Notes: generated from the letters alone by a model not told the origin. A stretch of 64,000 nt of DNA from Epiperipatus broadwayi (GCA_028023455.1 JAQFVV010000003.1:27466001-27530000), one strand, 5' to 3'; positions 1 to 64,000 are shown, numbered from the stretch's first letter. Translations and numbers: made by a program.

Positions 1-1264
1 GTGAGCAATTAGTTTAGAGAGCAATAAATGTATGAAAGATAAATATTGTTGTCAGAAATGGTGAAACCCCATTGACAATAACTACTGCCATTTAATATTT
101 TAAAACAGCTAATAGTTTGTCATAAACTAAGTTTTATTTTCAGTTTACGATTTACTTTACCGTAACATTTGCATACTATATAGTTTGAAATTATTTACAT
201 GCTCTTATTCATACGTATGCGTGTCTGTCTTAAGCAGTTTATTTCATATATAATTAGTCAATATTTAGTTTTTATGACTTTGTTTCTCTCTGTTGGTTTC
301 GGATGTCATATGATAAAGGAATTGAAAGGATTAGGGACCTATCTGTGTGTGTATTTATTTTCCAATGTATAGAATGAAATGTATAAAGTAGCTGTGAGAA
401 AGAAAGTATTAGTGATATGTTCTGTTGATTGGGATTGAGAACTCTCTCCCTTAATATATTTAAGTATTTGCCATGGGTGAAGTATATTTCCAGATTATGT
501 ATTTATGCATTATAAAATATTTTATGAAATGAGTAGTGTATTTCCTTTTATTCTGGTGGTGAGGCCGAGTTCCACACCAACAGTATACCTCAAAGTTAGG
601 TGGAGAGTCATTATTCGTCATTTAGATTTATTAGTCAAGAAGCTTGCTTATTCCTCATGTGCTTAAATATTTTTTTTTTAATATTCTTTTTGTTGTTGTA
701 GAATCATAACTATATGTAATGTAGTTGGTGGTTAAATAAATGGTAAAACTAAATTCTTTATGGAATATTTAAAGCGGAAATGGTGTTATATTTGTTAGTT
801 GGTTTATGGTATTATCCGTATTCTGACACTTATTTAGTAACTCATAAATAAACCAACAAGATGCAAATATATTGATTCTATCTTAATTATAGCATAAGAC
901 TGGGCATACACATAATGCAAATACCCTCGCAAACATGAGAGTATAGTACAATTAAATTTATACATCAGGAATTAAATATTTTAGATTATATCATGTTAAT
1001 TTACCGCGAGCTTTAAATCATCAAATCATGAGAATGATTATTTTTTATTTTGAATGTGTGAAAAGTATAGCTGTTTAAAAGGCTTATTTGATGAATTATT
1101 TAAGGTTACTCTCTTGACAGTCAAAATTATTAATTTGTTTTATCCCAATAAATGATAGTGTGATCTCTCCAACTTGTATATTTGTGCCCATAATAAGATA
1201 TTTATTTATAAATATTATCAAAATCACACTTTATTTTATTTTTGCCGTAATATCCTATAAATAC

Positions 1265-1460
1265 AATTTATCCAAACTGCTTTAAATACTTTTTAGCAAA
1301 ACTCTTTATTTGTACATATACATACACCTATGTTTCGACTGAGCTGAAAGATCAAAATAGACTTGCTCTGAAAAAGACTGCATGTCAATCGAAACAAAGG
1401 TGTATGTATATGTACAAATATAGTTTTGCTAAAAAGTGTTTAAAGCGGTTTAGATAAATT
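1265..1460. repeat. Inverted repeat (~75-bp arms) containing hammerhead-like CTGA..GACTG/CAGTC-GAAAC motifs, Penelope-terminus-like
   Basis: Arm 1265-1340 is the near reverse complement of 1386-1460. Confidence 0.7.
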
Positions 1461-3248
1461 ATATTTATTTACCCAGTGTTGTTTGCTAATAAAAGATGTT
1501 AGAGTTAATTAACTTTCCTAAATATATTCAAAGTTAGAATATTGTGCCAGTCAGATGATGTATGTTGGTTTAACTCAGTTCGAATACTAGGCGAAAGTAC
1601 CTCGAGGCCACCCATACGCGAGATATTAAATCAAGAATACTATGACCTCTGCCCTCTTCACCTATTATCGAGTCTAATTACTAATCAACAACATTATCTG
1701 AGACACGCATAAATTATTTTCTCACACAGCCCAAGCTTAGCATCAGGGAGAGACAATGGACAAAAATACTTGTGGAACTAAGTTAAATGTGCATAACAGA
1801 TAATATGAAATATGTGTTTTGCGTGCCTGGATCATTGGAAAAGTAAAATAATGGATTGAAATAAAATTAGAAAACTTAAGCTTTTAGATTAAATAATATA
1901 TTTTAATAAATGACATTTTAAAATATTAGGAATGTTTTAACTACCTCCGCTATTCCCCGGTTGATTATATAATAAGTAAGGTGACAATAAGGCGGAGTAA
2001 TGACACAATATTGTGCGGTTTAAATCAATATCGTCCCAACTTTAATAAAATTATTAACTTGGAAAGTTTCAAATAAAAAAATTAATTTACACTACAAATA
2101 AAAAAAACCAAGAAAACATTTAAATACATTTTAAAATGAGGAATAGCGAAGGGGGATAATTTTAGTAAGTAAATGATCAACGATAAAAGATAAAATTAAT
2201 GTTAGTCTAATAAAAAACAGTTACATGATAGATATAATGAAATGGAACAATTTAGAAAGGTATTTATGAAAACGGTAGAGTAATAAAGAGTTCATGAGGA
2301 GACTTTTATACAGTTACCAGTCCTTGTTTATGGATCCAGTTCCCTCGACTTGGTGGCTTGATTGAAGATGTTGAGATTTGCCCGGACAAGGAAATGGAAA
2401 TTATGTAGCATTTTAATCGAACGGTCACACAGACATGGCACACAGTTCATGCTTCTATTTTGGCATGTCACGGAATTTTGATGACTTAGGACCTCAGCAG
2501 CAGGCAAAGCTGTTTGCCTAACCGCCAATCATTTTCACGTTCATCAAATTACGATCATTTTTAGCATGTCGCATGTTGAAACTTTTAACAGTGATTTCCA
2601 GGAATTCAGGAACAATATTTTCTGCTCTTAGAAATAAAATATGGCGATTCACCGCACAGGATGAATCAGCAAAAGAAGCAGAGACAGCCCAGTCTTTTGT
2701 TCTCCTCTCCTTTTTATACCTTTTGTCAGCTACTCTTCTATTGTTTGCGTATGATTTTAGATCTTAATAAGCCTCTAAATTCCTTTGTTTCGAAGTAAGC
2801 TTTTACTAAAAATAAACTTTCAATTTCTTTTTATCAAATTGTGCATTTAAGTTTGAATTTTATTTAATTAAAAGGCCATCTTTAATTGCCTTGAATGGAC
2901 TAAGTAATTAAACATACCATTCCTTTAGAAATGTTGGCAGGCTTATCTTAAAATAAAATCATATGCCATATTTTAATAGAATTTAAATGACAAAATTAAA
3001 AGAAAAATATCTTATTTCTTTTTAAGAAAATAACCTTTTATTTCAACAGAATTTTGCATTAACTCATATATATATACACTTGACGTATATATATGTTTGA
3101 TAAATAGGTTTTACAAGTAATTTTTTTATAGCAATTTAATCTTAACGAAATTTATTTAAAGAGAAATATTTAAATGCAAATACAAATTTAAACACCGTTA
3201 AGTAAGACAAAATGAACTAATTAATTTTAGCTTTAATGCAAAATCCTG

Positions 3249-3748
3249 NNNNNNNNNNNNNNNNNNNNNNNNNNNNNNNNNNNNNNNNNNNNNNNNNNNN
3301 NNNNNNNNNNNNNNNNNNNNNNNNNNNNNNNNNNNNNNNNNNNNNNNNNNNNNNNNNNNNNNNNNNNNNNNNNNNNNNNNNNNNNNNNNNNNNNNNNNNN
3401 NNNNNNNNNNNNNNNNNNNNNNNNNNNNNNNNNNNNNNNNNNNNNNNNNNNNNNNNNNNNNNNNNNNNNNNNNNNNNNNNNNNNNNNNNNNNNNNNNNNN
3501 NNNNNNNNNNNNNNNNNNNNNNNNNNNNNNNNNNNNNNNNNNNNNNNNNNNNNNNNNNNNNNNNNNNNNNNNNNNNNNNNNNNNNNNNNNNNNNNNNNNN
3601 NNNNNNNNNNNNNNNNNNNNNNNNNNNNNNNNNNNNNNNNNNNNNNNNNNNNNNNNNNNNNNNNNNNNNNNNNNNNNNNNNNNNNNNNNNNNNNNNNNNN
3701 NNNNNNNNNNNNNNNNNNNNNNNNNNNNNNNNNNNNNNNNNNNNNNNN
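3249..3748. other. Assembly gap (500 N)
   Basis: Run of N; the ORF-track entries spanning it are artefacts. Confidence 0.99.
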
Positions 3749-6700
3749 GAAAAGCAACCTTTATTAAACAAATGAATCAAGTGTTGGAACTTATTAGTAA
3801 AATAAATAATTGAAGTAATTGTTCCAACATACTTGTATATATTTTTCATTTTTTTAATTACTTCTCTAAAAACTAATTTTATTCCATAAGCAAAGAATGT
3901 TAATTGCTTTTGCAAAAATCTGACCAAAAGCAAAATGTTTGATAATGCTATAATTAAAATGTTATCTTTTTTTTTTTTTTTTTTATAAAATAGAAATTCT
4001 TTTGAATTGAATAGCTGTAATCAAGTGGTCTGAGTAATCAAGATGGAAACTAGTCATTGTATCAAACCTAAAATGTAAAATTTAATCGAAAAAATAGAAA
4101 GAAATGTTATAATCTAAGTGATAGGGTATATTAAAAGGATTGGCTAATTCATACTTCTCAGCAGGCTATCCAAATTGGTTCTTATGAGTGGTTTTGATAA
4201 GTTTTAGTCAGTGTTGTGGAATTTTATTCTCTTTCTTGGGCATTCAAGTAGTTCACTACTTTGGTTCCAGAAGTCTCCAATCCACCAGCTACTTAGAGAT
4301 TAATTTATGGTCAAGACTACTGCTGACATTTTTAAAGAAATTCATTATACAGTTCTTTTAAGAACTAATGATTTATTAAGGATTTAATGAACCAGTCAAG
4401 ATAGAAAATGAACATTTAATAAAAATTATTATCATATACAAACAGAGGAAAATATAAAGCAATCTACAAGAGAGTCCAGTAAAATGACTGTGGGTAGACA
4501 AACAGCTGGTGCACCGCTCTTTATCTGTCCCAAGCTGTCAAGATGTGATCATGCCAATTCCAGCTGCCCACAATGATGACAAATGCCACCTTGCCTATGC
4601 CTGAATGAAATGTAATCATCACCACACAGCCAGTTGACTTGAAGCCACTCAGAGCCCAGAGAAAAAAAATGAAGATGCCTACATAAGTTTATTTTACAAA
4701 TATTTTATTAATATTCAACTAATTAACTATGATATTTCCGATTAAATATATTATTACTTTTTTATTATTATTAATCATTTAAAAAAACGAGAGAGGGGGA
4801 ATTGTCTCTAGCATATATATATATATTGAATTTATGGTTATTGCAGGCATAATGATACAGCTTTTACTTAAATCTGTTAATTCATGTTTACTATTTAAAA
4901 TTCTAGTATTTTCAGCAAGGGTTGCAATTAGATTCTTTTTTGTTGCTATTTGTTTTTCCTCTTGTTACTCCTGAAATTTGTCATACATAAATATACATGT
5001 GTATATATGCGCACATACACTTGTAATATTCGGCAAATACGATATCTCATGTTGAATATCTAAAAATGTATTTAACTGTAAACCCTTTTTAAGTTATTTT
5101 TTTTCACTGCTGTATCTTATGATGAGTGCAAAAGAGGTTTACTCATTGTAAATTCCCCATAAGCAAGTTCACTAATAACTTTATATTTAGAATAGTAGTA
5201 AGTGTATAATTGTGCTGCATGTATATACCTGTATAAGAATTTATCATAACAGGCAAATAGATACAGTACCTCATGTTGAGTACTATATGGTATCTGAACT
5301 AACGCAACCTTATTGACATGTTGAAAAATATAAAATTAGTGAAACATTTCATAGTGTAAATATACATATGCCTGTATAACCGAAAATCTTTTATAATGTT
5401 ATATATATAAATATCACATCACACTAAACAACGTATTTCTACAGGAAAAGCTCAGACCACTTCCATTCTTTATGAAATATTGTAAATAGCTTTAGGGATT
5501 TATTATTTTTCTCATTTAAAATTGTATTTTATCTATTTCAATGCCTTGAATATATATATGGGTTTGTGATAATTAATTATTTGGTATTTTTTATTTTATT
5601 ATATCATCATTAGTATGAAACAGTGGTGGGTATTTGAAATTAAATAAATATTTAATTATAATATTAAACTTGTTTCATTTTGTATTACTATTTATTTGAT
5701 AAAAATGTATTCTTTTTTTATCAACCACATTCCTGTAATAAATCCATTTAACTGACCCATTGAAGACCCTAGATGTAGAGTACTGAGCTAGTCACATGGG
5801 ATATCACTCTATCGGGTGTTAAATCTTAATCTTATGCTCTGCTGAACATATGGTATTGCACATCCTTCTAGGAGGGGGAAAATTCATCTTTTATTCTTTT
5901 CTAGAAGTGGCACACAAAAGCTATCTGTAAATAGACTTTTCAAAGGTGTGTACTTACCATAGGGAAATATTCAGGCATTTGAGTAAGATATCAACAAAAA
6001 GGAGGTTTTTCATTGGCAGAGTCCTGTCAATTTACTCTTTCTATCAGTTTAGTTGGAAGTATCAATATATATGAGTACCTGCATTTTTTATATGTTTAAT
6101 AATAGTGAAATCAGACAACTTTTAAATTATTTTACAGTGACAATTTTGTTCAGTGTATTGTTTTTCAAAGACTGAAAAAAAAAAAGAAACTGATTAATGA
6201 ATATTTTATTAACAAAGCATCTGTTTTTTTTTTTCAGGAATCGTGATAGAATTTGTATAAAATAATAATTGTCAAATTTCACAATTTGTTAAAACTTTTG
6301 TTTGGTGTTTAATATTTTTTTTTCTATCCTAATGAAGAACAATAGTAATATGAAATCTAATTAGATTATAAGTGTAGCTTTATATAATTTTTATAAATGC
6401 ACATAAAAATATTGTAATATATAACAACTATATTTATTATTCATTTCAGTGCCATACATGTGAACGTTTCCAACTACTTGAAATATTTATTTGATGGCCC
6501 AATAGGAGTTTGTAATATTCAAAATATATTTAGTATTTTAGAGAATGATAATTGTATTTATTTAATGCAAATATTAAGTAGCAAACATATAATCAGAGGT
6601 CATGTGGTTTCATTGATGTAATGATATTATGCTTGTAAAATTGGAATTTTTTTCTACTTTAAATGAGTTTTAAAATATCTGATCAAGCATCAAACCATAC

Positions 6701-7695
6701 AATTTTTTGAAAACAATAAAAAAAAAAAAAAAACAATTTAAATTATCACATCAAACTAAAATAAATTTAAAACTGGAATAAATTCAATTTTAAAATAATA
6801 TGTAAGCAAAACAACTTTAAATATTAATTTCATACAACTGTTATTTTGTACAAAAAATAACAATAAATTTTATTTAAAAAATAATAGATTATAATGAAAA
6901 CAAACAAATCTACAAGGGCTAAGAAAATAATGCATGAAATTGTTTGCTCTCTAGTTCAGTGGTACTGAATACCATAAGAAATTTTTATTACATAGAATAT
7001 AAAAAAAATATATATATTTTGTCTTTCATTCAAGCTCATATGAACAAGAAATAAAAAGAAAATATCCACATGCTGTATTAATTAACATAGTGTTATATGA
7101 AGTATAAGTTTAGCAGAAATAGAACTTATTGTAAATGATAGATCTCAATTACATGATCATGCACTTCTGAAAAAAATATTACTTATTTTTATTTTAAATA
7201 AATTTGATAAATTTTAGTTAAATTATATTGTATTCTGACTAAGCATATTAGATTCAATCATATTGCATAAAAAAATAATAGATTTCTTTGAGGCAGTTAA
7301 GTGAATACCAAAATAAACAGTAAGTACTCAAGTTTCAGCATTGTTATTTATCTGCAAAAATGGAGGCAGTATAAACAGACATGGTCCTACAAGAATAAGC
7401 TAAGAATAAACATCTTATTAGCATTGCATAGCAAATATTCTGTTCGATCGTAAGACTACTAGAATTGTGTTTCCAAAATTTTTTGATTATGTAGTTCATT
7501 TTTTGCTTCTGTCTAAATAAATTTTTAAAATCATTTGATTAACACTGGAGATGCATGCATCCAAGGTTAGAAAATGTTTTAGTTATGATTGACAATAATA
7601 TACATATCCTAAATATATACATTTTAAAACATAGTTACTTAAGTTTAACTGCTAAAAAAGATTTACTGTATTTTAATAATGATAAATAAACTTAC

Positions 7696-7790
7696 CCCAA
7701 CTGCTAAATCAAATGATGTATAAGCTGCATTTTTCAAACATGTTAAAACCACTTTATCCCCCGATAATGAAGCTGAGGCCAAAAACTGAG
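7696..7790 (-). CDS. NEDD1: NEDD1 second coding exon, (T)QFLASASLSGDKVVLTCLKNAAYTSFDLAVG
   Basis: Matches NEDD1 FLVTASSSGDKIVVS...LELAEG. 95 nt, in frame with exon 1 through the AC acceptor, and ends at a GTAAGT donor. Confidence 0.88.
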
Positions 7791-10459
7791 GTGTCAAAGT
7801 TAAGAAAAAACATACATATATATTATCAATATTTCTGAAAAAAAAAACTGCAATTACTAAGAAATTTCTTTTACCAATTCATTAATCTTGATATATCTTC
7901 ATATAAGATCAAATCAATCATTTCCAAGATAAAAACTTCTGCTTCTACACAACTTCAAAATCTGTGACTTTCCCCCCCCCCCCCTTTGTTGATCTTTTAG
8001 AAAGTCAAAAAAAAAAAAAAGCAAATCTAAAAATCTTGTTTAAATATATTTTATTTTGTAACAAACTATAGAAAGTAATCATCCTCATAAGCGCTGTTAA
8101 ACAGTGACATTCAATCTGCAAGGATACTCTCACACCACGCTTGTGAGGAAAAAATGATTACTTTCTATAGTGTTACAATCTAAAACATATTGCTTGTAAA
8201 ATTTATCAAATATTATGTTATGCACCTTATTTTCAAAATGAACTGTTATCAAAAAAAAAAAAAGATTGAAGCAGACCAATTTGATGAATGACTTTAAATT
8301 ATAGGAATAAAACTAATTTATATAAAAAAAGTAAAGGCAAATTATGCCAATAAAAACGTTAAAACCTTGTTAATTCTATACTCTTAAGAGCAATAAAAGT
8401 TTATTTTATTCTGGAGCAATCTTACAATAGGCAGGCTCTGGAATAGAATAGAATGAAATTATTACTCCTAAAAATATACATTAAATGTAAGTTTAAAAAG
8501 TCATTTTATTTTGTTGGTACAAATTTTATCAACCATTTAACAAATTCAATCCATTAATTTTCAAAAAAAAAAAACTGCCTTATTATTACTATTAATTAGG
8601 AAGGTTTGATCACATTGAATGAAACATATCCATTCAATGTTTTGATTAATTATTGTACATAGAGCTAAATGAAAAGCAATTTATATGATAATCAGATGAT
8701 TATATAAATTTATTGATAAAAGTTTTGATTTCTATTCATCCTACTGCTATATTAATAGTTGAATAGGAGCTAATTAAAAAAATGGTTTAATCATCTGGAC
8801 TAGCTACTTTTTAAAAACAAAACTTCTGGAAAATAGTTTGGAAGATTAAGCAATGTTCAAATACCAAAGTAGTGTAGGGAAATCCATTCAAATGTGCTTT
8901 TTCCCCTTCAATCAAAATTCATTCAGGTAACTTTTCCCTAACATTTAGTCATTAATATCACTGGATTAACAGAGTTGGTCAGGACATTTTTAAAATAACT
9001 ATATAATATACATTATCTATGATACATAATGTGATGCTTTAAAATAAAACTTTTAAATCATTGATAATTTTTTTTAGACCAAATGAATTACTCGATAATA
9101 ATAATATAAAGCAATATAAGAAAGATTGGTAAAAATTTGCAATAAAGATATTTAAAACTTAATGTTTAGTCAAACCTTTTGTGGAAATATTATAAATATT
9201 CATATTGCTGTAAAGAACTATAATACTCAAAACACATGTGGTATGGCAATAATTCTATTCAGATTTTTATTTAACTCTGGTTTGAATTTCTGCTACTACA
9301 TCATTGGGCATTATGATTTTTTTTTTTTTTTTTACAAAATATAGTTATTTCATTAAATTTAACATACACATGACTATTTCTTATGCTTACACAAACTATT
9401 AACAAAATAACAATTTTCTTCATAAAATATTGCCACTAAATATCTAATAGTATGATTTGCATTAGGTGGGAATATTGTACGGAGAAAGTTGCTATAGTAT
9501 AGATTTAACATACAAATGTACCATGGTTTAGTGAGATGTTTAGACTCTGGGGCTAAAGATCCATGGATTGCCGCTCAACTGTTATTTCCTGCGCTCAAAC
9601 TTCTGAATTTCCGAATAATTGAACGGTTATTTATTATACACAAATTTCAATTGCTTCTCTAAGCAATACTCTTATTTAACTAAATGCCAAATTAAATAAT
9701 TGTTTGCACAATCTTTTTATTTACACAGAGGCTAAATTCTCCATACAGTAGCGTAAGCATAAAGAATGGTGATCATGTGAAATCTTTTTAGTAATTTATT
9801 TTAACATAAACAATGGATTGGTCTTCGTAACCAATTAGCTAAACCTTTACCAACCGTATCAGTCATACTCGCTAAAAATAACGGTAACAATATATATTTA
9901 AATGAAATATTAAAACTATCTTTCCTATTGTAAAAGTATTAAAGATGATATTATATTTAAATGTTTTGCTAAATTCGATACAATCCTGCTTTTTTCTTTT
10001 TAAACACACAATATCAGACATACAGTTGTGGAATAATTTGTCAATATATATTAAATTTCAGTTCTTAAAAAGAAATTTCATAAATGGTTACTTCTACATT
10101 TGCCTTAATTAGCCCCCTCCAATTTAAAAAATATACTTTAGTTAACATAGTTGCAGTCACTTGGGATGAAACTTCAATTATTAAAAATGCAAACCTTACA
10201 AAATAAAAAACCATAATTTGAAATACATTTATTTAAATTATCGATACCGAATGATTAATAATGCAAATAAGTAAAAAAAAAACTTTTTTTCCCTCAAATA
10301 TATATTAAAATTGGTTTAATGCTTTAAATCAGAATTACTAATATAAGTAAAATATTTTAAGCAGCAAAGTAAAAGCAGTTTAAATTATAAAATTCTCGAT
10401 TTTATACCTACATAATTTCCTAAAATATATGTTGTTTTACTATCATTGATAAAGGATAT
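7791..10459 (-). other. U12-type (minor spliceosome) AT-AC intron of NEDD1
   Basis: 5' site ATATCCTTT, branch site TTCTTAAC (7799-7806) about 8 nt before the terminal AC; this splice keeps the NEDD1 reading frame. Confidence 0.85.
8056..8178. repeat. Short foldback / MITE-like inverted repeat
   Basis: ctatagaaagtaatcat ... atgattactttctatag; ~40-bp imperfect arms. Confidence 0.65.
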
Positions 10460-10586
10460 TATCCTTACTCCAAGAAACCGATGACAAATTCACAGAATGC
10501 GGATTGAATTGATGTAGTAATGTATAACCAGGAGGTCCCCAAATCTTGATATCATCTCCAGCAGAAACTAATTTGAAGTCTTCCAT
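10460..10586 (-). CDS. NEDD1: NEDD1 (GCP-WD) first coding exon, MEDFKLVSAGDDIKIWGPPGYTLLHQFNPHSVNLSSVSWSKD
   Basis: Manual translation matches the NEDD1 N-terminus as recalled (human LRFASSGDDIKIWD...FNPH...SSICWS). 127 nt, ends in phase 1 at an ATATCCTTT donor. An upstream ttacag acceptor near 10605 suggests a 5'UTR exon. Confidence 0.9.
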
Positions 10587-10984
10587 AATTTTCTAAATAT
10601 GTATCTGTAACGTTACGAATAAAGATTAGTCACTGTTAAATAAATTCCATAATTTTATTTAATGTTACATTATCAAATTTGCTATGGGCTTATTATAAAT
10701 ATGCAAAGTTTGATCAGATAAATATCTAATTAATATTCAACGTTATGTAAAGTTTTTAAAAGTTTATTTTTTAAAAATAAAAATCATAATACTGATTTTA
10801 ATATAACAAACGATCTAAATAATTTTTACTAAAAAAGATTCCAATAACCATTTTTTCAGTTATTAAATGAAGCACATAATATTGTAATCAATGTGCATAT
10901 CTGAACACTTTAAAATAATTTTGCCCGCCATATCGCCATTAGTGATCAATTCGAGGCAGAAAAACCACAATTCTTAGCTTAAAA
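10587..10984. promoter_or_regulatory. Bidirectional promoter / 5'UTR region between NEDD1 (-) and the MBD gene (+)
   Basis: Divergent ATGs at 10586 and 10985; local CpG cluster at about 10920-11000; AAAATGGCG (YY1-like/Kozak-type) motif at the plus-strand start. Confidence 0.65.
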
Positions 10985-11010
10985 ATGGCGGACGGAGACA
11001 GAGAGTTAAG
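10985..11010 (+). CDS. MBD4/MeCP2-like gene, coding exon 1 (MADGDREL, phase 2)
   Basis: aaaaATGGCG start and AG|gtaaaa donor; the phase-2 end joins in frame to the exon at 24818. Linkage across the 13.8-kb intron is inferred. Confidence 0.7.
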
Positions 11011-11999
11011 GTAAAATTATTAATAATAGTTCTTTATTTATAGTGATCACTATAATATTTTTATTCTTCATATTTTAACTCGAAACGATCAGATGTTTTA
11101 TTTTAAGTTTTATTTTGTGATTTTTAAAAAAATGGAATTATTTAAATAAATAATATTTTCAATACGTCATGACTTAAGTATTTGATAAGTTTATGCGATA
11201 ATATTACGGTATTATTGTTTACATTTATTTATTATGAAACTCACAATATATTCACAGCAATTGTATAATGGCAATTAAGACATATATTTAATACAACTGG
11301 TAAAATAAAAGTCGATCCAATACATACAGACGATTATCACCATCTTCAATATTTTGTAGTCAATTAGAAAGTACTGTATCAATTTTTATTGATTGTAAAA
11401 TGAAATTTTTTTTATATTGTGACAGTTTTGATATTCACTGTTACGGTTACTGTCCAAAGTATATAATTTTCTTAACAATTTGTAGAAAAATGCATAAAGT
11501 TTCTAAATACATTTGTTATAAATATTTACAATAAAATTATTATTTTTAATTATCTAAAGAAATATAGTATGTGCAAGCGGAGATTTTAAATCTTATTTTT
11601 CATTCCTTTGAATGCTATGCAGATTATCTTTTTTTAATTTATTCTAAGTATATGCAATAATTATCCTCTTGCATTTCTATTTTTAGAATGGACTGAAAAT
11701 ATTTTAATGAATGAAATTGTAAATTATGACAAACAGTTTTACGTATATAATTATTTGTAATGTGGAAATTAAGAATCAATTATTAATGCTTAAAATAGGA
11801 AATCGTTATATTTTAAATCACATTGTAACGATACCGTTATTAATATAATCATAATGTTCGCAACATTATCCCTCCACTTATTAACTTATAATCATAGGTT
11901 CGGTTTGCAAAATTCGTTGATCTTTATCTTAGACCATCAATGATATTGTATCTCTACTGTATTTATCGTGAAAGGGTCCATACAGTCTGATTAAAATTA

Positions 12000-12560
12000 C
12001 TTATGTTCTTTATGTATTTTAAAATTAATTACTATTTTACGGGTTCACATTTACTTCCATAAATATTAACGAAAAACTTAAAATGTTAGTTCTAGACACC
12101 AAATTGGCAAATCTGGTCTACGTAATAGCTTCATACACATTTTGTATGAGACGAGATGTGAATGTGCCAGTAATATTTTTTTGGTAATATTTAATTGTAT
12201 ATTCAGAAATTTAATAACACTTTTTCTCAGACCCTATCACAGTATATACTAGTAGAATACGTGAATTCTAATGAAGCTGCAATGCAAATACAACCCCGAA
12301 TAATGTCAGCCAACTTTTCAAGTAATTTATTCCTAGAAATTACTTTAAAGCTAATATTTGGTAGGTAAGGAAAATAGATTAGTCCAAGTTCTTCCTAAAT
12401 AGAATGAGATATAATTGCAATTCAATCTATTGGTTATATTCGGATTATGAGACTTGTTTCCTTTTTATTTAGAACATTGGCAGCTAATGTTTTATAATCC
12501 ATGCACTAATTTTTTTCTACCATACACCTTTTGCACCACTATTTAATTTTAAATCATTTC
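12000..12560 (-). mobile_element. Degraded LINE reverse-transcriptase remnant (boundaries approximate)
   Basis: Minus-strand KVISRNKLLEKLADIIRG...EFTYS resembles the RT segment FDSV.R.KLW.KL...GI.G; stops nearby. Confidence 0.35.
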
Positions 12561-12774
12561 ACAATAGGCATAACTTAAATAAACCAATAGAATATCAAGT
12601 CAGTTGTTAAGACAACCTCAGTAGATAAAAATTGGATTCTACTTTTTATCTTGATTTAAGATATTTAAATAGACAATGAGTGAAAGCACCTGACAGAAAA
12701 CGATTGAGATTAAATTTGACCATGTTGTTCTAAATAAATCATATTCGACAAGAAACTAACAAAGGTACATACAC

Positions 12775-12999
12775 ATTAGACCTACTGGCTATGTTTGCAA
12801 CAGTAGAAGGCCGATGTTTCTCCAGGGAGGGGGTTGCAACGGCAGAAAGCCATATTAAAAAGTTAAATTTTTAACAATGTAAAGAGTATAAATTTGTACA
12901 CAAAAATAATAAACACATTATGATAATAAATAAAAACGGGTAGTTGTGCCTTTTTTAATGCAGCATTCTGCCTTTGCAAATCCGGGCAGCAGGTCTAAT
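12775..12999. mobile_element. MITE with ~33-bp imperfect TIRs (ATTAGACCT...AGGTCTAAT)
   Basis: attagacctactggctatgtttgcaacagtagaa versus the reverse complement of ttctgcctttgcaaatccgggcagcaggtctaat; no clear TSD. Confidence 0.6.
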
Positions 13000-13444
13000 A
13001 CCTAAGTACCCAAATAAGCTATTTGAATAATTTTTCCAACTTTAAACAAACTATTACTTAATACTTAAGATATAATAATCCTAAAAAACAATGGTTAATT
13101 GGTTTACAAATATAAATCACATTACAACAGCCAAAGCTTAAATAAACTAACTGAATATCAATAATCTGCTGTCAAGACAATCTTAATGCAAAGGAATCTA
13201 AGATCCTTAAATAGACTATGCAAGACAACTGAAACAGATTGAGACTAAATAATTATTTTTATAAACTTTCAAATAAAGCACTATTCAATACTTTACATTT
13301 GTAAACTAGTTAGCTATTAGCATTTATAGATTAATATATCTAAAGTACTAAATAATAGTTTGAAGGTTTGTGAAAATGTTTATGTATTAATCGTACCGGT
13401 CAAAACATGTTTATCCATCTAACATGAGCAGGAACTCACAAAAT

Positions 13445-13535
13445 GTACTTCAAACCCAGTCAAGCCCGAGATTTAGGTCAGGGACCAGCCTGAATTCGAA
13501 CCCACTCTCTAAGCCCCAGATCAAACACCTAATGA
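13445..13535 (-). mobile_element. tRNA-derived SINE-like head
   Basis: Pol III B-box GGGTTCGAATTC on the minus strand (13492-13503); a related gtttagactctggggct segment lies at about 9538-9560 (+). No full cloverleaf. Confidence 0.4.
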
Positions 13536-13899
13536 ATAACATAATAATGATGGCACATAAGAATTAATTTTAATCCGGCCCACTAGCAAAGCGGAGAAAA
13601 CAATGAGACATCTATTAACTATAACTAAACTAAAATATATATAAGCATGGCTGTACTTTTGGAAGTGGAGAAAAGAGGAATTCAAACTACTCAAATAAAT
13701 TAAACAATAAAAATATAGTTTAATATAATGACAAATTATTATACATTATGACTTAATGGTATACATTAGTATGTGCATGAAGGAGCAAGCTGTAGATGAT
13801 TACATAGTGTCATTTAGGTTATTATTTCTCATATGCTCTTTTTAGCTAAATAATATATACTATACATAAACACACAACTTTGGCGGGTCCAATATTAAA

Positions 13900-13985
13900 A
13901 TGCCAATCGATTATTAGAAAGAATTACATAATATTGCTATTAACGCTTTGGATTACGGTTCTGAAACGTGGTGACACATTATTTA
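13900..13985 (+). mobile_element. Small RTE/LINE RT C-terminal remnant
   Basis: Translation ALDYGSETW resembles the RTE-type LLYGSETW motif. Confidence 0.3.
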
Positions 13986-16900
13986 GGGGAGCGTTCCGAG
14001 ATTCATTATGTATATAAGAAAACTATTTTCACGCCATTACAGTCATGAAAATAAGTAAAACACATTTGAAAATTACATTTGATTATATGACAAAATAATG
14101 AAAATTCTTTTAATTAGCGCTGGTAAGAAAAACGCTTTATTTCCCCCAAGGCAGATACTCTTAAATACAGAAATAAGTTACGACAGTGGGATTGTATAAG
14201 ATTGAAATAAATTTAATTAATAAAACTAGTAGTAGTTGGCATTTATATATATTTCAAGCAGAGCGCAATTTTAATATTAGAGCATTAAAATTGGGTCATG
14301 AGGCAAAAGAAATAATAATACGAAGAAGTTTGCGGTGCTGACATAATAACCAAGAAATAACAGGAAAAGTCATGCTTCTGGATAAAAGACGAAGTGGATA
14401 GGCATGCCATGGACATCAGCCGACGTGCAGGCCCTTTTTTAATTAAGAAAGTGGATAGCCATAGTATGTGCCAGACTTAGGAAATCACTGAGTGGCCTTT
14501 TTATACGAAATAAGGGGTTTTGGGAAGGTTAACTATCCTCAGAACAAGGCTTGAGAAATAAATCTATGGGTTCGAACTTGTCGCAACCCCCAGATTAGAA
14601 GACTAGAAGCACATAATATATATAAACACGAAGATAAGGCCAAATGTCAGTAACGCAGTAATGATAAATGTGACTAATGACATTGAATAAGTTTACTGCT
14701 TTAAAATGAATGCACCTTATTTGAATGCCATAATTTAGACAAATAATACATTATGCAGTTATAATATATATTGACACAAGATTTTACTTAACAACTAAAA
14801 TAGTAAAATATTAAAATTTCTCTAATACGTTAAGATTTTATTTAGTAAAAGAAACATTAAGATTTACCCCCTTCCCTTTTCTACTATTTAAAATAATTCA
14901 ATCCCACCTTCGTGGATTTTAAAACAACTGAGAATATTTAAGCTTATGATATTTTAAGAGTATGGAAAAATAAAAGAAAGCTAGCAGTTATAGCAAACAA
15001 CTAATATGTCACCTTTTTCAGAATTTAACAAAAAATATTTTAAAAGATTTCAAGCGTTAATTAGCTTAAATGGTGGATTTACCCCGGGTAGAATTATTTT
15101 ATTCTGTTCGGAGTTGAACAAATAATTTTATAATAAACCAACATAAAATGTTGATTCGTAAAAACAAACTGGCGAACTTATATAATTTATTTTGAAGGAA
15201 TGTTAAAACCTTAATTAATGGAGATTTAATTGAAAGACAAAGTGGATTTTAGAAATTACGTTCTCCAGGTTGCTGGAAATTGGCATATTAATAATAAGCA
15301 AGCAGATATATAAATCAAATACTAAATACATATAAATAAAGGACCGCACCAAAGTTAAGGAAAGTTAAGAGCATATGAGATAAAATTAAATATATAGAAA
15401 TTATTTAAGAGCAAATACATATTAGAAAAGTTACAAAATTAAATTATACATTAGGAGAAATTGATAGTAGAGTTTTAGACTAGTTAGGCAAGCTAGATTT
15501 AGTTTCAATGGTGGCGGTTTGAAATAATTTATCTTGCACTATTTTAAGAGTTCATATTAAAAAGTCCAGCTCGTGCATGGCAGTTCTTATGTGACAGCAA
15601 GCTTCTATTTAGCATTCCAAAGTTCTCCAGGTCTTTACTTTATTCTAGGGAGCATGATATAACAGCAGCGGCAGATGATGACCCAACAGGGCCGAGAAGG
15701 GTGGTGGACTTACTACTACATCATTTTAAGTTTCATATCGACGTGTAGTATGTTAACAATACAGTTCTCTTAATAGTAGCTAATCTATCTGATTTAAAAT
15801 CCGGCCATTTTATACCCTGCTCAGGTATCTCTGGAATGCTTTTAATTACTTAGTTCATTGTTTTTGAAAGATGCAACTGTTAGATAACGTCCAAAATAAA
15901 TTCAAATCTATTTTCAGATTAGAAATAGATTTGACAAAAATGTTTATAACAAAAGAAAATCTTAATCTTAATCCCCATTTTAAGTAAAATTTTAATTAAA
16001 AATACCTTCCCCAGATTAAAACAATAGTGTGTCCAACCCTTTAATTATTTTTAGACAATTAACAGTTGCATCGTTCCATCTTGGATTTTATAAAGTATAC
16101 ATTTTAATAAAAAAAGTACTTTAAAAAGAAAAAGTTTAAAAATGACGTATAATAAAATATTTACAAAAAAATCAATTATTTGTTAGTATTTTGCTTCTAT
16201 ATATATATTTGAGTCGCACCTATATACTTTAATAATAAAAGAACTAATAATTAATAATAATTTTAAAAATGTTATTGAAACGTTAAAATTTTATAACTTA
16301 GGCGCGCATCTCAAATATATACACAATATATATATATATACGACAAAAGGAGCGGGATGGGATATAGGGTTTAAATATAGGTTAGTAGGTGGAAACATGA
16401 AGCTCAATTTTAAGCTAAGATTGACTGCTTCATAATCTACACCAAACATTTTATTTTTGCCTGTTAAATGAGGTTTACCTAATCACTCTTGGGCACATTT
16501 AATCTTAATCTGTTTCAATTATTTGCTTTCATTTATCTCCTATTTAAAAATGAAATTATCTTATCATAAATTACCTTAACAAAAGATCATTGATATTCTA
16601 TTGATTTATTTTAAGGTTTGGCTGTTGTGAAATGGCTTAGATTTGGAAACCAATAAGCTATTGGCATTTCTAGTTTATGTCTAAATTATTATTTGTTAAA
16701 AGTTTGTAAAAATGTTTATGAGGGAGTAAATTTTGCTCATCATTTAAGATGGTTAATAGTCAGAAACTGGTATAGTGATATGGATATAGTATTGTCATGT
16801 ACATGTAATAATTTATTACTGATGTTGTTATAATGCCACTATGAAGTTTCATTTGATTGCTAATGCATTTAATAGATGGTTCTGGAATAAATAGAACATT

Positions 16901-18997
16901 TTATAAACTTCTCTCTCCATTTTAATTCTCCTCAAAATAATTACTTTTTTCATATACAAAGTCTGTGTTTAACTATTAAAAAATTATTATTTAGTCACAA
17001 ATCATATTAACAATAAATGCTACTCAGTTTAGTGCTTACAACTACAAAGCAATTGTTTTCATTATTTATAGCCAGCCTATTAACATTTGACTATTAGTCT
17101 AGTTTATTTTTTTGGATATTCTTCGATTAGAAGTAACTGATTCTAATTTAGTAACCAATATTAGATATGGACTATCTATCTTGAGTTGCTAGAATAAATT
17201 ATAATAAAAAATTAAGCAATTACAAATCAGTGTCAATGGTGAACAAATTTGATCATTTAGTCATAGTACTTTTTACTTAATTAACTCAATGTGCCTTCAG
17301 TCAGAAAATTTAACATATATACATTGACATGCTTTATTGTTTTTGATTTCTTGGTTTAAATTAATAATTGTCTAATTTATATTTTGTTTTGCTTTTTTGC
17401 CATTGTTCTGGAATTAGAGATATTAATCATATCTAGTTAATAAAAGCTAAAGAAATTTGGTGTATTGGTTTTTAGCACCCTACCCCTCAATCTGATGTTA
17501 GCAACTGAGAACATTAAAATAATTGATAATTGGAGTTGTTACTGTCATGTGCTAATTGATTTGGATTCAAAATCTTTAGAGCATTAAAAGTTCTAAGAAG
17601 TTGCTATAATATTGATGAATTAAAATCAGCAACATATATCTAAAAACTGGTTATAAAGGTCTGGACTTATTATTACCTAATGTCTTTTTTAAACCAGTAT
17701 TTACATTTTGACCTTAAAATTGAGAGATAGATATTATTATTATGAATTTACTCAAAGCTAAAATAATAATAAAGTTAGTTAGTCATGAATCAGATATTTT
17801 CAATTTTGTTTAAACTAAGAGCTTAAGTTGGGGCTTTTTTTTTTTAATCAATAGATTATTTAAACTAATAAATGGCAGTTGTTTTAAAATGTTTATATAT
17901 ATAAAAAGGGACTTCATGATTAATAATTATTTATATTAAGAAATAAATTTGCAAGAAATTTGTCCTCAAAATATTTAATGACAATAAAATTTATTGTAGT
18001 TTTAACAGGAGATTGAAAAAAAATTTTTTAGTGGTGAATATCCCCCCCCCCCAAAAAAAAAACAATCTTCTAATTATGATTTAATATATAGATGATATGT
18101 GGATTTAATAATGGTACATTCTGTTCATTTATGTGGACAAAAAGAATGTATTGATATAATAACCTTAATAATTTAAATGCATAAAAAAAACCTCTTAATT
18201 ATATAATGCACCCATAACCTAAAACCCCAAACTTTCATTTTTGGATAGTGCATTAATATAATAATATGTAATTTTTATGTTTTGATTACTTTAATAATTA
18301 TTTTAAATGATCATTTAATTAATGGCTAATGTTGCATCCTGAATGAATAAAAGTTTTTCTTTCTATTTCCAACAAATGTTGGGGAAAAATAATATTTCAT
18401 TCTGATCATTTAAGATGGAACTACTATACTGTAATAACCATGAAAATTAAATCAGCCATGGCCAGTGTTAATGTGATCTTTACACTAAAACTCGAGGACT
18501 TAGCATCCCATCTTTGGTGAAAGTTTCTTCGTTATCACAATCTTGTTTAGCATTTATGATCAGTGTATTGATACCATTGACTGATTCAGTTTGAAATGTA
18601 TTTTGCTCTTCATGTAAGTGTACTTAGGGATTCTTATTTATTGGCCAATAATGGATTGGTAGCAAGTTTGACCAAGACAAATTAATTATTTAAAGCTGTA
18701 TCATGAGGCCTTTAAACAGATCTAAAATTGTGCTTGGATACAGATTGCAAAAGATATACTATATTTAATTATATTCAGGAATGCATTTTTTAATGATCAT
18801 TGAATCATCATAAAATATTTTCTTCTTATAATTGCTTTTCTAATAAGCTATGTAGTAGGATCTTGAAGATAAGATAGTTCTGTCATGAATAGATTGTATG
18901 AAACAAAGCTACAAATTGATTCATGTATTAATTACGAAAGAAAGCAGTTCATTTGCATTTTACACATGACACCCATCTTTAAGTCATTACATTAGTC

Positions 18998-20539
18998 CAG
19001 CGTTTCCCAACCTGTGGTACGTGTACCACTGGTGGTACGCGAGTTGCTGGTTGGTGGTACACGAAAAATAATCAATAATGGCGGACATAAAAAATAAAAA
19101 AAATTAAATCATAAAAATATCATAGAAACGTTTTTTCCTATAATTCATAAAAATTATTTTAATGAATAATATTATACAGTAAAGTTGTTAATATGTACAG
19201 TCGATGATCGAAAATCCAGCAATTGATATCGTTTTTTTTTTTTTTTTTTTTTGGAGAGCACTTTTAAATTTAGCCGTTAGCCACCAGTAACTTGAGATGT
19301 CGCCGCCACTGTTGTGATAGTGCTGCACTCTCATTCACTTCACAGCATGGCTTACAAGTGACAGGTTATTGTTTGTGATTGTATCGTCTTTGTTTATTAA
19401 AATTCATTGATTCCTATATAACCTGCTTATTCGAACTTATACAAGTAGCACAGGTTTTTTTTTAAAGACAATCCTTTTGATCTCTCTTCGAAATTGTATG
19501 ATTTTGATTGGCTTCAGGTGCTTGCATATTTATCTGATATTTTTTGCAAATAAATGAACTTAAATTTTACACTTCAGAATAACTCGATAACGATCTTTAA
19601 TGTTAATGATAAAATTGAAAATATGATTAAGAAATTAGATTTTTGGAAACTGTGTATTGAAAACAATCAACTGGAAAAATTCGAAACTCTACATATTTTT
19701 TTGTTTGAAAATAAGGTTAGTCTGTCTCAAGATATACAGAAAATATAATAGCACATTTAACAGGATTAAAATTGTCTTTCATGGAATATTTTCCAAAACC
19801 CGAAAACACAAATGATAAGTGGATTTCAAACCCCTTCTATGAAGAAAAGTTAGAAAAAGCTACATCATTATCAATAAAAGAGAAAGAAAATTTAATAGAA
19901 TTATCGACACAATCTAATTAATTTTGGTTAAACATTAAAGAATATGAACAGTTTTCTGAGAAAGCTCTTAAATTATTATTACCATTTACTAGTATGGAAT
20001 TAGTAGAAAGAGCTTTTTCTTCATATATTTTTTTTTTAAAAAAAAGGTATTGAAACAGATTGAATGCAGCTGTAGACTTAAGGATATCTTGTGAACCAAA
20101 TTTCAAAAAATTATGTTCTTCGAAACAAGCACAAGGATCTCATTAAATTTATTTTATAAAAACATTTGATTATGATAAAAAAATATATTAATTGGGTTTT
20201 TATAATTTTGTGTTTTTATTAAAACCATTTATTAGTAAATGAAATATGACAAAATAGTAGATAAAGATGATACTTTGAACAAACACATACATATATGTTA
20301 CAGTGAGTTTATAATTTCAGTGAGTTTATAATCCAGCATGACGTTCAGGCATGTTACAATGTAATTTGTCTCATTATGTGATGTGAATACATGGTCACCC
20401 TATAATATGTATAATGCAAATAAAATAACACACTCGCAATAACAAATTTCACAAAATACAATCATTTTTACGAAGTGGTACAATTTAGCATGATATACTA
20501 CCAAGTGGTATGTGAACCAAAAAAGGTTGGGAAACGCTG
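18998..20539 (+). mobile_element. hAT (Buster/Charlie-type) internally deleted DNA transposon
   Basis: Perfect TIR CAGCGTTTCCCAACCT; perfect 8-bp TSD CATTAGTC (18990-18997 and 20540-20547); transposase C-terminal remnants (LNFTLQ...KKLDFWK; LLLPFTSMELVERAFS). Confidence 0.92.
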
Positions 20540-23500
20540 CATTAGTCAAATGTTTAATTATTTTGTTCACAGCAATACAAAATCTTTATAACTAGTTCAC
20601 CTTATCTATTGTCTTTTTTTTCATGAGCATGTATTTCTGATATTCTTATTTTAAAAGACTAATTTAATTTCTCTTTTCTAATATTAGTTTGTTCTTTATA
20701 TTATTCTGTCAACTAGCATTATTCTTTTATTTTTGGTTTATCTCTTAATTTTATTTTTTTTGCTTAAACATAGTGTGCCACTACTTTTTATACCCGAATG
20801 ATTGTTTACTGAGGATTTAAAAAATTGAAAAATCTGCAATCGTTATCATACAAGGACGCCACTAGGAAAAGAATCTAGAACCGCAAAATTAGAAAAATCC
20901 CATGGTCACGGTTGATAATTTGTATACGTATGACAGATCAACCCAAATTTCTCTCAACAATCCCATTTCAACTGGACGGATTTAATACAATAATAGGTTT
21001 TATTGTTTAAAGAACAAACGTGAAAAAAAAACAAATACACTTTCATAACCTTTAACCAATGATACGCTTTATTACAGTTTCATTTTTTTTCTTTATTCAG
21101 GACCATTAACAAAACAAATCGCTAGTAACCTCTACACCTTCCTTCTTTTTTCTTAACTCTACATAACTAAAGTAAGCTTTCTCTTTCTTCTTTCCTTTTT
21201 TTTTTTTTTAATTTATTGAAGAAGAAAAACAAACAAAGGCGAAGAGCAATATATATTTCATTCTCGAAGGAACATGCGCTTTTACTTATATAAGCGTCCA
21301 AACCGATCCAAATCCTGACCGGTATTAGGACTAAGTGGCCTACTATTAGGAGTAAGTTATAACACAAGACACCCTACCCTCTTTTTCAATATTTTCTCAA
21401 CCCTTGATATCCTTCTCGTGGGTTCATTTATTGGATTATTATCTTTTCTTGACCTCGCCCGATAGCCCTGAAATTTTAGTCAAAATTTAGCTAAACCATT
21501 CATAAAGAAAAATTAAAACATACAAATAATTTACGCATATTAACTAAACAAATTAATTAATGCAGATATAAACATTATTAATATTAAAATAAAATCCCCT
21601 TCTATTGTCGTAATTCATAGTTCATTAATGGTTAAATGCAATCCTAAACATATGTTTAAAGTTCGCTAATGTCTATAGTTCAATCAATAAACACAAAGTT
21701 TCCATTATCCTGATCGATCAGTGCACGTCCATAAGTGTTTCTTCGTACCTCTTGGGAGTTGCTTCTCAGCAACTAATTTTTGTTCCATGGCTAGCTCCGA
21801 TTTCTCCTATGTGGTTTGATGTTTCTTGAGATGTTTTCACGGTTTGATGAAGATCTAGGAATGGGTCAGTGCCCCGGTTGGGGACGGATTCTATTTCGTT
21901 TTAGCCTTCGATCATTTTTATTTCACTTTTTTATATAATTCTTTTTCATTAAAAAAAGTAATAGTAGTCACAGCAGCCTTTTCTCTTTATTTATAGTCCT
22001 TTTCTTCATTGTCCTTTTTTTTGATCACGTTCCCGGCTAGTGATTGCATTCCTTTCATTTTTTTTTTGTTTTAACACCTTGCTAACCAGAAATCACGACA
22101 ATAGAATTAATTACAATTCTTTTTCTCTCTCCCCTCCCTTCAGATTAGAAAATTAAAATAATTAATTATGAAATTGTTTCCAAAAACTTTTAACATTTTT
22201 TTTTTTCTACCATTTTCAATTTAATTTCTCAATCCAATTAAAAAAATAAATAATCTACCATTTTGTTTTTTTTTCTCTCTTTTTTTTTTTTTTTAAAATC
22301 CAATAAAAAAAATTAAATAATACAAAAAAAAAAACTTTCTATGCACACAGCTTTTATTTCCTATTTTCTACCTAATGTATATGTGTCTATACATATATCC
22401 ACATACAGGAAACATAACATGAGCTGATTGAAATTATCTGCTCAATAGGCATATGAACTCTCTGTCTAATTATATCCCAAAATTTTTAGAAATTTTGTTT
22501 TTTAGTATTTAGCAATTTGCAATTGGATAAGGCTTTGCCATTTGTATTCCTTTATATGGATTGACTGTTTCAAGTTCATTGGTTTTTTTAAATAAATTAT
22601 TGTTGATTCAGATCATACTAACTGATATGAGATTTCTCATCTACTTTCTATAATTCTCAAGTGTTAAATAGTAATTGCAGTGTCTCACAAATTCAACTTT
22701 TATTAAATGGAAAAATGATAACACATTGAAATCATTGATTTTATCAAGTAAGTATTCTCAGTAAATGTATATTTATAATTGATTAGGCCAAACAATTATT
22801 TGCCAAGAATATTTATACAGTGGGTTAACTATAACTCTGATATTTAAGTCCAACATCTGTAGTTGATAGTACAATTAGTAGATAATAAGTATATAAATAT
22901 TGAAAACATTATTATATTCATTTACTATATGTTTTTATTTTAAAATTGCATGTACATGTTAAGATAACATTAAAGATAATATAAAAAAAAATATTGCATA
23001 GTTTTTAACTAACACAATATATGTATTTGTTTATTTACTCATAGTACAAATATATTAAAATAATACACATACAAATTAAGATATAAATAAAAATCATTAA
23101 CATAAAAATTAATAAAATTCTGTACAATATATAATAAGAATGAAAACTGAATTAAAAATATTTAAAAAAAATTACTAGAATAATGTAAGGATAGGGCTTT
23201 AGAGAAAAAAGCAATGAAGAAATTAATCCATAAGAAATTAAAAGTAATCATATTTCTCAAAAAAAAAAAAAAATTTGCAAAATAGTTAAAAAAATATTAA
23301 CTTAGTTGACAGAAATTAGTATGGCAAATGTATTTTATTATACTGTAACAATAAATTTAACATAAATTTTTCTATTAGAAATTTCCAAATGAAGACTGAC
23401 TTTTTTTTAAAGAGAGTTGATTTTTTAAAATTTACTTTTGGGATAAAAATTAAGAAACATCTCAATTCCCAAATGGCAGCATAAGATTTAAAAAAGTTAT

Positions 23501-24817
23501 TAGTAAATAAAAATATGTATATAAGTATTTATATAAAGTAATCTATAAGAAATTAATTGACAACAGTAGTTATATATAAGAGCCATGGTTTGATTATTAA
23601 TATCAATTCTGATTATTCTTAAACAAACTTAAGATTAGATTCATCTTCATTAAATCGATGACTCATTTTGTTGGTTCAAAGATGATCTAGTTACAGATGA
23701 ATGTATTCATCTGTTAGTATGAATATATATGAATCATCAGCAGAGATACCATTCAGTTCCTAATATATTTTTTTTAATAATTAAAAGGTTAGTAATTGAA
23801 TAATAATAATTTGTTAGATATATAAAAAAATGATTATAAATATTTTACTGGAAATGAGATATTTTATATTAGCTAAGGACTGCAAAATTTTTAGATCCAA
23901 TTCAAAAAGAAAGAACTGTATGCTGGGAGCTTATTTCTAGAAAGCATTATTCAAGTTGAAATGGGCTTGAATTTTTTATATTAAGAAATTAAGAGCAACA
24001 TTCAAATGTTTGGAAGACTATAATGTATGAATAAAAATAATTTAAAATTATATTTAACTGGAATATATGGAGAAGAGTACAAGCACATTTGGGCTAGAAA
24101 GGTTTAAATAGTAAACCAAGTTAATAGATAAATAATTTATTTTTTAGAGAGTGTGTGTGTGGATATATAACATAGTGTAATTATAAAATTTGAGAAAAGA
24201 TTATAGAAATCTTGCTTAGAGTAAAATAAGTAAAATTATGGAAAATGAATGGAAACAAGAAAATAGTTTGAAATTAAAGAAGGGTATACATTAAATACAA
24301 TGTGTGATTTATAGACAGAAACTTTAGATATCAAGGAAAGATGGTTAAAAATGAAATACAAATTTGAATGGTAGTTGTAAATGTGGTTTATGTGATATGA
24401 GAGAGCAGTAGACATTTTTGGAGTATTAGTTATATGGAGAGTGAGAGAAATGTTAATAAAAATAAAAGAAGCAGAGATTTTTTTATTTAGTTAGTTCTAC
24501 ATGTCAAGAATGAGAATATAAGAATAGGAGATTGGAATTAGTAGAATAACTTTTATTAAAATGAGATAGGAGAAGAAAAATAAGTCAAGGCTGGGAAAAT
24601 TTTTGGTAATAGATAGTTGTAAGAAGTAAAGCAGTTTGGTAATAGGGAATAAGAAATAAATGGGTTTATTGTGACAATGTTTGTTTTTATATGGTGAGTG
24701 TTGAATTTGGTTCACAGTCTTTGGGCATAATGCAATACATAAGATACCCCCATCCCCAATCAGTTTTGGTTATTAATTTCTTATAAATACAATTGCTTTT
24801 TTTTTTTTTTTTTTTAG

Positions 24818-25183
24818 CTCAGAAAAAGAAGTATCTCAAGATCATTCTTCTGAGCCTGAACAAGAAAATGCACCATTGTGTAATTCTGAAAACACATCAC
24901 CTTCCAAAACTAGTGAGGATTCTGGTATTGCTTCATTGCCAAAAAATTCCAGAAAACGACCACATGAACTGCAAAAGGATAAAGTGCAACCAAAAAAGAA
25001 AAAAACTCCCAAATCCTCACAAGAATCAAATCAAGAAACTTTTCAAATTGTTAGTAATGTTGAAGACAAAAATAAAATGTCTCCATTATGGGAAGACAAG
25101 ACATTACCAGAAGGTTGGTATAGAAAGCTAGTGCAACGACAAGCAGGAAAATCGGCAGGGAAATATGATGTGTATATATTCAG
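24818..25183 (+). CDS. MECP2: MBD4/MeCP2-like gene, exon 2: acidic/basic N-terminal region and first half of the MBD ([31 protein letters not shown])
   Basis: Poly-T/AG acceptor, open frame, MBD motif close to MeCP2 [26 protein letters not shown]|gtactg donor in phase 2. Confidence 0.9.
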
Positions 25184-28144
25184 GTACTGAAAGAAATTTG
25201 TATTTGAATATGCAGTTTGTATTTATTAGTATTTAATTGTTGTTATCAGTATTAGCATTGGATGGGTAAAATAAAATTAAATGAGGAACTTTATGTATGT
25301 GAATTTCATATACTAGGAAAAATAAAATTATTCCTATTTTTTTTAGTCTTGATATTACTTTAACAGCTAACTTGGACGCTATCTGATCTTATTGTTTTGC
25401 AAACTTGTGTATCTGTATTTTTATTCCAGCCCCTCCCCCTTTTTAAGTTTATTTTGTTTGTCATTCTCCACCTGAAATGGACATTTGATCTTTATTTATA
25501 AACATTTTATATTATTACTAATGGGTGGTCATATGATGTTCATTTATTTATTTTTAATTAATTTAAATTTGCAGATATTTGATAAATTAAATCCTATAAA
25601 TTATTAGATAATATGAATATTCATATGATTTATTTATTTTTAAAAAACACAAGTCTTTTCCAAAAAATATTAAGAAACAAAATGAAATCAATGTAAAAGC
25701 TGTTAAAAAGGGATGCTTTAAATTTATTTTTATTAAATATATATACATAAACAAGACATTATTTTAGTTTTCCAAAATACTGTTTACTTTTTTTACAAAT
25801 ATATTTACAAATATATTGTACATCTGTTATATTCAGAATATGAGATTTATTATGTGTGTATTATATAGATATTGTGCGCACATCTTTGATTTTTCTTGCC
25901 ATAATTTAATTAACTAGATTGAAGTACTTTTAAATGTATTATAAATTGATTATGAATGAGTTCTTACTCTATCCAATATATTTTGAAACAGTGTAAAACA
26001 TCAGTTGTATTCTCTAATATTAAAGCATATATTGATTTATGGTTGAAAAAAAATGAAAAAAAGACTAATTCTATCATCTTTCTTACCTGGTATTCAAAAA
26101 GATTTATTTTCATTAGAATTCTTATAAGACTTTTTAAATAAATTTTTAATAAAATTATCCATTATTGATTATTATAGCTGACTTCTGAAATCCTAAGAGT
26201 GTTTAAGTTTGGCAAACCCGAGATATTTTAACTAGGTGTAATTTTTTTTTTTTTAATCTATTGTTCTTCTTATATTATGCTGAGTTTTATTTCTCTCTAT
26301 TCATAATTTTTCTAAGTTTTTCAAGCATTATAAATTCATACAGTGCATGTGTATGGGTGATTCTCTAATGACTGTTAAAATAAAACATGGCGCTAAATAA
26401 ATAAATGTGTTATATATAAAGTAGATTCGGTATCTTTTTTTTGTCTTTATTTTATTTGCTTTCTTCTATTTATTTTCTTTCATTTTTTCTTAATGTTATA
26501 TTAATAAAATCTATATTGGGCAGAAACAACATAAGATTGGTATTGACAAGTTATGTCAACAGCAGAATGTCACTTTAATCTACATACACAAAAAAATTAT
26601 TCTGTCAAATATTTAATAAATAAGCATTGGCTATTTACATGATTATCGGGAAGTCTCTATGCATTATCTTTGTGTGTGTGTATGTAGATAATATAATGAT
26701 CATAAAATATTTCCAGAAATGTGTAGAATAGTAAAAAAAGATCAGAATTTTATCAAAAATTAGAAATAAAAATGGATTTTTGATTTATTTTTGACTATTT
26801 TAGGAAATAATAATTTTGATATGTATATAAAAATTATATTAAAATTTTAAATTATAATAATATTTATTACTATATTTCATCATAATTTTTTTTTCTTAAA
26901 GGTTTTTATAAAAAAAAAGCAATTATAATTTTCAACAAAGTAATTTGTCTGTAATATAGTTAACTTTTTTAAGAAAAAGATTTTTTTTTAAATTTTTAGA
27001 ATAATAAAGAAAACTCTTACTTGAAAAATTATTGAATGTAAATCTTGGGTCCAGCATCCATATGAGTATGATATCTTCTCCAGCACATAAAGTTGCTTCA
27101 TATTACAATCATACATTTTGTTTTTATAATCAGAGCATCAATTGTCATCTGACAATTTTCATTAACCTGAAATCTTTGCTCTTTTGTTATTATTAATAAA
27201 TAGATATTCATTTTCTGATCCATACTGAAAGATTAAATGGATTTATTCTGGATCATTTATTGGGCCACAACAAATATTTTTGAACTTTGAAAAAATTAGA
27301 TTTGTTTTAATCTCATTTGGAGCAGTTTCCATCTGACTTGGTATTCAACTTATGGATGGGTTATTAAAGAGAATATTACTTTCAATTGTTTTAACAGCTA
27401 GATAAATTTATTATTTTAGAAATTGGTTTCCTTTTTTATTAAAATGATCATATATTAATTAAACAGTGGATAAGAAACTTTAAGAGCAGTTAAACAGAAA
27501 ATGGTGAAATGCCCAACCAAGCCTGTAGATTTTAAAAGTTTCCAAAAAAAAAATTTTTTTTAATGAATATTCTCACTTTAAACTAAGTTGGTAAAAAAAA
27601 TTTTTTTTTATAAATATGTATATGTAAAGATGAATAATTTTTTATTAAATGCTTTTGTATTCATTTGTCTTGTCTGTGTTTCTGTCAGTATGTCCACATT
27701 TTAGAATTAACAATGAAAAAAAATCTGTCCTCATTTAGAACTCCTAATCCTTATAGTTCCCAATAAAATTCCTTAGCAACTGAGTTAATGAATTTGTAGA
27801 ATAAAATTTTGTTAATATTGATTTAACTCTTACTAAATTAAAATATAAAAAAATATATATTCTGACAGAAAGTTGTAGAATAACATTTTGTTAATGTTGA
27901 TTTGCTTAATTAATCAAAAAGCCAATGCATAAATATTTTTATATAGTAGATTATCATATGATATTTAAATTTAGAATTTATTTGTTAAAGAGCATATTAT
28001 TAAATTATAATTTTTAGCAGATTTTTTTTTGTAATTTTAACCATTATATAACTTTAAAAAGTAAAAAAAAATAAGATGGAAAAATTTTTTTTTTTTAAAA
28101 TAATGCTTTTATATAAATAGCTGACTAAAAATGCAAAATAATAA

Positions 28145-28421
28145 AATAATCCCCTCTTGGTTAATTTGCCTTTTTTAGAAAATATCAGAAATCTTAAGAA
28201 TCTAGATTTGTTATAAAACAATTGGAAATTGCAGGAATGTTGTTATTTCATAAAAGCATTTGAGACTCAAATAAATCATAAAAATGAAAAAGACAAAGAC
28301 CTCGAATGGTTTTATGACCCAACATTATTCCTGTAATTTCCAATTGTTTTATAACAATTCTAGATTCTTAAGATCTCGGATATTTTCCAAGAATGGCAAA
28401 TTAACCAAGAGGGGATTACTT
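28145..28421. repeat. Foldback element with ~125-bp inverted arms
   Basis: aataatcccctcttggttaatttgcc... versus ...ggcaaattaaccaagaggggattactt; ~30-bp spacer. Confidence 0.75.
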
Positions 28422-30878
28422 TGTTTTTTTGTACTTTTACTTGGCTATTTACATAAAAGGATTATTAAAAAAAAAATTATTTTTTTTTACAGCTTATTTT
28501 TTTATAAAAAAAAATACCAGTTTTTTCCTCATTATTTTATGTTTGTCTTCCCTTCCCTGTTATTGGGTGATTTCCCTATATTAGTTCATAATTTTTTTTA
28601 ATGAATACACTTTAAACTAAAAATGAATTATTATTACTAAATATATCTTTTGTATATACATATAAAAAAATCATATCAGTTTTTTCTCATTATTTATGTT
28701 TGCCTTGCCTTCCCTCCTTTGTTATTAAGTACTTTCTCTATATTAGTTTATTATAAAGAATATTAACTATATTTCATCTACATAAGTTAATCTTTTTCAG
28801 ATTTAATATTGTAAAATAATTTAAAATTAATTCTGCATTGATAATATACATCATAATGATCTAGGGGGTTTCATTATTTTGTGACATAGCTTTAAATTTG
28901 AAATGTTAAAATAAGTTGTCAACCAATGGCAAAAATCATCATATTGTTGTCCAATTAAAATTACTTAGTTATAATCTCATCTTGTCCCATACAGTCTTCA
29001 GACAAAGAGCATAAATGTATGGAAAAAGAGTTTTGACTATTAGGATTTTCCTTTGAACTATTTTTATTTGTTCAATGTTATTTTTCATGTCATCAATCAT
29101 GTGTATTAATAATTGCAACAGTAAGAATGTGGGCCCATTAAATCACATTACTATCCTTTAGTCACACAGACATAGAAAATCTATTTTTTTTTCTTCTGGA
29201 GTTAGAATAGAAAATATTCATTTATGAATGGCTGTTAATGATTTCAGAATCCATATTAAATTGTTCAATATTAAATCTAAAAAACTCTCATACAAATATA
29301 TCTCACATTTTCTCAATTTAACTTTTTTTTAAAAAAAAATAAAAATGTTTGTAATTCTTCTCTGATTTTTTTTTTCATGTTTAATATATATCTAATATCC
29401 TGTGATGCTTTATTTAACTAAACAGTGTCAATTTTTTGTATTTCTGATGTGTAGTAGGATGTACAGGTTGAATATCATTTTTCCAAAACCTATGAAAAAT
29501 ATGGTCAAAATGTGCTTATTTCATATACTATATTCTTATCAGTAGTACATATTGACTGTCAAGAATGCATGATTCATAAAACCCCAAAATTTATAATTTC
29601 TAAAAGTATATTTTCAAGCAAATGAGAACAAAAAATATGGTGATAGCTTCTCATATCTGTATAATTTTTTTATGTTGATTGCCGCGAAATAATAAAAACT
29701 TTGGCTCAATTTTTATGAAACAGTTTAAATTATCGGAGTGCTGTATAAATAATATATATTAACCTGCATCTGTATGAATCATTTAAAAGCAAAAAAAGTT
29801 GTAATTCTAAAAAATATGGTGTTAACTTTTAATATTTGGGCTCTTATATATATTAAACATCACAATATAGCAAAGCATGTGCTTGGAGAATGCAGTTCTT
29901 CTTTTATGGAAAAGTTGCATTATTAAAAAATCATGTCAGTTTATCTTTACACAGAGGCAGTTTATCTTTATTGAGTTTCAATTTTGTACAAAATATAAAA
30001 AAACAAAGTTCTATGTCAAATGTTTAGCCTCAAAACAGAAAAAAAAAAAATAAATAACAAGAATTGTTCAATACTCAGTCCCTTTTACATCAGATCACAA
30101 TTTGTGAAATAACATACAAAAATGAGTATCTTTTATGATTGAATATACTATATAAAAAAATTATAATGAAGTAAATATAAGTAATGCATTTCAATATATT
30201 TAGTTATTCAATTAATTCTTTTTGAATAATATTCATCAATAAATAAATCTTTTTTTTTTATAGCGCGATGTTTGTAAACTGTAATATTTAACACAGCATT
30301 ACGCTGTTGCACATGCGTTTTGAAGATTTTAACTATAAATGAATGAATACTAACACTCAACCACATGATAAAGTCTTTGGAAATAAATTACATTTAATAA
30401 AGTATACCAATAAATTATAATATTTACATTTATTTATTTTTATTTAATAATCTTTTTTAAGTATTCTTCATTTTTTCCTCTTATAATTATAGGTATGTAT
30501 TTGAGTAATTGTTCAAATTCATAACATTTTCTAATTTTTAAACACCTAGGGTCAAGGCTTTCAGAATAATTATATTCAACCCATTATTATTCTTTCAAAA
30601 GAACTTTTATTTGTGCCTCTTTGCCCATTGTCAATATCATTAGATTACAATAATGTCTAAGTTACACTTATTCTACCTCCCCTTTCCACCTATACATAAT
30701 CCAACTGACAAACAATCATAGTAATTACCATATTTAACATTATCAATATTTAACATGTAATTTTTCTGGGTACAACAATCATCTTTTGATAACCGTGGTC
30801 AAATAATAAGTACAATCTACAGAGACCTATCAAGGCAGCCTGCTTAATAAATTACAACTTGAATTTTGTCATGACCTG

Positions 30879-31025
30879 CAGTGTTTTTACTCTGACTCCT
30901 GAGGGTCCTGATCACACTTCATGTTAGTACAAACATACCTGATTTGTCACAACCCACAGTGTTTTCACTCTGACTTCTGAGGGTCCTGATCACACTTCAT
31001 ATTAGTACAAACATACCTGATTTGT
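30879..31025. repeat. Tandem duplication, ~69-bp unit with 78-bp period
   Basis: Two copies of cagtgtttt.actctgact.ctgagggtcctgatcacacttcat.ttagtacaaacatacctgatttgt. Confidence 0.85.
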
Positions 31026-31310
31026 AAATCTACAAGCAATTATTTACATTTTTGTACAATAAAATTATATAATTCAAATAATTAGAAATATAAATTGGGA
31101 CCCTTCAAGTCTGTAGTGACTACATCCACCCAAACCGAAGACCTGGAGTGCCTCCTAATCTCCTATCCTTTCAGAGGTCAGGAGAATTGACCTTAATCAA
31201 TTGGAGATAGTTAAACGTTTACTCAATGTTTGGTTGGCCTTCCTGCTTCTCAGAAACAGTGTCCTATAAGTTATGAGCCTATCAGGGAATATGGATACAA
31301 GTCTTTTGAG

Positions 31311-31372
31311 TTTGATGTATAATAAATTGTTGTCACAAGGATTTGATGTATAATAAATTGTTGTCACAAGGA
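31311..31372. repeat. Perfect 31-bp tandem duplication
   Basis: tttgatgtataataaattgttgtcacaagga x2. Confidence 0.85.
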
Positions 31373-31379
31373 TGTCCTC

Positions 31380-32650
31380 ATATACATAATAACAGTGATT
31401 ACTTAGAGTATGTTAATCAGTGAGTTCATTAGAGTATTCTATCTAATTGATATAGTCTTGGCCAAGTTAACTCTGGACCAAATTTGATCCACCATCCATT
31501 CCTGACACATCCTCTTGTCGGTCTTTCCAGCTCTTTAATTTTCTTAAGAAAAATTTTATGAAAGGTTTGTTCAGTTCACCATTGAAATATTAAAATGTTC
31601 CGGGCAGCCCAAATGGCAAAGTTCACTTGAGTTGCAAGTCTGATCAACCCAAATTCACCTTTTTTTGATTGCTTTGGTAATATCAGCGTTGGCGATATTT
31701 TTATCTGACGTTTACATTAGGAACTATCTCCAATCTTACGTAATATGTTCATGATCCTCCTCAGCTTTATTGCAGAGAGGGCATATAGGGTCCAAACTAA
31801 TCCCTTTCCTATAATTTAGAAAGGCTCAAGTAGGAAGGACTCCAAGACTGACCTTGAGCAGAAAGTCTACCAGTTTTGATTCTAATTTTAACCTCTTGGT
31901 CAGCCTCGCAAATCCAATTATACCAAGTAAGGGTTTACTTTTTTCTTCAACCTTATCATTATGTGAGAGCCCATAAGTATCCCAATAAGATAATTTCCCC
32001 GCAAACAAGTTGCTGGAAGTCTTGATGTTGTTGATGACTATTGAGATCTTTTGCTTCAACCAAACACCCTCTTTAAGTGGAAGGTATCGATCTGTTGCTC
32101 CACTTTAATGCATGGCAAGGGACACTCAATTTTCTCGTTCTCACACAACAACCTGACCAAGATGTTATGGGTCCGTTGCAGGAGAAAATTCTGTAGGGAA
32201 TGCAGCCCTAAACCATTCAACTTCTTAGGTTGTTAAAGGATCCTCATGCTGATTACTAGTGCCTTCACCCCCCCCAGCACAGCTTCCTATATAGTGTTTC
32301 AATTTGTTTAATAAACACCCTTGTTGGGGAAAAGCCTGCCAAAAAGTATGTTATCTTTGGCAGCACCACTGCATTTAGTAGCGCGATCTTTCCCAACAAT
32401 TACAGAGGGACCATCCTCAAGAAATTTACAGTTTTTTCGACCTTATCAAACAAGGCCTCTGGAGCTCTTTTCTCATAACATTGGGGGGGGGGGCAGTCAG
32501 AAGCCAAGAAATTTCTGCGGAGGAGCTCTAAATCTCTCCGGGATTTGTTTCCCGGTTCTAATCGACCATAAGGCCGATTTTTCCTCAATGACCTTTAGAC
32601 CAAAGTCACAAGCAACCTGGTCTAATATCTTCTCTAGCATTCTTTAGTTA
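31380..32650 (-). mobile_element. 5'-truncated, disrupted non-LTR retrotransposon 3' part (zf-RVT), antisense in intron 2 of the MBD gene
   Basis: Higher GC; ORF fragments 31826-32059 and 32400-32588; LLKVSLGVLPT followed by the zinc knuckle CPLCNKAEEDHEHI. Confidence 0.7.
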
Positions 32651-32989
32651 TAAATAATTAAGTTAAAATATAATTAAATTAATCTTTTGTGTATAAATGG
32701 CTTCTTGTTGTTTTTTCTTTTTTTAGTGCATTGCATTTAATGCCTTTCTTTTTAAGAAAATGCTCTTTATATATCCCACTCTCCATCTCAAACTTAGACA
32801 TTTCTTCCAACTTTTTTTTAAAAAGGGAGTTATTCATTTTAGAATTTTTCAATAAGCTACCATGAATCTAAGCTTTTCATTTAGTCACAGTATTATTTAA
32901 AATTATTTTTAAAAATTTGCTAGCAATTTAATAAATGTTTCAAATTTATATATATTTAAAATAATTATGTTTACTTTTTTTTTTTTTAG

Positions 32990-33629
32990 TCCAGATGGTA
33001 AAAAATTCCGTTCTAAAGTAGAGTTACAGAGGCATTTTATAAAAGAGAAAATTGATTTAAATGCAGATGATTTTGATTTTACAATAAGAGGAAGAGGAAG
33101 TGAATTAACTAAGTCAAGTGCTAAATCAAGTTCACCTCGTAAACGATCAAAGCCATCCAAAAAGAAAAAACAGGTGAAAGCAATAAAACCATCTGTTCTG
33201 CCAGCATCTAAAAAAGTTCGTAAAAAACTTATTATTAAAATGTCTTTTAATAGCCCCAAAAAAAGATGGGTAAGTAAGGTATCAGAAGAAACAAATGAAA
33301 ATATAATTCCCAAAAAAAAGCCAAGAAAGAAACCAAAAGGAAGTTCGATTGGAAAGAAAAGAAGATCATTTAAAAATAAAAATAAAAATTCTAAAAATAA
33401 AACAGAAATTGCAAATGCTGAACCAGAAGAGATAGGAAACCCACCAGAAAATAATGAAGAAAAAGAAGAGGTTGTTTTAGAAATGGCCTCTGAACCACAA
33501 GAACAAGATTCAAATTTACAGAGTGAAGGCACTGAAGAACCAGCTCCTCCAGAGCAAAGTTCATCAGAAAGTCATTCAGAAAGCAGTCATACATCTAATG
33601 CAAGTGATCCAACTAGAGGTGAGGATTAA
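32990..33629 (+). CDS. MECP2: MBD4/MeCP2-like gene, last coding exon: second half of the MBD (SPDGKKFRSKVELQRHF...DDFDFTIRGRGS), Lys-rich region with KKLIIKMSF, acidic tail, TAA
   Basis: Poly-T/AG acceptor; AG|T completes Ser in frame with exon 2; ORF track 32967-33629; matches MeCP2 PQGKAFRSKVEL...DFDFTVTGRGS. Confidence 0.9.
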
Positions 33630-36600
33630 TTGTTCTCCAAGAATGGAAATTGATGTATAATTACTTTTTTTATATATATATATAGAAAACTTAATTATGA
33701 ATGTTATTTATAAAATTTCATTTTAAAAAAAAAAACTTATTATTTTTAAATATATACATTTAATTCCAAGTAGGATTTAAATGAAAGTGAATGAGAATGT
33801 ATTCTCCATTAGTTGATAATTAGCTTCATTTTATCAAATGTTTTTATTTTTGTAGTCATGCCTATTTATTTATTTTATTTATCAACATTTCTGAAATAAT
33901 TGAATCAAGTTATAGTCTGATTTACATATCATAATTATGAAGGTTGAGATTTTTAAACATTTGTAAAAGTTGGTGTTGATATTCTCATGTCGTGTAAATG
34001 CATATATTTACATGTATGTATTTATACATGTATTTCCTGATCTGCTCTTTTGAATAGTTTGCAAACCATCTTATATTAATTGTGTGTTTATATGTATATG
34101 AACGCTATATATGTCTGTACACAAGAGTGAATTATAAATTAAGATAACATTTAATACTTTGTTTTACAATGAGGTTTCTAGAGGGAGCTTTATATATTTG
34201 CCTTTTTTAAAAAAATTATTCAAAATAACATTATTGAAAATAAATATTTGAATGATTTAGTGGTAAACTGAAATGAAATTTTATGTCTTCAGCCTAATGG
34301 GAATCTGTACCTGGGTTTCTATATTATGTATTTATTTATTTTTACTAAACATAGATATTGGGATATTAGTTAATATAAATTATTAAAAATTAAATTTATA
34401 TAAACACTATCAATAATAGTAATATTAAACATTGCTAAATTAGAATCATTAATTTTTTAAGACTATTGCGTAAGTGCAAAAAATAAACTTTTTACATTAA
34501 ATTCTTATTTTCTATAAAGTAGTCATTGTATCATAGAGGAATAGAATAGTATTGGTATTTTATATATAAGATAATATACATAATATATTCATACACACTA
34601 CTACAGTGCTTGAACAAATATGTCATTGAGTTTTATTTGCATATCAGAATTTTATTTAAATTATATGATTTGTGAAGAAAGTTGGGCAAGGATTTACGTA
34701 ATCAACATAATTGAAACATTCCTCTAAAAGTAGTTTTTTTTTTTTTCAAATTTTGATAAATATATATATTCTAAACATTATCAATAAATAATGAAGACTT
34801 TAAACAAATGAATAATCAGTATTTATTTTTATCATTTAACATTAACTGTGTGTTGTTTTTTTGTTTGTTTAAAGTTATTTCATATATGTGTATACATACA
34901 CATAAAATATATAAATTTTGTAATTTTTATTTATCATAATCATGACCATCTTTAATGAAGTAACATGGTTGTGGTTGTAAGGCTCAATTGTTTAGTATAA
35001 TGTAATTACACTTTAAATGTATATATTGCTTGCTTTTATACCTGAATGATCTAAATTAATGATATTTAAATACTATATGTTATTTTATTTTCTTGTTTAT
35101 TTCTTATCGCTAAATGGCCGTTAAAAATTTTAATGGCCATGAAAAAAATTTCCCTTTACTGATAATTAATTTAACATTTAAAATTATTTATTTTTATGAA
35201 AAATAATTTAATTAAAATGTATACATATGATAGTTGTAGTAATGCATTTCACATATTTTTTGTAATTAAATATTTAAACTTTTTTCAATTCAACATTTTA
35301 AATTGTTAAAAGTATTTGTTTGTGTAGTGTATTGTTTTGTCACATATATGAAATCATACTATTCTATTCACCTTGCTTTCATTAAGTTTAACAAACTAGT
35401 GAGTATGGTAAACTCTAAGAATTAAACAGTGTAAGATCAATTTCCAATTGAGAAATGTGAGATATAAAAATTTGATTTAGATAATTGAATAGAGCTGTTG
35501 TGCTTATCACCTATCTCACTTAAATGCTTCAATATCTTTTGACCTTAGCAGATGATCGTACAACTACTGTTGTTATTAATTTTATTATCCATATGTCTGC
35601 ATTTCAATATTTGCTACAGTCTTAAACTAAGGTACATGGTTTCGTACCCTAAAATATTTATTTACATTTTAATTAAAAGCATATATTACTAGAATGTGAA
35701 CTATTTGAAATAGTTGGATATATATTAAATTATTTTGACATGCAAAGAAATATATAGCATTATAATTTACGTTTTTATGAAAACTACTTAGTATTTGGAA
35801 TAAGCAAAATTATGTAGAAGTCATTCATTACAAAAAAGATGATTAAATAAAATTGTTTGTTACATTAATTCATTTTATAATTAAATTACAACAAAATTAA
35901 TAATCTTTCAGATCTTCTTCCCCCCCCCCTCAATAAATAGATGCTATTTGTAAATTAGTTGATGAAAACAATCCATATAATTATATTTTATTACATACAT
36001 ATCAAAACAATATATTAAATAAAGATTTTATTCATTGGAATATAAATTGTATAACTTGGTATATTTGTATTTGAAATAAAGTAATGAAATTATTTATCAC
36101 TGAATTTATCTATATATGCTTAACAGCTCCTATGAGAAAAATAAATTGTGTAAAAAGTGTGTATTTTTGTTCTTAATATTTAAAACATCTTTACGTGCAT
36201 GTGTGATTCTTGATATTTTTGAACCATATAATACTGAGTTTATGTTCTGTTGTGACAATTAGAAATGTATAATTGCCTTAAAAAAGATCTGGAAAAAAAA
36301 AGCAGTTTATTAATCTTTATGTTTTTACAAAACTAGTTTTTTTTTCTTTTTTTTTTTAATACCTTTTTTTAAAATTATTGTTTCTCTGGTTTAAATTATT
36401 ATGAAAATCCATTTTATTATTCTTCTTATTGTAAGAATCTACAACTGATACTACTCTGTCATGATGTTATTATTCATTTTTTTCAATAATAAAATTCTTG
36501 TGTTAAACAATATTTATAAAATGCATTTGTAATATTATTATTAAATAATTAATATTTAGGGAAAATATTAATAATATATATTTGAATTTAATAATATTTA

Positions 36601-39600
36601 CTCATAAGAGAATTATTTTTTTCATAATTCAAATTACTTTTATATACTGTCTTGAATAAAAAAATATTAATTAAAAAAAGAAAAGTCAAATGTGATATAA
36701 GTGGTCATTTAGACAAATTGTATCATTGAAATTTCATTTTTTTCTTTTTAATATGAAAATAAAATAATGAATATATTCAAACCAAATCTTTTATACATAA
36801 TATTATTTAACACTTGAAATTTAATTTTAAAAAGCTTTATTTATAATGTGTTGTGTAATGGGTGATTATGGTGAATTAATATTGTGTTTTAGATTATTTT
36901 AAGAAATAGTTTGTCATTTAAATAAAGTATTTCTTAAATTTTCTATCTGAATACAGATTCAGACAATATTAATTTTTGCAATTATATCAAACTAAAAGGC
37001 AATGGATTACTAATTATTAATAATTATGTTTCGCCATCTTAATGTATTGTTTTAAAAATTGTTTAATGCATTGAAATCAGAATTAATGATAAAATTAAAA
37101 AAAATAAAAACATTTATTGTATAAATAATAAAGTATATGCATTATTCACAACAAAATTTTGCTCAAACAGAGCTTTTATGGTACTTCAGCTATGCTTGAC
37201 ATGCATATTATTTTTGATGGCTTATGTCAAGTAAAACTGAGAAATAAATTAAAAAGACTACAAAATAGAAAAGACTAAAATCTTATCCTTAATATATATA
37301 TATATTCTGATTTATACATTATATAGCACTGAAATGCCCTCTATTTGGATAAATATCAAATTAAGATTTAAATGTCATGTAATTGATAATTATTGAAAAC
37401 CAGTTAAATAAAAGAGACACAAGACAATAATTTGCAGTTTTGGAAAACCTTTTCAGCTTTCGTGCTATGATCATTGTTTAAAATTCAAAAATTAGGAGAT
37501 TATTTATATAAAACAGATTTAATTAAAAATACGGAAAATGTTATACATGATTCCTGTTTATTATTAATAAAAAGATAAACAATTATAAAATTTGTGTTTG
37601 ATGTGGCATGCATGATTGCTGAGGATGAGATCTTTTTAAGACAGCAACTATATCCTTTGTATGCACCATCTAAAGCAATTTAATTTTATATTTAACTAAA
37701 TTAAATTTTAACAGATATTTATTGCATAAATTATAATTGATTGTGTTACTCTAATTTGTATTAGTTTTTTGAAATTTGCATTAATAGCAATAATTCCCAT
37801 ATCTCTATAGCTTTGTAAGTCATACTATGATCTGCGTGAAATCATTATTTCAATGGTACTCTTGTTTACTATATTGTTTTTATGTTTAATATTTATACTG
37901 ACTATATTATGATTTGTGAATGAAAGAATTTATTTTTTTATGTTGTTAATAGTAATTGTGTGCTCATTCAGGTGCAAAAAAAAAGTAACATTATTATAGA
38001 TGAATGAATCTCTTTAGTTGTCTCCCAGTCTTCCAAATAGAGAAAATCCATTTTCAATTAGACAATTAACATTAATTAAAAAACATTTAATCCAAGAAAT
38101 AGATAATATCTTGTTTATTTATAAATTATTTATTTATTTATTAGTTGTGACTCATATTTCAATAAAATTATTAAGTGTATTTATTTGTTTTATTTCTTTA
38201 TAATTTACGTAATTACACGTAATTTATAATAATTTTCATTATTACTGATGAAAAAGTATATGAAATTGTACTTGAAAATTAAGACTGGCATACTGACATT
38301 CTATTCTTAGACTAGTATACAATTGATTGATTGATTTAATAGATCCTACTTTAAGTGATGAAATAACTTGTAAAATATGGAAAGCAGTAACTAGTTCTTC
38401 TTTCGCTTTAACTCATGGAAGAATTAAAATATAATTAAATGATATTTACAAATTAAGAAATTTTTATAACTTTTCAAATATACATGATATTGCCCTGATC
38501 ACTTTGAAGAGTTTCATAAGGCAGTGGTTAGTGCATATTGAGATTCAAATATTTAGTGATGTTTGGATTTTTTATGTAACTGAGAACTTCCCAAGCATGC
38601 AATGCTAATCTTTTAATATTGATAATAAATGTAAAGCAGTCTTCACTACTGACAAGAAAGTTGTCATATATTTAACTGCAATCAGCTTTAACCAGTAAAC
38701 ATCCATTTTAGTTTCTAAACTAAAATCTAATTGGATATGATAATAATCCTATTATGGAATGGATTTGCAATGAAATATGAAAATAATAGGATATTATAAA
38801 TCCATAATGATTTAAATTTTGTTGTAAAGTAAATAAATTATCACAATCTAAACAATTTTGTCGAAATATTATTATTGAATAAATTATTCATCAGTTTTTA
38901 TATCATAAAAATTTTTGTGTATCAAATCATATATAACTATGAATGTTTAAACTTTTTTTTTTTTGTTTAAGTTGAAAGTTTAAGAACACAAAAACTTTAC
39001 ATGCATTGAGATTCTAAATTAATTTTTTAATGCATTGTTAATAAAATTGTCATTTTACCATATATATAAATTAACATAAGATTATTTATTGTCATGTAAA
39101 AAATATATGATTAAATAAAAATTATATCATCTCTGATAATCTGTTCTACTGATTTTATTAATATTGTTATCATATTTTATGCAGATAGAATAGTCATCAT
39201 AAATCTACTTGATCATCACCAGTATGATGTGCTATTGCTCGCTACTCGCCCTAATTCTAGCATTTCCGTATTGAAAGCTATATCATTAATATTGAGGATT
39301 TTTCTGAAGCTTTAATATTTACATATATATTAGTGATATAAAATTAGATAAAATCATATCTAACAGTGTGTATATATGTGTGTACATGTGAATATCAAAT
39401 CATTGCACAATTATTTGATATTATAAAATGCTCTCTATAGATTTTTTTTTTTTTTTTTGGAATCTGCGTACAGCATAACTATGAAAAACTAAGATTCATT
39501 GAATTGATTTCCAGGCAATGCATCAAGAAATATTGGCTTTTTAACATGCTAAATTAATATATATGTATAAAACAGAAGTATTGTATTTTAAGTGTGAAAA

Positions 39601-41510
39601 TTTAAATACATGTATTGTATATATAATGTAATATATAAATCATATTTTGATTGTGTAGAATTTTTATAAATTTGTGCTAACACCATGATTTTATTAATAT
39701 AATTAATACTACATTATTGTATCAATTACAGTATTATTTAGCTTTATATGATAATATACAATTCTGTATATAAATTTATTTAAACGCACAATGATTACGT
39801 AAGTAATATTTACTAAGGCTGTAACCTCAAGAATGTGCACGTAAAAATGCGATAGTAGGGACCTCTACAGGTCTTAATCACAAGCTTACGCTTAGTTTGA
39901 AAAAATATTTGTTACTTAAAAAAATTAAATTTTTCTGTTTGTTTTGTTGCTATTGTTAAAAGTTGCCACTATCAAAAATTAAAAAAAAAAATCCATTTAA
40001 TAGACTGTCAACTATAAGTTCTCTCAGATTTGTTTACTTTTAAAAATAACAAACATTGAATTTATTTTTATATAAATATTTGTAATGGATAGATTTATTT
40101 TGATATCAGAAAACTTTTTAGTTGAATTATGAATATATGTTTAAAATATGATTAAAATGCTTAACTCACTTTGGTATCTGGAAAGAAACTTCATATTAAT
40201 ACAAGCTATCTCATAATTGATATTTGGCATGTTGAATTTGTTTTAAATATCAAATTTTACAAAGAAATACGGTTAGGCTTATAAAGAAAATGTGATTTTA
40301 AAATAATTCATTTAAAGTAAATTCTTTAGTTTTTGAAAAAATAAACAAGTAATTTCCCACCAATCATGTGAACTACTCTTTCCATTACATAATAATTTAC
40401 ATTTTTATTTTCAAAAAATGGTGTTACTTTGATAAAATTTACTTACTATTAAATCAATTTGAGAATTCATCTGTGCGATATATATTTCAATTTGTAATTT
40501 GTTCTAGTTGAATTTTCATTTTTAAAAATAAAATAAGTTAACTCTAGTGCCAGTTTGATTATTTTTTCTTTATTGTGGTTATAGGAGTTTACATGCAATA
40601 AAAGTTAATCTGAAACCTGATTTCTGGAAATAACTAGTAGGAAATATATTTTCTAATGAATAGTCATAGGATTGTTTTTATTGCTATTTAAATTTAACAA
40701 TAGTCTTATTTAAATGGCAAATAATTGTTCATCAAATATTATTGCTTGGGTATACTAATTTGCATTCCTACTTAGAAACACAATGGGGATTAACTTTTTT
40801 TTTTTTTTTTTAAAAAAAAAAGTTTTCTTTAAATTTTTGAAAGCAATTACATTTGTAAATAAAGAATAGAAATATTGTTTGTGTATTTTTAGAATCAAGG
40901 TTTATACACATAGGTTTTATAGTCTGTTGAGTAATTGCAATTCACAATTGACAAATCTTTAAAGGTTGATAAGAGATAGACTACCATTGCTTCAAAATTT
41001 CTGGTTCCAAGACTTATTTGAATTTGTGAAATATTCATATTCAACAATAACCCTTTTCCAAAGTTTGCTGAAAATTTTAATGAATTATTAATTCTACTAT
41101 CTTTAGTTTGTGTATATTGAATAAATGTTTTTTTTATATTCTGTATAACTTGATCTTACTAGTAACATTATAATATTTTAAAGTGGAGAATATGCTTATA
41201 TTTTTTTTATCAGTGCAAAGTTTTTATACTGTAAAAATTAAAACTAGTTTGTAATTTTGTGGGATAATAGAAGTTTTGAATTAAAGATGTTTGGATTAAT
41301 GGTAGTTTATCAGTATATTAATTCAAAAAATTACTAAATTATTATGCTAATATGCATTCAAATGTATTTTGATGTATTATTTTTGAAAATGTCAAATATC
41401 ATCATTGCTTGATAATACATAATGTTCATAACAACAATCACATAGTTACTATAATGGTCAAATATCCAATACAATTTATTTGTCCATAATGCTGTCACAA
41501 ACACATAAAT

Positions 41511-41651
41511 AAATAATCAATCAAAATAAGATTGAAATAAACTATTAATAACTATTGTAATATTATATTATAATGGAGATGAAATCCAGTTCAATAAATA
41601 TTATAATATAATTATTAATAGTTGTTTATTTCAATCTTATTTTGATTATTT
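41511..41651. repeat. AT-rich inverted repeat (~55-bp arms)
   Basis: aataatcaatcaaaataagattgaaataaactattaataa versus ttattaatagttgtttatttcaatcttattttgattattt. Confidence 0.65.
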
Positions 41652-42549
41652 AACAATCACATAATACTGATATTTAGGTAAAATTTAGTTGTTTTTTTTT
41701 ACTTATAGTTATTGAAATATGCATTGTGGATTTTCTATATTATAAAATGCTTCCATAATTTATCAAATATTTAGGGGAAAATATTAATTTTCTAGAAATA
41801 TGGCATGAAATTAAATTCAGATTGCTTTTAATAATTAGTTCTAGAATATATTTAATGAATATTAAGGAATAATAGTTTTATTAAAGCTAGTTCAAAATAT
41901 CTTAATCATTTTAAAATTACATATATAAATAATATTCAAATATATATTTTTAATAAATAATTATTAAAAAATTGGGCTTTGTAACAAATTGATAATAAAT
42001 ATTTAATTTTATTTGATAGACTCCATGATTCATGATTTTCTTTTAATTAATGCATTCTTGACAACAACAAAAAGTATAGAACCCACTCCCCCTCTATGAA
42101 AATGGATATACAAAGAGTAGTTCTCTAAAGCGATACTTTTTTTTTATATATGGGTTTGTTTTTCTTAGCAAAAAAGAAGACATTTTTTAAAACTGTTATG
42201 AATAACACTTTTTGAGCTGGTTAAAACTTGGAAGCTTTTTCAGATTCCAAACAGGATGGAATTTTTTTTTACGTTAATGGTCCAGAATCAATTTAGCCGT
42301 ACTAACTATTGTTCCAATAAATGGATAATTAACTATTCTACCTAGAAATTGCCTAGCTGTTGAGCAATGCATTCTACTTTAATATTTTTGCTTGGAGAGT
42401 GGTATATATATTTTATATTGTAATATTACAATTCTAATCTTTTTTATTGCATTGCCCAATTTATCCAATATTAATATCAATCACTTTTCTTTATTCAGTT
42501 TTTTATAATGTATTATGCACTTATTTTACTATCACAATAGTAAAATTAA

Positions 42550-43330
42550 TAATATAAGAATAAATTATGTGGATCAAACAAAAAATTCATTATACTAAAG
42601 TCTAGTACAACATAAATATGATAGAAATTCACCAATATATTTACATACATTAGAAATAGGACATAAATTTGAAAAAGATTGTATAAAAATTATAAGTAAT
42701 AGGATAGAAAAATAAAAGAGGTTATTCTTATTAATAATATTAGACCAGTATTAAATAGAGATTTGAATTTAAAAAAGATTTTTACTATAAATAAAAGTAA
42801 TATTAAAAGGAAGTTAGAATAAAGATAAATATGAATTTAGTTTGTAAAAAAAATGTAAAGGGGGAGCCACTAGAAATTAGAAAGGGCAACAGGTTTTTTA
42901 GCAACTAAAGAATATACATGTAAATGGAAAAATATGGGTGATTTAGTCTGTAAATTATGTAAGGAAGGAATAGAAAATATTAGGCATTTGTTAATTGAAT
43001 GTAAATGCTTAAAAACAGAAAGGGCACATATAATGAAGTTATGGAAAAATAAATCGAAAAAAGTGATTATACAGAAAGTGGATTATTGGTTTCTATGCTG
43101 GGTTTGGGAAAAGATAAGGAGGATTTAGATATAAAGGTCATAGAGTTGTCAAAGATTATGTTATGGAAATGGGATGGAGCAGAATATGGGAAAACAGACT
43201 GGGGAATGTAAAATAAAGTAGCTAACAGGTTCTCTGGTCATAATTGCTGAGAGATTCTTAATTTATTTAAGAAGCTACAGTACATCACATCATCACATGA
43301 AATTTAAACTGGACAGTTGGATTAATTTAG
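42550..43330 (+). mobile_element. Degraded LINE 3' fragment with zf-RVT knuckle
   Basis: ORF 42934-43128 contains CKLCKEGIENIRHLLIEC; surrounding frames are broken. Confidence 0.65.
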
Positions 43331-43720
43331 GAGGAAAAGGTGAGTATAAAATATAATAAAAATACGTTAAAAATAATTAAAATAAAAGAAATTAAGATTA
43401 TGAATGTAGATTAGGAATAAATATTAGGTGGGGATATTAATAAAAATAGAAAATATAAAAAGATGAATAATATATGTTAGATGTATAAGTTAAAGTTAGG
43501 ATGTATATTTTAAATATGTTAGAGTAAAAAATGATTATGTTAAAAATAAAAATTATATTAGAATTAAAAGTGAATTAAAAAATAATAAATAAAATTATAA
43601 AATGCTTATAACCGATAAAAAAAAAGAATTAAAATAATATAAATGTAAAAATGATTGAAGTGATTAAGGATATTTATGTAGGTGTATATATATAAGGGAA
43701 TATTAAAAAAAACGTAGGAT

Positions 43721-44250
43721 CAGAGCCAATCAGAGGAGGCAGCTGCCCGAGCCTCGCAATATTAGGGGCCTCAACTTGGCAACTCAATATGTTAAAAAAA
43801 TATATAGAAGGCAAAACAATATCGCAGCTCATAGAATCGCCTTAATTTTACAGTTAAATTTCCCCAAAAAACTTCAAGAAAAATTTTTCCAAGCAGGAAT
43901 ACCATGAGTCAAAAACAAGTGAGTTTAGGGATGAGGTGCCAATTTGACAACTGTGCAACGAAAGTGACTGCAGTGATCACCAGAACTAATAGTCTCAGCT
44001 CCCTGTCAGTCAATTCTGTGCTAACAATGGTTTACAATACAGTGCTAGAGAGAATCTATCCTATCCAAGTGCTATCTGGATCTGATTGGTTTTCTCATTT
44101 CTGAAACTTGTAACTAACTGCTCCCAGTCCTGTTTTCGGCCCTGTAAGTAAAAACTCATTTCTTTTCTCTCCCCACATTCTTATTTAAAATTTTGAAGGG
44201 CCTCTAAAATATTTGTTGCCCCAGGCCTCACATTTTTTCTGAAAGGCCTG
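43721..44250. mobile_element. Non-autonomous hAT-type MITE
   Basis: CAGAGCC...GGCCTG termini; 8-bp TSD cgtaggat / tgtaggat (one CpG-type change). Confidence 0.7.
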
Positions 44251-44559
44251 TGTAGGATATATAAGTATGTTGATTAAAAGGAAGAATTTATAATATGTAT
44301 ATGTAGAAATTGTATGTTTATGTATAAATATTCATGTATTTATATTTGTTTATTATAGATCTGAAGAAGACTGCTGGAACAATCGAAACCATTATGATAG
44401 TAAAATAAATGTATAATTCATTCTAAAAAAGTGAATGATATTAATATTGGGTTACATTAAAAAAATTTAAAACATCATGGTTAATATTTTTTCTTTATTA
44501 TCTGTTGTTTGGCATTATTTCATAAAAATGTGCTTGATCTACGATTTGGCTAACATTCA

Positions 44560-45720
44560 CATTTTTATCTTTGTATCTTCAACAGTTATTAACTGCAAGT
44601 CTTCATTTGAATCATCTACGTCAACTTCCAACATTTATAATTATTCTTGTCTGTAATATCACAATCCTCTTTTGAGGCTATTCTCTGGAGTTCAGCATCA
44701 TTATTGGATTGACCTTTTAATATCATTTCAAGATCTTCACTAGTGATTTCTGATAAAGTTTGAACTGGCAGGTATGCTTTTCAACCTATTCTAGATTTAC
44801 AACCAAACGTAGCCTTGCAGGGATTATGGTCTATTCCAGATATGATGGGTTCAATTTATCATAAATTGAATGAACCATTTAGTTGTATTGTTTGTTTCAA
44901 GTTAGGTGGATAACATATTTTCAATGTCTTGATTTGCTCTTTCAACTGAGCCTTGTAATGCTTTAGGTCTCAGTTTTCCTTGAATGATTTTAAGTTTATC
45001 CCACATTCTGTAGACTCCAATAATTCTGTTCGCAAATTCTTGGCCATTGTCACTTTGCAAGATGCATGGTGCTATGAATATTATAAATATATCCAATAAT
45101 TGATAAGCAACTCCTTTGCACATTTTGTTTTTAAAGTTCTTAGTTAAAAAATTTCATAAGATGGTCTTGGTAAACCGTTATAAATTTATAATCGCCATCC
45201 GCTTATGACTGCAGGTCTATCAGATCAACTTGACATCTCAAATTGAGTTGGCTGCTTTTAATTGGTTTCACAATGAGTCCGTTTTTTGGAATGCTTGTGG
45301 TCTTTTGATGGGATTCACAAAGATTTAAATATAGCATAACAATTTCTACTATGTCCTACTTTGCCTTAAGTTCTTTCATCATCCTGCATAACCAATTGCA
45401 ATATGAATATCATGAATTAATAGAAAATTCTCTTTAAAAAAACTGTAATACATAATTGGTTCTTTTTTTATTTTTAACTGGTACAATGAGTTTTTCAACA
45501 CTCCAATTTTTATAATATTGTATTTTGATAGCTGCTGGTATTCTGCATGTGATTTTCCAGACATCTCTTTGTTTTCTTTAACTTACAGCAAAAATGAATA
45601 ATACTGTTCTCTTGTAAATAACTGATTTTTTTCTTTTTTTAATTTCAAATTATTCATTTGATCATTAAATCATTGCTGTCTAAATCCTCCATTATGCTTA
45701 TGGATAACGTAAAATTAATA
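44560..45720 (-). mobile_element. Decayed Ginger2/KRBA2-SCAND3-type DDE integrase transposon
   Basis: Fragments RCQVDLIDLQS, YQDHL, VAYQLLDIF...ILQSDNGQEF...QGSVERANQDIENML, IHDIHIAIG; frameshifts and stops present. Confidence 0.8.
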
Positions 45721-46144
45721 AAAACATAAAATGCTAGTCACACTAATAATAGATGTCAATAGAAAACAATCTTCCAATAGCAGTTATCATCGCTAAGCAA
45801 ATGGTTAGCTAGAACATAATAATGATTTGACTCCTTTCCGCTGTAATACAGAGAAGCTTCAAATCTAATGTATTGAAATTTATTATATTTACAGTTGTTA
45901 GTCGCAAAGCTAATGTATTGAAATTATTAAATTTACAGTTAATAGTTGCAAACCTTTAAAATTAATCATTTTGACCGTCTTATTTGGTTATTATTATTAA
46001 TATAACCGATAATTATTAATACAGACTAATCACTTCAATAGTGACATATACTTCATTACATATGTATGTAATATTAAATATTTTAAGTCTATGTTATGTG
46101 ATGTATTGTGGAATATCTTGGCAATTATGCCCAGATAAACCTGT

Positions 46145-46722
46145 TAGCTGCCATATTTAATAACTTTTTACAGTAAAAAAAATTGACCAAATTCTTCTGT
46201 ATTTTAGATCTTTTTATTTAGCATTATCAAAAACAATAGCGGTCAAAGAGTAAACTTAAACCAACCTATATATTTTAGTAAATTGATTTTTAAATAACTA
46301 ATATTAAATTTATGGAGCAGAGATATCTCACTCATTTCTAAAATTCTATAATAAATAAAGACATCATATATCTAATTAACATTGAATAAATATAATATGT
46401 GAAACTTACCAAATCTATTTTAAATAATAACTGAACTGCAGGTAGTTGCCATGTTCAATAATTTTTTACAGCAAGAAAATGGACCACTTCTTACCATATT
46501 TTATGACATGTTTATTATATAATTTTAGAAATGAATGAGACATCTCTGCTCTATAAATTTAATATCATTTACCTAAAAATCAATTTACGTTAAAATATAT
46601 AGGCTGATTTAAGTTTGCTCTCTGGCTGATATTGTTATTGATAATTCTAAATAAAAAGATCGAAAATACGGTGAGAAATGGTTCATTTTCTTCCTGTAAA
46701 AGGTTATTGAACATGGTAACTA
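46145..46722. repeat. Large foldback element (~225-bp arms) with an internal direct copy of its terminus at 46443-46500
   Basis: 46145-46370 is the near reverse complement of 46501-46722; termini TAG(C/T)TGCCAT...ATGGTAACTA. Confidence 0.75.
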
Positions 46723-47559
46723 GAGGACAATTCAATTATTTAAGAGACTTGATAAATTTCATATGATGTTATATATATATGTGCATGTGTGTTTTGATAT
46801 ATGTATATGCATTAAAAATGCATAATTCATAGGATTTGCTTTCTTTCCAAACAAATATTTGGAATCAAATATGAATATGGGAGGAGGGACCACTATAACT
46901 GTCACTATTAAATAAAATAATTTTATCTTTAAATAGCATAAGAAATATGTATGTTTTTGCTTGAAATAGATAAATTAGATAAAACATTTTTATAATTATA
47001 CATATAAAAAGACTTCCACTTGACAATATAATAATAAAAAAGTAGGTCATTTGCTATAAAAGCTACTGACAGCTTCTTCAGTGTGTTAAAGCGCTTATAT
47101 ATACTATAAAAGCTTTTATTATTTAAACGATTGGATGGAATGCTATACATACATAAAAGCAAAGATGATTAGATTCTTCATAGCTTATGTTTATGCTAAA
47201 TGGTCTTGACTCTCAAAGCATCACTGAATATGGATACTACAAATAAAAAAATACTTATAAATTATTAGTGGTAATTTGCTATTGCTTTCTGCCTAACAAT
47301 TACAATTGTAGTCTATTTACTATTTTCTTCATCTTTTCAAAATGATCCAGACATAATATATATAAAAATGCATATTTCATTTTTTAAAATCTTGTTTATC
47401 ACAACTTATTAATATCCATCGTTTTCTTATGTTTCAACTACCTCATATAATCTTTATTATACATATATTATAATTAAAATTACCCTATATTCAAAATAAT
47501 ATTTATTTTTATAAAGCGCAAACAGTATTGAAATTAAATTGAGATACTATCCAAAGAAA

Positions 47560-48400
47560 AATCATTAGTTCCACTACTGAAAGCAGACTTCTCAATGCAA
47601 AGGACTAAAACTTACCAACAAATATATACTATTACCCAAAATTCCCAATTATATCCCACACACCTTTAATATTAAAAGAACTGTTAAACAAGTTAATTGT
47701 ATTAGAATCATAGATTTTTAATAATCAATATTCTTTATTTCATTTCTTGCAAAAAACCACGATAACCTCATTAAAATTAATAGTGTGACCAAATATTTCT
47801 TTCATGTAAATATATATAAAGCAGAACTAAGATATTTATTTGTAATTACTTTTATTTTTTCATATAAATTGAAACAACTCTGGCCTATATATAACTTCTT
47901 ACAATAACAAGGGGTAATATACACTTCTCCAGGAATAGTCTTCCTATCAAAAATTTGTTTTGTGTTATTTAATAAATTACTCAAAGTAATATCCTTTTCC
48001 AAGCAATTTTATTTCAAAGTAAATTAATACTGTTTTTTACATTTCTATAAGAAAACATTTAAAAGACAAAGAAATAAAATGCTTTTGTTTATCCTTCATA
48101 TTATTACAATTATTAACAACATAATTACTATTAAATAAAATTCTTTTAACAAAGAGTAGCCAACATTCAGATAATCATAAAATTGATCTTTTTGAAACAA
48201 AGTTATCAGAATTTTAATCTCATTTCTATACCAATAATTTCTTAAAGCAGCCACATTACAGATACAGATTGATAGCTATCAGGTTTAATTATAGATCTTA
48301 AATCCTTACTCTTAACAAAATGACTACATACCAAACAATTATTCTTTACATTTTTTATCACCAATAAATTTTAATGTAACAAAATCTAACCTTCCTCCTT
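47560..48400 (-). mobile_element. Degraded Penelope-like element, GIY-YIG endonuclease region
   Basis: ORF 47802-48002, PGEVYITPCYCKKLYIGQSCFNLYEKIK, fits the PLE pattern GVY.IPC.C...YIGQT...L..RI; degenerate hammerhead-like motif downstream. Confidence 0.7.
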
Positions 48401-49594
48401 CAACAACATATATATATATATTTGAAAGGATATGTATTTAAAATATTCTCAGTAATTTATTCATTGTTTGGAAATCAGCAAATTTTATAAGAATAGAGGA
48501 ATTTGCCTCTAGCTGTACTATTTTCAATATTTTTTCCTGAATTATACTTTTATGATGTTTTTTTTTTTTATCACATTTATATTCTTCATTAAAATGATAT
48601 TTATTCATTTGTTAAAAGCATGCATCAGGGAATTTCAGTTTTATAATAACTTCTCGTCTGAATAATATCTATACTTGTAGCACAGTATTTCAGAATAAAT
48701 TTACTCTTAAAATTTAATTTATATTAAATATATATTTCAGATATGAAGCAGCAGAGATGATGCAATAAAAAAATTGACTTCTGTATTAAATAAAGTGAAT
48801 TGATTTTTTTAACAGTTTTGATAGCTTCATAGTAGACATATTTTTACATAAAAAGTTATATGTGTATATATTCAGAAAATATACAGTTAACTTATATATT
48901 TTAATTGGTAACTGCTGCATTACTTAATTTTATATTTTTAATCAGCTAGTTTTAAAATATAGATACAAAGTATTCAAGAGTTTGGCCCCATAATATATTT
49001 ATTTTATAAATTAAATGTTAGATTTGACAGATATATCTTTTAGCCACTTAGTTCACCTCTATACCGACAAATATGAGTACCTCCTATTTCTTTGAAATGA
49101 TCAAACAATATTATTCTATAATCAATTAAAGCCAGGTTTTATATTAAACTCTTCAAACACTTATCTGACTGGAGTCAGACATTAAAGTGTAAAAAATATT
49201 GTAAATAAATTATGAAGCTTGATTTTGTATTTTACATACATAATGTTTTTAATTATGATAAACTAAGCATGGTAGAATGCCAATTATGTCCTGGTAATTG
49301 AGATATTTTCCTGGTTTCAATTAATAAATTAAAACACTTCAAAAATTATTGAATATAATTTTTCAAAAAAAAAAAATACATATTGTATATAAAAAAAATA
49401 TTTTTAGCATTTTTTTTCTTTATTTGCATTGAATATCATAGTATTGTGGCATTTTAAAAATATGATTTCACATTTAACTATTTTTTCTCTTAAATTTTTT
49501 GAATAACTAGCAATCTTTTTCAAAGTTCTAATGATTGTATTATTTTTTTCATAATGTACAATTTTGTAATAATATTCTTAAAAAAATGTTTTAT

Positions 49595-49664
49595 GGTACT
49601 GATACATTTGCGGCACCCAACGCAATGCCATCAAGCGGTTCGGTGCCACAAATGTACCAGTACC
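49595..49664. repeat. 70-nt hairpin with 23-bp arms
   Basis: ggtactgatacatttgcggcacc / ggtgccacaaatgtaccagtacc. Confidence 0.8.
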
Positions 49665-50568
49665 GTTTTGCCTATGGAAATAGAAAATATCTTAATTATA
49701 AAAATGCTCTTTTCTATATATAATTGCACACACACTAATTCACTTTTAATAGCTATTTTAATTATTAAATTATATGATATAAGCATTTAAAATTTATTCT
49801 TTATAATATAATTTGAATTTAATGGTAATGGAAATTAACATGTTAAATCTATGTGCATGCATATATATATTCAGATATTTTATATTTTAGTAGTCATATT
49901 TAATATTGAAGAGAAAAATAATTTAAAAAGGCATTGAAAATTATACTATGAAATTTATTTTTAATCAACTTAATAATAAATACTCTTTCATCAAAAGTAA
50001 AAATTAATCATCTGATATAATTTGTCAATATTTTATTATATTAATCAGTTACTATACTGTAGTTGTAAAATTTTAATTTTTATAGCAAAGTATTGAAAAT
50101 CTACTAACTTTTATGGTGCAAAATATTGTTTGATGTTATATAGTTTTAGTATGCTACCTCTCCCTTAAGTGATTAGTAATATTGTTTATTTGCAATTATA
50201 TAAATTATAATATAGTAGCAATCCCAGCTACTTAAATGATATATTATAGCAACCAATATTTTACTTTCTTTTCTGTAATCAATTCAATACAACTTTTGCT
50301 GTAGAATTTCAACATTTTGCATTTTTGATTCTCATGCTGTAGTAATTAACACATTCTTCCATCATGCTATTAATGTGGGAATTGAATCAAGGACAATCGA
50401 ACTTTGGAAATTTCTTCACTTCGTAAGTAAATACAAGATTTTTTCTCCATGTAATTTGCCTATTTGGCTAAAGGATAAAGATCTTAGATTAATCTCGGTT
50501 GATCAGATGAATATCAATGCACTGATTATAAAAATAAAACTACAATTAATAGTCTGTTTACTATTTTC

Positions 50569-52260
50569 GGTTGTTTTCTCATCCCTGGTGTTCGCCACGG
50601 GATGGCGTTGATGCTAATCAAAAACATATACATATAACAATTCTGGGCCAGACCTAAATGATCGATTTGATATAAAAAGATCTGATTTTTTAGATTTGTA
50701 ATAAAATATTCTACTAACTAATACTATTATATGATGTTAGTTTTTTCATTTTTGTAAATGTTTATTAATCTTATCTTGTTTTTGAGTTTGTGTGTGTGTG
50801 TCTTTAAAGTTACGGTGTTTTTCTAATTTTTTTTGGACTTTACGTGTGTCTTTTTAAAGTTACGGTCTTTTTTTTGCAAGAGTAAATCAATAATTTTATT
50901 CAAAAGCAAGACATAATAAGTAAATGTTTATTAATCTTATCTTGTTTTTGAGTTTGTATGTGTGTCTTTAAAGTTATGGGGCTTTTTTTCATTTTTTTTG
51001 GACTTTATGTGTGTCTTTTTTTAAAATTACAGTATTTTTGGTCAAGAGTAAATCAATCATTTTATTAAAAAAGCAAGACATAATTCTAAATCTATCAAAA
51101 GTAACGTAATTTATATACTACAATTTAGAATTGATACCTGACTACTATTAGTAAGGATCTGTCATTGAAAGACTCAATTGAAAAATGATACCCGACTAAT
51201 TCCCGTTTTCTTTTTTTTGGGGACAGTAATGAATCAGAAAGTGGGTTTTTGTTAAGTCTGTCTATATAAAAAGGGTACCGTTATTGAAATACTAAATTTA
51301 AGAATGATAGCTGACTAATTTGCGTTTCTTTTGACAGTAATTAATCAGAAAGTGGGTTTCTTTTTTTTTTTTTTTTGGTAAATCTTGTGTATATATATAT
51401 ATATATAAAAACGTAATTCAAATACTCCATTGAAAAAATCAAACCCCGTTGAATTTGCTTTTTTTTTTTTTTTTAAGACAGTAATTAATCAGGAACTGGG
51501 TTGTTTTTGTTAGTGTGTAGATATAAAACCCAATCTTATTTTGAAATAATAAATGTCAAAAAAAAATAATAATAATACCCGACTAATTTTCTTTTTCGGA
51601 CAAGTAATTCCTAATAATTAGGCACTGGGTTGTTTCTGTTTGTGCATATATATATATATAGCAAAAGTAACTGGTCTTGGACGAATTCTCGCAAAAACAG
51701 TACTTTTCACATGACCCTTCAAATTTTTTCCATTCCGCAGCCTTAAAAGCAATTTTTGAGGGTTACCCCATCGTAATGGAATCTTCAGGACATTATTACT
51801 AAACTTACAACAGTAAAGTAAGTTACAACACATTAAAAAAAATAGACATCTTATCAAATTTTAAAAAACTACGACTGCTTCAAATACACACACTCTCACA
51901 CGAAACTACAGAGAAAATAGATATTCTACTATCACAAGAAAATGTTGACCAAAACTAACTACTACGGCAGCCAATCAAGGCATTTCTTTCTCTTTGCTTT
52001 TATTAGCATAGAAAAAAAAAGCCATAACCGGCAGCCGTCGGGAACTCTTTCTGTGTTTTATCATAGAAAGAAGTCTCTTTGGGTTGGCTTCTGTCGCCGC
52101 CACTGCCTCCGTCCAACATAACGTGACGACTCTTTTCTGCGTTTAGAATGTAGAAAAATTCCTCTTTTGTTGGGTGAATGCCAGTGAAACGGTATATTTA
52201 TAGGAATTGACCTAGAAATAACGACATCTCGAGGCGAATACCAGGGATGAGAAAACAACC
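50569..52260. mobile_element. Non-autonomous TIR element, Merlin-like (GG termini, 8-bp TSD, internal tandem repeats)
   Basis: ~41-bp TIR GGTTGTTTTCTCATCCCTGGT...; perfect TSD CTATTTTC (50561-50568 and 52261-52268); internal ~166-bp x2 and ~120-bp x4-5 repeats; no ORF. Confidence 0.75.
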
Positions 52261-52297
52261 CTATTTTCACTACTAATACATTCCTATGGATGCCAAG

Positions 52298-54888
52298 TAG
52301 GGATTGTTTTTTTCCTGATTTCAGTAATCCCAGGATTCCAGGATAAAAAAATGTTCTTTTCCCAGGATTATTGTAGGTGGAATTAAAACTGAAAATTTCA
52401 CAGCATTTTATTCATTTATATATATAAGCTACAAATTGAAATAATTCAAAACTCTTCAGAAATTAACATTTTCTTTTCTAGTGACTATATTGTTTAAAAA
52501 AAATTTGTTTCATGTCATTTTATTTTGAGATTGATTTGGCAATTGACATGTAATATGAACATAAGAAACACAGACAGTTTACATTTTTATTGCTGTATCT
52601 AGTTTTAAGTTTGATTATAAATAGTCCTGCAGCCAAAAAGGACCTTTCAGCTTCTACACTTGTTAGTTGTTTGGATTCGAGAGTGTCCATTAATTTTATT
52701 ACATTTGTTATTTTTTCACCAGTTGCCTCAAAGATTTCAAACACACTGGATATATTTTTTGCAAGTGATTGATCTTTCAGGTTCATGTTGAAGGGCTTTA
52801 GAAACGCATTCAGTTTGTTTTTTGATTTGATGCGCCAATTTTTCAGAAAGTGATTGCTCTCTTTCACTCTCAGTGTCACTTCCTTGGAGTCAGAATGTGT
52901 GATGAATTAAATTGCTATGCTTCAGAAAAGGAAAATCCAAGACAAGTTATTCATTTTGCTATAACCAATAAGGTTGACTTGCTTGGAAATGGTTGCAACT
53001 GTTTCTACTATTTTTCTATTTTTTTTATAATATGTTTTCCCAGTTTTTATATACTTCAATAATCCAACCAGAGCTTTTTGCCTTCTCTCATTTATTTTTA
53101 AAATTAATGTTTCCTGAATTTTTCTCAGAAAGTTCTTATATGATGAAAGAAATGTACCCTCTGCAGTAAGAAGTGTCGCATTATGACTGTAAAGGTTTTG
53201 CGATCTGAATTTGATGGGTTTCAATGCCCGCACAAGGTCATTAAGAATACTCTGCTTCACACATTGGATTTTTTATATTATAGTTAATTATTGTTTTTTT
53301 TTTTCCAATTTGTAATTTTAACTGTAAAAATCATTCTAACATGCCTACCAAACTGTTCCATATCGAGTACTAGGCGTAAACTTTCTTGCTTCAATGAAGA
53401 TTTAACATAATTCTTAAGAGTATCATTTTTCAGGAGAGACTTTCAAACCATATGTACAATCGTTATAACTTTATTAATGATTTTAGCTATGTTTAATGCA
53501 CCAGAGAATAGGTCATTTCTGATATTACATTTTTATTCCTTATAAAGAATTATTTTCGATACTTAGATTTGAATTGTAATTTTGCATTTCATCCTCTTCT
53601 AAATCTTCCTTGCTGTTTTCAGTTGTTTCTACCTCAATTACATCTTCAGAATCATTTTTCTCTTGTATAGAATGCCGAATATTGCAAGGTGTATACCATG
53701 GGTATAGCAAAGCTGATGTTCATAATTTATTCACTGTCCAAATTTTACCATAACCCTTGCCTCATCCATTACGCATGCAACTATATGATGCTGTTGATAA
53801 TTTAAACTCCAATAACTTCAGTTTTACTTTTTCAATCATTTTTTCAGCATTTATTCTACCATTAATAGCAATCATTCCTAGATTCCAAAATTTGTATTTA
53901 TCTTGATGAACATTGACATTTAAATGTTTGTTTTTAAGTGACAAATATTCATCTAAAGAAATGCTAAATGTCTTACCATTTTTTAAAGATTGTTCAATTT
54001 GTTTTATTATATTTTATAATATACTGTTTATATACTAACTGTATAACATGATTGGGATTTTTAGGAAGAAGCAAACCTTTTTCACTGAATACTTGCTGAA
54101 TAAATTCATTTTTACATATGGCACTAATAGGAAATCCATCTACAACTATAAGCTTTGTAATGTTTTTTCTTTTGTGCCTTTCTTTAAAAAACTAAACAAT
54201 GTTGTCTGAGAATGAACACTTTTTAAACATTTCGAAGAGCTTTCTACAGATTCATCTCATGCAGAATGTTGGCGGTTACAATCATTTGCTGACATAGGCT
54301 TCTCTATAGAATGATTAGTTTTTAAATGCCGAAGCCAGCTACTTGTAGAAAAACCTCTACATTTGAGCATTGCACCATAATGACTATACTTTGCTTCTTC
54401 ATTATTATTATATTTAATGAAGTATTGCTAAACGAATGTTTTTGGTCTGTTTATCATCACAAAATAGTTAAATTTTAAAATGTATGGAAAGCTGTTTAAC
54501 TGCAAAAGTATCTTTCAAGGAAAAATGGCATGTATAATCATGAATGTGTACAAGAACTCGAGTTGACTCAGTTGAGAGGAATTGTGACTCAAGAAATAAT
54601 GACTATGACATTACAGAGATATGTAAGAAAGGGTTTGCCTTTCGTTTTCTGTTACATATATATTGCAAATGAAATGTATGAAAATTAATATTTTTGTAAG
54701 TTAAAGTAATACACATCTTTATTGCTGACGATCTCAAATTATGAAAAAACTATTTATCTTGCCAATGCACGATATTCACATATAAAAATATAATGTGAGT
54801 GTAAGACTATAAGTATTGATTATTGAAGTTAATAATTCAGACCGGGAAAATCAAACGGGATTCCAGGGCCCTGGGGAAACATTTCCTA
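52298..54888 (-). mobile_element. Near full-length decayed hAT transposon
   Basis: TAGGGATTG...CATTTCCTA termini; perfect TSD ATGCCAAG (52290-52297 and 54889-54896); minus-strand fragments including a BED-like WLRHLKTNH and the dimerisation-domain LTSVEAERSFLAAGLF. Confidence 0.88.
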
Positions 54889-57647
54889 ATGCCAAGTCCA
54901 AAGTTGAGCTTTAGCTTTTATATCTTGATATAGATAGATAGAGAAAAACATTTAGATATGTATATAGAAAAATAGTGGTTAATGAATATATAGATAGTAG
55001 TTATTATCATAAACAAAATTGAATATGTTAGAATTAAAATAGATATTCTTGATTCCAGTATTGAGATAGATATCAATGATAGATATAAGAATTAAACTGT
55101 TAAACTATGAGGATTTTTTTTTGTAATGATTTCTTTTTAAAAAAATATTTTTAAAAATATGTGTAATCTTTTGAATTGGGTTATATGTTGCATTTAAGCA
55201 TCAAAAATATCAAATTATAAAATGCCTATATATATATATATATTGATAACACCAACATTTTTAAGCCAATATAATTAAAATATTGCTATATTATTCATTG
55301 TTTTCAATTTGCATTATTATTTTTTCTTTAAAATTATATATAATAAAATAGTTAATTATCCTAGTAGATATTTTTTGATATGACATGTATGCTGCATATC
55401 TTTTAAAAAAAAAAATTAGAAATAGAAATATGGAAAAAAAAAACTACAATTCTTAAATTTTTTGATTAAACTCTATCTCAAATTGAACAACTTTTGTCAA
55501 ATGACAGATAACTGCACAAAATATTTGCCATTCTTTTTCAATTTTTACATATTAATTTTTAATTCTTGTTCTTTATAAATAGCAATTATAGTAATTAATT
55601 CTAAAGTTTTATATATATACATCAATGATAATGTGTCCCATTATTTGTATATAGAGAATCAAAAAACATCTAATATAAGTTCAAACTTAGATAAACTAGT
55701 TCTCCCTCATATTTATGATATTGATATCTATAGTTTCATTTATCTTCTATTAAATTTTTTTGTAAATTTAATATAAAAAAATTATTGCTGTATATTTTTC
55801 TCAAAGCAAAAAAAAATTCTGATTGTATTATTTGAGTTAAATTATTTTTGTAAATAGAGTTTTAGTTGAGCTTTGTTAAGGATTTATAATATTTAAGTTA
55901 AGGAAATCATATTTTATATATAGATAATAAATTGTAGAGCTAAATTTGATATTTTAAAAGAGTTTTTTAAAAAGGTTATAATGTAAATAAATATTTAATT
56001 AAACTTCTAATTGCAACAATCTTAAATAATGTCAGTACTTATCTAATTAATTGATAATATTTGAAAGGTGTGCTCTGAGCAGTAGGCTTTAATTATAAAA
56101 ATATCTAGTTGATTTCTTCATCAGGAAGCAATTTCTGTTCTGTTTGCTAGAACATTAATTGAAATTAACATGCAACTATTTATGTGTTAAATTTGAAAAT
56201 TGTGAATATATATATATTAGTGTATATAAATATATATTTTATTTTATATTAGTTAGACATGTTTTATAAAATAATTGTTAGTTCAGTAGTAATATCTTCT
56301 TGTAAGCAAAATGTTTAAATTTGGACTGCTCAATTTGGAATTAAAAAAAAATCATTTGAGATTATCTGTGAGAGTTATGCCATCAATAAAACAACAACTA
56401 TTATTTTTTTCAAGTTGGGTAGATCTTAATACCATAAGTAACTGCTTATGAGAGCAAAAAAATATTACACCATAACAGCACACAGCAGCAATACAATTAG
56501 TGAACTGTAACTATCAGGAAATGATATGGAAATCTTCAGAACTTAATAGCTTGAATAGTCATTCTAAAAAGCAAGAGGAAAAATTACTGATTATATAGCT
56601 TTGAAAATATAATTACAGGTATAGCTAGATACAAAAAGAAAAAACAAATGTAAAGCAAAGTAAAATTACTATATATATTTGGTATAATTGTTATCAGTGA
56701 AAAAATCAAGTTGTCATTTAAAAACAGTATATTGACACAAAATTAATTTGTGCATGTGTCATACTTTTTTAAAACCAATCTTCATAACTAAGTTACCTTA
56801 AACTGCTGAATACAAATATTACGTATAAATAATAAATATATTCAAATGTGATTATTTGACTTTGAATATATGTTATTCTAGGAAATAACAATTTTATAAA
56901 ATGCAACAAAACATTAAGCTAATATTTACATTTGGGTCAAATGTTTTTGCTTTCACTGCCATTATTTTATAGAACACAAAAAGAAAGAAAAACATTGCCA
57001 TAAATTCTGTATATCTTTTACACTCACCGTCAATTTTTTACAGATATCACAAATTATATTATTGTTTTAACTTTATAACAAATTATAAATTTTCCACAAT
57101 TGTTTCTATGGTTAATAACTTTATAAAGAAAAATTAAAAAAATACTTTATTTTTAGAGAAAAAAATAACAATAACATTAAAGCTTACAAACTTGATATGA
57201 TGAGTTAATATAGAGGAATTTGATATTGGATTAGCAGTAATGTAGATATTAAATCTTAAAAATAAATCTTTAGAATTTACTGCATAGTCAGAAATTAACA
57301 GTAGGCTTTTATCTAATAAAATATGTGTCTATGCACATTACAATTAGTAAATATAAGTAAAATAATCAGTGATGGGTTTTTATTGAAATAAATAGAAAAT
57401 GTGTTGTGGCTATTTGTTAAAATATTTTGAAGATATTAATACAATTGCTTTTATTGGAAAGTATTTTTACTAAATTTAGATTTAGAAATGATCCATTGAC
57501 ATAAAGACAGCTAACAAATCACTAACATTTGTAAAGTTTGTACCACATTTAAGTACCGGCTAAATCAATTTCTGCCAGAAATATTTACCATAACATTAGC
57601 AAGTCGCAAAACAAGTGACCGTTGTTATATATACGCTAATGCATTAT

Positions 57648-58160
57648 GTGAGTGGTTCTTAACTTTGAAATGTTGCAGATCCTTTTATAAGACATTTTGA
57701 TGGATCCCTATTTTCAGCTGTTAACTTTTAGTCATTAACTAATAACTTACAAAAATTTTTTTTTTTTTATTTTAAAAAAATTTTTTTTTAATTATAAAAT
57801 TATTAGATTTAATTATAATTTTAGTACATACAATTTGCAATAAGTTTATTATTTAAAAAAAAAAGTGTTAATTTGAAAAGTTTTGTTAAAATCCAGAATT
57901 TATAATTTATTTTTCAAAAAGTCATTAAGCTAAAACATTATATGTAATATACAAACTTTATTATATAAAGTTATACTAAGCTTTAAAAAATAATTTTAAA
58001 TGCTTGCTAAAATAATAATGTTTTTAGAAAACTGGCTTATAGATTATTGTCAAAGATCATAACTTCAGAACCTACATTATGACAACACAATGAAACTTTT
58101 TAGAATTAAATATTTTTATCCATGATGAACCTTGAAAAAAAAATAGGCCTTTTCTAAAGA
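57648..58160 (+). mobile_element. Possible highly decayed Charlie/Buster hAT remnant
   Basis: agtggttcttaac terminus-like sequence and SKIITSEPT resembling a Buster C-terminus; no matching end or TSD found. Confidence 0.25.
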
Positions 58161-58895
58161 CTTATAAAACTCAAATTAAATGTTTGGATACAAAAAAATT
58201 TTTAAAGTTTAATTCCCAATTTAAAAAAAATTGTCACATTTAACTTCATAAATTAGAAGGTTATCCAACAAAATTTTTTTGAAACAATTTGCAATGGCAT
58301 TTTATAATTGAAGGCACAATATATTTTCTAATAATTGCTTTGAATATTATGAAACGTATTTGTCTTATGAAGACACGGAAGAAATTATATGATATAGATA
58401 ATATTGATGGTTTCAATACAGTGCAACACTTCAGTCCATAACAACAAAATATTCTAGAAACATTGATTCATGGTGTGCTGTTATTAATAATGAAGTTAAA
58501 CAATTATCAGATCATGAAATTATTTAACTATTACTTACTTTGGAGATGTAACTTTGGCTATTGCAGAATTGATCATAAAAAGTATTCATTTTTTTTAAAT
58601 CAAATCTAAGATTCTATTATGTCTTGTGATATGCCATGGTAATAGATAAATAGGATTTCTGAAAATAAATTTTTACAGCAGTAATTATTATTAATCATAT
58701 AAAAACCTATCAAGAATTTGTTCCCTCTATCAGATGAAGAAATTATGTCTTCTCAATGTAAAGCAGATGTGTTCAAATGGGATCAGCTGGAATAGAACTT
58801 TCTTATGTTTATATTGTTTGTTAAGATAAGTTTAATGTAAAATTCAATATTATTAGTCCGCCTTTCAAAAATAATGATTTTGTATATATAAAAAT

Positions 58896-59765
58896 TATTT
58901 CTGAACTGCAGTACATTATACAATAAACTATTTTTCAGTTAATTGAGGTTATTATGATAAATACATTTCTTTTAAGATGCATATATACTCACTGTAAATT
59001 TATCTTTAATAAACTGCTGATATGAACCTAAATATTAAATTTAATAAATTTATTTGTATGTATTCAAGATTAAAAAATATGGTATTCAGTAAATTAGATG
59101 ATAATGAAAATTTAAAATATTCCTTATAGTTTTATTCACTTAATAGAAATTGCCAAATTAATGATATTATATATAACATGTTTGTGTTAGGCTTTTTTTT
59201 AAAGTTAGTAATGTATTATTGTTAGTCTTCATATTTCTTGTATAACCTTATAGTGAAAAAATAAAACTTCCTTCATAATGAAAATAACAGAATCCCTGTA
59301 GTCATTCTACAAGTGCAACAAATTATTTCTTGTATGTATAGCTATCTAGCATGATGTAGTGGTGGTACCAATCAGCCCACTAGTCGACCACAGTCTAGAT
59401 CTTACACACCCTTCCTTTACAGATCTGTAGTTGTGATTTATAAAGATTTATAATCTTTTTAATTATTTATCATATGATTGACTGTTTGGAAGATTACAGT
59501 TACATACAAGCCTGAAGTAGTAGGTTTAGTACAACAGTTCTTTTCACTATCTAAATTGAAATCCCCTAATTTTTTTTTTCAACTGAGGGTCTTCCACTTT
59601 TGAACTTTATTATTAGGCTAAACTGTTGGGGATAACTTTATTATTAAAAATGATTGAAAAGCTAAGTGAAATGAATATTTCTGAACTGCAGTACATTACA
59701 CAATAAACTATTTTTCAATTAATTGAAGTTATTATGATACATTTCTTTTAAGATGCATATATACT
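58896..59765. repeat. Dispersed ~92-bp direct repeat (58896-58989 and 59676-59765)
   Basis: tatttctgaactgcagtacatta.acaataaactattttca.ttaattga.gttattatgat...gatgcatatatact in both copies. Confidence 0.85.
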
Positions 59766-62659
59766 TACCAAGATATTTATTTTAATAATTTTTATTTAAA
59801 TTGCAAAGACATTTTATGTGAGATACTTTTTTTAAAGTAAATTTAAAATAATATGAAACCAAGTCGTCTATTTCAAAGGCAAACAAATCTTCAATAATAA
59901 TCTTTCCTCAGATTAATATATTATTATTTGCAGGCACAATTAATTTTAAATAGATATTATGTGTATATTATATTTTTTCTTTAATCCTTGTCAATCTTTC
60001 ATTTGTCTTTAATTATTTGATGTTTTTATACTTAGGTATATGTTTTTATATGCTCTTTTTATACAGTATATATATTTTCCACTATGAAATATATAAAGAT
60101 ATCTTAAAAAGATAAGTGATCCCCAAGATGCATTTTATGCTGAATCAACATTCTTCAAATGGCCCAGATCATAATCTCTTACACATATTTTCATCATTCA
60201 GTCAGTATTTATCAATATCAGTAAACTACAATTTTATCTACAAATATCAAAATTCCTGTATTCACAATTTTGAAGACATTCACTTTAAATAAATGCACGA
60301 ATGATTATTACTAATTATTTATTGGATTAAATATTATTATATCATTCCTAACTAGATATAAACTTTAAAAGATTAATATATTTGTTATTAGTAATAACCA
60401 CATAGTATAATCCAACTTCATCCTTCAAATTTTGTATCATATTTTTAGATAAGCTTCCACCACACATCTTGAAACATATGAAAATGAATTATAAAAAACA
60501 AACAAACAATATTAATCTTTAATTGAGTTTAAAGTTTATATTTGAACTAGGAATGATATGATAATCTCTAATCTAATAAATGATTCACAATAATTATTAA
60601 TGTATTTATCTAAAATATATGGTACCAAAAATATGAAGACAGGAAGTTTTGGGATTTTGAACTACTGTTTGACATGAATTATATTTTGAGAGTTATTTGC
60701 CTTTTTCATCAGGAATGGTTACTTGAGTTGATGTTTTAAATATATCTAAAAAACATAATGCACATAGAAAAAGAAGAATGAAATTGAATTAATAACATAT
60801 GTTTATTACTAATATAAAAAAAATATTAATTTTTAACTGAGTTTTTATATAAGGGCTAGAAATAGTATAATAATTTTTAGTCTAATAAAAAATGGTAGTA
60901 GTTGGTTAGGTGTACTGTGGCACCATCAAGAACCCCCAAGAAGCCTGCAAGAGATAAATTTCTATCCAAAAATCGCTGAAATTGAAAAATTAAAATGCCT
61001 AAGGCAAAATAAATCGAACAAATCTTTCTAAAATACAAATTAAAAAAAAATAGAAGAAAACGCTATATAATTTGAATTACAAAAACAGAAATCGGTGAAA
61101 ATACATCGAACGCAACCCACACAGACACCCCAAATGAAGAATTCTGTTAAATTATTTATTAGGCTAAAAATTATTATAAATCCAATTATTAAATTGTATT
61201 TATTTTAAGTGGATGGTGTTAAAAATATAGTGAAATTTTAATATATGTATATCAAATTGTATGTATATGTTGTCTTTTATGTACATTATTTATATACTTG
61301 CACATATAGGTTTGTTCAAAGGTGAATTTAGTAACTCAAATGAGTCTTGGTGTGAAAACAATGAAGGCTTTCATTATAGTTAGCTAATGATACTTTTAAA
61401 CCAAAACATTTATTTAAATTTCATATGGAATATTTTAAAATCAGAGTTTTTTTTTAATATAAAGAATATTACATCCATTGTTTTTGTTCTATTTTTTCTA
61501 ATGCATAAATTTAAACTGCATTGTTTAGTTTTTGGATTTTCATTTAAAAATGAAGGTAAAAGCTTATATTTTTTGCAAGATTAGCAGTTTTACAAATAAT
61601 ACAGTGCCAAATTAAATAAATATATTTTAAGTAAGCACCACTTATAAATTCCATTAAGAGTTTTGCTACTGCATTAAAGTAATATTAATTTATGAAGTAA
61701 TAATACATATAATTATATCATTAATAATAGTTTATTGTTTTTTTTTAAAAAAAGTTTATTATGTTTAAAATGTAGACTATTTTTGAATGTTCAAGCATTG
61801 TTAATAAAGTATGTTGTACAATATATATATATTATATAAAAGGTAAAGATGACTAATCGAGAAACTGTAATTTCTTAACAAAAATGGCGATTTATCCTAA
61901 TGATAATACTACTAGGACTAAATTTATAAATTCACGATTTAATCTAAAACTTCTTAGTATTAATTTTTATTGACTAGTTTTTTCTTGGGGGACGACGACT
62001 TTTATTTCTTTTTTCAATTTATTATTGGGTTTAGAGAAAAGAGAAGCGGAGGAATGGGTAGAGAGAGACCAGGGAAAACAAAACATACAGCTTTTCTCGA
62101 TTTACAGCATGTAGATAAATTTCAAATAACCATTTTTTTATTTGTAATTGAAAAAAAAAAGGTTTGGAAATTTAGATTCTTTTGTTTTTAGAAATTTCTT
62201 TCCTCTTTTCTTTGAGGGGGTAGAGAATTACAGTCTGGACTTGATTTATACTAGTTAAACCACGACTACATCTAAAATCTCTTAGTTTTCATTGACAAGT
62301 CTTTTTTTTTTTTTGCCAACTTATTTTTTTATAAATTCAATGTAAATTTTAAAAAAAGTTAAAAAAAAAAAAAAGGTAACATTTTCCCATCCCATTGCAC
62401 ACTACAAGAAATACTTTTTTTAACTTGTTAGAAATTAGTTTCAAAATTAACTTTGTGTTGATTTAAAATGTTTTTATCTGAAAAAATGCTCATTTAAATT
62501 GTAATATCCTTTAGTTTTTAATTAAAATAATAAAATTCAAATCAATAAAAGTTTTTATTTTAGCTTTTTTGTGTGTGATTAATTTGTTGTTTCAAAGCCT
62601 GCCAACATTTTTATTTGGCATGTTTGGATTTCTATTGAATATAACTACATCAATAAACT

Positions 62660-63150
62660 GCATCCCTTTCTCTATAAAAGCCAATAAGAAAGAAGAAATA
62701 TCAAAAGTTTAAAGACTCATAAAAATTTTCAAAACAAAATTGTCAATTATAAATCAAAAGAGGGTTTGAATTAAGTAATACATGCAATTCATCCCTCCTC
62801 CTTCCCTCTGTCCTTTTCAAAAAACCAATAAGGGAAAATTTACAAATTTTTAAAGATAAAATCCTAAAAATTTACAAAATAAATTTCTCAATTGCAAATC
62901 AAAAGAGGTTGTTTGAATTAAATAATATTTCAGATGCAATTTACCTCTCCCTCTCCTCAAAAGCCAATAAGAAAGAAAATTACAAATTTTTAAAGACAAA
63001 ATCATAAAAATTTCCAAAATAAATCTGTCAATTACAAATCAAAAGAGGTTGTTTGAATTAGGTAATACCATAATACAATTTATCCTCTCTTTATTTTTTA
63101 TAAAGCCAATAAGAACAATGAAATTTCAAAACAAATCAATAAATGTAAAT
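62660..63150. repeat. Tandem array, ~140-145-bp unit, ~3.3 copies
   Basis: aaa(g)ccaataag anchors at 62676, 62821, 62959 and 63102, each followed by ...caaatcaaaagagg(tt)gtttgaatta or a variant of it. Confidence 0.8.
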
Positions 63151-64000
63151 CAATATTAGGTCTATTATCCATGATAAGAAATCCAAAGAAACCTAGAAAA
63201 CTTAGAATTGATCTTTTTTAGAAATTGAAAAAACAAATACTACTAAAAGTTTTCAAAAAAAAAAAGATCTTTAATTAAATAAAAACCAATACTAAGAGAT
63301 AATTTATTCAGTAAGTCATGGCAATAAATCACATTTTTTCTTAAGAAATCTTTAAGTGATTGTTTAGTCATCCCAGTATTCTTTCATGACATCAAAGCAC
63401 TTTTTAAAAAGTTAATAAAAGATAAAAATGGAAATACTGAATGAAATATTTTATTATAGTTAACATTTTTAGGAATAATTGATTAAGATTAAATATTGTA
63501 TTTATTTTATAACCAGTAGAATAAACAATTCCTGAAATAAAATTTGGAACAAGAAAATATTTTTCAATCTATGTTCACAGCTGCATAATAGACGATATGT
63601 GTTTACATATGGTACTTTTCCATCTTCTACATTAGAGAATGGAAAAATTTGCCAATGTGTAGAAGCATCTTTAATTACAATTTTATTTAAATATAATAGT
63701 AACAGTTATCACTGTGTATAGTTAATTTATTCACCTGCCTAACTCACTTTCAGGGATTCAAATTTGAAGAAGTTTTGAATTTTCTTCAAGTAGTCAGCCC
63801 ATAACTGACCAGTTGGAAGTTAAAGGTCATTGTAATCTGGTCAAACAAATGGGTATCAATAGTGTAATGTAACACAATGCAACTTTTATTAATGATGAAT
63901 AATGTATCATTCTTAGGGGATATATGCTTATGGTTTAACTTTTTTTAAGTCATTTTACATATATATGTATATGTACACATATATATAAATATATGTAAAT

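What the first reader, a model, noticed from the sequence alone, without database searches (positions are those of the whole stretch)
10985..33629. Invertebrate-type genome with a glycosylase-less MBD gene built like vertebrate MECP2
Seen: three exons (26 + 366 + 640 nt) give a 343-aa protein. Its MBD keeps the equivalents of MeCP2 R106, R111, D121, Y123, R133 and T158, and is split by a phase-2 intron at YIFS|PDG. It is followed by KKLIIKMSF and IIPKKKPRKKPKGS, then an acidic tail and a stop. Established (recalled): human MECP2-e2 has 26 coding nt in its first coding exon, the next exon is c.27-377, the MBD is split at YLIN|PQG, and it carries KLLVKMPF (219-226) and IPKKRGRKPGS. Invertebrate MBD4/MeCP2 genes typically carry a C-terminal HhH-GPD glycosylase. 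No glycosylase exons were seen by eye in the 30 kb downstream. Inference: this is a MeCP2-like reader without the repair domain, either a short isoform of the ancestral gene or an independent loss, and parts of the MeCP2 transcriptional repression region may predate vertebrates.
Basis: partly seen in the sequence, partly recalled or inferred. Interest (0 to 1): 0.75.

Follow-up and report, generated by a model that had tools for sequence, protein, structure and literature searches.

The report
Ordinary MBD4 gene with giant introns

Summary
Exons of 26, 366 and 640 nt give a 343-codon frame with a MeCP2-like methyl-CpG binding domain (MBD), split by a phase-2 intron. No glycosylase exon lies in the window.

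The headline "glycosylase-less" is most likely an effect of the window's edge. Four exons on the same contig and strand tile the whole MBD4 catalytic domain. They lie 112, 247, 267 and 270 kb past exon 3.

- The first glycosylase exon starts at a phase-1 acceptor and has no start codon.
- One intron of 134 kb sits inside the catalytic domain itself, so giant introns must be spliced here.
- The seven-exon model is 1536 nt (511 aa) spread over 293 kb.
- NCBI's MBD-only models in Saccoglossus and Centruroides are truncated versions of such genes.

No transcript was seen, so the join is inferred.

The MBD intron is also not MECP2-specific: the MBD2/3 paralogue of this genome has it in the same codon and phase.

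One inference survives. The KLLVKMPF-type motif, which is MeCP2's DNMT3A-ADD binding peptide, is conserved in glycosylase-bearing invertebrate proteins but was found in none of 15 vertebrate MBD4 sequences.

The parts
10985..11010 (+). Predicted first coding exon (26 nt, MADGDREL + 2 nt), phase-2 donor AAG|gtaaaa
   Evidence: Read directly. It has a Kozak-like AAAATGG context and lies in the window's highest CpG observed/expected patch, 1.8-2.1 at 10901-11250. It is not verified by homology, and another candidate exists at 12282-12364.
24818..25183 (+). Exon 2 (366 nt): N-terminal region and first half of the MBD
   Evidence: Strong acceptor (18 T + ag) and donor CAG|gtactg. Pfam MBD profile 9-34, E 1e-4. 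Best solved-structure matches are MeCP2 MBD at 46 bits, against 25.5 bits for MBD4.
32990..33618 (+). Exon 3 as an internal exon (629 nt): second half of the MBD, basic linker with KKLIIKMSF, acidic tract. It ends at the phase-1 donor GAG|GTGAGG.
   Evidence: Translation. Pfam MBD profile 38-70. MeCP2 MBD scores 31 bits against 18.5 bits for MBD4. The donor scan shows 33619 as the joint top-scoring donor and the last before the stop, in phase 1. The frame stays open for 209 codons in DNA of 25% GC.
33225..33248 (+). KKLIIKMS-F motif, the counterpart of MeCP2 K219-F226 (KLLVKMPF)
   Evidence: K79, L80, K83 and F86 of the exon-3 peptide are invariant or nearly so across 11 homologues, including vertebrate MeCP2 fragments. 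The motif is present in glycosylase-bearing invertebrate proteins and was found in none of 15 vertebrate MBD4 sequences. K219, K223 and F226 are needed for DNMT3A-ADD binding in MeCP2 (PMC9798253).
33619..33629 (+). Start of intron 3 (GTGAGG...).
   Evidence: The same kind of short read-through tail ends the truncated NCBI models of Saccoglossus (6 residues) and Centruroides.

The downstream exons are outside the window. Extrapolated window coordinate = C3 coordinate minus 27466000.
- G1: C3:27611609-27611791 (L021:1484-1666)
- G2: C3:27746194-27746343 (L003:1490-1639)
- G3: C3:27766168-27766271 (L023:1508-1611)
- G4: C3:27769698-27769775 (L017:9698-9775)
33630..64000 (+). First 30 kb of the ~112-kb intron 3. 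No MBD4-like coding sequence; a hAT transposase remnant lies on the minus strand at 52520-53260.
   Evidence: tblastn with 140 MBD4/MeCP2-group proteins finds nothing here. No Rfam match. Weak hAT dimerisation-domain match.

Best explanation
The three exons are the 5' half of a single, canonical invertebrate Mbd4-group gene, the pro-orthologue of vertebrate MBD4 and MeCP2.

The gene has at least seven coding exons spread over about 293 kb, with introns of about 13.8, 7.8, 112, 134, 19.8 and 3.4 kb. Exon 3 is an internal exon that ends at the donor GAG|GTGAGG (window 33618) and splices to four downstream exons that encode a complete MBD4-type HhH-GPD glycosylase. The predicted protein has 511 aa: a short N-terminus, a MeCP2-like MBD, a basic linker with the K-L-I-I-K-M-S-F motif, an acidic linker, and the glycosylase.

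By homology it would bind methyl-CpG through the MBD and excise T or U opposite G at deaminated 5mC/C sites in a genome with CpG depletion (observed/expected 0.43 in this window).

Shown: the exons, their order, strand, phases, intact frames, single-copy status, and homology of every piece.
Inferred: that they are joined in one mRNA, and the biochemical activity.
For: 1. Glycosylase exons are found. A whole-genome HhH-GPD scan finds an exon on the same contig and strand. Its best solved-structure matches are all MBD4 (E 2e-13).

2. The hits are few and collinear. A whole-genome search with the Ixodes MBD+glycosylase protein P0005 gives only five hits, all on C3 (+) and collinear with the query: exon 2, exon 3, G1, G2, G3. 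The last exon, VQPNDHRLNQYHEWL...stop, was found behind a good acceptor.

3. The catalytic domain is complete. G1-G4 tile chain 4e9e_A at positions 7-44, 49-95, 97-129 and 131-154 without stops, and GIGKYGNDSYRIF is kept.

4. The phases fit. The exon 3 donor at 33618 is phase 1, the G1 acceptor is phase 1 (G+TT = Val), G1 to G2 is phase 1, G2 to G3 is phase 1, and G3 to G4 is phase 0. The total is 1536 nt = 512 codons.

5. G1 cannot start a protein. It has no Met and begins at a polypyrimidine-AG acceptor, so it needs upstream coding exons.

6. Giant introns must be spliced at this locus: the 134-kb intron lies inside the catalytic domain.

7. Full-length Mbd4-group proteins of Lingula, oysters, scallops, Haliotis, Octopus, Lineus, Saccoglossus, Ixodes and vertebrates all align collinearly to these six pieces.

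8. There are two precedents for truncated models.
- Saccoglossus XP_006820975.1 (MBD-only, 694 aa) equals the first 688 aa of XP_077868442.1 (862 aa, MBD+glycosylase) plus 6 read-through residues.
- Centruroides 'methyl-CpG-binding protein 2-like' is 99% identical over 175 aa to an 'MBD4-like' protein that continues into the glycosylase.

9. A convergent EBP/EXPERA gene bounds the 3' end.
Against: - No RNA evidence was available, so the exon 3 to G1 junction is inferred from phase, splice signals and homology only.
- About 167 kb between the window's end and C3:27700000 could not be read, apart from the 3.2 kb of L021. Extra exons or an independent promoter for the glycosylase part there cannot be excluded.
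- Collinearity alone would also survive a recent gene fission.
- Phase compatibility has a 1 in 3 chance expectation.
- Exon 1 is unverified.
Confidence: 0.85

Rival explanations
1. One reading: besides the full-length mRNA, the locus makes a substantial MBD-only isoform. The exon 3 donor is read through, or the transcript is polyadenylated early in the 112-kb intron. The result is the 343-aa MeCP2-like reader with the motif but without the glycosylase.
For: The read-through frame ends after only 3 codons, giving a tidy protein. AATAAA hexamers occur 639 and 882 nt after position 33600. A 112-kb intron offers many chances for premature termination. Several databases hold MBD-only models.
Against: AATAAA occurs 3.5 times per kb throughout this AT-rich window, so it says nothing. 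A stop soon after a donor is expected by chance in 25% GC DNA. The two MBD-only database models that could be checked are truncation artefacts. There is no positive evidence for the isoform.
Confidence: 0.2
2. Gene fission: the ancestral gene has split here into two independent genes. One is an MBD-only reader that ends at 33629. The other is a glycosylase-only gene with its own unseen 5' exon in the unread 110 kb.
For: The two halves are 112 kb apart, and most of that gap could not be read. Collinearity and shared strand would survive a fission.
Against: - The strong phase-1 donor is retained exactly at the end of the open frame.
- G1 begins at an acceptor, without a Met, about where the Saccoglossus models join, a few residues upstream of the conserved SPYF.
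- Nearly all of the 120 listed MBD4-type glycosylase proteins of 377-1200 aa also carry an MBD.
- Both halves are single-copy and intact.
Confidence: 0.07
3. The strong form of the reader's claim: an independent loss of the glycosylase, giving a true invertebrate MeCP2 analogue.
For: No glycosylase exon lies in the 30 kb downstream within the window.
Against: A complete, uninterrupted MBD4 catalytic domain is encoded downstream on the same strand. It is the only MBD4-type glycosylase found in the genome.
Confidence: 0.03

Closest known systems
Invertebrate Mbd4-group proteins (MBD + HhH-GPD glycosylase), e.g. Lingula anatina P0027, Ixodes scapularis EEC12860.1, Saccoglossus kowalevskii XP_077868442.1. 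The 'Mbd4 group' / 'MBD4/MECP2 clade' is described in PMC8330077 and PMC6673714.
   Same: The domain order is the same, and so is the MeCP2-like MBD. The K-L-x-[VI]-K-M-x-F motif lies 45-100 aa after the MBD. The conserved SPYF...KW(T/I)PPKSP(F/Y)NL(I/V)QE entry into the glycosylase is shared. All pieces align collinearly.
   Different: Nothing in kind. The gene is stretched over about 293 kb by introns of 112 and 134 kb, in a 5.6-Gb genome. The linker between motif and glycosylase is short, giving 511 aa in all. The motif has Ser where MeCP2 has Pro225.
Vertebrate MBD4
   Same: The glycosylase exons are 50-86% identical by tblastn to vertebrate MBD4 proteins, and their best solved-structure matches are human and mouse MBD4 catalytic domains. 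The overall architecture is MBD-linker-glycosylase.
   Different: The MBD scores far better against MeCP2 than against MBD4 (46 against 25.5 bits, and 31 against 18.5 bits). None of the 15 vertebrate MBD4 sequences checked carries the KLLVKMxF motif. Mouse has only a degenerate KVTVLKG.
Vertebrate MeCP2
   Same: The MBD sequence, including the R106, R111, D121, Y123, R133 and T158 equivalents, and the GRGS that follows. The KLLVKMPF-type motif, with K219, K223 and F226 equivalents. The phase-2 intron in the MBD.
   Different: This gene has a glycosylase and MeCP2 has none. There is no R-G-R-P AT-hook core. Homology to the NCoR-interaction domain was not tested. The MBD intron is shared with MBD2/3 as well, so it is not a MeCP2 signature.

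Membership tests
Mbd4 group (MBD4/MeCP2 clade of MBD proteins) | An MBD of the MBD4/MeCP2 type rather than the MBD1/2/3, BAZ2 or SETDB type | tested here: met
   Both halves hit Pfam MBD. Solved structures rank MeCP2 first, then MBD4, then MBD3/MBD2, then MBD1, for both halves.
Mbd4 group (MBD4/MeCP2 clade of MBD proteins) | A complete C-terminal MBD4-type HhH-GPD glycosylase domain encoded at the locus | tested here: met
   G1-G4 tile MBD4 chain 4e9e_A at 7-44, 49-95, 97-129 and 131-154, with E values of 1e-16, 3e-13, 1e-16 and 2e-4. There are no stops.
Mbd4 group (MBD4/MeCP2 clade of MBD proteins) | The catalytic loop with the essential Asp (human D560, in GIGKYGNDSYRIF) | tested here: met
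   G3 reads FGIGKYGNDSYRIFC and is identical to mouse and human MBD4 across this stretch. The residue number is from established knowledge.
Mbd4 group (MBD4/MeCP2 clade of MBD proteins) | MBD and glycosylase on one polypeptide | not testable with these tools
   Only indirect support is available. Strand, order and splice phases agree (1/1, 1/1, 1/1, 0/0). G1 has no start codon. The total is 1536 nt in frame. No transcript data could be reached.
Mbd4 group (MBD4/MeCP2 clade of MBD proteins) | T:G / U:G mismatch glycosylase activity at CpG, and methyl-CpG binding | not testable with these tools
   This needs biochemistry.
MeCP2 (vertebrate type) | An MBD protein lacking any glycosylase domain | tested here: not met
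   Glycosylase exons lie downstream on the same strand and are phase-compatible.
MeCP2 (vertebrate type) | AT-hooks with an R-G-R-P core (MeCP2 185-194 and 265-272) | tested here: not met
   The exon 3 peptide contains no GRP core. IIPKKKPRKKPKGS is only a basic patch and is not conserved in homologues.
MeCP2 (vertebrate type) | The TRD peptide 216-226 (SPGKLLVKMPF) that binds DNMT3A-ADD | tested here: met
   KKLIIKMSF keeps the K219, L220, K223 and F226 equivalents. Binding itself was not tested.
MeCP2 (vertebrate type) | The NCoR/SMRT interaction domain (residues about 285-309) | not tested
   The MeCP2 fragments retrieved (P0010, P0015) end or diverge before this region. No reference sequence was available by tool.

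The most novel reading that the evidence does not exclude
The K-L-[LVI]-[VI]-K-[ML]-x-F peptide is known in MeCP2 as the DNMT3A-ADD binding site and contains the Rett residue P225. The novel reading is that it is an ancestral feature of the bilaterian Mbd4-group protein, where it sat on the same polypeptide as the glycosylase.

After the vertebrate duplication, MeCP2 kept the peptide and lost the enzyme, while MBD4 kept the enzyme and lost the peptide. In invertebrates, including this animal, whose genome has a DNMT3-type ADD exon, the peptide would tether a methyl-CpG reader and repair enzyme to the de novo methyltransferase. The locus might in addition make an MBD-plus-peptide isoform without the enzyme.
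Probability: 0.3. Interest if true: 0.55.

Novelty: new member of a known kind. Interest (0 to 1): 0.25.

Why it matters
As a gene it is ordinary: the expected single Mbd4-group orthologue of an invertebrate with a methylated genome.

Three points are of practical use.

1. 'MeCP2-like' or 'MECP2' MBD-only models in invertebrate databases should be treated as probable truncations. Examples are Bugula KAF6031692.1, Centruroides XP_023211625.1 and the old Saccoglossus model. In large genomes the glycosylase exons can lie hundreds of kb away. This matters for any claim that MeCP2 predates vertebrates.

2. The MBD intron (phase 2, in the residue after Y-x-[FYI]) is shared by MBD2/3 and the Mbd4 group, so it cannot be used to argue a specific MECP2 affinity.

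3. The conserved KLLVKMxF peptide gives a concrete, testable link between the ancestral reader/repair protein and DNMT3. It also gives a clean example of subfunctionalisation after the vertebrate duplication.

Tried and rejected
- **Reading the gap.** Only L021 (3.2 kb around G1) is known from that stretch.

- **Exhaustive protein search.** The search with the exon 3 peptide gave only 15 hits at 31-49% identity. No close relative was found, and the organism was not identified. Similarity is spread over lophotrochozoans, with no near match.

- **Earlier notes of this scan** held nothing on MBD genes.

- **Literature.** I looked for a prior description of the motif's conservation and found only the DNMT3A-ADD paper. 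I found no statement on MBD intron positions, so the human exon numbers rest on recall.

- **Rfam** on the window found nothing.

- **Alternative first exons.** One candidate at 12282-12364 has a better donor, but it has no Kozak context and is not in the top CpG patch. It is kept as a caveat.

- **AT-hook homology** of IIPKKKPRKKPKGS was rejected: there is no GRP core and no conservation.

- **The joined protein.** Every search was exon by exon, by reference. For that reason no MBD phylogeny was made.


Full report
**What is in the window**

- Exon 1 is 10985-11010: ATG in AAAATGG, donor AAG|gtaaaa.
- Exon 2 is 24818-25183: an 18-T tract, ag|CT...CAG|gtactg.
- Exon 3 is 32990-33629: ag|TCC...TAA.
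- Together, 26+366+640 nt give 343 codons and a stop.

Translated separately, exons 2 and 3 match consecutive parts of Pfam MBD: profile 9-34 and profile 38-70. Against solved structures, both halves hit MeCP2 best (46 and 31 bits). MBD4 follows at 25.5 and 18.5 bits, then MBD3 and MBD2, then MBD1. The printed alignments show that the counterparts of MeCP2 R106, R111, D121, Y123, R133 and T158 are kept. The human numbering is established knowledge.

The intron splits the Ser codon of YIF-S-PDG after its second base. KKLIIKMSF, IIPKKKPRKKPKGS and an acidic tract follow. No glycosylase-like sequence lies anywhere in the window.

Exon 1 remains a prediction. It lies in the window's highest CpG observed/expected patch, 1.8-2.1 against a window mean of 0.43. 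It has no homology support, and one other candidate exists.

**What lies beyond the window**

The window is G000:C3:27466001-27530000, in a 5.6-Gb assembly.

A whole-genome scan with Pfam HhH-GPD found an exon on the same contig and strand at C3:27746205. Its best solved-structure matches are all MBD4 catalytic domains (E 2e-13).

A whole-genome search with the Ixodes MBD+glycosylase protein P0005 returned only five hits. All are on C3 (+) and in the order of the query: exon 2, exon 3, and three glycosylase exons. I found the last exon by pattern.

Read from the DNA, the glycosylase exons are:

| Exon | C3 coordinates | Length | Phase in / out |
|---|---|---|---|
| G1 | 27611609-27611791 | 183 nt | 1 / 1 |
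| G2 | 27746194-27746343 | 150 nt | 1 / 1 |
| G3 | 27766168-27766271 | 104 nt | 1 / 0 |
| G4 | 27769698-27769775 | 78 nt, ends TAG | 0 / stop |

They tile the human MBD4 catalytic domain (chain 4e9e_A) at 7-44, 49-95, 97-129 and 131-154 without interruption. They keep GIGKYGNDSYRIF, the loop with the catalytic Asp.

A minus-strand EBP/EXPERA gene at C3:27791207-27791620 bounds the locus.

**One gene or two**

Exon 3's frame stays open for 209 codons in DNA of 25% GC. It closes three codons after GAG|GTGAGG at 33618|33619. This is the joint best donor in the exon and the last one before the stop, and it is in phase 1.

G1 begins at a strong polypyrimidine-AG acceptor in phase 1 and contains no Met. 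Its first residues, (V)ATKVIHSPYF..., already belong to the conserved region that precedes the glycosylase in other species. Joining 33618 to G1 makes a Val codon and a 1536-nt, 511-aa frame.

The 134-kb intron between G1 and G2 lies inside the catalytic domain, so giant introns are necessarily spliced at this locus. A 112-kb intron after exon 3 is therefore nothing special.

The parts of the introns I could read are full of transposon remains: a LINE with RT and endonuclease, and hAT fragments.

Full-length Mbd4-group proteins from brachiopod, bivalves, gastropods, cephalopods, nemertean, hemichordate, tick and vertebrates all align collinearly to the six homologous pieces.

Two database precedents show how MBD-only models arise:
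- The old Saccoglossus model XP_006820975.1 (694 aa) is the first 688 aa of the current 862-aa MBD+glycosylase protein plus six read-through residues. The old 215-aa 'MBD4-like' model is its C-terminus.
- Centruroides 'methyl-CpG-binding protein 2-like' is 99% identical over 175 aa to an 'MBD4-like' protein that runs on into the glycosylase.

I put 0.85 on a single gene. What is missing is a transcript, and a read of 167 kb of intron.

**Is it 'built like MECP2'?**

Only in features that are ancestral. This genome's MBD2/3 paralogue on contig C28 has its MBD split in phase 2, inside the homologous Ser codon: DVYYY-S-PNGKKFRS, AG|T. The intron is therefore a family-wide feature.

The 26-nt first exon matches the recalled 26 coding nt of MECP2-e2. 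It is unverified, and the N-termini are not demonstrably homologous. The basic stretch lacks the R-G-R-P AT-hook core and is not conserved.

The other MBD hits in the genome are an MBD2/3 gene and, by eye (not tested), two BAZ2- or SETDB-like domains. There is no second Mbd4-group gene.

**What survives of the interpretation**

The KKLIIKMSF motif is real and old. In an alignment of 11 homologues, K79, L80, K83 and F86 of the exon 3 peptide are invariant or nearly so.

A pattern search found K-L-x-[VI]-K-[ML]-x-F 45-100 aa after the MBD in these sequences:
- glycosylase-bearing proteins of Lingula, Pinctada, Saccostrea, Mytilus, Haliotis, Patella, Octopus and Argonauta, Lineus, Saccoglossus, Ixodes and Centruroides;
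- vertebrate MeCP2;
- none of 15 vertebrate MBD4 sequences.

In MeCP2 this peptide (216-226) is the DNMT3A-ADD binding site, and K219, K223 and F226 are needed for binding (PMC9798253). A DNMT3-type ADD exon exists in this genome.

So part of the MeCP2 TRD does predate vertebrates, but in proteins that carry the glycosylase. This points to partition of functions after the vertebrate duplication. That the Mbd4 group is the pro-orthologue of MBD4 and MeCP2 is already published (PMC8330077; PMC6673714). I found no paper that notes the motif's conservation, within the limits of the library.

**Limits and procedure**

All searches were exon by exon, by reference.
- The organism was not identified. 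Similarity is spread across lophotrochozoans, with no close match.

**Verdict**

This is an ordinary member of a known gene family whose unusual look came from the window's edge. The useful by-product is the ancestry of a MeCP2 peptide.

Noticed in passing
L006:1480-1647 (-) and L007:1255-1599 (-), i.e. G000:C28:10581203 and 10555237: MBD2/3 paralogue. Its MBD is split by an intron of about 26 kb in phase 2, inside the Ser codon of DVYYY-S-PNGKKFRS. This is the same codon position and phase as in the window gene.
   Followed up: yes
window 33270: A consensus donor TGG|GTAAGT (phase 0) lies inside exon 3, directly after ...KKLIIKMSFNSPKKRW. The frame stays open for another 116 codons, so it is probably not the main donor. 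It could serve an alternative splice.
   Followed up: partly
window 52520-53260 (-): Two adjacent ORFs of 119 and 112 aa. The first has a weak hAT C-terminal dimerisation match (E 0.029), so this is probably a decayed hAT transposase.
   Followed up: partly
window 51850-52350: The most GC-rich (40-42%) and CpG-dense patch of the window (12-14 CpG per 300 nt, observed/expected about 1). It lies next to the hAT remnant, and its nature was not determined.
   Followed up: no
window 3249-3748: A 500-base run of N (assembly gap).
   Followed up: no
L015:8827-9843 (-) and L016:174-1088 (-), i.e. C3:27748827-27751088: A LINE-type element (RVT_1, E 3e-20; endonuclease, E 5e-6) on the minus strand inside intron 5 of the MBD4 gene.
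   Followed up: partly
L020:1207-1620 (-), i.e. C3:27791207-27791620: An exon of an EBP/EXPERA-family gene (E 2e-20), convergent with the MBD4 gene and about 21 kb past its stop codon.
   Followed up: partly
Database proteins P0017 (KAF6031692.1), P0007 (XP_023211625.1), P0008 (XP_006820975.1): Invertebrate models named 'MECP2', 'methyl-CpG-binding protein 2-like' or otherwise MBD-only. Two of the three were shown here to be truncated Mbd4-group genes. The Bugula model could not be checked.
   Followed up: partly
G000:C11:17479823-17479918 (+): A DNMT3-type ADD domain exon (37 bits, above the Pfam cut-off). The possible partner of the conserved motif therefore exists in this genome.
   Followed up: no
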